Assembly: GCF_000374145.1 (NCBI RefSeq)
Contig: NZ_KB893654.1
Coordinates: 520,995-584,994 of the forward strand
DNA from: Neomegalonema perideroedes DSM 15528
Lineage (GTDB): Bacteria; Pseudomonadota; Alphaproteobacteria; Rhodobacterales; Rhodobacteraceae
DNA: 64,000 nt
Direction of reading: 5' to 3'
The notes under the pieces were generated by a model, which did no database searches, was not told the DNA's origin, and saw only the letters and a program-made list of their open reading frames with translations. How positions within the stretch are numbered: position 1 is the stretch's first letter; the number at the start of each line of letters is the position of its first letter. The position numbers and the translations under genes were made by a program. Shown here piece by piece: positions 1-64,000 of the stretch.

Positions 1-240
1 GGCGGCGGCCTGCTCGGCGGGGGAGAGCTGGGAGATCTCCGTTCTGTGGATGCTCCGGATCTCGCCCGTCCCGAGGTTCAGGGCGTTGATCGAGGGGCAG
101 GGCGCCCGCACGCACAGCAAGCCGTTCTGGCAGGCGATCCACGCGCTTTGGCGCGGAAAGGCCGAGCGCGCGGCGGCGGGCGAAGCGAGGGCGAGGCCCA
201 GCAAGCCGAAGGCCGCAAGGCGCGGAAGGGGGAAGGGCAT
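1..240 (-). CDS. small secreted protein, paralog A (5' part; C-terminus lies outside the window)
   Basis: Reverse-strand ATG at 238-240. Hand translation gives MPFPLPRLAAFGLLGLALASPAAA... (signal peptide) followed by WIACQNGLLCVRAPCPS. Paralogous to the next gene. Confidence 0.55.
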   Translation of the reverse strand, partial: MPFPLPRLAAFGLLGLALASPAAARSAFPRQSAWIACQNGLLCVRAPCPSINALNLGTGEIRSIHRTEISQLSPAEQAAA

Positions 241-269
241 GGGCGTTCTCCTGAATATGGAGCGGCGGG

Positions 270-701
270 CTAGCGGCCTCGACAAAGCGCCGCCGCTTCC
301 TCCGGCGCGGGGCCGATCACCGAAGAGATCACCAGAACCGGGCGGCTGCGGGGCTCTCCGCCTTCGGGGAGCGTGAAGGGCCGCTCCTCGATATGGCCGA
401 TCACCGCGAGCGTGCCGTAATAGAGCCCGCGCTCTTCGTTCAGCCGCGTCCGCTCCTCCGGAGTCAGGGGCGAGGCGTCGAAATCCACGCCATGGACGCG
501 CGCCTGCGCGTCAAGGTCATAGGCGTCGCGCGCGGGGCAGGGCGCCCGGACGCAGCGCAGGCCGTTGTCGCAGGCCACGAAGCGCGCGCCGGGCGGCTCG
601 ATGGGCGCGGGAGGCTCCAGAGCGGCGGCGGGGGCCGCGCAGATCAGGGCGAAGGCGAGGGCCGGGAGAGGAGAAAAGCGGGGAGTCGGAAAGCGGGACA
701 T
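270..701 (-). CDS. small secreted protein, paralog B (143 aa)
   Basis: ORF track 270..701. N-terminal signal-like segment (ALAFALICAAPAAA), then FVACDNGLRCVRAPCPA. Same motif as paralog A. Confidence 0.55.
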   Translation of the reverse strand: MSRFPTPRFSPLPALAFALICAAPAAALEPPAPIEPPGARFVACDNGLRCVRAPCPARDAYDLDAQARVHGVDFDASPLTPEERTRLNEERGLYYGTLAVIGHIEERPFTLPEGGEPRSRPVLVISSVIGPAPEEAAALCRGR

Positions 702-785
702 GAGGCCGAAGCTCCTGAAAAAGGCGCGGCTGCGTCGATGGGAGGCGGGCGCGCGGCGCTCCGTCTCCCTTGCGTCCTTGAGGGC

Positions 786-1175
786 TCAGCGCCAGAGCGG
801 CGGCGGCGCCGGACGATCCCAGGCGCCGGGCCAGCCTCCGCCCCAATGCGGAGGGCCGCCCCATCCGCCGCCTCCCCATCCCCCGCCCCCCCATCCCCCG
901 CCCCAAGAGGGCGGAGGCGGCCAGCCCCGGCCGGGCAGAGGCCGCGGAACTTCGCTCCATCCTCCGCCCCATTCTCCGGGCGCGTCGCAGAAGCAGGGGG
1001 CCTTGACGCAATAACAGGGCGGGCGCGGCGCGGGCGCGACGATGGCCGGATAGCCGGGGGAATAGCCGGGAGGAACGAGGATGGTCGGCGCCGGATAGGC
1101 GTAGCTTTGCGCCGCGGCCGGTCCGGCCAGAGCGAGCGCCAATCCGAAAGCGCCGAGGGAGAGGAGGCGGGACAT
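786..1175 (-). CDS. secreted Gly/Trp-rich (GGGW-repeat) protein, 129 aa
   Basis: ORF 786..1175. Signal peptide MSRLLSLGAFGLALALAGPAAAQ. Carries CYCVKAPCFC, then repeated GGGW/WGGGGW units. Confidence 0.5.
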   Translation of the reverse strand: MSRLLSLGAFGLALALAGPAAAQSYAYPAPTILVPPGYSPGYPAIVAPAPRPPCYCVKAPCFCDAPGEWGGGWSEVPRPLPGRGWPPPPSWGGGWGGGGWGGGGWGGPPHWGGGWPGAWDRPAPPPLWR

Positions 1176-1333
1176 CGCGATCTCCTGAAAGGCGAGGCTT
1201 CAATCTGATTTCAACCCTGCGCCGGGTGTAAGGCGCGATTGCGGCGCGAGCGCGGCGAAAGCGTGAAGAGCGGATGATTGACAAGCCCTCGCCGAAGGCG
1301 TCGATAGGCGGGGCCTCGTCAAAGGAGAAGCTG

Positions 1334-2029
1334 ATGTCCGCTCCCATCGAACTGCATACCTGGGTCACCCCGAACGGCTATAAGGTCTCCATCGCCCTTG
1401 AGGAGATGGGCCTGCCCTATGAAATCCGCTGGGTGAACATCGGCAAAAACGAGCAATTCGCGCCGGAGTTCCTCGCCTTGTCGCCGAACAACCGCATTCC
1501 GGCGATCCTCGATCCCGAAGGCCCCGACGGCGCCCCGATCGCGCTCTTCGAATCGGGGGCGATCCTGCAATATCTCGGACGCAAGACCGGGAAATTTTAT
1601 CCCGAGGATCCGCGCGCCCGCGCTGAGGTCGAGCAATGGCTCTTCTGGCAGATGGGCGGCGTGGGGCCGATGGCCGGTCAGGCGCATCATTTTTTGCGCT
1701 TCGCGCCCGAGGACGTGCCTTATGGCAAAAAGCGCTACTCCAGCGAGGTGGCGCGGCTTTACGGCGTCCTCGACAAGCGCCTCGCAGGCCGCGACTTCGT
1801 GGCGGGCGAATATTCCATCGCGGATATGGCGCTTTGGCCTTGGGTGCGGCTCTGGGAGATGCAGGCTCAGGATATTTCGGAGCTGAAGAATCTCTCCGCA
1901 TGGCTGGAGCGCGTGGGCGGGCGTCCGGCGGTTCAGAAGGGCCTGATCGGGCAGGATGAGGCCAAGCGGGTCAATCCTGCGGCGCCGAGCCTCGCCAAAC
2001 AGCTTTTCGAGGCCGGAAAGATCGGATGA
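1334..2029 (+). CDS. glutathione S-transferase (Nu-class, YghU/YfcG-like)
   Basis: ORF 1274..2029. First ATG at 1334 (MSAPIELHTW...) is preceded by aaaggagaag. Typical GST N- and C-terminal domain sequence. Confidence 0.8.
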   Translation: MSAPIELHTWVTPNGYKVSIALEEMGLPYEIRWVNIGKNEQFAPEFLALSPNNRIPAILDPEGPDGAPIALFESGAILQYLGRKTGKFYPEDPRARAEVEQWLFWQMGGVGPMAGQAHHFLRFAPEDVPYGKKRYSSEVARLYGVLDKRLAGRDFVAGEYSIADMALWPWVRLWEMQAQDISELKNLSAWLERVGGRPAVQKGLIGQDEAKRVNPAAPSLAKQLFEAGKIG

Positions 2030-2060
2030 TCCGCGCGGATCCCGGTCTGGGGTGGTCGTC

Positions 2061-2351
2061 ATGCTCCGCATCGTGACCTTGCCGCGGATCGGCCTGCTGC
2101 TGTTGGGGATTCTGGTCGGGATGACCTTCGGGCCTCGGCTGCGCGATTGGGTCGATCCGAGGCCGCCTGATCTGAACCACGCCGCAGGAGGCGAAGAGTG
2201 CATCGGGCGGGCCTTGCGCGGCGAGCCGGGGGAATGCGTCAAGACGGAGCTTTCGCCCGGCTGCCTCCGCATCGACCGGCCTTCGGACGGCGCGGCGGCC
2301 ATGCTCTGCCGGATGGGCGACGGCTGGGTGGGAAGCGCCGCGCCCAGATGA
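2061..2351 (+). CDS. small hypothetical membrane/secreted protein
   Basis: Internal ATG at 2061 of ORF 1956..2351 (MLRIVTLPRIGLLLLGILVG...). A hydrophobic N-terminus is the only support. Confidence 0.3.
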   Translation: MLRIVTLPRIGLLLLGILVGMTFGPRLRDWVDPRPPDLNHAAGGEECIGRALRGEPGECVKTELSPGCLRIDRPSDGAAAMLCRMGDGWVGSAAPR

Positions 2352-2384
2352 AAAAAGGCGGCCCCGATCTTCGGAGCCGCCGCG
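2352..2384 (-). terminator. rho-independent terminator downstream of the lysyl-tRNA synthetase gene
   Basis: Hairpin GGCGGCcccgatcttcggaGCCGCC. On the minus strand it is followed by TTTTTT (plus-strand aaaaaa at 2351-2356). Confidence 0.6.
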
Positions 2385-2407
2385 TTCTTCAAGCTCAGGG
2401 CTGAAGC

Positions 2408-3997
2408 TCAGGCTTGGGCCGCGCCCTTGGCCAGAGCCTCGTCGATGAGGGTCGCCGTGGCCTCGACGCCGTAAAGCGCCGCGAAGCCGCCGAAGCGCGG
2501 GCCTTCCTCTTGGCCCAAAAGCACCTCGTAGAGCGCCTTGAACCAATCGCGCAGATTCTCGAAGCCATGGGCCTTGCCGACCTCATAGGCGATGTCCTGC
2601 AAGGCTTTGGCGTCGGCCTCCACAGGGGCGTTGCGCAATTGCAGCGCCAGATCCGCGAAGGCCGCGCGCTCGCGCTCGGTGGGCAGGCGGTAATTGCGCT
2701 TCACCTGATCCGTGGCGAAGCGCGCCGCTTGAGCCGCCGCCGCGTCGAGGCCGGGATGGGTCTCGGGCGAGGCGCCGGGGACGTAGCGGCGGATGAAGCC
2801 CCACATCTTCGAGGCGTCTTCGGCGCCCGAGGCGATGGCCAGATTCTGGAGCATGGCGAAGGTGATCGGCAGATCGCTTTGCGGCGGATTCCCCTGATGC
2901 ACATGCCAGACCGGGTTTTCGAGCCGCGCGGCCTCGTCCTGCCGCTCGAAAGCGCCGAGCTGCTGATGATATTCGTCCACGGCCTTCGGAATCACCGAGA
3001 AATAGAGCCGCTTGGCGGTGCGGGGCTTCTGGAACATGTAATAGCCGAGGCTCTCCGGCGAGGCGTAGGTGAGCCATTGCTCCATGGTCAGGCCGTTGCC
3101 CTTGGATTTGGAGATCTTCTTGCCTTCCTCATCGAGGAAATGCTCATAGATATAGGTTTCGGGCGGGGTCTCGCCGAGGGCCTGACAAATCTCGGTCGCC
3201 AGCTCCACCGAGGCGATGAGATCCTTGCCGGACATCTCGTAATCCACGCCGAGGGCCGCCCAGCGCATGCCGAAATCGGGCTTCCATTGCAGCTTGCAAT
3301 TCCCGTCCAACACCGAGATTTCGACCTTCTCGCCGTCCGGCTCGGCGTAGACGATGGTGCCCTTGGAGAGATTGCGCTCAAGGGTCTTGGTCTGGAGCAC
3401 CTTGCCGGTCTTGGGCGAGATCGGCATGAAGGGCGAATAAGTGTCGAGGCGCTCCTCGTTCACGCCGCCGAGGCTCGGAATCATGATCGCCATGATGGCG
3501 TCGAAGCGCTCCAGCACCCGCAGCAGCATGGGGTTGAAGACGCCCGACTTATAACGCTCGGTCGCCGACTGGAATTCATATTCGAAGCCGAAGCGGTCGA
3601 GGAAGTCGCGGAGCATGGCGTTGTTATGCTCGCCGAAGCTCGGGAATTTCTCGAAGGGATCCGGCACTTGGGTCAGGGGCTTGTCGAGATTGGCCTTGAG
3701 CAGCTCCTGATTGGGCACGTTGCCCGGCACCTTGCGCAACCCGTCGAGATCGTCGGAGAAGCAGAAGAGCCGCGTCGGGATCCCCGGCGCCATCAGCTCG
3801 AAGGCGCGGCGGACCATGGTCGCGCGCATGACTTCGCCGAAGGTGCCCAGATGCGGCAGGCCCGAAGGCCCATAGCCCGTCTCAAACAGCACATAGCCTT
3901 TTTCCGGAGTCTTCCCGCCGATGCGTTTGACGATTCTGCGCGCCTCTTCGAACGGCCAGACGCGGGCGTTCAGGGCGAGTTCTTGCAAATTCGTCAT
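2408..3997 (-). CDS. lysK: lysyl-tRNA synthetase, class I
   Basis: ORF 2408..4222, with the internal start MTNLQELAL at 3997. HLGTFGEV (HIGH-type) and KISKSKG (KMSKS) motifs are present. This is the class I LysRS architecture typical of alphaproteobacteria. Confidence 0.9.
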   Translation of the reverse strand: MTNLQELALNARVWPFEEARRIVKRIGGKTPEKGYVLFETGYGPSGLPHLGTFGEVMRATMVRRAFELMAPGIPTRLFCFSDDLDGLRKVPGNVPNQELLKANLDKPLTQVPDPFEKFPSFGEHNNAMLRDFLDRFGFEYEFQSATERYKSGVFNPMLLRVLERFDAIMAIMIPSLGGVNEERLDTYSPFMPISPKTGKVLQTKTLERNLSKGTIVYAEPDGEKVEISVLDGNCKLQWKPDFGMRWAALGVDYEMSGKDLIASVELATEICQALGETPPETYIYEHFLDEEGKKISKSKGNGLTMEQWLTYASPESLGYYMFQKPRTAKRLYFSVIPKAVDEYHQQLGAFERQDEAARLENPVWHVHQGNPPQSDLPITFAMLQNLAIASGAEDASKMWGFIRRYVPGASPETHPGLDAAAAQAARFATDQVKRNYRLPTERERAAFADLALQLRNAPVEADAKALQDIAYEVGKAHGFENLRDWFKALYEVLLGQEEGPRFGGFAALYGVEATATLIDEALAKGAAQA

Positions 3998-4109
3998 CTT
4001 CGAGTCTCCATAGCGCCCGCTTCCGCGCGGCGCGCTCAGGCTTGACGCCGCCGATGCGGCGCGTCTTGTGGCTGTAAAGCGCGGCGCGGGGGGGGTCAAG
4101 AAGGGGAAT

Positions 4110-4679
4110 ATGGAGGCGAGCATGGGCGGCGTGGTTCTGGAGACGGATCGTTTGATTCTGCGTCCGCCGGAGAAGGGCGATCTCGGCTTCTGGGCCGAGA
4201 AGATGGCCGATCCTGAGGCCATGCTGCATTTCGGCGGGCCTCAGCCGCTGCAAGGCGCATGGCGGGCCATGGCGATGATCTCCGGCGCTTGGAGCCTCGA
4301 CGGGGCTTCGCTGTTTTCGGTGATTGAAAAAGACTCCGGGCGCTGGCTCGGGCGGGTGGGGCCTTGGTTCCCGCCCGGCTGGCCCGCGCCGGAGATCGGA
4401 TGGGCTCTGGACCCACGCTTCTGGGGGCGCGGCTACGCCACCGAGGCCGCCGCCCGCGCCATGGATTGGGCCTTTGAGGATCTCGGCTGGACGGAGGCGG
4501 TCCATGTCATCGCTCCGGCGAATCTCGCTTCGGCGGCGGTGGCGCAAAGGCTCGGCTCGCGGCTGCGGGGGATGATCGACTCGCCCGGCCTGCCGACGCC
4601 CGGCGCGCCGCCCAAGCCGCAGGTTCAGCTCTGGGGCCAGAGCCGCGAGGAATGGCGGACGCGTCGCCGGGGCGGTTGA
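4110..4679 (+). CDS. GNAT family N-acetyltransferase (RimJ/RimL-like)
   Basis: ORF 4068..4679. ATG at 4110 follows aagggg. The [11 protein letters not shown]...[17 protein letters not shown] motif pattern is typical of GNAT acetyltransferases. Confidence 0.75.
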
Positions 4680-4762
4680 CCCCCGCGCTTCTGGATTTTC
4701 CCGCGCGGCTTCGTTACATCCGGGAGGCGGGTTTTGAGGCTGGTTTCTCTGGGAGACGCGGC

Positions 4763-6415
4763 ATGAGCGGTTTCGAGATTTTTCTGGGCGGCGGCGGCGA
4801 AGCCTATGACCAGCCGCAGAATCTCTTGCTGAAATACGGGAACCGCCATGGCCTGATCGCCGGAGCCACCGGAACCGGCAAGACCGTGACGCTCCAGATC
4901 ATGGCCGAATCCTTTTCGCGGGCGGGCGTGCCGGTCTTTCTGGCGGATGTGAAGGGCGATCTGGCGGGATTGTCTCAGGCTGCGGATCCGGCCTCGCCCA
5001 AGTGGAGGGGCTTCGCCGAGCGCGCCGCCTCCATCGGCGAGACGGATTATGCGCCCGAGTCCTTCCCTGTGGTCTTTTGGGATCTCTTCGGCGCGCAGGG
5101 GCACCCGATCCGCGCGACGGTCTCCGAGATGGGGCCCTTGCTGCTCTCGCGGCTGATGGATCTCAACGAGGTTCAGGAGGGCGTGCTCAACATCGCCTTC
5201 CGCGTCGCCGACGACGGCGGGCTTTTGCTGCTCGATATGAAGGATCTGCGGGCGATCCTCCAGCATGTCGCGGAGAACGCGGCGGAGATCTCCGCGAATT
5301 ACGGGCAGGTCGCGGCGGCCAGCGTGGGCGCGATTCAGCGGCGGCTTCTCGTGCTGGAGAACGAAGGCGCCGAAAGCTTCTTCGGCGAGCCCGCCCTTGA
5401 TCTGCGCCATATGATGATGCGCGCGCCGGATGGGCGCGGACAGGTCAACATCCTCGCCGCCGATAAGCTCATGCAGTCGCCGCGGCTCTATGCGATCTTC
5501 CTGCTCTGGCTGCTTTCGGAGCTCTTCGAGGTTTTGCCCGAGGTGGGCGATCCTGAAAAACCGAAATTCGTCTTCTTCTTCGACGAGGCGCATCTGCTCT
5601 TCAACGAAGCGCCGAAGGCTCTGCTCGCGAAGATCGAGATGGTGGCCCGTCTGATCCGCTCGAAGGGGGTGGGGGTCTATTTCATCTCGCAAAACCCCAT
5701 CGACATCCCGGACGCTGTGCTCGGGCAGCTCGGCAACCGGGCGCAACATGCGCTCCGGGCCTTCACCCCGCGCGACGCCCGCGCCGTCAAAGCCGCCGCC
5801 GACACCTTCCGTCCCAATCCGCGTTTCGACGTGGCGCAGGCCATCGGAGAGCTCGCGGTGGGCGAGGCCCTCGTCTCGACGCTTCAGCAGGGCGGAATCC
5901 CGAGCATGGTCGAGCGCACGAAGATCCGTCCGCCGCGCTCGCGCATGGGGCCGATCTCGCCGCAGGAGCGCGCCGCCGTGGTCGCCGCCTCGCCGCTGCA
6001 CGGCTTTTACGAGGAGGCCGTGGACCGCGAATCCGCCTTCGAGATCTTGCGCGGCCGCGCCGAGGAGCCCGCTTCCGTCGCCGATGATTCGGCGGCGCGC
6101 GGCGCCGGAGATTCCGGCTATAGCTGGGAGGACTTCAAACGCGACCGCCAAAGCGGCCAAGCCTATGAGGGCCAGCCTTACGGCGGCCGAACCTCAGGCG
6201 GCCAGCCTTACGGCGGTTCTGGCGGGGGGGGAGGCGGTCGGCCCTATGGCCGGAGCGCTCCGGCTCCTGCGCCTCAGCCGAAAACCCGCGCGCCCGCCCA
6301 GCGCCGCACCGACAGCGTGGCCGAGACCATCGCCAAATCCGTGGCCCGCACCGCGACCAACCAGCTCACGCGGCAATTGGTGCGGGGCGTGCTGGGCGGC
6401 CTCTTCCGGCGCTGA
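4763..6415 (+). CDS. HerA-like helicase-domain ATPase, DUF853 (YjgR) family
   Basis: ORF 4652..6415 with ATG at 4763. Walker [10 protein letters not shown]-terminal Gly/Tyr/Pro-rich low-complexity segment (GQPYGG repeats) before the terminal basic helix. Confidence 0.75.
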
Positions 6416-6475
6416 GTCCTGAAGCGAGGGCGGCCTTCCGCTCTCTTGGACGCTTTTTAAACCCACGGAGCCCTG

Positions 6476-6979
6476 ATGACCTCCTCGCCCAGCCTTCCGC
6501 GCTTTCTGCTCGCTTTGATTCTGGCGCCGACGCTGATCGGCGGCTTCGGCGCGGCGATGATGGCCTCGCGCGTCCCCGGGCTCGACGGGCTGGGCGCGAT
6601 CATCGCGGTCTCGATGATCGTGGGAGCGCCGACCTATTTCCTCTCCGGGGGGCCTTTGGCCTGGCGGGCGGTGAATTTGGGCGATCCGAGCCGGCGCGAC
6701 GCGGTGATCTGGGGCCTTCTGGCGAATTTCGCCTCGCTGATCCTCGCGCCTTTGCTGCTCTGGATTTATCTGACGATCTACGGTCCGATGCAGATCGATC
6801 CCGAACTCGCCCGCCGCTGGACCGAAACCGCGCCGCAGATGATGGAAAGCCGCTGGCAGCCGCTGATCTACGGGCTTTTCGTCTTTCTGCTGGGGATCGT
6901 CTTCGCGCCGCTTTACGCTTTGGCGGCTCATGGGATGGGGCGGCTTCTGCGGGTGCGTCCGCGCCTTTCCGCCGCATGA
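6476..6979 (+). CDS. hypothetical integral membrane protein (about 4 TM)
   Basis: ORF 6476..6979. Hydrophobic segments throughout. Lies 60 bp downstream of the DUF853 gene. Confidence 0.5.
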   Translation: MTSSPSLPRFLLALILAPTLIGGFGAAMMASRVPGLDGLGAIIAVSMIVGAPTYFLSGGPLAWRAVNLGDPSRRDAVIWGLLANFASLILAPLLLWIYLTIYGPMQIDPELARRWTETAPQMMESRWQPLIYGLFVFLLGIVFAPLYALAAHGMGRLLRVRPRLSAA

Positions 6980-7650
6980 TCCGTCCTTCCTCGCGTTTCG
7001 GATCGAGCCTGTTGACGGAGATCGGGCTCGTGGCGGCGGTGGGGCTGGTCCTCTCGCCGCTGGCTCTGCTGGATCTGGTCGATGAGGAGTCCTTCCCGCT
7101 TCCGCTCCTTGCGGGCTATGTGGTTCTGAACGCGCTGCGGCGCGTCGGAGAGGCGCGGGAGGCCCCGAAGCCCGCCCGCCGCGAGTCCTCCGCCGCTGCG
7201 GAGGAGCCGGAATCCCTGCGGCGGCTCGCCGCGACGGAGGCCGCTTTGACGCGCGCCCGCGCCCGGCTGCGTCGCCGCGAGGGCGCCGCGCCCGAGCTTC
7301 AGGAGATTCTGGCCGGTCTGGCGCAGGAATATCGCGCCGTCCGCCGCGCGGTTCAGGAGAGCGCGCCCGGCGCGGAGGCTCAGGCGACGCGGCTGCGGCG
7401 TCTGGCGGAATCTCTGAACGATCTGGCGCAGGCCGCCGCCGCCGCGCCGGAGTCCGAGCGGGGGCGTCAGGCCGCCGAGGCTTTGGGCGAGGCTCTGAAG
7501 CGCCTGAGCGCCCAGCGCGCCAGCCTGACCGAAATGGCCGACGAGGCGGGCTTCGAGGCCAGCCTCCAGATTCTGCGCGAACGTCTGCCGCCGGAGCCCG
7601 CCGCCGCGCGCCCCAATAAGGATCAGGCGGAGCCTCGCGGCCCCGCCTGA
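6976..7650 (+). CDS. hypothetical protein with N-terminal TM and an Ala/Arg/Glu-rich coiled-coil region
   Basis: ORF 6976..7650. Its ATGA start overlaps the stop of the previous gene, suggesting translational coupling. Confidence 0.5.
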   Translation: MIRPSSRFGSSLLTEIGLVAAVGLVLSPLALLDLVDEESFPLPLLAGYVVLNALRRVGEAREAPKPARRESSAAAEEPESLRRLAATEAALTRARARLRRREGAAPELQEILAGLAQEYRAVRRAVQESAPGAEAQATRLRRLAESLNDLAQAAAAAPESERGRQAAEALGEALKRLSAQRASLTEMADEAGFEASLQILRERLPPEPAAARPNKDQAEPRGPA

Positions 7651-7689
7651 CGTCATCTCTGGTTCGGAAAAGGCTTGGATCAGCCGCCC

Positions 7690-9462
7690 TTATTGGCCGA
7701 GATCGGCGACATAGGCGTTCATTTTGGCGGCGATGTTCTCACGGCGGGTCTTGAATTCCTCAAGCTCGGCCTTCTCCAGCCGCAGACCGCCGATGTCCTG
7801 CAGCTTCATCGGGTCGATCTTCACGCCTTCCTTGACCACTTCGAAATGAAGATGGGGGCCGGTGGAGTTGCCCGTGCTGCCGACGTAGCCGATGATCTGA
7901 CCCTGATTCACCCGCGAGCCGCGCTTCACTTCCTTATGGAAGTTGGACATATGCGCATAGGCGGTGGTGAACTGGTTGTTGTGCTTGATCTCGACGTAAT
8001 TGCCGTAGCCGCCGACCCAGCCGCGCCGCGTGACCACGCCGTCGCCCGCCGCGATGATCGGCGTGCCGGTGGGGGCGGCGAAGTCCACGCCCTGATGCAT
8101 GCGGGTGTAGCCGCTGATCGGATGGCGCCGCGTGCCGAAGCGCGAGGAGACCCGCCCCTCGACCGGCGTGCGGATGATGGCGCGACGGTTGGACTCGCCT
8201 TTTTCGTCGAAATAGGCGGCGCGTCCGTCCTCGCGCTCGAAGCGGTAGAAGGCGTGGCGTTTGCCGCGCACGTTCAGAGCGGCGTAGAGGATCGGGCCGT
8301 CCTGCAGCGCGCCCGAATCGTCGGGGCGGCGGTCGAACATGATCTCGAAGACGTCGCCGCGGCGGATGTCGCGCTCGAAATCCACGCTATGGCGGAAAAG
8401 CTCGACGAAGGAGGCGATCTGACCGGCGCTCAGGCCCTGATCCACGCCCGTCTCGTAGATGCTGCCGGAGACCCGCGCCTGAAACATCCGTTCGGCGTGG
8501 CGGGCGGCGGCGGTCTGCGGACGCGCGGCGGGGGCGGGCGAGCTGCTCGGCGCGGAGGAGGCGGGCGCGGCGGCGGGCGGCGTCAGGGCGGCGCGCACCA
8601 CGGGCGGCTCCTCCCAGAAATTCGCCGCCGAGGAGAGCCAGCGCATGCTCAGGACTTGCGTCCCGCTGTTGTAGATGCTGAGCTTCTGGAGCGTCGCGCC
8701 CGAGCGGTCGTTGGGGATGGAGGTGATCTGCACCCGGTCCCCGTCGTTGAGGCGGCGCGGGCTGTCGCCATAGGCGCTGCTCACCGCCACTTCGGCCTCG
8801 GTCTCGGAGACGCCTTCGGCCAACAGCAGGGAATAAAGCGTGTCGCCTTCTTTGGCGACCAGCTCTTTGGTGCTGGGGCCGAGCGCGGCGAGGGCGTCCG
8901 CCAGAGGCGCGCCCGCCGAGAGGTCGCCCACCTGCGGCGCATAGGCGCGCGGCGCGGAGGGATGCGGATCGGCGTAGGCGAAAAGCTGGTCGGGCATGGG
9001 CGGCGCGCGCAGGCCGCCGGGCAGCAGGCTCGGACGGGGCGCGACCCGCGGCACGGAGACGGCTTCGGCGCGCTCCTGCGGGGTGGCGCGGACGCCCGAG
9101 GCGAAGAGGCCGCCGTCGGCGCGGCTCAGAGCCAGATCGCCGTATTCCCGCGCCGAGGCGGGCGCGATCTCGGAGGCGCCGCGAAACAGCGCGCCGCCGT
9201 GGCGCCCGGCGCCCGCAGGGGCGGAGAGGGCGGCGGTCTCGACGTCGCCCGTCGCGAGGCGGGCGGCGCCTTCTTCGGAGGAGAGAGGATCGAGGGCGGC
9301 GAAATAAGAGGGTTCGGCGGCGGGGCGGGCCGCGTAGACCTGCCAGGCGCCCCCGAGGGCCGCGAGGGAGACGACGGCGGCCGCGGTTTTGCGGCTGAGA
9401 ATCTGGCGCCGCACAATGAAGCCGAGGGCTTCGCGCAGGGTTTCAGGCGCATGTAAGGTCAT
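7690..9462 (-). CDS. M23 family metallopeptidase (LytM-domain, cell-wall endopeptidase-like)
   Basis: ORF 7690..9462. C-terminal HQGVDFAAP...GNYVEIKH...GSTGNSTGPHLHFEV is the M23 signature. N-terminal TM/signal and a Pro/Ala-rich linker. Confidence 0.85.
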   Translation of the reverse strand: MTLHAPETLREALGFIVRRQILSRKTAAAVVSLAALGGAWQVYAARPAAEPSYFAALDPLSSEEGAARLATGDVETAALSAPAGAGRHGGALFRGASEIAPASAREYGDLALSRADGGLFASGVRATPQERAEAVSVPRVAPRPSLLPGGLRAPPMPDQLFAYADPHPSAPRAYAPQVGDLSAGAPLADALAALGPSTKELVAKEGDTLYSLLLAEGVSETEAEVAVSSAYGDSPRRLNDGDRVQITSIPNDRSGATLQKLSIYNSGTQVLSMRWLSSAANFWEEPPVVRAALTPPAAAPASSAPSSSPAPAARPQTAAARHAERMFQARVSGSIYETGVDQGLSAGQIASFVELFRHSVDFERDIRRGDVFEIMFDRRPDDSGALQDGPILYAALNVRGKRHAFYRFEREDGRAAYFDEKGESNRRAIIRTPVEGRVSSRFGTRRHPISGYTRMHQGVDFAAPTGTPIIAAGDGVVTRRGWVGGYGNYVEIKHNNQFTTAYAHMSNFHKEVKRGSRVNQGQIIGYVGSTGNSTGPHLHFEVVKEGVKIDPMKLQDIGGLRLEKAELEEFKTRRENIAAKMNAYVADLGQ

Positions 9463-10216
9463 CTGGGAATCCCCGACGAATTGACGGTCGGCGCGCGGCT
9501 TTCCTCAGGATGATCTTCGGTCATGGCGCCCTCTATGCTGTCCCGGCTCGCAACATCGCGTGAGCGTTTCCGGCTGTCAATGGCTGCTGTGTCGTAAAAA
9601 TAACGATGATTGATAAAGAAAACATTGTGCTGTCGAATGGCTTTCATGTGGCGCTTTCGCCGCGCCTGTGAACCGCGGCGTGATTCGTTCTCGGGCGCTT
9701 TTCCCGTCGGCGTCGTTTTGTTGATGAAATATGAAGAAATCCTTCCAATTTTTATGATTTTCGGCTTTTCACGCAATTTTCCTCCGATATTTGAGCGAAG
9801 ACCGAAGCGATTGCTGAGGATTTCCCGCCACATCGGATCAGGGGCCGCCGCGGCGCTTCAACGCAGGATCGCAAGGCGGATTGCGCAAAAGGATAGTCTT
9901 CAGACGGATGGGGCTGCGACGCACGCCTAAGGTTCGGCGTGGTCCGACGATTGCAGAAAAAACGCTTCTCGCCTGCGGCGTGTGCGGCGGCGAAGCCGCG
10001 TCCCGTCAGGGCGGAATCGATTCCGGCGCTCCGCCGCGCCGCAGGCGTCGTCCCAACTTGGGGAAGGCCCCCGCGGAGGCCGGACCCGCGCCGCCGCTCC
10101 GGAGAAGCGCCGGACCCCTCGGCGAAGGCGCGCGCGGGAGGGCGGATGCGGGTTCATCGTTCAGATGCGGGCGACCTCGGCCTTGCTGCGGCGCACGCGC
10201 TCCGGGCCGGAGCGCC

Positions 10217-10804
10217 TCACTTGGGCAGAAGGCGCGCGGTGCGCAGCGGCAGGCTTCCGCGCCCCGAAGCGGTCAGAATCTTGAGGACCGCCGCCCGGGC
10301 TTCGGGCCGGATCATGAGGGCGCGGGCGCGGGCGGCGGCCTCTCCGGCGCGGCCCTGCTCGGCGGAAAGCCGCAGGCGCGCGAGCTCGCCCTCCTCGTCG
10401 GAGAAGGGGGCGAAAGCCGCCTCCGCCTCCTTCCAGCGCCCGAGCGCCAGCAAAAGCCGCGCCCGATTGCGTCGGGCGTCGACGTCTTGCGGATCGGCCT
10501 TCAGATAGGCTTCGAAGCCCGCCAGAGCCTCGGCGGGGCGGCTCGCCTCCATGAGCAGCGCCGCGCGCTCATAGATCGCCTTGAGACGCCCCGGCTCCAG
10601 ACGCAAGGCGCGGTCGAACTCCGCGAGGGCCTCCTTGGGCCGCCCCGCGTATTTCAGCGCCAGAGCCAGATTATAGACCAAAGCGGCGGGCGCTTGCGGC
10701 GCGAGGGCGATCAACCCGCGCAGGGCCTCGACGGCGGCGGGCCAGTCGGCGTGGGAAAGCGCCGCCTGAGCCTGAGCCGCCAGTCGCGCCGGATCGGGCT
10801 TCAT
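10217..10804 (-). CDS. TPR-repeat protein
   Basis: Internal start MKPDPARL at 10804 of ORF 10217..11410. ATGA overlap with the upstream gene's stop. TPR-like AxxAL/YxxA repeats. Confidence 0.6.
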   Translation of the reverse strand: MKPDPARLAAQAQAALSHADWPAAVEALRGLIALAPQAPAALVYNLALALKYAGRPKEALAEFDRALRLEPGRLKAIYERAALLMEASRPAEALAGFEAYLKADPQDVDARRNRARLLLALGRWKEAEAAFAPFSDEEGELARLRLSAEQGRAGEAAARARALMIRPEARAAVLKILTASGRGSLPLRTARLLPK

Positions 10805-11487
10805 TCGCCCTTCCTGAGGCGGCGATAGACTCCCGGCTCCGTCGCGAGGGATTCGCGCAGGGCGGCTTGCTCCTCGGCCTCTGCGGGCGTCAGAGGGCGA
10901 AGCTCGATGTGCAGCGGCTCGCGGGGGATGGGCAGGATCTGCGCCACCGGAGTTCCCTTCGGCAGAGTTCCCCGGAAATCGGGATCCGTCCAGAGCGCCG
11001 GGAAATGGATCAGCCCGAGCCGAAAGAGATCCGCCTCCACGATCCCCGCCAAAGTGCGGAAAGGCAGATCCAGCCGATTGAAGGGATGGACCACCAATAA
11101 CGACCAGCCCGGCGGAGTCTCGATCGCCCAGCGGTTCAGGAATTTGACGATGAATTCGCCTTGAGGGGCGAAAGGCGCGCCCGTCGCCTGCTCCGGGGCG
11201 TGCAGCCCGATGGGCGAGCGCTCCGCCAGAGGCGGGGCCTCCGGGTCTCCCGACCATGAGAAGTCTTCGCCGTCGAAATGCAGATCCTCCGCCAGAGGCA
11301 AAAGCGCCCCCGCCCGCATGGCGTCGAGGAAGGGCGGGCAATGCTTCAGCGTCCGCAGCTCCGCCCCCGCGACCTCGGACCAAGCTTGCGCGGGCATGGC
11401 CTTGAGCCAATCGGGCAGAGCCTCGCGGGCGAGGCGAGGCTCTGCGAGGCCCCGGCTTTCGGCGGAGCGGCGGAAGATCAGCTTCAC
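10801..11487 (-). CDS. hypothetical protein (about 228 aa), last-but-one gene of the pot operon
   Basis: ORF 10801..11625. The likely GTG start at 11487 overlaps the permease stop (GTGA). No recognisable family from sequence alone. Confidence 0.45.
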   Translation of the reverse strand: MKLIFRRSAESRGLAEPRLAREALPDWLKAMPAQAWSEVAGAELRTLKHCPPFLDAMRAGALLPLAEDLHFDGEDFSWSGDPEAPPLAERSPIGLHAPEQATGAPFAPQGEFIVKFLNRWAIETPPGWSLLVVHPFNRLDLPFRTLAGIVEADLFRLGLIHFPALWTDPDFRGTLPKGTPVAQILPIPREPLHIELRPLTPAEAEEQAALRESLATEPGVYRRLRKGE

Positions 11488-12326
11488 GCGGTCTTCTTTC
11501 TCAGGCTGAAGGCCCAGAGCGCCGCGAAGACCACCGTCAGCAGAATGAAGATCACGCCGATGGCGTTGATCGTCGGCGAGACGCCGAAGCGCATCCGCGC
11601 GCCGATCTCGGTGACCAGCGTCCATGAGGAGCCGATGGCGAAGAAGGTCGTGTTGTAATTCTCATTGGATTGCAGAAAGGCGATGGCCGAAGCCGCCACG
11701 ATGGTCGGCGCGAGATAGGGCAGAGTCACCCGCCGGAAGGCGAAGAATCCCGAGGCCCCGAGATCCAGCGCGGCTTCTTCTAAGGATCGGTCCTGACGCT
11801 GAAGCCGCGCCATGAACATCAGCATGCAATAGGAGGCGATGAAGCAGCTTTGCGCCAGCATGGCGGTGAAGAGTCCGGCCTGAACGCCGAAGGCGTCGCG
11901 CCAGAAGATCATCGTCGAGACGCCGAGCACGATTCCGGGCGTCAGCAGCGGCGAAACCAACGCCGTATAGAGCGGCCCCGTCGCCCTGCCTCCAAGCCGC
12001 GTGAGCAGCAAAGCCCCCGCCAGCCCGAGCGGCACCGAAATCGCGATGACGCCCAAGGCGATCAAAATCGAATGCTTCAGCCCCTGAAGGAATCGCGTCT
12101 CCTGAGGCAGGCCGCGCACCAGAACCCGTCCGGCTTCATCCGTGCGTCCGGTGAACCAATCGGTGGTGAAGCCGCGCCAGTCCAGAGCCGAGGGCGTGGG
12201 GTTGGCGTTGAAGGCCGCCCCCGCCATGAGCAGGATCGGCAGGAACATGAAGCCGAGGAACAAGGCCACATAGGCTTTGAGGATCACGCCCGACCAATCC
12301 GCCGGGGCCTTCGTCTGGGCGCTCAT
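11484..12326 (-). CDS. ABC transporter permease (PotC/PotI-like, polyamine-type)
   Basis: Internal start MSAQTKAP at 12326 of ORF 11484..13013. ATGA overlap with the upstream permease. About 6 TM with an EAAxDLGAS-type ABC permease signature (EAALDLGAS). Confidence 0.8.
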   Translation of the reverse strand: MSAQTKAPADWSGVILKAYVALFLGFMFLPILLMAGAAFNANPTPSALDWRGFTTDWFTGRTDEAGRVLVRGLPQETRFLQGLKHSILIALGVIAISVPLGLAGALLLTRLGGRATGPLYTALVSPLLTPGIVLGVSTMIFWRDAFGVQAGLFTAMLAQSCFIASYCMLMFMARLQRQDRSLEEAALDLGASGFFAFRRVTLPYLAPTIVAASAIAFLQSNENYNTTFFAIGSSWTLVTEIGARMRFGVSPTINAIGVIFILLTVVFAALWAFSLRKKTA

Positions 12327-13522
12327 CTGGCGATCTCCCGGATTCCGACGCGGAAGATCCGCATCACGAGGAAGATGAAGATCGTGCAGGAGACCAGCAG
12401 CAAGAGCGCCTGAGCCGAGCCGACGTTCCAATTGTTCGACTCGAAGAAATTGCGGTTGACGATCTGGCTGAACCAATCGGGATGCAGCCCCGGACCCACC
12501 AATTGCGGCACCGAAAGCGAGCCGACGGCCAGCATGAAGGTCATGATCGCGCCCACCGCCACGCCGGGCCGCGCATGCGGCAGAGCCACGCGCCAGTGAA
12601 TCCGCCATGAGCTCGCGCCGAGGTCTTTGGCCGCCTCGATCTGGTTGCGGTCGAGGGTCTCCAGCGAGCCGTAGATGGGGAAGACCATGAAGAGCATATA
12701 GGTGTAGACCATCACCAGAAACACCGAGCCATTGGAGGCCAGCCAGCGGACGGCGCCGCCTTGAGACAGGTCGATGATCCCGAGCGCGTCCAGCGTCTGG
12801 TTCAACAGGCCCTGATTGGCGAGTATCATCGTCCAGGCGAAGATCCGCAAAAGCTCGTTCAGGGCGTAAGGAATGGTCAGCGCCAGCAGCAGAAGCGCCG
12901 TGCGGCGGGGAGTCTTCGCCTGAGCGGCGGCGTAGGCGATGGGATAGCAGACGAGGAAGCTCAGCACCGTGACGCAGAGCGCATAGACCAGCGTCAGGCC
13001 GAAGATCCGCCAATGCAGCGGACTCATCAGCGTGAAATTGCGCAAAGACCAGCCCTGCGCCGCGACCTCTTCGGCGCGCAGACGCTGCGCCTCGGCGCGG
13101 GCGCCGGCGATGCTCGCCGTGAGGCCCTCGCGTTCGGTCTTCAGGCGCTCAAGCCGCGCCTCGGGGGCTTCGGCGGCGGCTCCGCCCGGCGAAGGCGCGA
13201 AGCCGGGGCGGGGGGCTCCGGGACTCGGGAGGCCCGCGAAGGGATTGGAGGGGCTCGGCGCCGCAGGCGCCGCCCCCGCTCCGCCCGCCGCGACTTCGCG
13301 CTCAAGAGCCCGAATGTCGAACTCCATGGTCGCGACGCGCTGCTGAAGCCGATTGGCCTCCAGCACGGCCTGAGCCGCCGCGCCGTCGCGGGCTTCGTAA
13401 TGAAAGGCGCGCTGGATCATGCTGATCTGCGGCATGAGGATCAGCGCGCAGAACCAGAAGGCGACCAGCGCCAGAATCAGCCCGGTGAGGAAGCGTCCGT
13501 AAAAGCGGATCATCTCACCCAT
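12323..13522 (-). CDS. ABC transporter permease (PotB/PotH-like) with a ~150-aa N-terminal coiled-coil/low-complexity insertion
   Basis: ORF 12323..13609, start at 13522 or 13513. DLGASSW permease signature. Insert AGGAGAAPAAPSPS...RLERLKTEREGL... lies between TM1 and the core. Confidence 0.75.
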   Translation of the reverse strand: MGEMIRFYGRFLTGLILALVAFWFCALILMPQISMIQRAFHYEARDGAAAQAVLEANRLQQRVATMEFDIRALEREVAAGGAGAAPAAPSPSNPFAGLPSPGAPRPGFAPSPGGAAAEAPEARLERLKTEREGLTASIAGARAEAQRLRAEEVAAQGWSLRNFTLMSPLHWRIFGLTLVYALCVTVLSFLVCYPIAYAAAQAKTPRRTALLLLALTIPYALNELLRIFAWTMILANQGLLNQTLDALGIIDLSQGGAVRWLASNGSVFLVMVYTYMLFMVFPIYGSLETLDRNQIEAAKDLGASSWRIHWRVALPHARPGVAVGAIMTFMLAVGSLSVPQLVGPGLHPDWFSQIVNRNFFESNNWNVGSAQALLLLVSCTIFIFLVMRIFRVGIREIAR

Positions 13523-14591
13523 GGGCCAGAGCCCCCGCCCGCAGCACGCGCGCGTCGCGGCTGGAGAAGCCCAGCTCCATTTCGCCCTCGGGCGGCGTCG
13601 CGCCTTCATTGGGCAGCTGGAGCAAAATCCGCTGATCTCCGGCGCGCAGGAAGAGGTTGAAGAAAGGCCCCTCCAGATCGGCCCGCTCGACTTGAGCCTT
13701 CAGCCGTAGATCATGCTCGGGGCGGGCGGGCGCGAGGCGCTCGGGGCGGATGAAGAGCATGGCCTCCTCGCCCAAGGCCAGAGAATCGGCGTTCTCGCCG
13801 CGCAGGAGCCCGAAGGGCGTCGAGATTTCGGCGAGGCCGCCTTCCGCGCGGGTCGTCTTCCCGCGAAAGAGGTTGTTCTCGCCGACGAAGGTGGCCGCGA
13901 AGCTGGTGGCGGGGCGATTGTAAATCTCCTCCGTCGGGCCGACCTGCTCGACGCGCCCCGCCCGCATCACCGCCACGCGGTCCGACATGGCGAGGGCCTC
14001 GCCCTGATCATGGGTGATGTAGATGAAGGTGACGCCCGTGCGCCGCTGGATGGTCTTCAGCTCGGCGCGCATATGCTGGCGGAGCTTCAGATCCAGAGCC
14101 GAAAGCGGCTCGTCGAGCAGCAGCACGGCGGGCTCCACCGCCAGAGCCCGCGCCACCGCCACGCGCTGACGCTGGCCGCCGGAGAGCTGGGCCGGGCGCT
14201 TCTCCTCCTGACCGCCGAGGGCGACCAGATCGAGCAATTCCTCGGCGCGTTTGCGGCGCTGAGCCTTCGGAACGCCCTGAGCCTCCAGCCCGAAGGCGAC
14301 GTTCTCCCAGATGGTCATCAGCGGAAAGAGCGCGAGGGTCTGGAAGATCAGCGCCGTGGGGCGCTTATTGGGGGGGAGGGCGGTCATGTCCTGTCCGCCG
14401 ATCAGCACGCGGCCCTCGCTGGGCCTCTGAAACCCCGAGACCATGCGCAGGATGGTCGTCTTGCCGCAGCCCGAAGGCCCGAGGATCGAGAAGAATTCGC
14501 CCGCCTTGATCGTCAGATCCGTGGGCTCGACGGCGGTGAACTCGCCGAACCTCATGCCGAGCCTTTCGAGCGCGACTTCCTGCCCCTGCAT
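13515..14591 (-). CDS. ABC transporter ATP-binding protein (PotA/PotG-like, spermidine/putrescine-type)
   Basis: ORF 13515..14612. First ATG at 14591. Walker A GPSGCGKTT, LSGGQRQR signature, Walker B LLLDEPLSALD. Confidence 0.9.
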   Translation of the reverse strand: MQGQEVALERLGMRFGEFTAVEPTDLTIKAGEFFSILGPSGCGKTTILRMVSGFQRPSEGRVLIGGQDMTALPPNKRPTALIFQTLALFPLMTIWENVAFGLEAQGVPKAQRRKRAEELLDLVALGGQEEKRPAQLSGGQRQRVAVARALAVEPAVLLLDEPLSALDLKLRQHMRAELKTIQRRTGVTFIYITHDQGEALAMSDRVAVMRAGRVEQVGPTEEIYNRPATSFAATFVGENNLFRGKTTRAEGGLAEISTPFGLLRGENADSLALGEEAMLFIRPERLAPARPEHDLRLKAQVERADLEGPFFNLFLRAGDQRILLQLPNEGATPPEGEMELGFSSRDARVLRAGALAHG

Positions 14592-14718
14592 GGATCCCCC
14601 TGCGGATTTCAAATCGGAAGAGCGCGGGCGGAAGCTCCTCCGCCCGCGCGGATCGCGCCTGAGCGCGTCGCCCGCGCGACGCGCTCACGTCTTCGCTGAA
14701 CGCTCGCCTTTCGTGATC

Positions 14719-14764
14719 GCGTTTTCACGACGCGCAGCCGTTCCGGCTTCGCTGGACGACGCTC
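14719..14764. repeat. REP-like imperfect palindromic element (copy a)
   Basis: gcgttttcacgacgcgcagc...gcttcgctggacgacgctc. Same family as the copies at 30547, 31361, 32681, 54917 and 57888. Lies in the potD-potA intergenic spacer. Confidence 0.6.
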
Positions 14765-15884
14765 AGGCGTTGGTGATCTTGTCGACGTATTCCTGAGTCA
14801 GCGGGGTGATCCACGGCGTGTCGGCCTGCCACCACCAGAGATTCGCCAGAGCCTCCGGCGTGTAGATCTCGGCGAAGGTCTTGGCGTAATCCTCGCCCGC
14901 ATGGGCGGCGGCCTCCACGGCGGCGGAGTTATAGCCGGTGTTGGCCACATGAAGCCCCGCCATCTCGCCCTCGTAGCAGGCGTTGATGAAGGCGTAGGCC
15001 TGATCCAGATTCTCGGCGCCGACGGGGATCGCCACGGAATCGAGCCAGGTCAGGCCGCCTTCTTTGGGCATGCGGTATTTCCACTTGGCGTCTTGGCGCG
15101 CGAGCAGGATGCCGGTGGTGTCCCAGGTCTGGCCGATGGAGCAGCCCTGCTGAGAAAAGGCGTTGCCGGCCTCGGTGGCGTTGTTCCAGAAGGCGCCGAT
15201 GTCGCCTTTGTTCTTGATGATGAACTCGGCGACCTTATCCCAGACGCGGCGGGCCTCGGCCTCGCTGGCGTAGATGTCGAGCATGCGGTTCGAGGGAACT
15301 TCGCCCGTGGCGTCGAGATAAAGCCCCACGCCCATGATGCCCGAACGCTGACGCAGCGCGGCGCTCTTCGCCTTGCCCGACCAGAGCGAGCCGTAAGAGA
15401 CGTCGGCGTCCGCGAGGTCATGGACGGAGCTGTCGAAGGTGACCGCCTCGGTGCCCCAGTTGAAGGGCAGAGCCACGCGCTTTCCGTCCTGCACCGCGCC
15501 GAGCGCGATGGAGTCGCGGACCATCGAGGGGATGATCTTCTCCATGTCGATCTTCGATTCGTCGATCTCCTGCAGCAGGAACTGATCGCCGTCGCGATAG
15601 CCCACCACGTTGGTGACGCTCGGGAAGATCACGTCGAAGCCCTTGCCGCCCGCGGCCTTGAGCTTCTGCTGCGCCTCGTCGTTGGAGCCGTAGGTCGAGA
15701 GGTTGACCTTGATCCCGGTCTTCTCCTCGAACCAGGCGATCTGGTTGTCCTGGATGTAATCGCCCCAGGCGAAGACGTTCACCGAGCCGGAGGAGGCCAG
15801 CGCGTCGCGCGCGCGCAGGACCGCAGGAGCGGCGAGGGCGGCGGCCGCGCCCTTCAGGACGAAACGGCGGTTGAATCTCGACAT
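14763..15884 (-). CDS. ABC transporter periplasmic substrate-binding protein (PotD/PotF-like)
   Basis: ORF 14763..15968. ATG at 15884 gives MSRFNRRFVLKGAAAALAAPAVL, a Tat/Sec-type signal. Spermidine/putrescine-binding protein family sequence. Confidence 0.85.
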   Translation of the reverse strand: MSRFNRRFVLKGAAAALAAPAVLRARDALASSGSVNVFAWGDYIQDNQIAWFEEKTGIKVNLSTYGSNDEAQQKLKAAGGKGFDVIFPSVTNVVGYRDGDQFLLQEIDESKIDMEKIIPSMVRDSIALGAVQDGKRVALPFNWGTEAVTFDSSVHDLADADVSYGSLWSGKAKSAALRQRSGIMGVGLYLDATGEVPSNRMLDIYASEAEARRVWDKVAEFIIKNKGDIGAFWNNATEAGNAFSQQGCSIGQTWDTTGILLARQDAKWKYRMPKEGGLTWLDSVAIPVGAENLDQAYAFINACYEGEMAGLHVANTGYNSAAVEAAAHAGEDYAKTFAEIYTPEALANLWWWQADTPWITPLTQEYVDKITNA

Positions 15885-16085
15885 GGGGCGTTCCCTTTTC
15901 TCTCCGGAGCCGCCTTTCCATAGCGGCTGGTCGCGCCATTGAAACCACCGCCTGCATGACCTGTCCATGACGTTTTCGCAAAAGAAAAGTCACAAGAGGC
16001 GCCTCCGAGGGGCTGCGGCCAGAGGCGCCCTGTCGCGCAGAGGGGAAAAGCTTTAGATTTCCTGCGTAAGAGGGCGGAAGGCGCG

Positions 16086-16670
16086 ATGACGAAGGAGAAC
16101 CGCGTGCGGTCGGCGAAAGACGCGAAGATTTGGACGGCCTGTCTCCGGAGGGGCCTTCTGCTGGCGGCGGGGCTCGGCGCGGGCTGGAGCGCGATTCCGT
16201 CGGCGCCGGCCTCGGCGCAGGTCTGGCTGCGCGAGGGCGAGCGGATTCAGGTGACTCCGGCGCCCGATCCCTCCAACCCTTTCGCGCCCCCTGAGGAGCC
16301 GCCGCCCGCGCCCGAGCTTCTGGAGGCGCCCGCGCCCGCCGCCCGCATGCGGGCGGGGGCAGAGGCCCATCTGCGCTTTCTCGACCGCCGGACCTCCACA
16401 AGGGGGGCTCTGGTCTCGCCGGTGGGCTCCACGGCGCGTTACGGCGGGCTGATCGTCGAGGTTCTGGCCTGCCATCGCGAGATCGACGGCGACGAATCCG
16501 CCGCCTTCCTGCGCATCCGCGAGGAGACCGGAGACGCCGCCGCAGCCCCGATCTTCTCCGGCTGGATCTTCGCCTTAAGCCCCTCGCTCTCGGCGCTGGA
16601 CCACCCGCGTTACGACGTCTGGGTGGCCGAATGCAGAACCGCCGAAGGATCGGAATCCGCCGCGAATTGA
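16086..16670 (+). CDS. DUF2155 domain-containing secreted protein
   Basis: ORF 16086..16670. Signal peptide. The conserved ...FLRI...IFSGWIFA...ALDHPRYDVWV..C pattern recalls DUF2155. Confidence 0.55.
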   Translation: MTKENRVRSAKDAKIWTACLRRGLLLAAGLGAGWSAIPSAPASAQVWLREGERIQVTPAPDPSNPFAPPEEPPPAPELLEAPAPAARMRAGAEAHLRFLDRRTSTRGALVSPVGSTARYGGLIVEVLACHREIDGDESAAFLRIREETGDAAAAPIFSGWIFALSPSLSALDHPRYDVWVAECRTAEGSESAAN

Positions 16671-17263
16671 CGGAACTCGCCTTTGCGCCGCAAAGCCGCC
16701 GCCAGCCGTCGCTGATATTCGGCGCGGGGGATCTCCGCGGCGCCGAAGCGGGCGAGGTGATCCGTCACGAATTGCGTGTCGAGCAGGTGGAAGCCGCCCG
16801 CCCTCAGCCGCGCGACGAGATGGACGAGGGCGATTTTGCTGGCGTCGGTTTCGCGGCTGAACATGCTCTCGCCGAAAAAGGCCGCGCCCAGAGACACGCC
16901 GTAAAGCCCGCCGGTCAGGCGCCCCTCGCGCCAGATTTCGAGGCTATGGGCGCCGCCCTCGCGATGGAGCGCGACATAGGCCTCGATGATCGGCCCGGTG
17001 ATCCAGGTGTCGGGCCGGGCGCAGGCCTCCATGACGGCGCGGAAGTCATGGTCGAGCCGGACCTCGTAGCCCCCTTGCTTGAGGGTCTTGGCCAGCCGGG
17101 CCGGGATATGGAAGGACTCCAGCGGCAGGATCCCGCGCGCCGGAGGGTCGAACCAGAGGACTTCCTCGCGGCGGGTCGAATCGCCCATGGGAAAGACGCC
17201 CGCCGCATAGGCTCGCCGCAAAAGCTCCGGCGTGATCCTCAACGGCGCGGCGCTCATGCTCAT
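16610..17263 (-). CDS. aat: leucyl/phenylalanyl-tRNA--protein transferase
   Basis: ORF 16610..17263. The sequence family is GVFPM...WFDP..RG...H....L.K... Confidence 0.85.
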   Translation of the reverse strand: MSMSAAPLRITPELLRRAYAAGVFPMGDSTRREEVLWFDPPARGILPLESFHIPARLAKTLKQGGYEVRLDHDFRAVMEACARPDTWITGPIIEAYVALHREGGAHSLEIWREGRLTGGLYGVSLGAAFFGESMFSRETDASKIALVHLVARLRAGGFHLLDTQFVTDHLARFGAAEIPRAEYQRRLAAALRRKGEFRQFAADSDPSAVLHSATQTS

Positions 17264-18606
17264 TCCGTCTGAGAGGCCAGCCAGCGCTCAAGCCAGTGGA
17301 TGTCGTAATCTCCGGCCTGAATATCGGGATTCTCGATCAGCTCCTCGAAGAGCGGCAGAGTGGTGTTCACCCCGTCCACCACGATCTCGCTCAGCGCCCG
17401 CCGCAGCCGCATGAGGCATTCGGCGCGGCTGTCGGCGTGGATGATCAGCTTGCCGATCAGGCTGTCGTAATAGGGCGGGATCCGATAGCCCTCGTAGATC
17501 GCCGAATCCAGACGCACCCCAAGCCCGCCGGGCGCGTGGAAATATTTGATCAGGCCGGGATTGGGGACGAAGGTCTTCGGATTCTCGGCGTTGATGCGGC
17601 ATTCGATGGCGTGGCCGCGCGGCTTGAGATCCTTCTGACGGAAGGAGAGCTTTTCGCCCGCCGCCACCCGGATCTGCTCGCGCACGAGATCCACGTCGTA
17701 GATGGCTTCGGTCACCGGATGCTCCACCTGAATGCGGGTGTTCATCTCGATGAAGTAGAAGCGTCCGTCCTCATAAAGGAATTCGATGGTGCCCGCGCCC
17801 AGATAGCCCAGCTGGCGGATGGCCGAGGCCACCGTCTCGCCGATCTCCTCGCGCTGGGCGGGAGTCAGGGCGGGGGAGGGGGATTCCTCCATCACCTTTT
17901 GATGCCGCCGCTGAAGCGAGCAGTCGCGCTCGCCGAGATGCACCACGTTGCCGTGGGAATCGGCGAAGAGCTGAACCTCGATATGGCGCGGCTTCTGGAG
18001 GTATTTCTCCAGATAAACCGCGTCGTCGCCGAAGGCGGCCTTGGCCTCCGCTCGGGCCGTGGCGAGGGCGCGCGGCAGCTCTTCAGCCGAGCGCGCGACC
18101 TTCATGCCGCGTCCGCCGCCGCCCGCCGCCGCCTTGACCAGCACCGGATACCCCATCTCGGCGGCGACGGCCAAAGCCTCGGCGTCGCTGTCGATTCCGC
18201 CCTCCGAGCCCGGCACCACCGGCACGCCGAGCCGGCGCATGGTCTCTTTGGCGGCGATCTTGTCGCCCATGAGGCGGATATGCTCGGCTTTGGGGCCGAT
18301 GAAGGTCAGGCCGTGCTCTTCGAGGATCTGGGCGAATTCGGCCTTCTCGGAGAGGAAGCCGTAGCCCGGATGCACCGCCTGAGCGCCGGTCAGCTCGCAG
18401 GCGGTGATCAGCGCGGGGATGTTCAGATAGCTCTGCGTCGCCGAGGGCGGCCCGATGCAGATGGATTCGTCGGCGAAGCGCACATGCATGGCCTCGGCGT
18501 CGGCGGTGGAGTGGGCCGCGACCGTGCGCACGCCCATGTCCTTGCAGGCGCGCAGGATGCGCAGGGCGATTTCACCGCGATTGGCGATCAGGATCTTGTC
18601 GAACAT
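17260..18606 (-). CDS. accC: acetyl-CoA carboxylase biotin carboxylase subunit
   Basis: ORF 17260..18606. MFDKILIANRGEIALRILRAC... ATP-grasp biotin carboxylase. ATGA overlap with aat. Confidence 0.95.
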   Translation of the reverse strand: MFDKILIANRGEIALRILRACKDMGVRTVAAHSTADAEAMHVRFADESICIGPPSATQSYLNIPALITACELTGAQAVHPGYGFLSEKAEFAQILEEHGLTFIGPKAEHIRLMGDKIAAKETMRRLGVPVVPGSEGGIDSDAEALAVAAEMGYPVLVKAAAGGGGRGMKVARSAEELPRALATARAEAKAAFGDDAVYLEKYLQKPRHIEVQLFADSHGNVVHLGERDCSLQRRHQKVMEESPSPALTPAQREEIGETVASAIRQLGYLGAGTIEFLYEDGRFYFIEMNTRIQVEHPVTEAIYDVDLVREQIRVAAGEKLSFRQKDLKPRGHAIECRINAENPKTFVPNPGLIKYFHAPGGLGVRLDSAIYEGYRIPPYYDSLIGKLIIHADSRAECLMRLRRALSEIVVDGVNTTLPLFEELIENPDIQAGDYDIHWLERWLASQTE

Positions 18607-18613
18607 CCCGACC

Positions 18614-19123
18614 TCACTCCACGATCATGAGCGGCGCGCCGTATTCGACGGGCGCTCCGTCGGCCACAAGGATGCGCCTGACCACGCCCGCGCGCGGCGC
18701 GGGGATGGCGTTCATGGTCTTCATCGCCTCGATGATGATCAGGGTCTGGCCCGCCGAGACCGTCGCGCCTTCCTTGACGAAGGGCTCGGCGCCGGGCTCG
18801 GCGGCGAGATAGGCCGTGCCGACCATGGGCGAAGGCACGCAATTGGGGTCTTTGGCGGGGTCGTTCTGGGCGGCGGGCGCCGGGGCCGCAGGCGCGGGCG
18901 CGGCGGCGGGGGCCGCGGCCGCCGGAGCGGCGGCGAGGCCGGGGGCTCCGGCGTAGATGATCTGCGGCGGCGCGCTGGAGCTCTGGCGCGAGAGGCGCAC
19001 TTCAAGCTCGTCGTCCTCGCCATATTCGCGCTTCACCGAAATCTCGGCGAGATCGGTCGTCTGGAGAAGCTCCGCGAGGGCGCGGATGAAGGCGACGTCG
19101 GATTCCGTCTTGTCTTTGCTCAT
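18614..19123 (-). CDS. accB: acetyl-CoA carboxylase biotin carboxyl carrier protein
   Basis: Internal start MSKDKTESD at 19123 of ORF 18614..19402. EAMKTMN biotinylation motif. Ala/Pro linker. Confidence 0.9.
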   Translation of the reverse strand: MSKDKTESDVAFIRALAELLQTTDLAEISVKREYGEDDELEVRLSRQSSSAPPQIIYAGAPGLAAAPAAAAPAAAPAPAAPAPAAQNDPAKDPNCVPSPMVGTAYLAAEPGAEPFVKEGATVSAGQTLIIIEAMKTMNAIPAPRAGVVRRILVADGAPVEYGAPLMIVE

Positions 19124-19588
19124 CGAGAGCTCCGGTTGATGGCGGCGCTCCTCGGCGGTTCCGCCTGAGCCGCAGGGAGGGCGCGCCGGAGATCCGCGAC
19201 GGAAGCGGCGCGCCGGGGCCTCAGGTCGCGCCTGAGGCCGCTCGGAGGGAAGAAGGGGAGACGCCTCCCGAGGCCGCGGGCGGCGAGGGAGGAAAGCGCG
19301 ACGAGGGTCGGGGAGCCGGAAAAATCCGGAGAAGACGGAGCGGAGCCCTGAGGCAGATGGGCGGAACGCGCCTCCGCCGCCATGCGATCCGCCATGTTCC
19401 ATCCTCTCCCTTTCGGCGTCGGCGCGTCATGGATCCCGCGCCTCGCGCCGCCCCGCGCGCTGGTCGGGGGCGTTCTTGTCGAGCCGCAAGCTCTAGCCGA
19501 GCCGCGCGCGGGGAGCAAGACCCGCTTTCCCTATGGGAAGGGCGCGAAAGGGGAGGAGGCGCCGGAGATCCGGGCCTCCCGCCTTTCC

Positions 19589-20377
19589 TCACTCCGCCCG
19601 GACGCCGGGCTCCTTGCCTTTGCGGGCCTGCTCGATGGCCGCGAGGATGTCGGGCGCGGGCAGATCGCCGCGCAGCAGCGTCGAGCCGATGGCGAAGGCG
19701 GGCGTGCCGTTGATGTCCAGCGTGCGGGCCAGCCGGTAGTTCAGCGTGATGAAGTCCTCGATGCGCGGATCGGCCATGGCGGCGGTCAGCTTGTCGGCGT
19801 CGAGCCCGGCCTGTTTGGCGAGGTCGAGGATGGTCGCGTCGTCCAGCTCTCCGTCATGGGTCATGAGCAGATCCTGAAGCGCGGAGGTCTTGTCCTCGTC
19901 CAGCCCGATGGAGGCGAGGGTGGCCTTGGCCGCCGAAACCGACTGCGGCCCGAGGATCGGGAATTCCTTGATCACGTAGCGGATGTTGCCGTCCGCCTCG
20001 ACGATGTCGAGGATCTTGCTGTGGGCGCGCTTGCAGAAGCCGCAGCGATAATCGAGGAACTCGACCAGCGTGACGTCGCCTTCGGGATTGCCCCGGATAT
20101 GGGAATGCTTGTCGAAATACAGCGCGTCGGCGTTGTCGGCGAGGAGCTTGGTCTCCAGCGAAGCGGCCTCGGCGCGCTGTTTGGCGTCATAGGCCTGAAG
20201 CGCCTCGATCACGACCTCGGGATTGCTCCGCAGGAAGGCGCGGATCTCCTCATGCAGGGCGGTCTTCTCGGCCTCGTCGAGCGCCTCGGCCCGGGGCGCG
20301 GCGGCGAAGAGCGCCAAGCCCGAAACGGCGGCGAAGAGAGGGGCGGCGAGGACGAGACGGCGAAGAGAGGGACGCAT
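19589..20377 (-). CDS. DsbA-family thiol:disulfide oxidoreductase
   Basis: ORF 19589..20449, start MRPSLRRLVLAAPLFAAVSG at 20377 (signal). CGFC thioredoxin-fold active site. Confidence 0.8.
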   Translation of the reverse strand: MRPSLRRLVLAAPLFAAVSGLALFAAAPRAEALDEAEKTALHEEIRAFLRSNPEVVIEALQAYDAKQRAEAASLETKLLADNADALYFDKHSHIRGNPEGDVTLVEFLDYRCGFCKRAHSKILDIVEADGNIRYVIKEFPILGPQSVSAAKATLASIGLDEDKTSALQDLLMTHDGELDDATILDLAKQAGLDADKLTAAMADPRIEDFITLNYRLARTLDINGTPAFAIGSTLLRGDLPAPDILAAIEQARKGKEPGVRAE

Positions 20378-20466
20378 GCGGGGCTCCTGCGGGGGGATGG
20401 GGGGGCGCGTCCGCCCAAGATCGAAAATCCGGGGCGGAAGACGGATCATCCTTGCGCCTAATTACG

Positions 20467-21816
20467 TTAACGCCGCGCGTCGGGCAAGGCGAGGATGTCG
20501 CCCGCCCGCATCCACCACACGGAACCGTGAGGCGAAACCGCCTGAGCGCGCTCGGCCTGAGCCTTGGCGGCTTTGACGTCGCCCCCCAGAGCGAGCGCCT
20601 CGGCGGCCGCGGTCAGCGCGAGGCCCTGATCGTTCAGACGCCCCGCGGCTATGGAAAGTTGGCGCCATGCGTGCGGATTCAACTCATCCTGACGGATGGA
20701 CTGGATCAGGGCGTCGCGCCCCGCCTCGACTTGTCCGGCGGCGAGAAGGGCCTGTCCGTAGGCGACGCGGATCAGCGGCTCCTCCGGCGCGAGGGAGACG
20801 GCGCGCTGGTAATCCGCCACGGCGCCCGCGGGATCGCCGCTTTCGAAACGAATCTGTCCGCGCAGCTCCCAATACCAGGGATCCGAGGGCCGGGCGGCGA
20901 GCAGCGCGTCCATCTCGGCCAGGGCTTGGTCGCGCAGGGCGCTTTTATGATAAGCCGAGGCCCGCGCCAGACGCGCGGGCTCCGAGAGGTCGGAGGCCGG
21001 ATAGGCCGCCAGAGTGCGCGCGGGGGTCTGGAGGAAGCCGGCGAGCTTGGCCCTGAGGCGGGCGTGCCAATAAGCGCGGTCGGAGTCGGGCGCGGCGCCC
21101 TTCAGCGGCGAGCGGGCGATGCGTTCGGCCACGCTTTCGGCGCGATCGGCGGTCATGGGATGGGTCAGCACATAGGGGTCGCGGATGGAGATCAGCATCT
21201 CCTGACGGCGCAGGCGCTCGATCACCTTGTTCAGCGCGGAGGGATCCACGCCCGCCCGCTCCAGATAGCCGACGGCGGCCTGATCGGCGGCGGATTCCTC
21301 GCCCCGGCTGAAGCCGAGCGCCGCGCGCTGTCCGATCTGCTGTCCGCCGATCACGCCCGCCGCCGCCACGTCGGAGGAGCCCGCCGCCGCGCCCGCCGCC
21401 AGACCGAGGACGGTGGTCAGGATCATCTGGCCGCGCGCGGCGCGCAGAGCGTCTCCGCGTCGGGCGTGATGGCCGCCCGCCATATGGCCCGCCTCATGGG
21501 CCATGACGGCCATGACCTCCTCGGGGGTCGTCATGTCGAGGAGGGCGCCGGTGTTGATTCCCATGGTGCGGCCGTCGGCGATGAAGGCGTTGAAGCTCGG
21601 ATCCTGCACGATGAAGAAACGCACGTCGTTCACCGGAATTCCGGCGGCGGACAAGACCGGCTCGGCTTCGCGCTTGAGGGTGCGCTCGATTTCGGAATCC
21701 CGGATGATCGTGCGCGCCGCAGCCGGAGCGGCGCCCGCGCCGAAGATCAGGCCGAGCGCCAGAAAACCAGAGGCGAGGCGTCGTCCCGCGCCGGGCCCGC
21801 AGCTGAACAGGCTCAT
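20467..21816 (-). CDS. M48 family metalloprotease with C-terminal TPR domain (BepA/YfgC-like)
   Basis: ORF 20467..21876, start MSLFSCG at 21816. HEAGH zinc motif. TPR repeats in the C-terminal half. Signal peptide. Confidence 0.8.
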   Translation of the reverse strand: MSLFSCGPGAGRRLASGFLALGLIFGAGAAPAAARTIIRDSEIERTLKREAEPVLSAAGIPVNDVRFFIVQDPSFNAFIADGRTMGINTGALLDMTTPEEVMAVMAHEAGHMAGGHHARRGDALRAARGQMILTTVLGLAAGAAAGSSDVAAAGVIGGQQIGQRAALGFSRGEESAADQAAVGYLERAGVDPSALNKVIERLRRQEMLISIRDPYVLTHPMTADRAESVAERIARSPLKGAAPDSDRAYWHARLRAKLAGFLQTPARTLAAYPASDLSEPARLARASAYHKSALRDQALAEMDALLAARPSDPWYWELRGQIRFESGDPAGAVADYQRAVSLAPEEPLIRVAYGQALLAAGQVEAGRDALIQSIRQDELNPHAWRQLSIAAGRLNDQGLALTAAAEALALGGDVKAAKAQAERAQAVSPHGSVWWMRAGDILALPDARR

Positions 21817-22112
21817 GATTCCGTCCCTTTCGCTCGTCTTGGCCGCGCGCTCCCGAAGGAATCGCGCTCTGATCATATGGAGGCTTTCGTCATCGCCGCC
21901 AGCGGGTCCGCGCGGATTTCCGCCGGGGGAAGAGTCGAAACCCCTTTTGAGAAGGAATTGACGGATCCTGAACGGCGTTAAGCCTCGAATAGGCTGAATT
22001 CATGACCGAAATCGAGAAAAAACCGCATTTTTTTTAAAGACTGCGCAAGACATCGCGTTCATGCTGCGAGCACGAGGACTTGAAACCGATCAATTTCCAT
22101 TAAGGACCGACC

Positions 22113-22898
22113 ATGACGAAGACGCCCTCGCCCGCCGCAGACCGCAAAGCGCCGAAGACGAAGGCGCCCGCCGCCAAGACCGCCCCAACCGTCGCGTCCA
22201 AGGCCGTCGCGCCCAAGATCGCCAAAGCTCCGAAGACGCTCGCCGCGCCGAAAGCCGAGAAGCCCGTCGCTCCGAAGAAAGCCGCCGCGCCGAAAGCCGT
22301 GAAGGCCCCCGCCGCGCCCAAGGCGGCGAAGGCTCCCGCCGCGCCGAAAACCGTGAAGGAGGCCGCTCCGGTGAAATCCGCCGCCAAGCCCGCCGTGAAA
22401 AAGGCCGAAGCTCCGAAGAAAGCCGCCGCGCCTAAGGCCGTGAAGGCCGTCGCCGCGCCTAAGGCGGCGAAGGCTCCCGCCGCGCCGAAAACCGCCAAAG
22501 TCGCCGCCCCCAAGGCTGTGAAGGTCGCCGCGCCTAAGGTCGCCAAAGCGCCCGCCGCGCCTAAGGCCGTGAAGGCCGCCGCTCCGGCGAAATCCGCCGC
22601 CAAGCCCGCCGTGAAAAAGGCCGAAGCTCCGAAGAAAGCCGCCGCGCCCAAGGTCGTGAAAGCCCCCGCCGCGGCGAAGGCCGCCGCGCCGAAAGCCGTG
22701 AAGGCTCCCGCCGCGCCGAAGAGCGCGACCAAAAGCGTGGCCGTCCGCAAGGCAGCGCCCAAGGCCGCCGCTCAGACGCCTCCGGATTCGGTGAAGGTGG
22801 TGGCGCGCAAGGCGCAGGCCAAGAGCGTCGCCGCGCCCGGAGCCATCGGCGTCGCGAAGGTCAAGCGCGGCAAGCCCGACGGCGCCTCCCTGCACTGA
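22113..22898 (+). CDS. Lys/Ala/Pro-rich histone H1-like / AlgP-like repeat protein
   Basis: ORF 22113..22898. Protein is almost entirely KAPAA/KKAAAPK repeats. AT-rich promoter with aaggacc RBS upstream. Contains an internal ~219-bp DNA duplication. Confidence 0.65.
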   Translation: MTKTPSPAADRKAPKTKAPAAKTAPTVASKAVAPKIAKAPKTLAAPKAEKPVAPKKAAAPKAVKAPAAPKAAKAPAAPKTVKEAAPVKSAAKPAVKKAEAPKKAAAPKAVKAVAAPKAAKAPAAPKTAKVAAPKAVKVAAPKVAKAPAAPKAVKAAAPAKSAAKPAVKKAEAPKKAAAPKVVKAPAAAKAAAPKAVKAPAAPKSATKSVAVRKAAPKAAAQTPPDSVKVVARKAQAKSVAAPGAIGVAKVKRGKPDGASLH

Positions 22899-22995
22899 CG
22901 CAGAGGCGCGGATTCTCCGCGTAGTCTGAACATCCGCCTGAAGTCTTCGCTGAAAGGCCGCCCGCTCCGGTTCGCTCCGGGGCGGGCCGCTCCGT

Positions 22996-23442
22996 TCAGC
23001 CGCCGCCGCCCGCGCCGTAGATGGCCCGGCCCACGAGATCCAGAATGCTGATCGAGCCTTGGGTGTGGCCGATGGCGCCGCCTGCGGGAATGATCTGCGC
23101 GTCGCCGCCCGGCTCGATGGAGACGTAGGCGCCGCCGAGCAAGCCGTCCGAGGCGATCTTGGCGGAGGAATCTTCAGGCAATCGCAGGTCGCCGCGCAGA
23201 TTCATGCGCACTTCGGCCCGATAGGTGGCCGGGTCGAGGCGGATGTCGGAGATCGCCCCCACCTTCACCCCCGAGACCCGCACCTCGCCGCCGACCGTCA
23301 GGCCGTCGGCTTTGGCGAAGCTCGCCGAGAGGGCGTAGCCGTTGGAGGGGCCGTCCATGCGTTGCCCGACATAGGCGGCGAAGGCGATGGCTCCCGCCAG
23401 AACCACCGCGCCCACCGCGGCTTCGAAGGCGTTCTCCGCCAT
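22996..23442 (-). CDS. mlaD: outer-membrane lipid asymmetry protein MlaD (MCE domain)
   Basis: ORF 22996..23448. TM anchor, then an MCE domain (GYALSASFAKADGLTVGGEVRVSGVKVG...). Confidence 0.8.
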   Translation of the reverse strand: MAENAFEAAVGAVVLAGAIAFAAYVGQRMDGPSNGYALSASFAKADGLTVGGEVRVSGVKVGAISDIRLDPATYRAEVRMNLRGDLRLPEDSSAKIASDGLLGGAYVSIEPGGDAQIIPAGGAIGHTQGSISILDLVGRAIYGAGGGG

Positions 23443-23499
23443 GCACATCCTCGTCGTGAAAGCGCGTTCGTCTCGAACTGAATGCGGGGAGGCCGGGGC

Positions 23500-23877
23500 T
23501 TATTCGGGCGCCCAGGCCTCGTAATCGCCGACCACGGCCTTGCGCTCGGCCTGGCCGTGCAGGCTGCCGGGCGGACGCCAGGCGTCGGGCGTGCCGGTGG
23601 GATTGGGACGATGGTCCTTCTCCCAGGGCTTGCGCGGCAGAGGCGCCTTGGTGGGCGGCTCGTCGAAGGTGTGATGCATCCAGCCGTGCCAGTCGGGCGG
23701 CACCCGCGAGCCTTCGGCCACGCCGTTGTAGATCACCCAACGGCGCGCGCCGTCGGCGGTCTGATAATAGGCGTTGCCCTGCTCGTCCTCGCCGACCTTC
23801 TCGCCATAGCGGCGGGTGAAGACCTGCGTGCCGACGGTCCAGCCGTTCCACCACGTGAAGAATTGCCTGAGGCCCAT
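23500..23877 (-). CDS. NADH:ubiquinone oxidoreductase subunit NDUFA12-like protein
   Basis: Internal start [21 protein letters not shown] at 23877 of ORF 23500..24114. FTWWNG...GNxYY motif is typical of the NDUFA12 family. Confidence 0.75.
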
Positions 23878-24247
23878 GCTCGCATCCTCGCTGATCGCGC
23901 GGACTATAGGCGCAGAGCGCGCCGCGCGTCCAGAGATTCGGGCGGGGACCGATGGACGCGGAAGGCGGGGCCCCGCCAGAGCGCCCGGCGGGAGGGGGCG
24001 GCGCGGGAGGATCGGCGCATGAAAACTGCGGCGAAGGAGACACGCCCGATGCGATTCGATCCTCCGCGCGCCGCGCCTGTCCCTAGGATACGATGGATAA
24101 AGATCCCGCCCCATTATAGCCTTCGACGCAGAAGCGCCGCGATCCGGCGCAAGAGGGCGCGTCCCCGTCCGGAAGGGCCGGAAGGGCGCGCGAGGGACGG
24201 AAACAAGGCTCCGGCGGCAAGACCGGGGCGCTCAGGGAGGGAAGACC

Positions 24248-25657
24248 ATGCTCCGCAACGGCGGTCTTAAAACGCGTCTCGCGCTCGGCGCGGCGGCGGC
24301 GGCGCTTTTGGCGTCCGGACAGGTTCAGGCGGCGGGCTTCGCTCTGAAGTCCCATTCCGCGAGCGGGCAGGGCGCTTCTTTCGCGGGCGCCTCGGCGGGC
24401 GCCAACGGCGTCGCCTCGATGTTCTTCAACCCGGCCTCCATCGCGCTGGCGGACGGCCTCCAGACCGAGGCGGGCGGCGCCATCCTGCTGCCCAACGTCG
24501 AGATCGACAACGTGCAGTCGGCCTTCGTGGCGGGCGTGAACCCCGGAACGGGCGCGCTGATCTACACGCCCCAGAGCAGCGGCCCGACCTCCTCGACCTC
24601 CGACGAGATGGGCCTCGTGCCGCATACTTATGTGGCCGCCCCGATCAACGACCGCGTGACGGTCGGCCTGAGCCTCAACGCGCCTTTCGGCCTCACCACC
24701 GATTACGGCGACGATTGGGCCGGGCGCTATCACGCCACTTCTTCGGAGCTGACGACCATCAACGCCGCGCCGACCGTCGCTTATAAGATCCGCGACAACC
24801 TCGCCGTGGCGGCGGGCCTTCAGCTGCAATACGCCAAGGCGGAGCTTGAGAGCGCCGTCAGCCTGCCGGGCGCCGTCTGCTCGGCCATGCCGGGCACGGC
24901 GACTTGCGCGGCCGTGGCGCCCGCCATCGGCGTCGCCGATTACGACGCGCTCTCCAAGGTCTCGGGCCATGACTTCGGCGTGGGCTTCACCTTGGGCGTC
25001 CTCGCCGAGCCTCTGCCGGGCACCATGGTCGGCGTGGGCTATCGCTCGAAGATCAAGCACGACATCGACGGCGACGCCGAATTCCATGCGCGCTCCGCCG
25101 CGGGGGCTTCGCTGCTGGGCAATATTCAGTCCCTCGGCCGCCTGACCGACGGCGGCGGCGCGACCTCCATCTCGACGCCCGCCATGCTGAATTTCGGCGT
25201 CTCGCATCAGCTGAACGACCGCATCAAGCTGCTCGGCGAAGCGCAATGGACCCAGTGGTCCAGCTTCGAGGATCTCGTCATCGACTTCGACGACGGCACC
25301 CCCACCAGCACCACCGAGCATCATTGGGACGATTCGTGGTATTTCGCCCTCGGCGCGGAATATCAGGCGACGCCCGAGCTGCGTCTGCGCGCGGGAATCG
25401 GCTACGACCAGACCCCCGTTCCGACCGCATACCGCACGCCGCGTCTGCCGGACACCGACCGCACCTGGTTCTCGCTCGGCGCGAGCTATGACGTGAACGA
25501 TAAGATCTCGGTCAACGCGGGCTACACCTACATCACCGCCAAGGACGCCAAGATCGCGCTCGACGGCACGGGAACCGACGCCTCGCGCGGCGCCTTCTCG
25601 GGCGATCTGAACGCGAACGTGCATATCTTCATGCTCTCGGGCGTCTACCGCTTCTGA
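24248..25657 (+). CDS. fadL: outer-membrane long-chain fatty acid/aromatic hydrocarbon transporter (FadL/TodX/OmpP1 family)
   Basis: ORF 24248..25657. Signal peptide. FadL-family N-terminus (GFALKSHSASGQGASFAGASAG). C-terminal ...SGVYRF beta-barrel terminus. Confidence 0.8.
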   Translation: MLRNGGLKTRLALGAAAAALLASGQVQAAGFALKSHSASGQGASFAGASAGANGVASMFFNPASIALADGLQTEAGGAILLPNVEIDNVQSAFVAGVNPGTGALIYTPQSSGPTSSTSDEMGLVPHTYVAAPINDRVTVGLSLNAPFGLTTDYGDDWAGRYHATSSELTTINAAPTVAYKIRDNLAVAAGLQLQYAKAELESAVSLPGAVCSAMPGTATCAAVAPAIGVADYDALSKVSGHDFGVGFTLGVLAEPLPGTMVGVGYRSKIKHDIDGDAEFHARSAAGASLLGNIQSLGRLTDGGGATSISTPAMLNFGVSHQLNDRIKLLGEAQWTQWSSFEDLVIDFDDGTPTSTTEHHWDDSWYFALGAEYQATPELRLRAGIGYDQTPVPTAYRTPRLPDTDRTWFSLGASYDVNDKISVNAGYTYITAKDAKIALDGTGTDASRGAFSGDLNANVHIFMLSGVYRF

Positions 25658-25687
25658 GTTCAGGCGAGACTTTCGCATGAGACGTCC

Positions 25688-25730
25688 TCCGGGGGCGGAG
25701 GCTTGCGGGCCTCCGCCCCCGGCGTTTATT
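25688..25730 (+). terminator. rho-independent terminator after fadL
   Basis: Perfect hairpin ccgggggcggaggc-ttgcgg-gcctccgcccccgg followed by cgtttattct. Confidence 0.6.
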
Positions 25731-25762
25731 CTGAGGGCTTATCCCGAAGGGAGGGACGCCCG

Positions 25763-27202
25763 ATGGAGCAGCCGACCCCCGACGCCGCCGTGCTCGCGCG
25801 GCGCGACGAAATCCTCGCGGGCCTGCGCCGGATCCTGCCGCCTCAGGCGGTGGTCTCCGATGAGGAATCCCTGCGCGCCTATGAATGCGACGCCCTGACC
25901 GCCTATCGTCAGATTCCGCTGGCCGTGGCCTTGCCGGGCTCGGCGGCGGAGGCGGCGGCGCTCATGCGTTATTGCGCCGAAGAAGACGTCCCCGTCACGC
26001 CGCGCGGCGCGGGCACCTCTCTGACCGGAGGCGCTCTGCCCGGCGCCGATTGCGTGATGATCGGCATGGCGCGGCTGAATCAGGTTCTGAAGATCGATCC
26101 GCAAAGCCGCGTGGCGCGGGTTCAGGCGGGGGCGACGAATCTCTCCGTCAGCCGGGCCGCCGCGCCGGAGGGGCTCTTTTACGCGCCGGATCCCTCCTCG
26201 CAATTGGCCTGCTCCATCGGGGGCAACGTGGCGATGAATTCAGGCGGCGCCCATTGCCTGAAATACGGCGTGACGCTGAATAATCTGCTCGGCGCGACGC
26301 TCGTGACCCCCGAGGGCGAGATTCTGGAGATCGGCGGCGAGCATATGGACGCGCCGGGGCTGGATCTGCTCGGCGCGGTCTGCGGCTCTGAGGGGCTTTT
26401 GGGCCTCGTGACGGAGGCGATTTTGCGTCTGACGCCCATGCCGGAGGGCGCGCGTCCGGTGCTGATCGGCTTCGATTCGGCGGCGGCGGCGGGCGCCTGC
26501 GTGGCGGCGATCATCGAGGCGGGCGTGGTTCCGGTGGCTCTGGAGTTCATGGACCGCCCCTGCATCGTGGCTTGCGAGGCCTTCGCCAAGCCCAATTACC
26601 CCGATTGCGAGGCTCTGCTCATCGTCGAGGCCGAGGGCTCGGAGGCGGAGATTCAGGAGCAGCTCGCCCGCATCGAGGCCGTGGCGGCGCGGTTCCAGCC
26701 CGTCGCGCTGCGGGTCAGCGCCTCGGAGGCGGAGAGCGCGGCGATTTGGGCGGGGCGCAAGGCGGCTTTCGGCGCCATGGGCGCCATGGGCGACTACATC
26801 TGTCTCGACGGGGTGACGCCGCTGTCGCGTCTGGCGGAGATTCTGACCGCCATCGCCGCCATCTCGGAGCGATACGGCCTGAGGGTCTCCAACGTCTTTC
26901 ATGCGGGCGACGGGAATCTGCATCCTCTGATCGTCTTCGACGCCAATAAGCCCGGCGATCTGGAGAAGGCCGAAGCCTGCGGCGCCGAAATCCTCAAGCT
27001 CTGCGTGGAGATGGACGGCTGCCTCACCGGAGAGCATGGCGTGGGCGTGGAGAAACGCGAACTCATGAGCGCGCAATTCGCGCCGCATGAGCTGGAGCTG
27101 CAAATGGCGGTGAAATCGGCCTTTGATCCCGAATGGCGGATGAATCCCGGCAAGGTCTTTCCTCTGGCGGCGGTGCGGGCCTATCGCGAGGCCGCCGAAT
27201 GA
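25763..27202 (+). CDS. glcD: glycolate oxidase subunit GlcD (FAD-linked oxidase)
   Basis: ORF 25703..27202. ATG at 25763 after gaagggaggg. FAD-binding PCMH domain. Ordered D-E-F with the downstream genes. Confidence 0.85.
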   Translation: MEQPTPDAAVLARRDEILAGLRRILPPQAVVSDEESLRAYECDALTAYRQIPLAVALPGSAAEAAALMRYCAEEDVPVTPRGAGTSLTGGALPGADCVMIGMARLNQVLKIDPQSRVARVQAGATNLSVSRAAAPEGLFYAPDPSSQLACSIGGNVAMNSGGAHCLKYGVTLNNLLGATLVTPEGEILEIGGEHMDAPGLDLLGAVCGSEGLLGLVTEAILRLTPMPEGARPVLIGFDSAAAAGACVAAIIEAGVVPVALEFMDRPCIVACEAFAKPNYPDCEALLIVEAEGSEAEIQEQLARIEAVAARFQPVALRVSASEAESAAIWAGRKAAFGAMGAMGDYICLDGVTPLSRLAEILTAIAAISERYGLRVSNVFHAGDGNLHPLIVFDANKPGDLEKAEACGAEILKLCVEMDGCLTGEHGVGVEKRELMSAQFAPHELELQMAVKSAFDPEWRMNPGKVFPLAAVRAYREAAE

Positions 27203-28371
27203 CTCCCGTCTATCGAGAGGCCGAGGCGGCCCTTGCGGCGCGGATCGCCGAAGCCGCCGCCTCCAACCGCAAATTCGAGATCCGGGGAGGAGGCGCGCAT
27301 CGGATCTGGGGGCGGTCCGTGGAGGGCGAGCCCTTGGAGACCGCCGCGCTTTCGGGAATCTCGCTTTATGAGCCGGGCGAGATGACCCTCGTCGCCGGAG
27401 CCGGGACGCCTCTGCGCGAGGTGGAGGCGGCGCTTGCGGCGCGCGGCCAGCGGCTCGGCTTCGAGCCGCCCGATTGGCGGGCGCTTCTCGGAACCCAAGG
27501 CGAGCCGACGCTGGGCGGAATCTTCATCTGCGGAATCGCCGGGCCGAGGCGTCTGCGGGCGGGCTCGGCGCGGGATCATGCGCTTGGCCTGCGCTTCGTC
27601 GACGGACAGGGCCGCGTCCATCGCGCGGGCGGGCGGGTGATGAAGAACGTCACCGGGCTCGACATGACGCGGCTGCTCTGCGGCTCGCATGGGACTTTGG
27701 GCCTCGTCACGGAGGTCGCGCTGAAGACGGCGCCCATCCCCGAGGCCATGGCGGGGCTGGTCCTGCGCGGGCTCTCCGACGCGGCGGCGGAGGCGGCCAT
27801 GGCGGCGGCGCTCGGCTCGCCCTATGAGGTCTCCGGCGCGGCCCATCTGCCGCAGAGCCGCGAGACTCATCTGCGCATCGAGGGCTTCGCCAAGCTTCTG
27901 CCCGAGCGGGCGGCGGATCTGGTCCGGCTGCTCAAACCCCATGGCGCGGCGGAGATCCTGTCCTGCGCGGAGGCGGGGGCCGTCTGGCGCGAGATCGCCG
28001 AGGTCCGGCCCTTCGTCGGGAAGCCGGGCGCGGTCTGGCGGATTTCGCTGAAGCCCGCCCATGGGCCGATCCTCGCGGAGGAGGCGCGGGCGCTTGGCGG
28101 CGAGGTCTTTTACGATTGGGGCGGCGGGCTGCTCTGGGCGCTCATCCCGGAGGGCGAATTCGAGGACGACGAAGCCGGAGCCTCGGTCTTGCGCGGAGCT
28201 TTGGCGCGTCTGGGCGGCGGCCATGCGACGCTCCTGCGCGGCTCCGAGGCCCTGCGGCGGCGAGTCCCGCCTTTTCAGCCTCTGGCGCCGGGGCTGGAGG
28301 CTCTGACGCAGCGCCTGCGTCGCGCCTTCGACCCGCAAGGGATCTTCAATCCGGGGCGCATGGGCGCCTGA
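27199..28371 (+). CDS. glcE: glycolate oxidase FAD-binding subunit GlcE
   Basis: ATG at 27199 overlaps the glcD stop (ATGA). FAD-binding domain. Confidence 0.8.
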   Translation: MTPVYREAEAALAARIAEAAASNRKFEIRGGGAHRIWGRSVEGEPLETAALSGISLYEPGEMTLVAGAGTPLREVEAALAARGQRLGFEPPDWRALLGTQGEPTLGGIFICGIAGPRRLRAGSARDHALGLRFVDGQGRVHRAGGRVMKNVTGLDMTRLLCGSHGTLGLVTEVALKTAPIPEAMAGLVLRGLSDAAAEAAMAAALGSPYEVSGAAHLPQSRETHLRIEGFAKLLPERAADLVRLLKPHGAAEILSCAEAGAVWREIAEVRPFVGKPGAVWRISLKPAHGPILAEEARALGGEVFYDWGGGLLWALIPEGEFEDDEAGASVLRGALARLGGGHATLLRGSEALRRRVPPFQPLAPGLEALTQRLRRAFDPQGIFNPGRMGA

Positions 28372-28390
28372 ACCGTAAAGCCGAATCCTC

Positions 28391-29680
28391 ATGCAGACGA
28401 ATTTCACGCCCGAGCTTCTGAAAGACCCGGATATGGCGCGTTCGGAGAGCGTCTTGCGTCGCTGCGTGCATTGCGGCTTCTGCACGGCGACTTGTCCGAC
28501 CTTTCAGCTGCTCGGCGACGAGGCGGATTCTCCGCGCGGCCGGATCTATATGATCAAGGACATGCTGGAGGCGAATCGTCCCGCCGACGCCTCCACGGTG
28601 AAGCATGTGGACCGCTGCCTCTCCTGCCTCTCCTGCATGACGACTTGTCCCTCGGGCGTGCATTACATGCATCTCGTGGACCACGCCCGCGCCCATATCG
28701 AGGCCACTTATAAGCGCCCTCTGCCGGAGCGGCTCCTCCGGCGGATGCTGGCGGTGGTGCTGCCTTCGCCGGGACTCTTTCGGGCGAGCCTGATCGGGGC
28801 GCGTCTGGCCAAGCCCTTCGCGCGGTTTCTGCCGGGGCGGCTCAAGGGCATGGTCGCCATGGCGCCCAAAAGCCTGCCCAAACCCTTCGACGTTAGCCCC
28901 CGGATCATCCCCGCCCAAGGCGAAAGGCGGATGCGCGTCGCTCTGCTGACCGGCTGCGCGCAAAACGTGTTGGATCCCGAGATCAACGAGGCCACCATCC
29001 GCCTGCTGACCCGTCATGGCGTCGAGGTCTGCCTCGCCGAGGGCGCGGGCTGCTGCGGGGCGCTCACGCATCATATGGGCTTCACCGGGAGCGCCCATGC
29101 GGCGGCGGCGGGGAACATCCGCGCCTGGATGCGTCTGCGCGAGGAGAAAGGCGGGCTCGACGCCGTGGTGATCAACGCTTCGGGCTGCGGCACCACCGTC
29201 AAGGATTACGGCCATATGTTCCGCGCCGATCCGACTTTGGCCGAAGCGGCGGCGGTGATCGCCGGATTGGCCAAGGACGTCACCGAGGTCATGGAGAGCC
29301 TCGGCTTGAAGCCCTCCGGCGAGACGCCCGCTCTGAAGGTGGCCTATCATTCGGCCTGCTCGCTGCAACATGGGCAGAAGATCGCGCAGGCGCCGAAGAC
29401 TCTGCTGAAAAAGGCGGGATTCTCCGTGGTGGAGCCTGCGGAGGGTCATCTCTGCTGCGGTTCGGCGGGGACGTATAATCTGCTCCAGCCCGAGATCGCG
29501 GGGAAGCTCAAGGCGAGGAAGCTCGCGAACCTCGCCCGCACCAAGCCCGACGTCATCGCGGCGGGGAACATCGGCTGCATGACTCAGTTGTCCGAGGGCG
29601 CTCCCGCGCCTATCGTCCATACGGCGCAATTGCTCGATTGGGCGACGGGCGGTCCGCGTCCTGCGGCGATCCCCGCCTGA
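28391..29680 (+). CDS. glcF: glycolate oxidase iron-sulfur subunit GlcF
   Basis: ORF 28391..29680. Two CxxCxxCxxxCP ferredoxin-type motifs and CCG domains. Confidence 0.85.
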   Translation: MQTNFTPELLKDPDMARSESVLRRCVHCGFCTATCPTFQLLGDEADSPRGRIYMIKDMLEANRPADASTVKHVDRCLSCLSCMTTCPSGVHYMHLVDHARAHIEATYKRPLPERLLRRMLAVVLPSPGLFRASLIGARLAKPFARFLPGRLKGMVAMAPKSLPKPFDVSPRIIPAQGERRMRVALLTGCAQNVLDPEINEATIRLLTRHGVEVCLAEGAGCCGALTHHMGFTGSAHAAAAGNIRAWMRLREEKGGLDAVVINASGCGTTVKDYGHMFRADPTLAEAAAVIAGLAKDVTEVMESLGLKPSGETPALKVAYHSACSLQHGQKIAQAPKTLLKKAGFSVVEPAEGHLCCGSAGTYNLLQPEIAGKLKARKLANLARTKPDVIAAGNIGCMTQLSEGAPAPIVHTAQLLDWATGGPRPAAIPA

Positions 29681-29706
29681 GGCCGCCCCCTCACAGGAGA
29701 AACCCC

Positions 29707-29982
29707 ATGACCCCCGCTCGCCTGACGTTGCTCCTCGTCGCGCCTGTGCTGCTCGCGGCCTGCGCCTCCCGGAGCTCCTCCTCTTCGGATTATTCGGACG
29801 CGCCTCCGCCTATGGCGGGCATGGGCAATCCCGCTTCGATCTACTGCGAGAGCGCGGAGATGCGCGGCGTGCTCAGCATCCGCCGGACTCCCGACGGCGG
29901 CGGAGAATACGGCGTCTGCATGCTGCCCGACGGGAGCGAGATGGAGGAATGGGCGCTCTTCCGCCGCGATCACCCGCAATAA
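29707..29982 (+). CDS. DUF333 domain lipoprotein (putative hemolysin-like)
   Basis: ATG at 29707. Lipobox LLAAC. NPASIYCES...GGEYGVCMLPDGSEMEEWA matches the DUF333 pattern. Confidence 0.6.
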   Translation: MTPARLTLLLVAPVLLAACASRSSSSSDYSDAPPPMAGMGNPASIYCESAEMRGVLSIRRTPDGGGEYGVCMLPDGSEMEEWALFRRDHPQ

Positions 29983-29985
29983 ATC

Positions 29986-30525
29986 TCAGCCGAGCGCCGC
30001 ATCCACGGCGGCGAGCAGGCGCGGATCCTCCGGCGTCACGCCCGAGGCGAAGCGCGCCAGAGGAACGCCGTCGCGGCCGATGAGGAATTTCTCGAAATTC
30101 CACAGGACTTCGCCCGGCGCTCCCGGCCTGATCCCATAGCGCGCGAGATCAGCGGCGGTCGCTGCGCCGTCGAGCGCCTCCGGCAGGGCTTGGGTCAGCG
30201 CGGCATAAAGCGGATGCTTCTCCGGCCCCGTCGCGACGATCTTAGCGAACATGGGGAAATTCACGCCATAGGTCGCCGAGCAGAATGCGGCGATTTCGGC
30301 TTCGCTTCCGGGCTCTTGTCCGCCGAAGTCGTTGGCGGGAAAGCCGAGGATCTCGAAGCCTTGCGCGGCCTTAGCTTCGTAAAGCGCCTCCAGCCCGGCG
30401 TATTGCTTCGTGAAGCCGCATTTCGAGGCCGCGTTGACGATCAGCAGAACCTTCCCCGCATGAGCGGAGAGGCTGTCTTGCGCGCCGTCGATGCGCGTCA
30501 GAGGGATTTCGGCGAGAGCGGTCAT
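29986..30525 (-). CDS. glutathione peroxidase
   Basis: Internal start MTALAEIPL at 30525 of ORF 29986..30795. NAASKCGFT active site, FPANDFGGQEPG, WNFEKFL motifs. Confidence 0.9.
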   Translation of the reverse strand: MTALAEIPLTRIDGAQDSLSAHAGKVLLIVNAASKCGFTKQYAGLEALYEAKAAQGFEILGFPANDFGGQEPGSEAEIAAFCSATYGVNFPMFAKIVATGPEKHPLYAALTQALPEALDGAATAADLARYGIRPGAPGEVLWNFEKFLIGRDGVPLARFASGVTPEDPRLLAAVDAALG

Positions 30526-30546
30526 AGAGGGGCCTTTCGCTGGGAG

Positions 30547-30720
30547 GAGCGTTTTCCAGCGAAGCTGTAAAGCTTCGCGTCGTGAACACGCGACCAGACA
30601 AGAAGCAGGAGCGTTTTCCAGCGAAGCTGTAAAGCTTCGCGTCGTGAACACGCGACCAGACAAGAACCGGGAGCGTTTTCCAGCGGAGCCGCAAGGCTTC
30701 GCGTCATAAAAACGCGACCA
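30547..30720. repeat. tandem array of three REP-like elements (62-bp period)
   Basis: The unit gagcgttttccagcgaagctgtaaagcttcgcgtcgtgaacacgcgaccagacaagaa is repeated at 30547 and 30609. A degenerate copy sits at 30671. Each unit is an imperfect palindrome. Confidence 0.8.
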
Positions 30721-30809
30721 GCTCGCATATGAGCCTCGCCCCCGCCGGGGCGCAACCCCTCTCCGGGTTTGCCGGGCCTCCGGCCGCCCTCGCAAGGCTG
30801 TGAGCCCTC

Positions 30810-31307
30810 TTGTCGGATGCTCCGGATTCGCTCAATCTATGGGCGTTCATGGAGGCTGAAATGCACTTCAAGCGCATCTGGGGGGCCTCGCCCGCCCGCA
30901 AGCTGATGACCGTGGCCCTGATCCTGCTCTTCGCGTCGCAATTCTTCATCTATCAGAATTACAGCGGCCATTCGATGATGACCGTGGGGATCGGCTTCGA
31001 GAGCACCACCATCACCCATTGGTTCGGACAAGAGGAAGGCGCGGGCTGGGAGCTGCACTCCCATGCTTATGTGATCATCGCCGCCCTTGCGCTGATCTAT
31101 CTCAATGAGATCTCCGAGACCGAATTTTGGTCCCGATGGGGCTGGTGGCTGACCATTCCCCTCTTCTGGATCGCCTCTTCTCCGGGCGGGATCTCCGCGC
31201 CGGGCGCGAAGATGGGCATGGCCGCGGTTCTGCTGGCTCTGGCCGCCGCCGTGGCGAATCTCTTCGAGCGCCGGGCCGCGAGGCGGGCGCTTTCGCCTTC
31301 ATCGTGA
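30810..31307 (+). CDS. hypothetical small membrane protein
   Basis: ORF 30810..31307, with several hydrophobic helices. Somewhat lower GC than its surroundings. True start may be a later Met. Confidence 0.45.
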   Translation: MSDAPDSLNLWAFMEAEMHFKRIWGASPARKLMTVALILLFASQFFIYQNYSGHSMMTVGIGFESTTITHWFGQEEGAGWELHSHAYVIIAALALIYLNEISETEFWSRWGWWLTIPLFWIASSPGGISAPGAKMGMAAVLLALAAAVANLFERRAARRALSPSS

Positions 31308-31360
31308 AGCTAAAGGCCCGGAGCCCCTCGCAGGGCTCCGGACCTCGCTTCAGCCTGAGC

Positions 31361-31406
31361 GCGTTTTCACGACGCGAAGCCGAAGCGGCTTCGCTGGAAA
31401 ACGCTC
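31361..31406. repeat. REP-like element (copy c, inverted orientation)
   Basis: gcgttttcacgacgcgaagc-cgaagcg-gcttcgctggaaaacgctc. It is the reverse complement of the 30547 unit. Confidence 0.75.
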
Positions 31407-32596
31407 TAGGAATCGAGCTTCGCCACGTCGAGCAGCCCCTTGGGGCCGCCATAGACGATCAGCCGCTCGACCTTGCTCGCCACGGCCTCCAGAGCCTCCA
31501 GCTCCTTGAGCCGCATCATGGCGGGGTTCTCCGTCATGAGCTTCGCCGTGTTGAGCAGCGAGCGCGTGGCGGCGGTCTCCTCGCGGCGACGCACGACGTT
31601 GGCCTCGGCCTCCTTCTCGGCGGCGACGACGCGATTGAGGATCTCGCGCATCTCGCCGGGCAGGATGACGTCCTTCATCTCCACCGCCCCGACCTCAAGG
31701 CCGATGGCGGCCATTTCGGCGCGCAGCTTGGCGGCGGCGGCCTCGTCCACGGCGACCCGCTCGGAGAGCAGGGCGTCGAGGGTCCGGGCGCTGACCGTGG
31801 CGCGCATGGCCATCTGAATCGCCAGATGCAAAGCCTGCTCATAGCCGCTCGCGGCGGTCAGCACGAGCTGCGGATCGGCCACCCGATAGCTCGCGGCGGC
31901 GCTGAGCCTCAGGCTCACGCGGTCGGCGGTCATGATGTCCTGACCGGAGACGTCGAGGCTGCGCGTCCGCAGATCCACGAGATGCGCCGTCACGAGGTCG
32001 TTCGGCGACCAGAAGCCGCGCAGACCCGCGCCGTAGCCGCCCTGATGGACGCCGCCCACGAAGATCTGGACGCTCTGGCCCTGCTGCGGATTGACGATCA
32101 CGGCGGCCGCGATTCCGCCCGGCGCCTTGAGCAGGCGCGGAGCCAAAGCGGCGGGGATCTCCTCGCCGTCGCGGGGCGTGAGCTTCTCCATGCGGAAGGG
32201 GCCGAGCGCCGTCCAGTAGGCGACGCGGGATTCCGGCGGCAAAGCCGCGTAAAGCGCTTCTGCGCGATAGATCAGACCCACTTCGCCGGGGCCGGTGACC
32301 ATCTCGGCCACATCCTCGCCCGCGCGGCCCTCGCGGAGCATCGCCAGCGCATAGGCCGAACGCACCTCCGGGGCGGCGGACAAAGTCTCGACGGCCAGTC
32401 CGAATTCTTCGAAGCGGCCCGTCAGGGCGTGTTCGCCGGGGCCGAAGATTCCCAGAGCCCGGCCGTTCTTCAGAGGCATGGCGCGCTCGGTCTGGTCCAC
32501 CGAGAGGACGGCGCGGCCGAGCAGGCCGTCGAGCGCGCTCGCCGAGATGCGGGAGCGGCCCATGCTTTGGGTCTTGGAGGCGAAAAGCCGGGACAT
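31406..32596 (-). CDS. SPFH/band-7 domain protein (stomatin/prohibitin-like)
   Basis: ORF 31406..32596. C-terminal half carries the SPFH core and a coiled coil (VILPGEMREILNRVVAAEKEAEANVVRRRE). Confidence 0.7.
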   Translation of the reverse strand: MSRLFASKTQSMGRSRISASALDGLLGRAVLSVDQTERAMPLKNGRALGIFGPGEHALTGRFEEFGLAVETLSAAPEVRSAYALAMLREGRAGEDVAEMVTGPGEVGLIYRAEALYAALPPESRVAYWTALGPFRMEKLTPRDGEEIPAALAPRLLKAPGGIAAAVIVNPQQGQSVQIFVGGVHQGGYGAGLRGFWSPNDLVTAHLVDLRTRSLDVSGQDIMTADRVSLRLSAAASYRVADPQLVLTAASGYEQALHLAIQMAMRATVSARTLDALLSERVAVDEAAAAKLRAEMAAIGLEVGAVEMKDVILPGEMREILNRVVAAEKEAEANVVRRREETAATRSLLNTAKLMTENPAMMRLKELEALEAVASKVERLIVYGGPKGLLDVAKLDS

Positions 32597-32680
32597 GATC
32601 GGAATCCTGAAGTTGGGCGATGCTGAGAGCGTCGTCCGATCATGCCTGATCGTTCACACGCTCTAACTCTTTATTTCGTC

Positions 32681-32726
32681 GCGCTTTCACGACGCGAAAC
32701 CTGATCGGTTCCGCTGGCGGGCGCTC
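32681..32726. repeat. REP-like element (copy d, degenerate)
   Basis: gcgctttcacgacgcgaaac...ccgctggcgggcgctc. Same half-site organisation as the other copies. Confidence 0.5.
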
Positions 32727-33293
32727 TGTCGTCGCATGGAGCCTGAAGGGTTGGAGGTTGAAAGAGAGAGGCGCGGGGCCTCCGAAGCCTCAGGGGGCTT
32801 TCGCCTGAAGGGAGGGAGAAGACCTGAGGCGGGGCCTGCGCCGCCTCCCGCGCCGAGGCTCGGGATGGGGGCGGAGGCTTGGCCTCAAGCCGTCGCCGTC
32901 TTCGGCGGAGGCGCGGCCTTGCGCCGCCTCGCCCGACCCGAAGGCCCTGCGCGGCGGAGAGGCTCCGAAGACCCTGCTGAGCAGAATCACGGATTCGAAC
33001 CGACAACGCCCTTCCTGTGGGAAAGGCGGCTCGCCAAATGAGCATGAGCAGAGGGGTGGGCCAATGTTCTCCGCGTGGCGGGGAACGGGGGAACGACGTC
33101 GGATCTTCCGGACGGAACACGGCAGGGAAAAGCCCTCCGCGCCGGTGCGCCCCCGATCTCTCGGGAAGACGCGACGATTCCGGCGAGCCGAAGCATCGTG
33201 GCGGCAGAAAGCCGCGAATCGCCGCTTCTTGCAAGATGTTCCGAGGGGGCGGCGCAGGAAATCTCAAAAGGGGACGATTGCGTTGCGTGAAAG

Positions 33294-34244
33294 CTACAAC
33301 TCGACCCCCTCATAGGCCCCCGCCGCGATCCACCAGCCGCGCGGCGCCCCGGCGCGCAGAGCTTGGGCGGCCTTTTCGGCCTCGGCGAGATTCGGAAAGA
33401 GGCCGAAGCAGGTGGCGCCGCTGCCCGACATCCGCGCCAGAGGCGCCCCCTCGGCCCTCAAGGCCGCCAGAATCTCGCCGAGGACCGGAAGGCGCGCGAG
33501 GGCGGGCGGCTCCAGATCATTGCGGGTCTTCTCGCTCAGCCAAAGCGCGAACTCCGCCGCGCCGAGGCCCTGAGGGATCTCGGGCGGGGGCGGATTTTCG
33601 CGGCTCTCCAGCAGGCGGAAGATCTCCGGCGTGGAGAGCCCCGCGCCCGGATTGATCAGAACCAAAGCCCCCGCAGGCGGGGCGGCGGGCGTCAGATCCT
33701 CGCCGATTCCCCGCATCCGCGTCGGACGCGAGGCGAGGCAGACCGGGACGTCCGCGCCGAGATTCAGCGCGATCCGCGCCAGATCCGCCGCCGGAATCTC
33801 CAGCCCCCAAAGCCGGACCAGCAGCCGCAGAGCCGCCGCCGCGTCGGCCGAGCCGCCGCCGATCCCCGAAGCCACAGGGAGGTTCTTCTCCAGCGTCATG
33901 GCCGCGCCGGAGTCGGGAGAAGCCGCGCGCAGAGCCTCCGCCGCGCGCAGGACCAGATTATCCGGCGGCGCGAGGGCGGGCAGATAGCAGACGGGCGAGG
34001 AAAGTTCGATCTCGGGCGCCGCCGCAGCCGGCGCGAGGTCCGGGCCGAAGGGGCCTTCCAGCGCTAAGCCGAGGCTCAGGGCGGCGCGGGCCGTCAGGCG
34101 GTCGCCGATTTCGGGGAAGACCACGAGGCTGTCGAGCAGATGATAGCCGTCGGCCCGGCGGCCGACGACATGCAGCGCCAGATTGATTTTCGCGCGGGCG
34201 AATTCGGAATCCTCGCCCGCGCTCCTCCGCGGAGGAGGGGTCAT
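33294..34244 (-). CDS. ispE: 4-(cytidine 5'-diphospho)-2-C-methyl-D-erythritol kinase
   Basis: ORF 33294..34244. KINLALHVVGRRADGYH and the PVASGIGGGSADAAA GHMP-kinase motif. Confidence 0.9.
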   Translation of the reverse strand: MTPPPRRSAGEDSEFARAKINLALHVVGRRADGYHLLDSLVVFPEIGDRLTARAALSLGLALEGPFGPDLAPAAAAPEIELSSPVCYLPALAPPDNLVLRAAEALRAASPDSGAAMTLEKNLPVASGIGGGSADAAAALRLLVRLWGLEIPAADLARIALNLGADVPVCLASRPTRMRGIGEDLTPAAPPAGALVLINPGAGLSTPEIFRLLESRENPPPPEIPQGLGAAEFALWLSEKTRNDLEPPALARLPVLGEILAALRAEGAPLARMSGSGATCFGLFPNLAEAEKAAQALRAGAPRGWWIAAGAYEGVEL

Positions 34245-36022
34245 TCCTTGGCCGGGGCCTCAGGAGCGGGGTCGGAGGGCGCCGCCGCGAGCGCCGCGCG
34301 CTCCTCCAGCACCACCTTGTCCAGACCCACGTCGAGCTTGCGCAGAATGCGGGTCTTCTCCTTCTCCTCGGGGTCGAAGGAGAGGGCGCGCTTCCACTGG
34401 AATTCGGCCTCCAGACGGCGGCCCACCATCCAGAGCGCGTCGCCGAGATGGTCGTTGATCACCGGATCGGTCGGATCCAGCTCCACGGCGCGTTCGAGCT
34501 GCACGGCGGCTTCGTCCATGTCGCCGAGCTTGAAGAGCGCCCAACCGTAGGAATCGACGATGTAGCCCGCGTTCGGCGCCAGCCCCACCGCCTCTTTGAG
34601 CATCTCCAGAGCCTCCGGCAGATTCTCGTCGCGGTCGATCCAGCTATAGGCGAGGTAGTTCATCACCGAAGGCTCGCCGGGATTGATCTCCAGCGATTTG
34701 CGGAAATCGCGCTCGGCCTCGGGCCAGGAGCCGCGGCGCTCGTTGGCCACGCCGCGGAAGTAATAGATCGGCCAATCGCGCGAGGCCTCGCTGTTCGGGC
34801 GCAGCGCCAGAGCGGAATCATAGGCGCGCACGGCCTCCGGGAAACGCTCTTCGCCGCGCAGCAGATCGCCGAGCGCCACATGCAGATCGGCGTCGCGCGG
34901 GGTGCGGGCGATCAGGCCGTTCACGGCGACGATGGCCTCGTCGATCCGGCCCATGCGCGCGAGGGCGTCGGCGCGGTCGACTTGGGCGACGTCGTAATAG
35001 ACGCCGGAATCGGCGGGCACGGCGCCATAGGCCTGTTCGGCCTCGGCGTGGCGCTGAAGGCTCTCCCAGATGCGCCCGAGCGAGAGGCGCACCGCCGGAG
35101 ACTGCGGATCCAGATGCAGCGCCAGCCGCAGATAGAGCAGGGCGTAGGCGGGGCTCTCCTCGGCGCCGAAGATCTCGCTGAGGCCGAAGAGCGCTTCGGC
35201 GGCGCCTTGCTTGGCGTCGGAGGCGAGCAGGCCGGGGGCGGGGGAATCGGCCTTGTCGGCGCGCTCCAGAGCGGCGGCGAGGATGCGGTCTCCGGACATG
35301 CCCTCCATGGCGTCGCGATAGAGCGCGGCGGCCTTCTCCTTCTCGCCCCGGTTTTCGAGGAAGCGGCCGAAGGCCTCGATCACGCGGCGGTTGGGCTCGT
35401 CGAGATCGGCGAGGGCGGCGCTGAAGCGCTCTTCGGCGGCCTCGTCCTCTCCGGCGATGGAGGCGGCGAGGGCGCCGTTATAGCGGCCGAAGAGCCGCGC
35501 GAGGGCGCCGCGGTCCATGGAGGCGAAGGTCTTGAGGGCTTCGGCGGAATCTCCGGCCTCGACCTGCGCCCAGCCGAGCAGCAGCTTGCCGACGATGGGC
35601 GGGAAGGCCTGAGGCGCGAGCGTGAGGATGCGCTCTTCGGCGACCTTCGGGACGCCCGAGGCGATTTCGGCCACCGCGAGGGTCAGATGGGCGAGGCGGT
35701 TGTTGGCGTCGCGGGCCACGAGGCGCTCGGCCACGTCGAGGGATTTCTCCATCTCTCCGGCGACCACGCCGTAGAGCAGCGCCTGTTCGAGGAAGTCGCG
35801 GTTCTGCGGATCCTGCGCGAGGGCGTCGCCGAAGCGGCGGGCGGCCTGAGCGTAATCGCCCGCGACCACGGCGTGCTGAGCCGCCAGATAGGCGCCCGAG
35901 ACGCTGCGGGCCTGAGCGGCTCCGGGAAGACTCAGGGCGGCGACGCTGCTCAGGAGGGTTCCGGCGAAGAGCGCGGCGGCGCGGGCTCGGCGAAGACGGG
36001 AGAAGGAGATGCGTTGCGTCAC
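34241..36022 (-). CDS. periplasmic TPR-repeat protein
   Basis: ORF 34241..36022. Signal peptide, then many TPR units. Its stop overlaps the ispE start (ATGA). Confidence 0.75.
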   Translation of the reverse strand: MTQRISFSRLRRARAAALFAGTLLSSVAALSLPGAAQARSVSGAYLAAQHAVVAGDYAQAARRFGDALAQDPQNRDFLEQALLYGVVAGEMEKSLDVAERLVARDANNRLAHLTLAVAEIASGVPKVAEERILTLAPQAFPPIVGKLLLGWAQVEAGDSAEALKTFASMDRGALARLFGRYNGALAASIAGEDEAAEERFSAALADLDEPNRRVIEAFGRFLENRGEKEKAAALYRDAMEGMSGDRILAAALERADKADSPAPGLLASDAKQGAAEALFGLSEIFGAEESPAYALLYLRLALHLDPQSPAVRLSLGRIWESLQRHAEAEQAYGAVPADSGVYYDVAQVDRADALARMGRIDEAIVAVNGLIARTPRDADLHVALGDLLRGEERFPEAVRAYDSALALRPNSEASRDWPIYYFRGVANERRGSWPEAERDFRKSLEINPGEPSVMNYLAYSWIDRDENLPEALEMLKEAVGLAPNAGYIVDSYGWALFKLGDMDEAAVQLERAVELDPTDPVINDHLGDALWMVGRRLEAEFQWKRALSFDPEEKEKTRILRKLDVGLDKVVLEERAALAAAPSDPAPEAPAKE

Positions 36023-36192
36023 GACGGCGCCTTTACGTTTGGACGAAGTTGCGCCCCCGTCGCACTGGCGCGGAGACGATCTTTTGTCTATTGCGGCGAT
36101 TAAGGAGAGGATACCGGAACGTCGATTTTCACCATAATCCGCCCGGACATGAGGAGGTTCGTCATGGGATTCTTTTTCTTACTGTGTCTGAA

Positions 36193-37050
36193 ATGACGCA
36201 GGATTTCGAGAAAAATCCATATGCTTTCCGCAAGATGCATGGTCTTGGGAACGATTTCGTGATCCTCGATCGCCGGATGGGCGGTTTTCCGATCACGCCC
36301 GAACGCGCCCGGCGCATCGCGGATCGCCGGCGGGGCGTGGGCTTCGATCAGCTGGTGGTTCTGGAGCCTTCGGCCCGGGCGGCGGCGCGGATGGTCATCC
36401 TCAATCCCGACGGCTCCGAATCGGGCGCCTGCGGCAACGCCACGCGCTGCGTGGCGCGTCTGCTCATGGAGGAGAGGGGCGCGCGGGCTCTGACGGTGGA
36501 GACGGCGGCGGGGCTGCTCGCCTGCGAGGCTCTGGCGGACGGGCGCTATCGGGTGAACATGGGGCCTCCGCGTCTGGACTGGCGCGAGATTCCCATGTCG
36601 CGGCCCATGGCGACGGATCGTCTGGATTTCGCGCCGCCCGGCTTCGCGGGCGAGGTTTTGGGCGCGGGCGCGGCGAATATGGGCAATCCGCATGTGGCGT
36701 TTTTCGTGAAGGACGCCGAGGCGGTTCCGCTGGCCGAGATCGGGCCTCGGGTGGAGCATGATCCTTTATTCCCTGAGCGGATCAATGTGGAGTTCTGTCA
36801 GGTTCTGGCGCCGGACCGGATTCGGATGCGCGTCTGGGAGCGGGGCGCGGGGATCACGGAGGCTTGCGGCTCGGGGGCCTGCGCGACGGTGGTCGCGGGG
36901 GCGCGGCTGGGTCTGACGGGGCGTCGGGCGGAGGTGATCCTCGACGGCGGGAGCCTTGAGATCGACTGGACGGAGTCCGGCGTGCTGATGACCGGCCCGG
37001 CGGCGCTGAGCTATGTGGGGGCGCTCGACGCGGGGCTGGCGGGGGATTAA
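36193..37050 (+). CDS. dapF: diaminopimelate epimerase
   Basis: ATG at 36193 of ORF 36049..37050. FRKMHGLGNDFVILD and the ...GNPH..../...CGSGACA active-site Cys regions. Confidence 0.9.
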   Translation: MTQDFEKNPYAFRKMHGLGNDFVILDRRMGGFPITPERARRIADRRRGVGFDQLVVLEPSARAAARMVILNPDGSESGACGNATRCVARLLMEERGARALTVETAAGLLACEALADGRYRVNMGPPRLDWREIPMSRPMATDRLDFAPPGFAGEVLGAGAANMGNPHVAFFVKDAEAVPLAEIGPRVEHDPLFPERINVEFCQVLAPDRIRMRVWERGAGITEACGSGACATVVAGARLGLTGRRAEVILDGGSLEIDWTESGVLMTGPAALSYVGALDAGLAGD

Positions 37051-37586
37051 CGCCGCCAGACCTCGCGGATCACGCCGTCCTTCGCCTGAAGCGCGGCGCG
37101 GGCGGCCTCCAGAGAAAACCCCGGCAGGGCGGAAAGCGCGTCGGGAATCGCGTCCTCGGGGTCTTCGGCCCGCGAGGCCGCGAAAGGCGGGCCGCTCCCC
37201 GCGCTGAGCAGCCAAAGCGCGGCTTCGGGCGTCGCGCCGGGGGCGACCTCCACCCGCGTCAGAGCCGCCGCCGAAACCTCTATCCGCCCGAAAGGCCCGA
37301 CTCGCCGGATGCGGCCCTCCTCCACGAAGATCCGGCCCTCGCCCACCTCGCCGAGCGCCGTTCCGGGTCGGCTCGCCGCCGCGCCGCGCTTATGGAGCCG
37401 CGCCCTCTGCGCCGCCACATAGAGCCAGCCCGCCAGAAGCGCCGCCACGAGAAAGCCCGCCCAACCGAGGAGCTGTCCGCGCGCCGCGCCGTTCAGAGAT
37501 TCCCGCATCACCCAAGCCAGCGCCAAAGCCACCGCCAGAGGCTCGGCCCAGCGGCGCAGCGTCGCCAGAGCTTCAGGCCGCATCAT
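37047..37586 (-). CDS. hypothetical membrane protein
   Basis: Internal start MMRPEALATL at 37586 of ORF 37047..37754. Its start overlaps the rsmE stop. Two TM helices. Confidence 0.45.
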   Translation of the reverse strand: MMRPEALATLRRWAEPLAVALALAWVMRESLNGAARGQLLGWAGFLVAALLAGWLYVAAQRARLHKRGAAASRPGTALGEVGEGRIFVEEGRIRRVGPFGRIEVSAAALTRVEVAPGATPEAALWLLSAGSGPPFAASRAEDPEDAIPDALSALPGFSLEAARAALQAKDGVIREVWRR

Positions 37587-38323
37587 GACCAATCTCCCAA
37601 AACGCTCTGCCAGACCGCCAGAGCCGCCGCCGCCGCCGTGTCGGCGCGCAGAATCCTCGGCCCGAGCGAAACCGCGAGGCTGAACTCCGAAGCCTTGAGC
37701 TTCGCCCGCTCCTCCGGCGAAAATCCGCCCTCCGGCCCGATGAGGATCGCCCAAGGCGCGCCTTTGGGCAGGCCGCGCAGGGCCTCATGGGCGGGCGGGG
37801 CGTCGCGGGCCTCGTCGCAGAACATCAACCGCCGCTCCACAGGCCAAGCCTCCAGAACCCGCGCCAGAGGCTCCGGCTCCGCCACCTCGGGGACGTAGAC
37901 TCCGCCGCATTGCTCCGCCGCCTCGACGGCGTGGACCTGAAGCCGCTCGGTTTTGACGCGCTCGGCGTTGGTGAAGCGCGTCAGCACGGGGCGGATGCGC
38001 CTTGCGCCCAGCTCCGCCGCCTTCTCGACGATGAAATCCGTGCGGGCCTTCTTGATCGGCGCGAAGAGCAGATCCACGTCCGGGGGAAGGGCGGCGGGGC
38101 GGGTCTGGGTCAGAATCTCAAGGCTGGCGGCGCGCTTGGCCGTCGGGGCGAGCCGCGCCCGCCATTCGCCGAAGGCGTTCCCGAAGACCGCGACCTCCGC
38201 CCCCGCCCCGAGCCGCATCACGCCCATGAGGTAATGCGCCTGTTCGGGCGCGAGCCGGATCTCCGCCCCCGCCTCCAGAGGCGCGGCGAGATGGAGCCTG
38301 ATTTTCGGCGTGGGATCGGTCAT
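37583..38323 (-). CDS. rsmE: 16S rRNA (uracil1498-N3)-methyltransferase
   Basis: Internal start MTDPTPKIRL at 38323 of ORF 37583..38413. PUA-like N-terminus and a SPOUT C-terminus (ILIGPEGGFSPEE). Confidence 0.8.
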   Translation of the reverse strand: MTDPTPKIRLHLAAPLEAGAEIRLAPEQAHYLMGVMRLGAGAEVAVFGNAFGEWRARLAPTAKRAASLEILTQTRPAALPPDVDLLFAPIKKARTDFIVEKAAELGARRIRPVLTRFTNAERVKTERLQVHAVEAAEQCGGVYVPEVAEPEPLARVLEAWPVERRLMFCDEARDAPPAHEALRGLPKGAPWAILIGPEGGFSPEERAKLKASEFSLAVSLGPRILRADTAAAAALAVWQSVLGDWS

Positions 38324-38360
38324 AAGGGGCCTCCGGAAGGACGGGAGAGGGATAACACGG

Positions 38361-39299
38361 ATGACAGCCGACGCCAGAGCCGAATCCCGGGTGGCCGACG
38401 CGCCTCCGGCCAATTGGGTGGACCTCCACGCCCCGGAAGGCTGGCGGCCCTATCTGCGGCTCATGCGGGCGGATCGGCCCATCGGGACTTGGCTTTTGCT
38501 GCTGCCCTGTTGGCAGAGCCTCGGGCTGGCGGCCATGGCGGATTCTCCGCGTTGGGGGGATCTCTGGATCTTCCTCGCCTGCGGGCTCGGGGCCTTCGTG
38601 ATGCGCGGCGCGGGCTGCGCGCTCAACGACCTCGCCGACCGCGATTTCGACGGCCGCGTCGAGCGGACCAAGCTGCGCCCGATTCCCTCCGGCGCGATCT
38701 CGGTGAAGCGGGCGGCGCTCTTCATGGGGGCGCTTTGCCTCATCGGGCTGGCGATCCTGCTGACCCTGAACAAGGCGGCGATCTGGCTCGGAGTCCTCTC
38801 GCTGATTCCGGTGGCGGTCTATCCCTTCATGAAGCGGATCACCTGGTGGCCGCAGGTCTTCCTCGGGATCGCCTTCAACTGGGGCGCGCTTTTGGCTTGG
38901 GCGGCCCATATGGGAAGCCTGAGCCTCGCGCCGGTTCTGCTTTACCTCGGCGGGATCTGCTGGACCCTCGGCTATGACACCATTTATGCGCATCAGGATA
39001 AGGAGGACGACGCCCTGATCGGCGTGAAGTCCACCGCGCGGCTTTTCGGCGAGAAGACCGGCTCTTGGCTGATCGGCTTTTATCTCGGGGCCTTTCTGCT
39101 GGCGGGCGCCGCCGGATGGGCCGCAGGCGGCGGCTGGCCTTTCTGGATCGGGCTTTGCGCCTATGGGGCGCATCTGGTCTGGCAGATCCGGAGCCTGAGC
39201 ATCGACGATCCGGCGCAATGCCTGAAGCTCTTCCGCTCCAACCGCGAGGCGGGGCTTTTGCTCATGGCGGGGGTCTGGGGCGCGGCCTTCCTCGCTTGA
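38361..39299 (+). CDS. ubiA: 4-hydroxybenzoate polyprenyltransferase
   Basis: ATG at 38361 of ORF 38310..39299. NDLADRDFD and YAHQDKEDD Asp-rich prenyltransferase motifs. About 8 TM. Confidence 0.85.
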   Translation: MTADARAESRVADAPPANWVDLHAPEGWRPYLRLMRADRPIGTWLLLLPCWQSLGLAAMADSPRWGDLWIFLACGLGAFVMRGAGCALNDLADRDFDGRVERTKLRPIPSGAISVKRAALFMGALCLIGLAILLTLNKAAIWLGVLSLIPVAVYPFMKRITWWPQVFLGIAFNWGALLAWAAHMGSLSLAPVLLYLGGICWTLGYDTIYAHQDKEDDALIGVKSTARLFGEKTGSWLIGFYLGAFLLAGAAGWAAGGGWPFWIGLCAYGAHLVWQIRSLSIDDPAQCLKLFRSNREAGLLLMAGVWGAAFLA

Positions 39300-39392
39300 C
39301 TTCGCGGCGGGTTGTGGAGAATTCTCCCGGCCCGGCTTGAATTCCGGGCCTTTCATCTCATTTCTTCCGATTTGCTCTAAGGACAAGCGATC

Positions 39393-41408
39393 ATGCGCAG
39401 CGTTCAGATCACCCTCCCCGACGGCGCCATGCGGGAATATGAGGGAACGACGACCGCCGCGCAGGTGGCCGCCGACATCAGTCCCGGACTCGCCAAGGCC
39501 GCCATCGCGGCGCGGGTGGACGGGGTTCTGGCGGATCTCAGCCTGCCCATCGAGAAGGACGCCAAGGTCGAGATCCTCACCAATAAGCCGAAATCCGACC
39601 GCGACCGCGCCGAGGCTCTGGAGCTGGTGCGCCATGACTGCGCCCATATCATGGCCCGCGCGGTGCAGGAGCTGTGGCCGGACACGAAAGTCACCATCGG
39701 CCCGGTGATCGACAACGGCTTTTATTACGACTTCGACCGCGCGGAGCCCTTCACCCCGGAAGACCTCGCGGTGATCGAAAAGAAGATGCGCGAGATCATC
39801 GCGCTGAACGATCCCGTGCGCCGCGAGGTCTGGGCGCGCGACCGCGCCATCGCGCATTTTCAATCCACCAACGAGCCCTATAAGGTCGAATTGGTCGAGG
39901 CCATTCCGGAAGGCGAGACCCTCCGCTTCTACTGGCATGGTCCTTGGCAGGATCTTTGCCGCGGGCCTCATCTGGCGCGCACCGGCCAAGTGCCGCCCGA
40001 CGCCTTCAAGCTCGACCGCGTGGCGGGCGCCTATTGGCGCGGCGACAGCCGCAATAAGATGCTTCAGCGCATCTACGGCCTCGCCTTCCTGACCAAAGCC
40101 GATCTCGACGCCTTCCTGCATCAGCGCGAGGAGGCCGAAAAGCGCGATCATCGCAAGATCGGCAAGGAGATGGATCTCTTCCATTTTCAGGAAGAGGCGC
40201 CGGGAATGGTCTTCTGGCACGCCAAGGGCTGGGCGATCTGGCGCTCTCTGGAGGACTACATCCGTCGCCGCCAGAATGAAAACGGCTATCAGGAGGTGCG
40301 CACCCCGCAGCTTGTCGACCGCAAGCTCTGGGAGGCCAGCGGCCATTGGGAGAAGTTCCGCAAATCCATGTTCCTCGCCGAAGTCGAGGAGGTGGACGAG
40401 GAGGGCGCCGTGATCGGCCCGCGCCGCGTCAACGCGCTCAAGCCGATGAATTGCCCCTGCCATATCCAGATCTTCAATCAGGGCCTGAAGTCCTATCGCG
40501 ATCTGCCTTTGCGCATGGCCGAATTCGGCTCCTGCCATCGCTATGAGCCTTCGGGCTCTCTGCATGGGATCATGCGCGTGCGCGGCTTCACGCAGGACGA
40601 CGCGCATATCTTCTGCGAGGAGCGCCATATTCAGGACGAGACCCGGCGCTTCATCGAGCTTCTGGCTTCGGTCTATCAGGATCTCGGCTTCGAGAGCTTC
40701 AAGGTGAAGTTCTCGGATCGCCCCGAGGTCCGCGCCGGAACCGACGCCACTTGGGACCGCGCCGAAGCCGCGCTTCAGGAGGCCACCCGCGCCGCCGGAT
40801 GGGATTTCGCGCTGAATAAGGGCGAGGGCGCCTTCTACGGCCCCAAGCTCGAATTCGTGCTGACCGACGCCATCGGCCGCGACTGGCAATGCGGCACGCT
40901 TCAGGTGGATTACGTCATGCCCGAGCGGCTCGACGCGGAATATGTCGGCGAGGACGGCATCCGCCGCCGTCCGGTGATGCTCCATCGGGCCATCGTCGGC
41001 AGCTTCGAGCGCTTCTTGGGCATTCTGATCGAGCAATACGCCGGACGCATGCCGCTCTGGCTGGCGCCGACTCAGGCGGTGGTGGCCACGGTGGTCTCCG
41101 ACGCCGACGATTACGCCGCCGAGGTCGGGGGCCTGCTCAAGGCCGCCGGACTCCGCGCCGAGGTCGATTCGCGCAATGAGAAGATCAATTATAAGATCCG
41201 CGAGCATTCCGTGGGCCGCACGCCGCTGATTCTCGTCGTCGGGCGCAAGGAGGCCGCCGAGCGCACCGTCGCCCTGCGTCGCCTCGGCTCCGAGAAGCAG
41301 GAGATTCTGCCCCTTGAGGAGGCCCTCGCCCTGATCTCGCGCGAGGCCCTCGCGCCGGATCTGGCCCGCCGCGCAGGCGAAGCCGGAGCCTCCGCCGCTG
41401 TGGCCTGA
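39393..41408 (+). CDS. thrS: threonyl-tRNA synthetase
   Basis: ORF 39393..41408, 671 aa. TGS domain, class II core, anticodon-binding domain. Confidence 0.95.
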
Positions 41409-41553
41409 GGCCCGCGCCGCGTGGTTTCCTGAAGCTGAAGCTCCTCCGCCGCTTGCGCGGAGGGGCTTAACGACCTTATATTCCCCCGCAGATCATTTCG
41501 CGCGAATCCCGCCGGACCTTCTCCCCCTTGCGCGCGGAAGGCCGGCCTAGTCC

Positions 41554-42108
41554 ATATGGAGACGAAACATCCGCCGACCCGCTTCCCCCAACCAGCCGCC
41601 CCGCGAGACGGGACCCCGCATCAACCGTCAGATCCGCGCCACCGAGATCCGCCTGATCGATCAGGACGGCGAAAATCGCGGCGTGATGTCTCCGCGCGAC
41701 GCTCTGATTCTGGCCGAAGAGGCCGGATTGGATCTCGTGGAGATCTCGCCGGGCGTGGTTCCCCCGGTCTGCAAGATCCTCGACGTCGGCAAGTTCAAAT
41801 ACGAACAGCAGAAAAAAGCCGCCGAGGCCAAGAAGAATCAGAAGATCGTCGAAGTGAAGGAGGTCAAGCTCCGCCCGAACATCGACGACCATGATTACGA
41901 AGTGAAGATGCGCAGCATGGTCCGCTTCCTTGAGGAAGGCGACAAGGTGAAGGTCACCTTGCGTTTCCGCGGACGCGAGATGGCGCATCAGGGTCTTGGA
42001 CAGCAATTGCTGGACAAGGTCGCCACCGAGCTGGAGAACCTCGGCAAGGTCGAATCCATGCCCCGGCTGGAAGGCCGTCAGATGGTGATGATTGTCGGGC
42101 CCCGCTGA
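41554..42108 (+). CDS. infC: translation initiation factor IF-3 (non-ATG start)
   Basis: IF-3 sequence (...[45 protein letters not shown]...) continues in frame upstream of the first ATG. In-frame stop TAG at 41548. Candidate starts are ATA at 41554 and ATC at 41569. Confidence 0.8.
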
Positions 42109-43015
42109 GCCGGAGTCCGCCGAACCCCCCTCGACGGGCCTTTCGACGGGCCGAAGCCTGAGCCGCCGCCTCGAAGCGGCGGGGGCTTGGGCGGCGGAGC
42201 GCCTTTCCGCCGCCTTGCCGCTCGACGCGGCTTCGGGCGGGGCGGGGCGCCTCGCCGGATTTCTGGGGCCGATCCTGCCTTTCGACAAGCGGGCGCGGCG
42301 CAATCTCGATCATGTCTGGCCGCAGAGCGGGTCGGAGGAGCGGCGCGCATGGCGGCGCGGCGTCTACGACAACTTCGCCCGCACCATCGTCGAATACGCC
42401 CATCTCGACCATATCGCCGCCGATCCCGACCGCCTGACCATCGAGGGCGCGGAGCATCTGCTCGCGGCCAAGGCCGCCGGGAAGGGCGCGATCCTCGCCA
42501 CGGCCCATTTCGGCCAATGGGAGGCGGTGCGTCTGGCGGCGCGGCGGCTCGGCTGGGAATCGGGGCTGATCTACCGGCGCTTCAACAATCCCTATGTGGA
42601 CGCCCGGGCCTTGCGTCTGGCCCGCACGGGCGGCGAGCCGGTGGTGACGCGCGGCGCCTCCGGGCTTTTGCGCTTCGTGCGCCATCTGAAGCGCGGCGGA
42701 GCCATGACCATCCTCGCGGATCACCGCATGGAGGGTCTGCGCGCGCCTTTTCTCGGGCGCGAGGCCGCCACCTCCACGGCGGCGGCGGAGATCGCCCTCG
42801 CCACCGGGGCGGCGCTTTTGCCCGCGCGGGGCGAGCGGCTGAAGGGCGCGCGCTTCCGGGTGGTCTTCGAGCCGCCGATCCTCCCGCCGGAGGGCCTCGC
42901 GCCGCAGGAGGCGGCTCAGGAGATGACGCGCGGCCTCAACGCGCGTTATGAAGCTTGGATCAAGGCGGCGCCGGAGCAATGGTTCTGGCTGCATCGACGC
43001 TGGGGGCGGCTGTGA
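42092..43015 (+). CDS. lysophospholipid/lipid A biosynthesis acyltransferase (LpxL/HtrB-like family)
   Basis: ORF 42092..43015. HFGQWE acyltransferase motif, ...ILADHR..., C-terminal WFWLHRRW. Confidence 0.7.
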
Positions 43016-43083
43016 AAGAAGACGATAAGGCGGAGGGCCGCAAAAGCGGCTCCGAAGAGCGGTCCGGATCCGGAAAGCGCCCC

Positions 43084-43668
43084 ATGATTCTGCGGGAATC
43101 CTTCGCCGAGGGCCTCAAAGGGCGTTTCCTCATCGCCGATCCCTCCATCGCCGACCCGGAATTCGCGCGCGCGCTGATCCTCGTGACGGCCCATGGGCCT
43201 CAGGGGGCGATGGGCTTCATCGTCAACCGCCCCGCCGAGCGCCCCCGCTTCGCCGAGGTGCGGCGCGAATTGGGGCTCGGGATGCGCGGCCCGGAGCCCG
43301 ATCCTCTGGTGATGTCGGGCGGGCCGGTGGAGGAGACCCGCGGCTTCCTCATCCACAGCGAGGATTACGAAGCGCCTGAAGATTCCAGCGAGGTCGTCGG
43401 GCCGGGCCTGCGCGTGACCTCCGCGATGGAGGCTCTGCGGGCGGTGGCTTCGGGCTCGGGCCCGCATCGGGCGCTCTTCGTGCTGGGCTACGCCGGATGG
43501 GCGCCGCGCCAATTGGAGCGCGAGCTCAAGCGCAACGACTGGATCGTCGGCCCGGCGGCGGCGGATCCGGATCTGGTCTTCTCGGCGCCTCCCGCCGAAC
43601 GCTGGGCGCGGGCTCTGGAGAGCCTCGGCGTCGCGCCGGCCCGTCTGACGGGCGCCGGGATCTGCTGA
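43084..43668 (+). CDS. YqgE/AlgH family protein (UPF0301)
   Basis: ATG at 43084 of ORF 42955..43668. LKGRFLIADPSIADPEFARALILV is a typical YqgE N-terminus. An alternative coupled GTG at 43012 overlaps the upstream stop. Confidence 0.7.
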   Translation: MILRESFAEGLKGRFLIADPSIADPEFARALILVTAHGPQGAMGFIVNRPAERPRFAEVRRELGLGMRGPEPDPLVMSGGPVEETRGFLIHSEDYEAPEDSSEVVGPGLRVTSAMEALRAVASGSGPHRALFVLGYAGWAPRQLERELKRNDWIVGPAAADPDLVFSAPPAERWARALESLGVAPARLTGAGIC

Positions 43669-43764
43669 GGCTGAAGCAGGCGGGGGCTTGACCGGCTCTC
43701 CGGGATGGGAGAAGGCTCCGGCCCGAACCGCCCCCGAACCCGCTTCCTCGCCTCAGGAGCCCCC

Positions 43765-44772
43765 ATGACCCGCCCGATTCCCTATGCGCCGCTGCTCGTC
43801 TCCGCCGAGACGGCGGTCTCTGAGACGCGGAGCCTGCGCGATCTGCTGCGCTGGGCGGTGGGGCGCTTCAACGCCGCCGGGATCTTCCACGGCCATGGCG
43901 TCGACACGGCTTGGGACGAAGCGGTCTTTCTGATGCTGGAGGCTCTGGCTCTGCCGGTGGACCAGCTGGAGCCCTATCTCGACGCCCGCCTGACCGAAGC
44001 CGAGCGGCGCCGTCTGGCGGAGCTGGTCGAGGCGCGGATCGAGACCCGCAAGCCCTCGGTTTATCTGGTGAACAAGACCTATCTTCAGGGCCTGCCTTTT
44101 TACGTGGACGAGCGCGTGATCGTTCCGCGCAGCTACATCTCTGAGATTTTATTCTCCGGCGTCGAGGGTCTTTGGCCCGATCCCTCGGAGGTGGCTTCGG
44201 TGCTGGATCTCTGCGCGGGCTCGGCTTGTCTGGCGATTCTGGCGGCGCAGGTCTTCCCGCTGGCCGAGATCCACGCCGTGGAGCTGTCGCCCGAGGCCGC
44301 CGAGGTCGCACGGATCAACATCGCCGACCATGGGCTGGAGGATCGCGTGACGCTGCATGTCGGCGACCTCTTCGCGCCTCTGGAGGGGCTGCGCTTCGAT
44401 CTGATTCTGACCAACCCGCCCTATGTGGACGCCGAAGGCATGGGCTGGCTGACCCCCGAGCATCGCCATGAGCCGGAGATGGCCCTCGCGGCGGGCGAGG
44501 ACGGCATGTCGGTGGCGCGCCGCATCCTCGCCGAGGGGCGGGACCATCTGACGCCGCGCGGCGGGATGCTCGCCGAGGTGGGGCGGCTGCGTCCGGCCGT
44601 CGAGGCCGAGGCGCCAGATCTGCCGCTGCTCTGGATCGACACCGAGCAGAGCCGCGGCGAAACCTTCTGGATCAGCGCGGAGGCGTGGTCCGCGGCTTCC
44701 TCAGCGGAGTCGGAGCGCAAAGCGGCGGGGGCGGGAAAGCCGCGCCCGGCCCGCAAGCCGCCCAAGAGCTGA
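43765..44772 (+). CDS. prmB: 50S ribosomal protein L3 N5-glutamine methyltransferase (PrmB-like HemK-family MTase)
   Basis: ATG at 43765. TNPPY motif, LDLCAGSACLAI SAM-binding motif, long N-terminal substrate-recognition domain. Low-complexity C-terminal tail. Confidence 0.75.
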   Translation: MTRPIPYAPLLVSAETAVSETRSLRDLLRWAVGRFNAAGIFHGHGVDTAWDEAVFLMLEALALPVDQLEPYLDARLTEAERRRLAELVEARIETRKPSVYLVNKTYLQGLPFYVDERVIVPRSYISEILFSGVEGLWPDPSEVASVLDLCAGSACLAILAAQVFPLAEIHAVELSPEAAEVARINIADHGLEDRVTLHVGDLFAPLEGLRFDLILTNPPYVDAEGMGWLTPEHRHEPEMALAAGEDGMSVARRILAEGRDHLTPRGGMLAEVGRLRPAVEAEAPDLPLLWIDTEQSRGETFWISAEAWSAASSAESERKAAGAGKPRPARKPPKS

Positions 44773-47584
44773 GCGGCGCGGGCGGATCGGCTTCGTCGCC
44801 CTGGCCCGTGGGCGCTCCGCCGAGGGAGCCCGTCCCCATGTTTTCGGCGGGGGCGGGCGGGCGAAAGGAGATTCCGCGCGCCGAGAGATCCGCCTCCAGC
44901 CGCCGCGCGTCGCCCGCCAGAGCGTAGACGCCGCGCTCCGCCGCCTCCGAGATGCGGAGGCCCGCCGCCTGAGCCGCTTCGAGGGTCGTCTCGCGCATCT
45001 CGGCCGAGCGCCGCGCCCGCGCCGCGAGGTCGCGTCCGTCCATCGCCTCCCAGACCGCCGCGCCGAAGAGTCCGCGCGTCGTCTCCAGCGCGTCGAGATC
45101 CTCGCGCAGGCGTCCGAGGCGGGCGGCGTTCAGCTCCTCGGCGGAGATGGGCTTCTCGCGCAGGGAGGCGAGGATGCGCCATGTCTCTTCAAGGGCCGCC
45201 GCGGCGTTGTCGGCGTTGAAGGAGCTGTCCAGCCAGATCACGCCTTGTTTGAGCCCCCGGTCGATCAGGCCGCCCGAGGCGCTGTAGGTGAAGCCCTTCT
45301 CCTCGCGCAGGATCTGATTGAGCCGACTCACGAAGCCCCCGCCGAGGGCCCGCGCCGCCGCCTCCAGAGCCGCCGAGGGCGGCGCCAGCTCCGGCCCGCC
45401 GATGCGGGCGGTGAAAGCGACCTGAGTCGCGCCTTGGGAATCGGCCAGCCCGACGAAGCGCGTCGCGGCGGGGAGGCCGGGCGCCTCCGGCGGGCGGGCG
45501 GGGGCCGCGCCGCGCCAGCCGCCGAAGGCCAGCAGCATCAGCCTCTCCGCCTCCTCGGGCGGCAGGCCGGCCACGAGCACGGCCTCGGCGCCGTCGGGGC
45601 GGAAGATGCGCCGGTGCAGCGCCAGCGCCTCCTCTTGAGTCAGCCCCGCGAGGCTCTCGGGCGTCTCCGAGCGGCCCGCCCGGGTCTGGGGTCCGTAAAA
45701 GGCGGTTTTGACGACCTCCGCCGCCTGAGAAGGCGCGTAGGAGCGGGCGTAGCCCGCCGCCAGACGCCGCCGCGCCAGAGTCGCCTCCCAGAGGGCGGGA
45801 TCCGGATTCGGCGCCGAAAGCGCCGCGGCGAAATCCTTCAGAGCGCGTCCGAAATCCGGGCGCGGCGCCGTGAGCAGGGCGGCGACGTGGGTCGCCGAGA
45901 CGTTGGAGGAGGCCGCGCCGCCCATATAGGCCAGACGCCGGGCCGTGGCCGGATCGCGGGCGATCAGCTCGGCCATGGTCGCCACCAGCCCCTCCCGCCC
46001 GGGCGGATCGAGCGCCTCGCCGCCGGGCGCGACCAGCGCGAGATAGCCCAAAGCGGCCTCGGGGCGGTGGAAATAGGTCAGGCGCAGCCCGTTGGGCAGA
46101 GTCAGAAGGAGGGGCTCGGGAAACTCCGGCGTCTCGGGCATGGGCGGCGGCGGCGGGATGGCCACCGCCGTCGGCCGGCGCTCCGGGGGCGGGAGCCGGG
46201 TCTTGGGGCCGGTCGGCCCGAGCAGAGCCTGCGGCAGGCCCCCGCGCGGGCCGGGACGGATGATCCCCACGGAGGCGTCGTCCAGCCGGGCCACGGCCCT
46301 CAGGGCGGCGTCGGCCTTGGCGGCGTCCACCCGGGAGAGCCGCTGCGCCGCCAGACGCCGCAGCCGCGCCGAGCCGAGATTCGAATGGGCGTCCACGGCG
46401 TAGCGGGCGCGCTGGGCCAGCCGCTCCTCGGATTCGATCAGTTCGGCGGCCAGACGCCGGGCCGCGGCGCGCACCTCCGGCTGAGGCAGGCCCTCGGCGA
46501 GGATTTCGGCGAGGGCCTCGCGGGTCTGCTCCTCCAGCGTTTCGGCCTCCACGCCCTCGGCGCCCGTGGCGACCACCGCGAAGCGTCCGCCGAAGCGCAG
46601 AGGCGTCCAGAGCGCCGCCACCTGCGAGGCGACCCGGCGCTCCAGCACCAATTTGCGCCGCAGGGCCCCCATGGAGTCGTCGGTCAGGGCGAGCGAGGCG
46701 GCCCGCAGCGCGTCGTCTCCCTCCGAGCCGACGGGAGGGCCGGTCCATTCGAGAAACAGCGTGACGGCGGGGAGGGCGTCCTCGAACTCCAGCCGGGCGC
46801 GGGTCGGAGGGAAGGGAGCCGGAGGCGCCACCGGCGGAGGCGCCTCCGACCAGGGCAGAAGGCCGAAGCTATGGTCGATCAGCTCGCGGGCCTCCTGCGG
46901 GTCGAAATCCCCCGCGAGGGCTAAAATGGCGTTGGAGGGGCGATAATAGAGGTCGAAGAAGCGCCGGGCGTCCTCCAGCGTGGCCTCCTCCAGATCGGCC
47001 ATGGCGCCGATCACCGGATGACGATAGAGATGGCCTTCCGGGTAAAGCGCCGAGGCCAGCGCCTCCTGCGGGCCGAAGCCCGGCGCGTCGGCGACGTTCT
47101 GGCGCATCTCGTTGAGCACCACTTCGCGCTGAAGATCGAGATCCGACTGATCCAGCGAAGGCCCGAGATTGGCCATGCGGTCGGCCTCCAGCGCGAGCAT
47201 CAGCGGCAGCGCGACGCTCGGCCCCTCCATCTGATAGCGCACGCCGTCTTCGCTGGTGAAGGCGTTGGCGACCACGCCCGTCGCGGCGAGGGGCGCGTCG
47301 AAATTGGGCGCGGCGGGCGTGCCCATGAACATCAGATGTTCGAAGAGATGCGAAAAGCCGCTGAGCCCCGAGGGCTCGCGGGCGGATCCCACGTCGTAAC
47401 GCAGCTCCATGGCCAGTTTGGGCGTGCGCGGATCGGGCAGCAGAATCACCTGAAGGCCGTTGGAGAGCTCATATTCCTCCAGACGCTCAAGGGGAGGAGG
47501 CGCGAAAGGATCCTCCGAGGCCGCCGCCGGAGCGGAGGCCAGAAGCGTGAAGAAAATCGCCAGCGCAAGGCGAAGCTGCATCAT
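44672..47584 (-). CDS. M16 family (pitrilysin/insulinase-like) zinc peptidase, two-unit, secreted
   Basis: ORF 44672..47584. Signal peptide. HLFEHLMF inverted zinc-binding HxxEH motif. About 970 aa. The low-complexity C-terminal ~30 codons overlap the prmB 3' end. Confidence 0.8.
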   Translation of the reverse strand: MMQLRLALAIFFTLLASAPAAASEDPFAPPPLERLEEYELSNGLQVILLPDPRTPKLAMELRYDVGSAREPSGLSGFSHLFEHLMFMGTPAAPNFDAPLAATGVVANAFTSEDGVRYQMEGPSVALPLMLALEADRMANLGPSLDQSDLDLQREVVLNEMRQNVADAPGFGPQEALASALYPEGHLYRHPVIGAMADLEEATLEDARRFFDLYYRPSNAILALAGDFDPQEARELIDHSFGLLPWSEAPPPVAPPAPFPPTRARLEFEDALPAVTLFLEWTGPPVGSEGDDALRAASLALTDDSMGALRRKLVLERRVASQVAALWTPLRFGGRFAVVATGAEGVEAETLEEQTREALAEILAEGLPQPEVRAAARRLAAELIESEERLAQRARYAVDAHSNLGSARLRRLAAQRLSRVDAAKADAALRAVARLDDASVGIIRPGPRGGLPQALLGPTGPKTRLPPPERRPTAVAIPPPPPMPETPEFPEPLLLTLPNGLRLTYFHRPEAALGYLALVAPGGEALDPPGREGLVATMAELIARDPATARRLAYMGGAASSNVSATHVAALLTAPRPDFGRALKDFAAALSAPNPDPALWEATLARRRLAAGYARSYAPSQAAEVVKTAFYGPQTRAGRSETPESLAGLTQEEALALHRRIFRPDGAEAVLVAGLPPEEAERLMLLAFGGWRGAAPARPPEAPGLPAATRFVGLADSQGATQVAFTARIGGPELAPPSAALEAAARALGGGFVSRLNQILREEKGFTYSASGGLIDRGLKQGVIWLDSSFNADNAAAALEETWRILASLREKPISAEELNAARLGRLREDLDALETTRGLFGAAVWEAMDGRDLAARARRSAEMRETTLEAAQAAGLRISEAAERGVYALAGDARRLEADLSARGISFRPPAPAENMGTGSLGGAPTGQGDEADPPAPLSSWAACGPGAAFPPPPLCAPTPLRKPRTTPPR

Positions 47585-47619
47585 AGGGCGATCTCCGATC
47601 TAGCGCTCTCCGATCAAGG

Positions 47620-47745
47620 ACATTAAACCGCAATATGTTAGCAAAAGCGAGATGGAACAGAGCATAATGTCTCTTAATGATACATTATATGTAAATAATC
47701 CGCATCAAATATGAAATATTGTTTCATTGGGGTGTTTCGTGTTAG
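47620..47745. promoter_or_regulatory. AT-rich island in the divergent M16-peptidase/guaB promoter region
   Basis: About 125 bp at roughly 30-35% GC in a ~69% GC background (cattaaaccgcaatatgttagc...taatgatacattatatgtaaataat...atgaaatattgtttcattg). Contains an inverted repeat ATGAAA-n5-TTTCAT. Confidence 0.5.
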
Positions 47746-47829
47746 GGAAAGCTCAGCCGCCCGCTGATTTTTCGCCCGGCGCGGACCGGACCAATCGCCG
47801 CAGGGCTTTCCTCCGGCGCCGCAGCATGA

Positions 47830-49359
<1,530 letters not shown>

Positions 49360-49469
49360 GGCTTTGTCCTTCTCCGTCGCTTCTCCGCCCTGTGGCGTCG
49401 GTTAATCTCTGGCGTCGGGGGCGGGGATGATTTAACGTTTGCGGCGCAACAAGGGAGAGGGGCCTCCTT

Positions 49470-49910
49470 TTGACGGCTTTTTGGCTGATCAAATCCGAGC
49501 CGGAGACGTGGTCTTGGGCGGAGCAGGTCGCGCGCGGCGCGGTCGGCGAGCCTTGGACGGGCGTGCGCAATCATTCGGCCAAGCTGAATCTCTCGGCCAT
49601 GCGGTCGGGAGACCTCGCCTTTTTCTATCACTCGGTGAGCGAGAAGCGGATCATGGGCCTCGTGCGCGTGATCCGCGAGGCCTATCCGGATCCGACCGCC
49701 GAACCCGGCGCGCCTTGGGTCTGCGTCGACGTGGCCGCCCTCGCCGAGGCGCCGCGTCCTCTGACTCTGGCCGAGATCAAGGCCGATCCCCGCCTTGCGG
49801 AGACGGCTCTGGTCAAACTGACGCGGCTTTCGGTTCAGCCCGTGAAGCCGGAGGAATGGCGGATCATCTGCGAAGCGCTCGGGCTGGACCCGGAAAGGTT
49901 GGAAAAATGA
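49470..49910 (+). CDS. EVE (PUA-like) domain protein
   Basis: ORF 49470..49910. MTAFWLIKSEPETWSW...GDLAFFYHS is the EVE/DUF55 signature. Confidence 0.75.
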   Translation: MTAFWLIKSEPETWSWAEQVARGAVGEPWTGVRNHSAKLNLSAMRSGDLAFFYHSVSEKRIMGLVRVIREAYPDPTAEPGAPWVCVDVAALAEAPRPLTLAEIKADPRLAETALVKLTRLSVQPVKPEEWRIICEALGLDPERLEK

Positions 49911-50560
49911 CGTCTGCGGTCGGAACTCCTCTGCCGAGCTATCTCGTCGAGCGCTATCGCGGCTGGAAGGCCAACCGCTTCGAGGAAAGCCGCGCGTGGT
50001 TCGCGCGTCTGGTCGAGGAGGGGCAGAAGCCCCGCACCATGGTGGTCGGCTGCTGCGACAGCCGCGTCGAGCCGAGCGCCCTCTTCGGCGCCGAGCCGGG
50101 CGAGCTCTTCATCATGCGCAACATCGCCAATCTGGTGCCGCCCTACGCCCCGGACGCCCAGCAGCACGGCTCTTCGGCGGGCATCGAATACGCCGTGAAG
50201 TCTCTGAAGGTGACCGACATCGTCGTCATGGGCCACAGCCATTGCGGCGGCGTGGCGGCCTTCCACGACATCCAGCGCAACGAGATCACCGACACCACCG
50301 ACTTCATCGGCCGCTGGCTGGACACCCTCGCCCCCGCCTTCGCGCGGGTCAACGAACGGGAATGGCCGGACCGCGAATCGCGCATCCATGAGCTGGAGCG
50401 TCAGGGCGTGGTTCAGTCGCTGCTCAGCCTCATGACCTTCCCCTATGTGGCCAAGGCCGTGGAGGAAGGCAGGCTGCGGCTCCATGGCGTCTGGTTCGAC
50501 ATCTCCGACGGCGGATTGCATGAATATGATTCCGCGCTCGGGGCTTTCCGGCGCGTTTGA
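49907..50560 (+). CDS. beta-class carbonic anhydrase
   Basis: ATG at 49907 overlaps the EVE stop (ATGA). CCDSR and HSHCGG zinc-ligand motifs. Confidence 0.85.
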   Translation: MTSAVGTPLPSYLVERYRGWKANRFEESRAWFARLVEEGQKPRTMVVGCCDSRVEPSALFGAEPGELFIMRNIANLVPPYAPDAQQHGSSAGIEYAVKSLKVTDIVVMGHSHCGGVAAFHDIQRNEITDTTDFIGRWLDTLAPAFARVNEREWPDRESRIHELERQGVVQSLLSLMTFPYVAKAVEEGRLRLHGVWFDISDGGLHEYDSALGAFRRV

Positions 50561-50563
50561 GGA

Positions 50564-50860
50564 TTGCGGGTCATGCTGAAGGTCGTCGCTCAGGATTTCA
50601 TCAGGCCGGAGGCGCTGGAGATCGTCGCGCCGCTCTATCGGGAGCTGGTCGAGAAGACCCGACAGGAGAAGCTTTGTCTGGCCTATGATCTTTTCGTGGA
50701 CCAGAAAGATCCCGGACATTTCGTCTTCATCGAGCGATGGCCGGATCGGGCCGCCCTGAAGGCGCATTGCGAAACGGAGCATTTCCGGCGATTGGTTCCT
50801 CTGATCAACGCCCATCAGAGGCGGGATCCGATCATCACGCTGATGGACGCCTTCGCCTGA
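50564..50860 (+). CDS. antibiotic-biosynthesis-monooxygenase (ABM) domain protein / putative quinol monooxygenase
   Basis: ORF 50564..50860, ~95 aa. ferredoxin-like ABM fold pattern (FVFIERWPDRAALKAHCETEHF). Confidence 0.6.
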   Translation: MRVMLKVVAQDFIRPEALEIVAPLYRELVEKTRQEKLCLAYDLFVDQKDPGHFVFIERWPDRAALKAHCETEHFRRLVPLINAHQRRDPIITLMDAFA

Positions 50861-50903
50861 CCTGCGGAGCGCGCCCTCCGCGCAAATCCTGAGGGAGGGG
50901 CTC

Positions 50904-51539
50904 ATGATGCTGCGGTCGTTCGGGTTCCTGAGGGCTGGAGGCTGGAGGGCGGCGAGGCTCGGCGCTTTGGCTCTGGCGCTTCTGACGAATCCGGCTTGGG
51001 GCGGCGTCCGGCTGGAGCGCTCGGCTCTGGCCGTGACCCTCGACGGAACGAGCTATCAGGTTCAGCTCAAAGGGCGGCTCAACGCGCCGAAGGAGCTGGA
51101 CCTCACCGATCCGGCGGCCGCGCGGGCTTGGGAGTCCTTCGTGGCCGCATTGCCGCGTCAGCCGGGCTATCGTCAGGCGGATCTGCGGGTGGGGGGGCGC
51201 GCCGAGATCGAGATTAGGCTCAGCGGCGAATTGACTCCTTCCAAGCCGATCCTCGGCCTGCCCTTCACGCAGGCGCCGGAGACCGAGGGCAATCTGTTCT
51301 TTCTGCGGCTGATGGAGGACGGAAACGTCGAAATCAGCCTCAATCCCAAGGGCGCCGAGCCCGGAGCCCCCCTGAGGGCGGACGTCCGGGTCCGGATTCG
51401 CCGGGGAATCCCGCTGAAGGCCGAGGGCGCCGAGCGCCCCACGCCGGGCGAGCCCTGGGTCTGGCGGATCTCTTCGCCGGAGGCGCCGATGCTTTTGCGT
51501 CTGCGCCCGCCCTTCAATTTTTTCGGAGTTCAGCCATGA
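50904..51539 (+). CDS. hypothetical secreted protein
   Basis: ORF 50904..51539. Signal-like N-terminus. Its stop overlaps the start of the downstream YbaK-like gene (ATGA). Confidence 0.45.
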   Translation: MMLRSFGFLRAGGWRAARLGALALALLTNPAWGGVRLERSALAVTLDGTSYQVQLKGRLNAPKELDLTDPAAARAWESFVAALPRQPGYRQADLRVGGRAEIEIRLSGELTPSKPILGLPFTQAPETEGNLFFLRLMEDGNVEISLNPKGAEPGAPLRADVRVRIRRGIPLKAEGAERPTPGEPWVWRISSPEAPMLLRLRPPFNFFGVQP

Positions 51540-52009
51540 GTTTGGAGAGCGTGCGCGCCTTCTTCGCCGAGAAGGCGCCGGATGTGGAGCTGCTGGTGAC
51601 GGAGGCCAGCACGGCCACGGTGGCGCTCGCCGCCGAGGTCCATGGCGTGGAGCCGGGCCAGATCGCGAAGACGCTGTCTCTGAGCCTGAACGACCAGCCC
51701 ATCCTGATCGTCGCGCGCGGCGACGCCCGGCTGGATAATAAGAAATACCGCGCCCGCTTCGGGGCCAAGGCCAAGATGCTCGACGCCGAGGCGGCTTTGG
51801 CGGCGACCTCGCATCCGGTGGGCGGGATCTGCCCCTTCGGCCTGCCCGAGGGCGTGACGGTCTATTGCGACGTCTCGCTGAAGGCCTTCGCGGAGGTGGT
51901 GCCCGCCGCCGGAGCCCCTAACGCCGCCGTGCGCATCGGAACCGAGCGAATGGCGGATCTCGTCGGCGCGGAATGGGTGGACGTCTGTCAGGAGCCGCAG
52001 GCGGCCTAA
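51536..52009 (+). CDS. YbaK/EbsC-like aminoacyl-tRNA deacylase domain protein
   Basis: ORF 51536..52009. The GAKAKMLDAEAALAATSHPVGGICPFG region resembles YbaK/ProX trans-editing domains. Confidence 0.6.
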   Translation: MSLESVRAFFAEKAPDVELLVTEASTATVALAAEVHGVEPGQIAKTLSLSLNDQPILIVARGDARLDNKKYRARFGAKAKMLDAEAALAATSHPVGGICPFGLPEGVTVYCDVSLKAFAEVVPAAGAPNAAVRIGTERMADLVGAEWVDVCQEPQAA

Positions 52010-52019
52010 GGCGGCGTTC

Positions 52020-52655
52020 TTAGGCTCCCGCCGCCAGAGCGAAGGCGCGGATCCTCGCGGGGTCCTTCGCGCCCGGCGCGGATTCCACCCCCGAGGAGAC
52101 GTCCACGCGCGGCGCGCCCGTGCGGGCCACGGCCTCGGCGACGTTCTCCGGCGTGAGGCCGCCGGCCAGCATCCAAGGCCCCGGCCAGCGGCGCCCCGCG
52201 AGCAGGCCCCAGTCGAAGGCGAGGCCGTTGCCGCCCGGCAGAGCGGCGCCCGGCGCGGGCTTGGCGTCGAAAAGGATCATGTCGGCGGCCTGAGCCAGCC
52301 GCAGCGCGAGCGGAAAATCCGCCTCCGCGCCCAAGGGCGCCGCCGCGATCAGCGGCAGCCCCGCCCGACGGCGCAAAGCCGCCAGACGCGCCGGATCCTC
52401 GACCTTATGGATCTGGATCATGTCCAGAGCCGCAAGCTCCAGAACGGCGTCGAGATCTTCATCCTTGGGATTGACGAAAAGCCCGACCTTGCAGAGCCCC
52501 GCGGGCGCCTCGCGGGCGAGGGCGGCGGCGGCTTCGGCGGTCAGAGCGCGCGGCGAAGGCGGAAAGAACACGAAGCCCGCATAACGGGCTCCGGCCTCCG
52601 CCGCGACGGCGAGATCCGCCGTCGAGCGGATCCCGCAGATCTTCACTTCCGCCAT
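52020..52655 (-). CDS. trpF: phosphoribosylanthranilate isomerase
   Basis: ORF 52020..52655. MAEVKICGI start and a TIM-barrel PRAI sequence. Confidence 0.85.
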   Translation of the reverse strand: MAEVKICGIRSTADLAVAAEAGARYAGFVFFPPSPRALTAEAAAALAREAPAGLCKVGLFVNPKDEDLDAVLELAALDMIQIHKVEDPARLAALRRRAGLPLIAAAPLGAEADFPLALRLAQAADMILFDAKPAPGAALPGGNGLAFDWGLLAGRRWPGPWMLAGGLTPENVAEAVARTGAPRVDVSSGVESAPGAKDPARIRAFALAAGA

Positions 52656-52662
52656 GACGGAC

Positions 52663-52971
52663 TCACAGGCCGCTTCCGGCGGGCTGAAGCGCGGCGAGCT
52701 TGGCCTCGGCTTCAGCGAGGCGACGCTCGGCGCGGGCCTTTTCGCGACGCTCTCCGGCTTCCCGGATCCATTCCAGCACGACGCCGATCAGCAGGCCCAG
52801 AAGGGCCGCCCCGATCACGAGGGCCGCCAGCGGAAGCTCGACTTGAGCCGGACTGACGATCCCCAGACCAAGCGGATCGAGCCGCACCGTCACCGGATGC
52901 GGATTCATCATGATGAGCGCCGCCAGAGGCGTCGCCAGCAAGGCCAGAAGGATCAGCTTCAGATAGGTCAC
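52663..52971 (-). CDS. LapA-domain (DUF1049) inner-membrane protein
   Basis: ORF 52663..52971. Two TM helices plus a basic/coiled tail. This is the conserved alphaproteobacterial position between ihfB and trpF. Confidence 0.65.
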   Translation of the reverse strand: MTYLKLILLALLATPLAALIMMNPHPVTVRLDPLGLGIVSPAQVELPLAALVIGAALLGLLIGVVLEWIREAGERREKARAERRLAEAEAKLAALQPAGSGL

Positions 52972-53013
52972 CCCGAACTCCCGTTGCCCAGAGGGGGCGC
53001 GGGGCTTTCAGCC

Positions 53014-53310
53014 TCACGCCTCCGGATTGAAATCGACGTTGATGCGCTCGCGCAGCTCCTTGCCCGTCTTGAAGAAAGGCACGCGCTTTTGCGGCACCGA
53101 CACGGTTTCGCCTGTGCGCGGATTGCGGCCTTGGCGCTCCTCGCGCTGTTTGACCGAAAAGGCGCCGAAACCGCGCAACTCCACCCGGTCCCCTCGCGTG
53201 AGGGCGGCCGAGATTTCGTCGAACACGGTGGCGACCACCCGCTCCACGTCCCGCTGATACAAATGCGGATGACGTTCCGCAAGCGCATCGACGAGTTCGG
53301 ACTTGATCAT
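53014..53310 (-). CDS. ihfB: integration host factor subunit beta
   Basis: Internal start [17 protein letters not shown] at 53310 of ORF 53014..53445. HU/IHF fold ([24 protein letters not shown]). Confidence 0.9.
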
Positions 53311-53653
53311 ATGGCGGCTTCCCCTCTTTGTCGCGCGCGGTTTGCGACGCGCGATGTCCGCAGCTTTCACGCGCCTGCCGACGCGAAATCCGCATGCCCC
53401 TCTCACTTGTGCGCATCCGCGTTTCGGCTGTCGCTCGAACCGCAAGACGCCCGCCCGTCGCGCGCTCCCCGAGCGCGATAGGTGGTCGAAACCTCAATCC
53501 TTTGTGTTTATTCAAGCCACTATGCGCATTTGACGGCTCAACGTCAACCGCGTCTTGACGAAATCGGAAGGGAGGGGCTCGGGAGCATCGCCTGTGTCGT
53601 TCGGAGATCGCATCCCCCGAAAAACTTAACGATTCCGCGGGTCTCGGAGCTTT

Positions 53654-54802
53654 TCAGGGGGTTGGGGCCCGCTCGGCGGGGGTCAGACGCCAGACCCGGC
53701 CCGGAGAGCCGTCTTCGATGGCCCAGACCGAGCCGTCCGGGGCGGTCTCCACGTCGCGGATTCGGGTCTCGAAACTCCAGCGGTCGAGCTGACGGGCGCC
53801 CTCGGCCCGGTCGAAGGCCACGCGGACGATTCCCTCTCCCGCCAGAGCCCCGATCAGCGCCGAATCCCGCCAGTCGGGGAAGAGGTCGCCTTGGTAGAAG
53901 GTCAGGCCCGCCGGAGCGATCACCGGGGCCCAATAGAGGGCGGGCTCCGTGAATTCGGGGCGGGCGGGGGGCTTCGGAATGGCCCGTCCGCCGTAATGGA
54001 CGCCGTAAGAGACCTCCGGCCAGCCGTAATTGGCGCCGGCCTTGATCAGATTCAGCTCGTCGCCGCCCTGAGGCCCCATCTCATGCGACCAGAGCCGCCC
54101 GTCCGGCGCGAAGGCGAGGCCGTAGGGGTTGCGGTGGCCGGTGGACCATATGAGCGCCCGCACGCCGCCTTCGGCCTCCCAAGGGTTGCCCGGGGCCGCC
54201 GCGCCGTCGAGGGTCAGGCGCAGGATCTTGCCGAGCGCCTGATCCGGGTCTTGCGCGGGGGCCATCCTCTGGCGGTCGCCGACGGTGAGGAAAAGACTCT
54301 CGCCCGAGGGATCAAAGGCGATGATCGCGCCGGGATGGCCTCCGCCGCCCTTGGGCTCCTGACGCCAAAGCACGGCGAGATCCTCCAGCCGGGCCGCGCC
54401 CTCGGCCTCCACGAGCTTCGCCCGCGCCAGAGCGGGGCCGCTTCCGCCTTCGCCGGGCTCGGCGTAGGTGAAGTAGATCTCGCCCGTCTCGGCGAAGCGC
54501 GGCGAGGGGGCCGCATGGAAAAGCCCGTTCTGGCCGCCATAGGCCACAGGCGGAACGCCCGAAACCTTCAGCTTCTCGCCCGTCGGCCGGAGGAGGAGGA
54601 GCGCGCCCTCATGCTCCGTGACCAGAGCCCGCCCGTCCGGCAGGAAGGCCAGAGCCCAAGGCGAGTTCATTTCGGCGATCTCGGTCAGAACGAAGGGGCG
54701 CGTCTCGGAGAAGGGGGCCTCGCCGAAATTCGGGGCCTCTTGGGCTTGTGCGGCGAAGCCCCAGAGGGCGAGGGCGGCGAGCGGAGGAATCGGGCGGCGC
54801 AT
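53654..54802 (-). CDS. PQQ-dependent soluble sugar dehydrogenase (glucose/sorbosone dehydrogenase family, YliI-like)
   Basis: ORF 53654..54802. Signal peptide. Beta-propeller repeats with a conserved HRNPxG-type segment (STGHRNPYGLAF). Confidence 0.75.
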   Translation of the reverse strand: MRRPIPPLAALALWGFAAQAQEAPNFGEAPFSETRPFVLTEIAEMNSPWALAFLPDGRALVTEHEGALLLLRPTGEKLKVSGVPPVAYGGQNGLFHAAPSPRFAETGEIYFTYAEPGEGGSGPALARAKLVEAEGAARLEDLAVLWRQEPKGGGGHPGAIIAFDPSGESLFLTVGDRQRMAPAQDPDQALGKILRLTLDGAAAPGNPWEAEGGVRALIWSTGHRNPYGLAFAPDGRLWSHEMGPQGGDELNLIKAGANYGWPEVSYGVHYGGRAIPKPPARPEFTEPALYWAPVIAPAGLTFYQGDLFPDWRDSALIGALAGEGIVRVAFDRAEGARQLDRWSFETRIRDVETAPDGSVWAIEDGSPGRVWRLTPAERAPTP

Positions 54803-54916
54803 GCGGGATCTCCTGAAATCGGGGCCTTCAGGCGGGCGAGGCCGGAAAGCCGGGGTTTCGGGGGCGGAGCCCTTGTCCGACCAAATCGGCCAAACGCTCC
54901 GGCTTCTTGTATGGTC

Positions 54917-54960
54917 GCGTTTTCGCGACGCGAAGCTCTCTGCTTCGCTGGAAAACGCTC
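54917..54960. repeat. REP-like element (copy e)
   Basis: gcgttttcgcgacgcgaagc-tctctg-cttcgctggaaaacgctc. Confidence 0.7.
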
Positions 54961-54996
54961 CGAGGCCGCGCCGTCCTCAAGGGGCTTTCGCGCGCT

Positions 54997-56112
54997 TCAG
55001 CGAATGGCCCAGAGCACGCCGCGGCGGCCGCTCAGAGCTTCGGCCGAACCGCTCACGCCGAGTTGCTCGGCGATGCGTTCGATCAGGAGCTTTTGCCGCG
55101 GGGCGGCGGGAGAACGATTGCGGATCTCCAGATCCTCGGCGATCTCTTTTTCGCTCTCCAGCCAGGCGACGGCCTCCTGCTCGCCGCCGAGCCCGTCGAT
55201 GAGACGAGCCTCCAGCGCCTGACGGCCCGTGAAGACGCGTCCGTCGCCCACGGAGCGCGCTTCATTGTCGTTCATCTGGCGACGCTCCTTCACGAGGTCC
55301 AGAAACCAGGCGTAGGAATCGTTCACGACGGCTTGATCCGCCGCCACCGCCGCCGGATCCACCGGCTGGAAGGGCGAGGGCGCCGCCTTGAGCGGGGCGC
55401 TTTTGACCTCGATCATCTCCACGCCGAGACGCTCGGCCAGCTCGTAGAAATTCGGCGATTGCGAGATCACGCCGATGGAGCCCGTGATGCTGTTCCCGCG
55501 CGCGAGCAGATGATCCGCCGCCAGAGCCGCGATATAGCCGCCCGAAGCCGCCTGTTCGCCCATCACCGCCACGAGGGGCTTGGCCTCCGCGACGACGCGC
55601 AGGGCTTCGTAAAGCTCCTCCGAGCCGACCACCGTGCCGCCGGGGCTGTCGATGCTCAGGACCACCGCCTTGACCGCCTCCTCCTCGGCGAGGTCGCGCA
55701 GGAAGGCGTCGCGCAGGCGGTCGCTCGTGATCACGTCGACCACGCGGATGCGGGCGATATGGTCGGAGGCGGCGGCCTTGCCGAGGGTCTGCAGCGAATT
55801 GGAGAGGAAGGCGCCGCCGATCAGCAGCAGAGTCAGCACGCCGAAGAGCCGCCAGCGGCCTCGGCTGCGCCTGACCCTCTGGCGCTCCTCCTCGCCTTGC
55901 AGCGCGGCGGCGAAGGCGGCGGTCAGGGCCGCCGGATCGCTCGCCGGAGCGGCGGGCCCGGCCCCGAGGCGCGGCGCGGCGCCGAAGCCCGCGGGCGCGG
56001 TTCTCGCTCCGGAGGAGAGGGAGGGGGGCGCCGAGGGGACGCCCGGCGCGGGCGGCGGAGCGCCGCCCTCGGAGGAGTAGCCGGAGGGCGGCGGAGAGGG
56101 AGGCGTGGTCAT
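54997..56112 (-). CDS. sppA: signal peptide peptidase SppA (36K type)
   Basis: ORF 54997..56112. ClpP/crotonase-fold S49 peptidase (VVLSIDSPGGTVVGSEE...AASGGYIAA). Pro/Ala-rich N-terminus, so the true start may be downstream. Confidence 0.8.
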   Translation of the reverse strand: MTTPPSPPPSGYSSEGGAPPPAPGVPSAPPSLSSGARTAPAGFGAAPRLGAGPAAPASDPAALTAAFAAALQGEEERQRVRRSRGRWRLFGVLTLLLIGGAFLSNSLQTLGKAAASDHIARIRVVDVITSDRLRDAFLRDLAEEEAVKAVVLSIDSPGGTVVGSEELYEALRVVAEAKPLVAVMGEQAASGGYIAALAADHLLARGNSITGSIGVISQSPNFYELAERLGVEMIEVKSAPLKAAPSPFQPVDPAAVAADQAVVNDSYAWFLDLVKERRQMNDNEARSVGDGRVFTGRQALEARLIDGLGGEQEAVAWLESEKEIAEDLEIRNRSPAAPRQKLLIERIAEQLGVSGSAEALSGRRGVLWAIR

Positions 56113-56551
56113 GGCGAGGGCGGACTCCGAAAGAACAGCTTGAATATCCGCGTGAAGTTAAGAACCGCCGCCTGAAGAAGCAATGCGAAATCACGCGAGG
56201 GCGGCGCTTCTCTCGCGGATATGGCGAACGCGCTCAAAGGTTTGGCGCGAGGCCGGGACGAAAGTCGGGCATGAAGGAGGGCGGGGGGAGGGGGCGCAAT
56301 CCTTCCTTATGCGGAGATTTCGCGCCTGAGGCCCCGGAGCGCCGCCCAAGGCCGCCGGGCGCTTCGCTCAAAGCAGGGGGGCGGAGCAGGGGCCGGATCG
56401 CCGGCTGGATCGGGGGGCTGGCTCTGGGGAGCCGGAAAATGCGCCTTGCGGCGGAAAAGAGCGTTTTCGCGTCTCGGGAAAAGGTTTTAAGAAGGCGCGC
56501 CCGCCGCGTCGAGCTTCGGCGCGGGGATCGCGGGCGCGAGGAGGGACGGAT

Positions 56552-57194
56552 CATGCGCGTCGTGGTGGTCGATTACGGCTCCGGCAATCTGCATTCGGCG
56601 CTCAAGGCGCTGGAGCGGGCGGGGCGCGACGCAGGCTTGAATCTCGACGTGGGGCTGGCCGCCACGGGCGAGGAGGTCGCCGCCGCCGACCGCATCCTTT
56701 TGCCGGGCGTGGGCGCCTTCGCGGCCTGCGAAGAAGGTCTGAGGGCGCGTCCCGGCGTGGTCGAGGCTCTGGAGGAGGCGGTTCTCCAGCGCGGCAGGCC
56801 CTTTCTCGGGGTCTGCGTGGGAATGCAGCTTCTGGCGGAGAAGGGGCTGGAGTTCGGCGAACATCCCGGCCTGAACTGGCTCGGCGGCGAGGTGCGGCGG
56901 CTGACGCCCTCCGATCCGGCGCTGAAGATCCCGCATATGGGTTGGAACGCGCTGCGGATCCTGCGGCCTCATCCCCTCTTCGCGGGGCTGGCGCCGGAGA
57001 CTCAGGCCTATTTCGTCCATTCCTATCATCTCGTCCCGGCGCGGGCGGAGGACGTGGCGGCTCAGGCCGATTACGGCGGAGCGGTCACCGCCGCCGTGGC
57101 GCGCGACAACCTCGCCGGATTGCAGTTCCATCCGGAGAAGTCTCAGGCGGCGGGGCTCCGGATCCTGACGAACTTCCTGAACTGGCGGCCCTGA
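56552..57194 (+). CDS. hisH: imidazole glycerol phosphate synthase glutaminase subunit
   Basis: ATG at 56552 (MRVVVVDYGSGNLHS) within ORF 56271..57194. GVCVGMQ catalytic Cys. HPEKS. Confidence 0.9.
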
Positions 57195-57254
57195 CCTCCG
57201 GGGCGGGCGGCGCGCTCTCCGGCTGCGGAGAGCGCGCGGGCGCGGATGGGCGGC

Positions 57255-57755
57255 TTAATCGGCCTGCACGTAGACCGGGCGGGCGCGCAGAGCGTCCGAA
57301 GCCCATCCGCCTTCATGGACGCGGGAATCGTCGCGCCAGACGCGGCATTTGAAATCGGCGATCTCCCAGGAGCAGGAGGCCGCGACCGCGGCCGGGGCGC
57401 TCACCGCGCAATCGGCCGCGCCGCAGATGGTCTTGCCGCTGGCGGTCTGGGAGCAGCTGTTGCAGCCGATCTGCGTCTGCTGGCATCCGGCGGCGAAGAG
57501 GGCCTCGATCCAATGGGCGTCGAAGGCGGCGCTGTGGATGAGCGTGCCCGGCTCGGTGCTGGCCTCGCTGTAGATGGTCGCCGCGCCGCAGACGAGCGGG
57601 GCGGGAGAGGCCGCGGCCTCCTCCTGCGCGACGGTCGGGGACGCGGCGGGAGCCTCTTCGGCCAGCGCGGGCGGCGCGAGCAGCGCCGCCGCTATGGCGG
57701 CGAGCGCGGCGCGTTTGAAGATCGCGGGGCGGGCTGGCGTCATGGCGGCTCCCAT
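57255..57755 (-). CDS. secreted Cys-rich hypothetical protein
   Basis: ORF 57255..57755. Signal peptide. At least nine Cys in the mature part. Sits on the opposite strand between hisH and hisA. Confidence 0.45.
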   Translation of the reverse strand: MGAAMTPARPAIFKRAALAAIAAALLAPPALAEEAPAASPTVAQEEAAASPAPLVCGAATIYSEASTEPGTLIHSAAFDAHWIEALFAAGCQQTQIGCNSCSQTASGKTICGAADCAVSAPAAVAASCSWEIADFKCRVWRDDSRVHEGGWASDALRARPVYVQAD

Positions 57756-57887
57756 CGGGCGGCTCCTGTCAGGCGTCTTATTTGAGCTTCGGGCGTCGGA
57801 TAAAGGCGAATTTGCGGCGCGAAAGATGAACGAAAGCTTTCATTCCGTATACAGTAAAGCGGGCGGCCTGACCTTTCGCGCGCCCTT

Positions 57888-57933
57888 GAGCGTTCTCCAG
57901 CGAATCCGATCAGGCTTCGCGTCGTGAAAATGC
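57888..57933. repeat. REP-like element (copy f)
   Basis: gagcgttctccagcgaatc-cgatcag-gcttcgcgtcgtgaaaatgc. Confidence 0.7.
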
Positions 57934-58062
57934 GGCCCCAAAAGAACTTGGAGCGTGTGAACGGCCCGATTTGGTCGGAAAGCGCTCCAAGCTTTCCTTT
58001 CGGCGCGTCCTGCGCTACGCCCAAGCGGAAATCACCCGGCGCCGCGCGCGAGGAGACCGCTC

Positions 58063-58799
58063 TTGACCTCCATGATTCTTTACCCGGCCATCGATTTGAA
58101 AGAAGGGCGCTGCGTGCGGCTCTATAAGGGCGACATGGCTCAGGCGACCGTCTTCAACGAAGACCCGGCGGCTCAGGCGGCGGAGTTCGTCGCGGCGGGC
58201 TGCGACTGGCTGCATCTGGTGGATCTCGACGGCGCCTTCGCCGGAAAGCCCGCCAACGCCGCCGCCGTGGAGGGGATCCTCAGGGCCGCCAAGGTTCCGG
58301 TCCAGCTCGGCGGGGGCGTCCGGAGCATGGAGGTTCTGGAAGGCTGGCTGGAGAAGGGCGTGCGCCGCGTGATCCTCGGGACGGCGGCGCTCCGCGATCC
58401 GGATTTCGTCAAACGCGCCGCCAAGGCCCATCCGGGACGGGTGGCGGTGGGGATCGACGCCCGCGAAGGCCGCGTCGCCGTCGAGGGCTGGGCCGAGACC
58501 TCCGACGTGACGGCTCTGGAGCTGGCCCGCCGCTTCGAAGACGCCGGAGTCGCGGCGATCATCTACACCGACATCGAGCGCGACGGCGCCATGCAGGGGC
58601 CGAACGTCGAGGCGACGGCGGCTCTGGCGCGGGCGGTGCGCATTCCGGTGATCGCTTCGGGCGGAGTCTCCTCGCTGGACGATCTGCGGGCCCTGCGCGA
58701 CAGCGGCGCCCCGCTGGACGGCGCGATCTCCGGCCGAGCGCTTTACGACGGGCGCATCGACGTGAAAAGCGCCGCCGCCGTGCTCAAGGGAGAAATCGC

Positions 58800-58803
<4 letters not shown>
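58063..58803 (+). CDS. hisA: ProFAR isomerase
   Basis: ORF 58063..58803. [20 protein letters not shown]-barrel HisA. Confidence 0.95.
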
Positions 58804-59564
<761 letters not shown>

Positions 59565-59588
59565 GGCCCGCCCGCGCTCAGCCCTTTC

Positions 59589-60503
59589 TCACTCGGCGGC
59601 GATGAGGAAATCCTCGTCGGGATCGACGGGGCGCGTCAGGGCCGCCAAGGACTCCATGGCGGCCAGCCGCGCGATCACCGGCGCCAGCCGCGCGCGGAAG
59701 GCCTCGAAGCCCGAACGCCGCTCCACTTTGGCCTCGTCGAGGTAGAGCCCGCGGTTGATCTCGATCTGAATCGCATGGAGCCCCTCGCGCGGACGGCCCC
59801 AGAACTCCGTGATGTAGCCCCCCGCGAAAGGCGCGTTGCGGGCCACGCGAAAGCCGGCCTCGGCGAAGATCCGCGCGGCTTCGGCCGTCAGCTCGGCGCC
59901 GGCCGCGACGCCGTGGCGGTCGCCGAGGATCACGTCCGGCCCCGCCTCGCCGCTCCGGCGCGCCGATTCCGAGGGCATGGAGTGGCAATCGAGCAGCAGA
60001 GCCGCGCCGAAGCGCCGCCGCGTCCGCAGGAGCAGCGCCTCCAGCCGGGCGTGATAGGGCTGATGACAGGAGGCGATCCGCTCGCGCACCTCGGCGTAGG
60101 GGATCTTCTCCGCGTAGATCCGGCGGCCCTCGCCCACCACGCGCGGCGCCACCCCGAGCCCCGCCGAGGCGCGCGGGCTGCGCAGGCGCTGATGCGGCGC
60201 GTCGGAGATCAGGGCGGGATCCAGTTCCTCGGAGGAGCGGTTGGCGTCCACCCAGGCGCGGGGGAAATGGGCTTTGAGCAGCGGCGCGCCGCAAGCGGGG
60301 GCGCAGTCGAATAATTCCTCGACGAAAGCGTCCTCGGAGCTGCGCAGAAGGGTCTTGTGCAAAGGCGAGCGGCGGATCAGGCTTTCCGGATATACGCGGC
60401 CGCTATGGGGCGAACTGAAGACCACGGCGCTGGTCAGGCGCGCGGGCTCCTCCACCTCCAGAGGGGGATGGTCGCCGAAAGGGGGAAAGGGAACGCCGTG
60501 CAT
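59589..60503 (-). CDS. N-formylglutamate amidohydrolase family protein
   Basis: Internal start MHGVPFPPF at 60503 of ORF 59589..60617. FGase-family sequence (HSGRVYP...LLDCHSMPS). Confidence 0.7.
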   Translation of the reverse strand: MHGVPFPPFGDHPPLEVEEPARLTSAVVFSSPHSGRVYPESLIRRSPLHKTLLRSSEDAFVEELFDCAPACGAPLLKAHFPRAWVDANRSSEELDPALISDAPHQRLRSPRASAGLGVAPRVVGEGRRIYAEKIPYAEVRERIASCHQPYHARLEALLLRTRRRFGAALLLDCHSMPSESARRSGEAGPDVILGDRHGVAAGAELTAEAARIFAEAGFRVARNAPFAGGYITEFWGRPREGLHAIQIEINRGLYLDEAKVERRSGFEAFRARLAPVIARLAAMESLAALTRPVDPDEDFLIAAE

Positions 60504-60718
60504 GCCCGTCCGTGCTCCTGAGGCTCCGCGAGCCCGCCTTGAGGTCTCCGAATCGCGCCCGGCTCGGTTCATCCCTGCGGGCGTCGTCCATCCTACCCCG
60601 GAAGATGAAAAAAACACCAGCGCCCAAACCCTTTATTAGGCGCATTCGTCCTATCCTGCGAATCGTCAACCCGTCCGGATGAGACGAGGCGGGGGCTGGA
60701 TAGAGATGGAGGCGGTCT

Positions 60719-61081
60719 ATGGCGACGGTCATGCTCGCGACGCGGAACGACGACATGCGCGGCTATCTCGCCGCCAAGCTCAAGCGCTCCGGTCATGCGG
60801 TCTCGCGGGTGGCGGACTACCATTCGGCGCTCACGCTGCTGGAGGAGAACGCTTACGACGTTCTGCTCACCACGGTCGAGGCCGACAGCTCCGACGAGCT
60901 GGATCTCGCCCGCGCCGCCCGGCGCATCGATCCTGACATGCGCGTGATGTTCATCACCGGCTTCTCGGCGGTGGCGCTGATGCCTCCGGCGGAGGAGGGC
61001 GCGCGCGGCATGACCCTCGGCGAGCCGGTGCACCTCAACCGCCTTGGCGAGGAGCTGCGGCGTCTGGTCCGCGCCGCCTGA
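60719..61081 (+). CDS. single-domain receiver-like protein, atypical (phospho-acceptor Asp apparently replaced)
   Basis: ORF 60719..61081, 120 aa. CheY-like layout (NDD near the N-terminus, conserved T in ITGFS), but the position expected to hold the Asp reads VLLTTVEAD. Confidence 0.55.
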   Translation: MATVMLATRNDDMRGYLAAKLKRSGHAVSRVADYHSALTLLEENAYDVLLTTVEADSSDELDLARAARRIDPDMRVMFITGFSAVALMPPAEEGARGMTLGEPVHLNRLGEELRRLVRAA

Positions 61082-61121
61082 GCCGGATCCGCGGCGCAGG
61101 CTGAAATTCAAAAGGGCGCCG

Positions 61122-61155
61122 CGAGGCGCCCTTCGTCGTTTTCGGCGGTCTTTGG
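61122..61155. terminator. bidirectional rho-independent terminator between the convergent receiver-like gene and leuB
   Basis: Hairpin agggcgcc-gcga-ggcgccct. It is flanked by tcgtcgttttcgg on the plus strand and ttttgaatttcag on the minus strand. Confidence 0.65.
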
Positions 61156-61161
61156 AGCGCC

Positions 61162-62277
61162 TCAGCCCGCCGCGAGGGATTGCTCCATCTCGCGCACGAT
61201 GGCGTCGCCCATGGTGCTGGTCGAGATGCGGGCCTTGCCGGGCTGCATGATGTCGGCGGTGCGCAGGCCCCCGTCGAGGACGGCGCTCACGGCCTTCTCG
61301 ATGCGGTCGGCCTCGCGGGAGAGGTCGAAGCTGTAGCGCAGCGCCATGGCCAGCGAGAGGATCGTGGCGATGGGATTGGCGATCCCCTTGCCCGCGATGT
61401 CCGGCGCCGAGCCATGGACCGGCTCGTACATCGCCTTGCGGCGGCCTTGGGCGTCGGCGGCGCCGAGCGAGGCCGAGGGCAGCATCCCGAGCGAGCCGGT
61501 CAGCATGGCGGCCGCGTCGGAGAGGATGTCGCCGAAGAGGTTGTCCGTGACGATCACGTCGAATTGCTTGGGATTGCGCACGAGCTGCATGGCGCAATTA
61601 TCGGCGTACATATGGCTCAGGGCGATGTCGGGGAATTCCTCGGCGCCGAGCTTCGTGATCTCCTCGCGCCAGAGGACGCCCGATTCCATCACATTGGCCT
61701 TCTCGACCGAGCAGAGCTTGCCGCCGCGCTTGCGGGCCAGCTCGAAGGCCACGCGCCCGACGCGGCGGATCTCTTCGGTCGTATAGACCTGCGTGTTGAT
61801 TCCGCGGCGCTGGCCGTCGGGCAGGGTCTCGATTCCGCGCGGTTCGCCGAAATAGATTCCGCCGGTCAGCTCGCGGACGATCATGACGTCCAGCCCGGCG
61901 ACGACCTCGTATTTGAGCGTCGAGGCTTCGGCGAGGGCGTCGAAGCAGAGGGCGGGGCGCAGATTGGCGAAGAGCTGAAGCTCCTTGCGCAGCCGCAGAA
62001 GCCCGCGCTCGGGCTTGACGGCGAAAGGCAGAGAATCCCATTTGGGCCCGCCCACCGCGCCGAGCAGCACCGCGTCGGCGGCCTGAGCCTTGGCCATGGT
62101 CGAATCGGCGAGCGGAACGCCATGGGCGTCATAGGCGGCGCCGCCCACGAGATCCTCTTCGACGTCGAAGGAGACGCCCCGCCGCTTATGGAGCCAGTCG
62201 AGGATGCGGCGCGCCTCGCGCATCACTTCGGGCCCGAGGCCGTCTCCGGCCAGAATCAGCAGCTTGGGGTTCGCCAT
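61162..62277 (-). CDS. leuB: 3-isopropylmalate dehydrogenase
   Basis: ORF 61162..62277. [27 protein letters not shown] motif. Confidence 0.95.
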
Positions 62278-62381
62278 GGGGGGAGGCTCCAGATCGCGTG
62301 AAGATGAGGCTCCTTAATCCCGCCGGAGACGGAAGACAAGCGAGCGGCGCGCGTTTCGCACGCGGCCGCTCGCCTTTTGGC

Positions 62382-63485
62382 TTAGCTCCAGCGGAAGCCG
62401 TCGAGGCGCAGCGGTTGGTGGATGTCCACGGCGGGGACCGAAGAGGAGGCGGGCTGCACGCCGGTCTTCTCCCAGCGCATCCAGCCGAGCAGGCGGTAAT
62501 CCGTGTCGACCACCGGCTGAAGCGCCGCCAGATTGGCGAAGCTGAAGCGCGCGCCGACGGGGGCGTAGCTGGGCGCGCCCTCGCTGTCGAATTGCGGACG
62601 GCCGGTGGCGTCGAGCATGCGGGCTTCGCGGCGGGTCGGGGACCAGGCGCAGAACTCGCGGCGCGGCGGGGTGTTGGCCGAGAAGCGCCCGCTGAGGATC
62701 ACATGGGTCTCGCGGGAGATGGTTTCGGCGATCACGCCGTTCACCGAGACGTCCGTCAGGGCGGTGGCCTTGAGGCAGGCGTTCACCGCTTCGATGTTGG
62801 CGGCGAAGCCGCGCTCCCATCCGGCCAGCGAGGGCGCGGCGGGCTGAGCGGGCGGCGGCGGCGCATAGGCGGTCTGCTGGGGCTGGGGCGGCTGAGGATA
62901 GGTCGTCTGGGGCGCGTAGCCGTAGCCCGGCCAGACGGCCTGAGCTTGCGCCTGAGGCTGGGCGGGCGCGGGCTGGACGTAGCCGCCGCCGATGGCGGTC
63001 GGGGCCGGAACCGCCGTGGCCGAGGAGGGCCAGCTCTGAACCGGCTGGGCGTAGGTCGTCGCCTGCGGCTGGGCGGGCTGGACGTAGGGCGAGGGCGCCG
63101 GGTTGTAGATCGGCGCGGCGGCCTGCTGGACCGGCTGGACATAGGCGCCGTAAGCGGCGCTCGCCGCCTGCTGGACGGGCTGGGCGTAGGCGGCCGCCTG
63201 AGTCTGAACCTGAGCTTGGGCTTGCGTCTGGGTCTGCTGGACGTAGCCCTGAAGCTGCGCGCCCTGCTGCTGGAGGTAGGTCTGGGGGGCGGGCTGGGCG
63301 GGCTGCTGGCCATAGGCGGCGTAGACCGAGGCCAGATCCTGCGCGGCGCTCTGAGCGGCCTGCTGCGTCGGCGCGGCGTAATTCGGGGCGGCGTAATATT
63401 GCTGCGCCGAGGCGGCGGAGGCGGTCAGGGCCGCGAGCGCGACGGCCGCGCAGGCCCCGCGACGGAGGCGGATGGGGGTGGACAT
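62382..63485 (-). CDS. secreted protein with a Gln/Ala/Pro/Tyr-rich low-complexity N-terminal region and a ~150-aa C-terminal globular domain
   Basis: ORF 62382..63485. Signal peptide. YAQPVQQAA-type degenerate repeats. C-terminal domain carries two Cys. Confidence 0.5.
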   Translation of the reverse strand: MSTPIRLRRGACAAVALAALTASAASAQQYYAAPNYAAPTQQAAQSAAQDLASVYAAYGQQPAQPAPQTYLQQQGAQLQGYVQQTQTQAQAQVQTQAAAYAQPVQQAASAAYGAYVQPVQQAAAPIYNPAPSPYVQPAQPQATTYAQPVQSWPSSATAVPAPTAIGGGYVQPAPAQPQAQAQAVWPGYGYAPQTTYPQPPQPQQTAYAPPPPAQPAAPSLAGWERGFAANIEAVNACLKATALTDVSVNGVIAETISRETHVILSGRFSANTPPRREFCAWSPTRREARMLDATGRPQFDSEGAPSYAPVGARFSFANLAALQPVVDTDYRLLGWMRWEKTGVQPASSSVPAVDIHQPLRLDGFRWS

Positions 63486-63660
63486 GCGGAGTCTCCTCAG
63501 GAATCTGCGCGCCGGAAAAGCCTTGAGCGGAACTTGACGCGTGACGCGAAATTTCGCGGAGGATAGGGCGGGATTGCGGCGAAGGACTCGCGCGTTCGGA
63601 CAGGATAAGCCTTTGCGTAGGCGATCAGAGCGCGGATGAACCCCGGATGGACTCCGGCCT

Positions 63661-63790
63661 CAAAAACGAATCCGGACGCCCGCCTTGGCGGACGCCCCGT
63701 CTCCCCCCAAAACGAATCCGGACGCCCGCCTTGGCGGACGCCCCGTCTTCCCCCAAACGAATCCGGGCGCCCGCCTTGGCGGACGCCCGG
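63661..63790. repeat. tandem direct repeat, about 2.7 copies of a 47-49-bp unit
   Basis: Unit aaaacgaatccggacgcccgccttggcggacgccccgtctcccccc. Each unit contains ggacgcc-CGCCTTGGCG-gacgcc, a small palindrome flanked by direct repeats. Confidence 0.8.
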
Positions 63791-63815
63791 ACCGGCCGTC
63801 GATATGGACGAAGCC

Positions 63816-63998
63816 TCAGTTCACGACCGCCTCAGGCGCGACGTAGATCGGCGCGGCCGGGACGGAGTAAGCCGGCTCGACGGACGCCGTGGTCAGGGTC
63901 GCCGGAGCGACCGCCGTCGAGGAGGTCTTGAACGGGCAGGCCAGGGCCGGAGAGGCCAAGGCGGCCAGAAGAGCGGCCGGAAGCAGGATTTTGGTCAT
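63816..63998 (-). CDS. small secreted/lipoprotein-like hypothetical protein (60 aa)
   Basis: ORF 63816..63998. MTKILLPAALLAALASPALAC signal/lipobox-like start. The start codon sits at the window edge. Confidence 0.35.
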   Translation of the reverse strand: MTKILLPAALLAALASPALACPFKTSSTAVAPATLTTASVEPAYSVPAAPIYVAPEAVVN

Positions 63999-64000
63999 GC

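Follow-up and report, generated by a model that had tools for sequence, protein, structure and literature searches.

What kind of element is the imperfect palindrome that recurs in the intergenic spacers of Neomegalonema perideroedes DSM 15528, and how did its copies reach their present positions? The question arises from a 64,000-nucleotide stretch of contig NZ_KB893654.1 (the window, hereafter), for which a first-pass annotation had described a dispersed family of REP/BIME-type repeats. Our analysis indicates that the window repeats are probably a non-autonomous mobile element of the CIR/RIME type, recently multiplied in N. perideroedes, with CIR and RIME being compared by their described architecture.

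Copies and anatomy of the repeat

The window contains eight copies of an approximately 46-nt imperfect palindrome, termed arm 1 here, compared with a chance expectation of about 0.05. The two half-sites from which the family had originally been recognized, A and B, are both part of arm 1. Scanning the window for half-site A with up to three mismatches gave seven matches (0.05 expected by chance), and half-site B gave eight (0.01 expected). A profile HMM built from the arm-1 copies recovered exactly the eight copies that had been annotated, with E values of 1e-13 to 1e-17, and nothing further of significance in the window. Five of them are located at 14719-14764, 31361-31406, 32681-32726 and 54917-54960 on the minus strand and at 57888-57933 on the plus strand, and the remaining three form an array on the plus strand with units starting at 30547, 30609 and 30671. 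The reported 62-bp period of this array was reproduced by Tandem Repeats Finder (30545-30721, period 62, 2.9 copies, 92% matches). Two degenerate relatives suspected near 53330-53390 and 56457-56500 received no support, as the profile HMM assigned E values of 7.8-16 to the candidate at 53341-53388 and of 5.9 to that at 56459-56472, which has only GAGCGTTTTCGCGTC in common with the family.

The annotated palindrome is real, but its extent had been underestimated: at four of the six window loci arm 1 is followed on its 3' side by a linker and then by another hairpin, arm 2. With a length of about 100 bp (94-104 bp in the window) and GAGC...GCTC as its boundaries, the full unit has an A-rich linker, GACCAgACAAGAAnnn, between the arm-1 hairpin and the arm-2 hairpin (GGAGCGTTTGAACGATCC-loop-GGATCGGAAAACGCTCC). 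The six loci are as follows:

14661..14764, minus strand: composite element with arm 1 (14719-14764), linker and a variant arm 2 (14661-14686) that forms a perfect 11-bp hairpin; between a solute-binding-protein gene (14763-15968, minus) and an ABC ATPase gene (13515-14612, minus), as the annotation had stated
30547..30724, plus strand: three-unit head-to-tail array of arm 1 plus linker with a 62-nt period and a GCTC end; in a divergent region between a glutathione peroxidase gene (29986-30528, minus) and a 165-aa ORF (30810-31307, plus)
31357..31406, minus strand: solo arm 1, GAGCG...GCGCTC; at the stop of the slipin/SPFH gene (31406-32596, minus)
32627..32726, minus strand: composite element with arm 1 (32681-32726), linker and arm 2 (32627-32663); immediately upstream of the slipin gene start
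54867..54960, minus strand: composite element with arm 1 (54917-54960), linker and a shortened arm 2 (54867-54899); between an sppA-like gene (54997-56112, minus) and a glucose/sorbosone dehydrogenase gene (53654-54802, minus)
57888..57987, plus strand: composite element with arm 1 (57888-57933), linker and arm 2 (57951-57987); upstream of a His_biosynth gene (58063-58803, plus) and in sense relative to it

The array at 30547 and the copy at 31357 constitute the only inverted pair and flank the 165-aa ORF, which has no Pfam hit and whose STC_130 orthologue has no repeats around it. Both the solo copies of arm 1 and its head-to-tail arrays derive from the full unit. Since linkers are identical within an array and different between arrays, the arrays grow via local duplication.

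In arm 1 the outer stem has 8 bp and the inner stem 8-9 bp, and between them lies an asymmetric, conserved internal loop (CCA / GTCGYG); the internal loop and the inner stem are invariant, and the arms are 46-50 nt long. The stem-loop proposed in the annotation is backed by compensatory changes: arm 1 is 95% paired, seven of its pairs are changed on both sides, and none of 500 shuffles was as good. Arm 2 is 85% paired, and its pair 19-29 has changed from UA to CG in six copies. Folding agrees with this picture, with z-scores of -4.5 for the solo arm 1 (as DNA) and -5.4 for the array (as RNA). The termini, (CT)AGAGCGTTTTCC ... GGAAAACGCTCT(AG), form inverted repeats about 10-12 nt in length, and yet variants of the left terminus have their compensating changes within arm 1 and not at the right terminus. 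G.U and A.C mismatches are about equally common in the stems (10 and 11, respectively), and individual copies thus show no sign of selection as sense RNA. A simple scan predicted no terminators on either strand, and Rfam holds no family for the element.

Insertion sites and distribution

Filled and empty sites were compared with related species at five window loci, i.e. at all but the 57888 locus. The full element is absent from the relatives at all five, with conserved flanks, and the elements are thus gained and lost quickly. An HMM scan for the arms detected none in about 38 kb of syntenic sequence from the sister species Neomegalonema sp. STC_130 (L052, L064), in the third-species loci L054 and L066, or in L057 and L059. 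The 14661 site is empty in both STC_130 (L064) and the third species (L066), and the ancestral sequence at this potD site, TGAGGCG, is devoid of TA and shares 3-4 nt of microhomology with the end of the element. At the array site, the orthologous 157-nt spacer of STC_130 (L052) lacks the array and contains GAGAGCCCT. The slipin/SPFH protein ends in LDS in the window, and in LDTEG (L052) and LESE (L054) in the relatives, each directly before the stop. At the sppA site, the spacer of a 74%-identical relative (L057) is 74 nt long and includes only a 19-nt remnant-like stretch, GAGC...GGGCTC; this stretch and GAGAGCCCT could be remnants of deletion. The 32627 site, finally, has a single TA exactly at the junction in both outgroups, which fits TA duplication, but it is the only clean case among the five, the other four being ambiguous or without TA.

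The ends of the elements also point to TA. By our reading of the alignments, TA directly precedes GAGC at 11 of 26 independent 5' ends and directly follows GCTC at about 9 of 17 3' ends, against a background of about 1% of window positions. Approximately 40-50% of element ends are flanked by TA or CTAG, and most ends without TA are one substitution away from it (CA, TG, TT); the 5' flank is (C)TA, T or variable. CTAG occurs six times in the 64-kb window of this 68% G+C genome.

All copies in the window are intergenic, as had been claimed, with two overlapping a stop codon by 1-2 nt: the first two bases of the 14661..14764 element lie in the TGA of the solute-binding-protein gene (14763-14765), and the solo arm 1 together with the preceding TA forms the TAG of the slipin/SPFH gene (31406-31408). 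The same holds for the larger set, in which 29 of 29 loci are intergenic or have an overlap limited to a stop codon. In ten of these, the element reaches into the stop codon of an upstream ORF that runs in the same direction; four further ones carry gctCTAg, which supplies the TAG of a convergent ORF, and two loci (L044 and L032) combine an upstream stop overlap with a convergent TAG. Between same-strand genes the sense orientation is found almost without exception, and the orientation follows local gene direction and not a single replichore direction.

The family extends well beyond the window. STC_130 carries at least 18 loci, some of them 100% identical over 50 nt and with the two-arm layout of the window elements, and short-read contigs of the same species end inside elements (L049). 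Copies that agree at all of 50 nt were found both at loci unrelated to one another and in a different species. Homologues with the same architecture were found in Bradyrhizobium, Xanthobacter, Asticcacaulis, Beijerinckiaceae, Kaistia and two metagenome contigs; they span Hyphomicrobiales, Caulobacterales and Neomegalonema, the last being where the family is most abundant. In addition, 32 nt of pSymB from S. meliloti match arm 1 in its 5' half. The STC_130 loci together with the homologues in other alphaproteobacterial orders rule out a local duplication, and the family is dispersed, as originally proposed.

Possible routes of mobility and competing explanations

Within the CIR/RIME-type reading, insertion would prefer TA within CTAG-like sites, which are extremely rare in a 68% G+C genome and would largely be stop codons. 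The element has G as its first and C as its last base, so that TA plus G rebuilds TAG on either side; an insertion into a stop codon would therefore leave the gene intact and be tolerated. As the rebuilt TAG can serve one or both neighbours, an exact wedging between convergent genes becomes possible. Our best guess for the enzyme is a trans-acting, TA-duplicating transposase, most likely IS630- or IS5/IS427-like; IS630 prefers TA within CTAG. On the other hand, the compensation within each arm and not between the termini fits a hairpin-reading enzyme better than a classical DDE transposase that reads terminal inverted repeats. After insertion, we would guess, the element becomes part of 3' UTRs and intercistronic spacers and is transcribed there in sense, and its two hairpins could then form REP-like barriers to 3' exonucleases. 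Taken together, CIR/RIME-type repeats might be stop-codon-safe elements that home to rare TA/CTAG sites, rebuild TAG with their termini and are moved by an enzyme that reads the hairpin arms, a proposal that we regard as tentative and somewhat doubtful.

The search for an enzyme covered the window, about 80 kb of Pfam-annotated syntenic loci and about 0.15 Mb of STC_130 loci chosen for carrying the repeat. No Y1/RAYT ORF was found in any of them, nor was any other transposase or parent IS found in the same sequence; no 0.5-3-kb segment in the sequence examined has the matching ends of a parent IS. An IS630 on an element-bearing Bradyrhizobium plasmid (one copy examined) has ends, GAGGTCGCGTC..., that differ from those of the element.

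These results bear directly on the view of the first-pass annotation, in which REP/BIME-type elements are maintained and moved by a RAYT that reads each hairpin as single-stranded DNA. The repeats are indeed short, palindromic and intergenic, with one copy between a binding-protein and an ATPase gene, and the independent compensation of each arm and the invariant asymmetric internal loop are what a hairpin-reading HUH enzyme would impose. Miniature elements derived from IS200/IS605 have hairpins as their left and right ends, and the two similar hairpins on the same strand resemble them; the strong orientation bias would fit strand-specific insertion. Nevertheless, we consider this view unlikely. 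In addition to the lack of a Y1/RAYT ORF in the sequence searched, the copies are arranged head to tail and not as inverted doublets, a GTAG-type 5' tetranucleotide beside the hairpin is absent, TA is present on both sides instead of the 5' side alone, and a bias that tracks local genes is not one that follows a replichore. Furthermore, REP-associated RAYTs of groups 2 and 3 have been characterized in Enterobacteriaceae and Pseudomonas, and Alphaproteobacteria are described as rarely having those of group 1 (PMC5581495).

It is less probable still that the repeats are protein-binding sites, linked to CcrM methylation or to nucleoid proteins as proposed for CIR, that were spread by recombination and not by a transposase. 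The conserved core of arm 1 and the empty alleles with microhomology to, or remnants of, element ends are in line with such sites, and GATTC is present in the arm-2 loop of 7 of 10 homologues from other genera, by our own reading. However, GANTC is missing from 13 of 14 arm-2 and 29 of 30 arm-1 copies in Neomegalonema despite the highest abundance there, and the sites of insertion are unrelated, with sharp GAGC...GCTC boundaries. A vertically inherited, non-mobile cis-regulatory RNA (mRNA stabilizers, attenuators or sRNA genes that are alike through common function) would account for stable, covarying hairpins in sense orientation at 3' UTR or intercistronic positions, but it is highly improbable and largely refuted by the five empty orthologous sites, and the identical copies at unrelated loci and in another species, the missing Rfam family, the lack of a G.U excess, and arrays, solo and composite variants that behave as repeat DNA also contradict it.

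Comparison with known repeat families

Classical REP sequences are about 35 nt long and come in inverted pairs; their 5' tetranucleotide is conserved, and a RAYT gene is linked to them. The window family shares with REP/BIME the imperfect palindromes in intergenic and intercistronic spacers and their mosaic combinations, and possibly, by analogy, a protection of mRNA 3' ends; a part in differential expression within operons would likewise be plausible by analogy. The original classification holds as far as a dispersed, intergenic, hairpin-forming mosaic is concerned, but not for the unit, which has two arms and about 100 bp, with arms longer than 35 nt, or for the head-to-tail copies, which differ from the inverted pairs of REPIN/BIME. 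According to work cited within PMC5082802, translation is affected when a REP lies no more than 15 nt from a stop codon. Br-REP1 and Br-REP2 of Bradyrhizobium japonicum (Hahn et al. 2016) are transcribed multi-palindrome elements in 3' UTRs whose copy number differs strongly among related species (PMC5082802); identity with them was rejected because the consensus differs (CCGGAATCTCGAGATTCCGG etc.). Correia/NEMIS and other TA-duplicating MITEs are 100-155 bp long, have TA at both ends, are intergenic and co-transcribed and form hairpins (PMC2229807, Table 1). In contrast to these MITEs, which have long terminal inverted repeats and fold end to end, the window element forms a separate fold in each arm, and its two termini have only about 10 nt in common.

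RIME1 and RIME2 were reportedly described by Osteras et al. in 1995 as Rhizobium-specific intergenic mosaic elements of 108-109 bp with two large palindromes; they are said to be mosaic, present in many copies in rhizobia and confined to Rhizobiaceae. The window elements match this architecture as described. The Caulobacter CcrM-associated intergenic repeats (CIR; Chen & Shapiro 2003), as summarized in the Delihas review, are about 110 bp long with two arms, a linker and TA at the termini, are strictly intergenic and conserved across Alphaproteobacteria, and their mobility is unexplained (PMC2229807). So far as that summary goes, CIR and the window elements agree in a length of about 100-110 bp, in two inverted-repeat arms that fold independently and are connected by a linker, in terminal TA, in strictly intergenic positions and in an occurrence throughout Alphaproteobacteria. 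The CIR hallmark, GANTC in an arm loop, recurs as GATTC in the arm-2 terminal loop of the relatives from Asticcacaulis (Caulobacteraceae), Xanthobacter and Bradyrhizobium. Different from CIR, the Neomegalonema copies, almost all of which have lost GANTC, have shorter loops and include solo arms as well as arm 1 in head-to-tail arrays.

Judged from architecture, a two-arm repeat of the CIR/RIME type is a better fit than a classical REP; the kind of element is already known, and the family is a further member of it in Neomegalonema. The mechanism of CIR/RIME mobility was left open in the 2008 review, and filled and empty sites could help to show how such repeats move. If our reading is correct, Neomegalonema, with its recent burst and clean empty sites in a sister species, offers a system in which to solve the mobility mechanism of the CIR/RIME family.

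Anatomy and pairing of the repeated element

The palindrome of about 46 nt reported in the first-pass annotation is one arm of a larger element of about 100 bp. Alignment of the copies with their flanks placed a conserved A-rich linker, GACCAgACAAGAAnnn, directly after this arm 1, and at four of the six window loci the linker leads into a second hairpin (arm 2; GGAGCGTTTGAACGATCC-loop-GGATCGGAAAACGCTCC). The ends of the element read GAGCGTTTTCC...GGAAAACGCTC, and all forms, whether full, solo or array, start with GAGC and end with GCTC. The window contains the following loci:

14661-14764, minus strand: full element, with a variant arm 2 at 14661-14686 (perfect 11-bp stem)
32627-32726, minus strand: full element
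54867-54960, minus strand: full element
57888-57987, plus strand: full element
31357-31406, minus strand: solo arm 1
30547-30724, plus strand: three units of arm 1 plus linker

Half-site A of arm 1 (GAGCGTTTTCCAGCGAAGC) was matched seven times in the window with up to three mismatches, against 0.05 expected matches, and half-site B (GCTTCGCGTCGTGAAAACGC) eight times against 0.01 expected, all at positions that the first-pass annotation had already listed. A profile HMM built from eight arm-1 copies recovered the same eight with E-values of 1e-13 to 1e-17. Two more degenerate relatives that had been proposed proved to be noise with this profile (56459-56472, E = 5.9; 53341-53388, E = 7.8-16), and the former has only the 15-nt string GAGCGTTTTCGCGTC in common with arm 1. 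The three-copy array was recovered by Tandem Repeats Finder as 2.9 copies of a 62-nt unit with 92% identity (30545-30721). In the arrays of the window and the sister species, linkers are the same within one array and different between arrays, and we therefore infer that the arrays probably formed by local tandem duplication rather than by repeated insertion.

Pairing is conserved in both arms. In arm 1, an outer and an inner stem of 8 bp each are separated by a C-G pair and a bulged A, and this structure is 95% paired across 33 distinct copies; seven pairs are changed on both sides, such as pair 7-46, which is altered from G-C to A-U in 13 copies. None of 500 shuffles reached an equally good pairing score, and slid controls were only 33-48% paired. 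The internal loop (CCA/GTCGYG) and the inner stem are invariant (CCAGCG ... CGCGTCG), and the arm also fits a small alternative hairpin, GTCGCG-AAAA-CGCGAC. Arm 2 is 85% paired across 15 copies, with one pair changed from UA to CG in six of them. The proposed stem-loop folding is borne out by energies well below those of shuffles for the solo copy (z = -4.5, DNA) and the array (z = -5.4, RNA), while the composite at 57888 folds less strongly (z = -1.8).

Variants of the left terminus, e.g. GAGCATTTTCC, are compensated by GAAAATGC in the same arm and not by the right terminus of arm 2; this intra-arm compensation is the best argument for some kind of hairpin-reading enzyme. Among the uncompensated stem mismatches, G.U (10) is as common as A.C (11), and a sense-RNA-specific tolerance of G.U was rejected because G.U is not in excess over A.C. 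Single copies simply decay, and selection on pairing probably acts on those copies that propagate.

The window has a G+C content of 68.3% and contains housekeeping genes; no transposase gene was seen in its 64 kb. Rfam assigned no family to the window at gathering thresholds and gave chance-level matches only at the array and in relatives, and a literature search by sequence strings retrieved nothing relevant. A CRISPR-like array was dismissed because cas genes are absent, the repeated part forms a long palindrome, and the 17-nt "spacers" do not differ from one unit to the next. A non-coding spacer of about 560 nt leads from the GHMP-kinase gene to the slipin gene (32728-33293, minus-strand orientation). 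It is unusually well kept, with 83% identity between N. perideroedes and the sister species (L052 9402-9945), produced a chance-level Rfam match only, and may represent a long leader or an RNA that has not yet been described. An unrelated tandem repeat at 63658-63794 has a 46-nt unit, AAAACGAATCCGGACGCCCGCCTTGGCGGACGCCCCGTCTCCCCCC, in three copies. Every copy includes a GAATC (GANTC) site as well as a short palindrome, CCGCC-TT-GGCGG, and the repeat had no match in any other collected locus. The ORF at 22113-22898 (plus strand) is composed mostly of 27-nt and 114-nt tandem repeats (Tandem Repeats Finder, 22274-22721), and its Ala/Lys/Pro-rich units (AAPKAVKA...) resemble histone-H1-like or AKP-repeat proteins.

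Filled and empty sites, flanks and orientation

Syntenic regions were found via homologues of three window proteins in the sister species MAG Neomegalonema sp. STC_130 (L052, L064; about 38 kb), in a third species (L054-56, L066-67) and in more distant relatives (L057, L059), and neither arm had a match in any of them. The full element is absent from the relatives at all five comparable window loci, and gain and loss must thus be fast relative to speciation.

Filled window sites and the corresponding empty sites of relatives (slashes separate segments)
(a) Slipin 3' end. Filled: ..TCC TAG AGCG..GCGCTCAG GCTGAAG, protein LDS-stop. Empty: ..ACCGAAGGCTGAAG, protein LDTEG-stop; third species LESE-stop.
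(b) Upstream of slipin. Filled: GACGA/CA/GAGCG...CGCTC/TC/AGCATCGC. Empty: GACGA/TA/AGGTTCGC and GCCGA/TA/GCTCGC.
(c) Array at 30547. Filled: GGGAG/GAGCG...ACCAGCTC/GCATATG. Empty: GGGGAGAGCCCTGCATATG.
(d) sppA spacer. Filled: full composite element. Empty: 74-nt spacer with a 19-nt GAGC..GGGCTC stretch.
(e) potD-potA spacer (solute-binding protein/ABC ATPase). Filled: CCT[GAGCG...CGCTC]AGGCG. Empty: CCTGAGGCG.

At site (a), the slipin stop codon now lies at the edge of the element (window 31406-31420 versus L052 11180-11200 and L054 11200-11215), and the insertion goes together with a shortened C-terminus of the protein. A junction rule is clear at site (b) only. In the distant relative L057 (3405-3435), the 19-nt GAGCTTGAAGCGCGGGCTC is located directly 3' of the sppA stop and is followed by the right flank of the window element (CGCC...). 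This stretch may be what a deletion left behind, in which case the sppA site would record a loss and not a gain.

The flanks are enriched in TA and CTAG. According to our own reading of the aligned copies, TA precedes GAGC at 11 of the 26 5' ends that are independent, mostly in the form CTA, with T alone at six more, and it follows GCTC at about 9 of 17 3' ends, usually as TAG. TA is depleted in the window (619 observed versus 1603 expected), and CTAG occurs only six times in 64 kb, three of these at ORF stop codons, including the slipin stop that abuts the element. Of 29 elements, 10 overlap the stop of a co-directional ORF that is long and high in GC3 (TAG/AGCG, TGA/GCG, TGA/AGCG), and in four further elements gctCTAg provides the TAG of a convergent ORF. 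At two loci (L044 4377-4479; L032 6119-6221), the element is placed exactly between two convergent stop codons, and both TAG stops consist of the flanking TA and the terminal G or C of the element. This wedging suggests that an ancestral CTAG may have been common to overlapping stops.

Insertion would appear to prefer TA/CTAG. With G as its first base and C as its last, an element inserted at the TA of a stop codon would restore TAG on both sides, which would make stop codons safe landing sites; in a high-G+C genome, stop codons would also represent a large share of all TA/CTAG sites.

Elements between two same-strand genes are in sense orientation in 12 of 14 cases, counted after correction of the window gene calls. 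In the window, orientation matches the local gene direction (minus at 14.7, 31.4, 32.7 and 54.9 kb, plus at 30.5 and 57.9 kb), and the bias is thus not simply a replication-strand effect. An antisense element acting as intrinsic terminator was considered as an explanation for the bias and rejected, because a simple terminator scan detected none. Our guess, drawn by analogy, is that the hairpins could have a REP-like effect on mRNA 3' ends, also in the potD-potA spacer.

Distribution and candidate mobilisers

The repeats form a genuine and well-defined family that is neither window-specific nor genus-specific, and its distribution among Alphaproteobacteria is wide. An exact-pattern scan of a collection with one genome per species, to which the window does not belong, found 18 loci in STC_130 and true members in a Beijerinckiaceae MAG, a Kaistia MAG and Bradyrhizobium sp. 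AUGA SZCCT0176; the remaining single matches were chance palindromes. In view of these loci and genera, a local duplication was rejected as the origin of the copies. When the window was compared with the scanned collection, the repeats alone matched, some with 100% identity over 50 nt. Slipin and SppA from the window match N. perideroedes proteins with 100% identity; for this species itself, look-ups with window proteins gave short Logan contigs only. These short-read contigs end inside elements (L049), as expected of a multi-copy exact repeat. Plasmid BLAST with the Neomegalonema version gave no match, but Rhizobiales versions matched: Bradyrhizobium and Xanthobacter plasmids carry the two-arm element, and plasmids or megaplasmids of Methylobacterium, Asticcacaulis, Bosea and Chelatococcus carry arm 1, as do those of Sinorhizobium in the form of a 32-nt piece. 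The plasmid copies inspected are CTAG-bounded modules, with the order arm 2 - arm 1 - arm 2 at one Xanthobacter locus. A metagenome scan returned two true members only, both of the Rhizobiales type.

On the Bradyrhizobium barranii plasmid NZ_CP096252.1, three copies of the Rhizobiales version (63750-63855, 107041-107146 and 112652-112757; L095-L097) are 98-100% identical and located in IS-dense DNA, two of them at 120-235 nt from identical IS1380 transposase genes. On this plasmid, the element may serve as a target for IS insertion, or larger duplicated segments may carry it along.

As a guess, a DDE transposase that duplicates TA (IS630- or IS5/IS427-like) could mobilise the element in trans. 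Yet the junctions are unclean at four of five sites, site (e) displays microhomology, the empty alleles are remnant-like, and no parent IS was found among the sequences searched. A search for matching ends at 0.5-3 kb yielded only the window's own repeat pairs, and 150 kb of Bradyrhizobium plasmid (three 50-kb chunks) contained element copies in IS-rich DNA and no IS with matching ends.

The first-pass reading as REP/BIME elements with a RAYT transposase has a low probability. The analogy is fair in that hairpin repeats do occupy intercistronic spacers, and intra-arm compensation would suit a hairpin-reading enzyme of some kind, but the defining REP features do not apply: the arms measure 46-50 nt, copies are arranged head to tail instead of as inverted pairs, and a GTAG-type motif is absent. 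Neither the window nor the STC_130 loci nor about 80 kb of syntenic DNA with Pfam annotation yielded a Y1 transposase, and a crude HUH...Y motif scan of all ORFs of the collected loci produced only long unrelated proteins in unrelated taxa. The family is not demonstrably a REP/RAYT system. A 165-aa ORF between inverted copies was also considered as a RAYT and rejected, as it has no Pfam match and its sister-species orthologue lacks flanking repeats.

Relation to known two-arm repeats

The window represents a lineage with a recent expansion of a two-arm repeat family, whose elements fall on stop codons often enough to rewrite a protein C-terminus, as in slipin. The empty sites and the stop codons provide concrete material for finding the enzyme and its target rule, and operons such as potD-potA for testing whether the hairpins set mRNA 3' ends. 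In practical terms, the repeats fragment short-read assemblies and give spurious small ORFs in annotation.

This kind of repeat is already known: CIR, RIME and probably Bru-RS are two-arm intergenic repeats that have been recognized in Alphaproteobacteria since the 1990s. The CIR elements of Chen & Shapiro (2003), as summarised by Delihas (PMC2229807), are about 110 bp long and consist of two inverted-repeat arms and a linker, whereas other bacterial repeats fold end to end. They have TA at their termini, are strictly intergenic and highly conserved across Alphaproteobacteria, and carry a CcrM site (GANTC) in a terminal loop (PMC2229807). That 2008 review left movement and function of two-arm repeats open (PMC2229807); the stop-codon behaviour and the empty sites of the sister species now make the mode of movement directly testable.

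The window element has the two-arm-plus-linker architecture in common with CIR, compared by description. By our reading, GATTC is present in the arm-2 loop of seven of ten homologues outside Neomegalonema, in copies from Asticcacaulis, Xanthobacter, Bradyrhizobium, one Beijerinckiaceae locus and two metagenome contigs. In contrast, GANTC occurs in only 1 of 14 arm-2 and 1 of 30 arm-1 copies in Neomegalonema; this CIR hallmark is thus nearly absent where the family is densest. The loss of a conserved CcrM site in an expanding lineage argues that GANTC is dispensable for the spread of the family.

Two further element-bearing loci (L060 3888-4030; L063 1-209) gave weak Rfam matches, to CI27 and CI408, both sRNAs of Brucella. 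The CI27 match in L060 overlaps the element-bearing region 3961-4100, a hint that a CIR/Bru-RS-type repeat may be part of CI27; in L063, the element (1501-1606) is located about 1.3 kb downstream of the matches.

RIME1/2 of rhizobia reportedly measure 108-109 bp with two large palindromes and, compared by description only, probably belong to the same superfamily as the window element. Br-REP1/2 of Bradyrhizobium were rejected because their sequences differ from it. The element is best placed among the alphaproteobacterial two-arm intergenic repeats of the CIR/RIME kind, as a GANTC-less member that has expanded recently.
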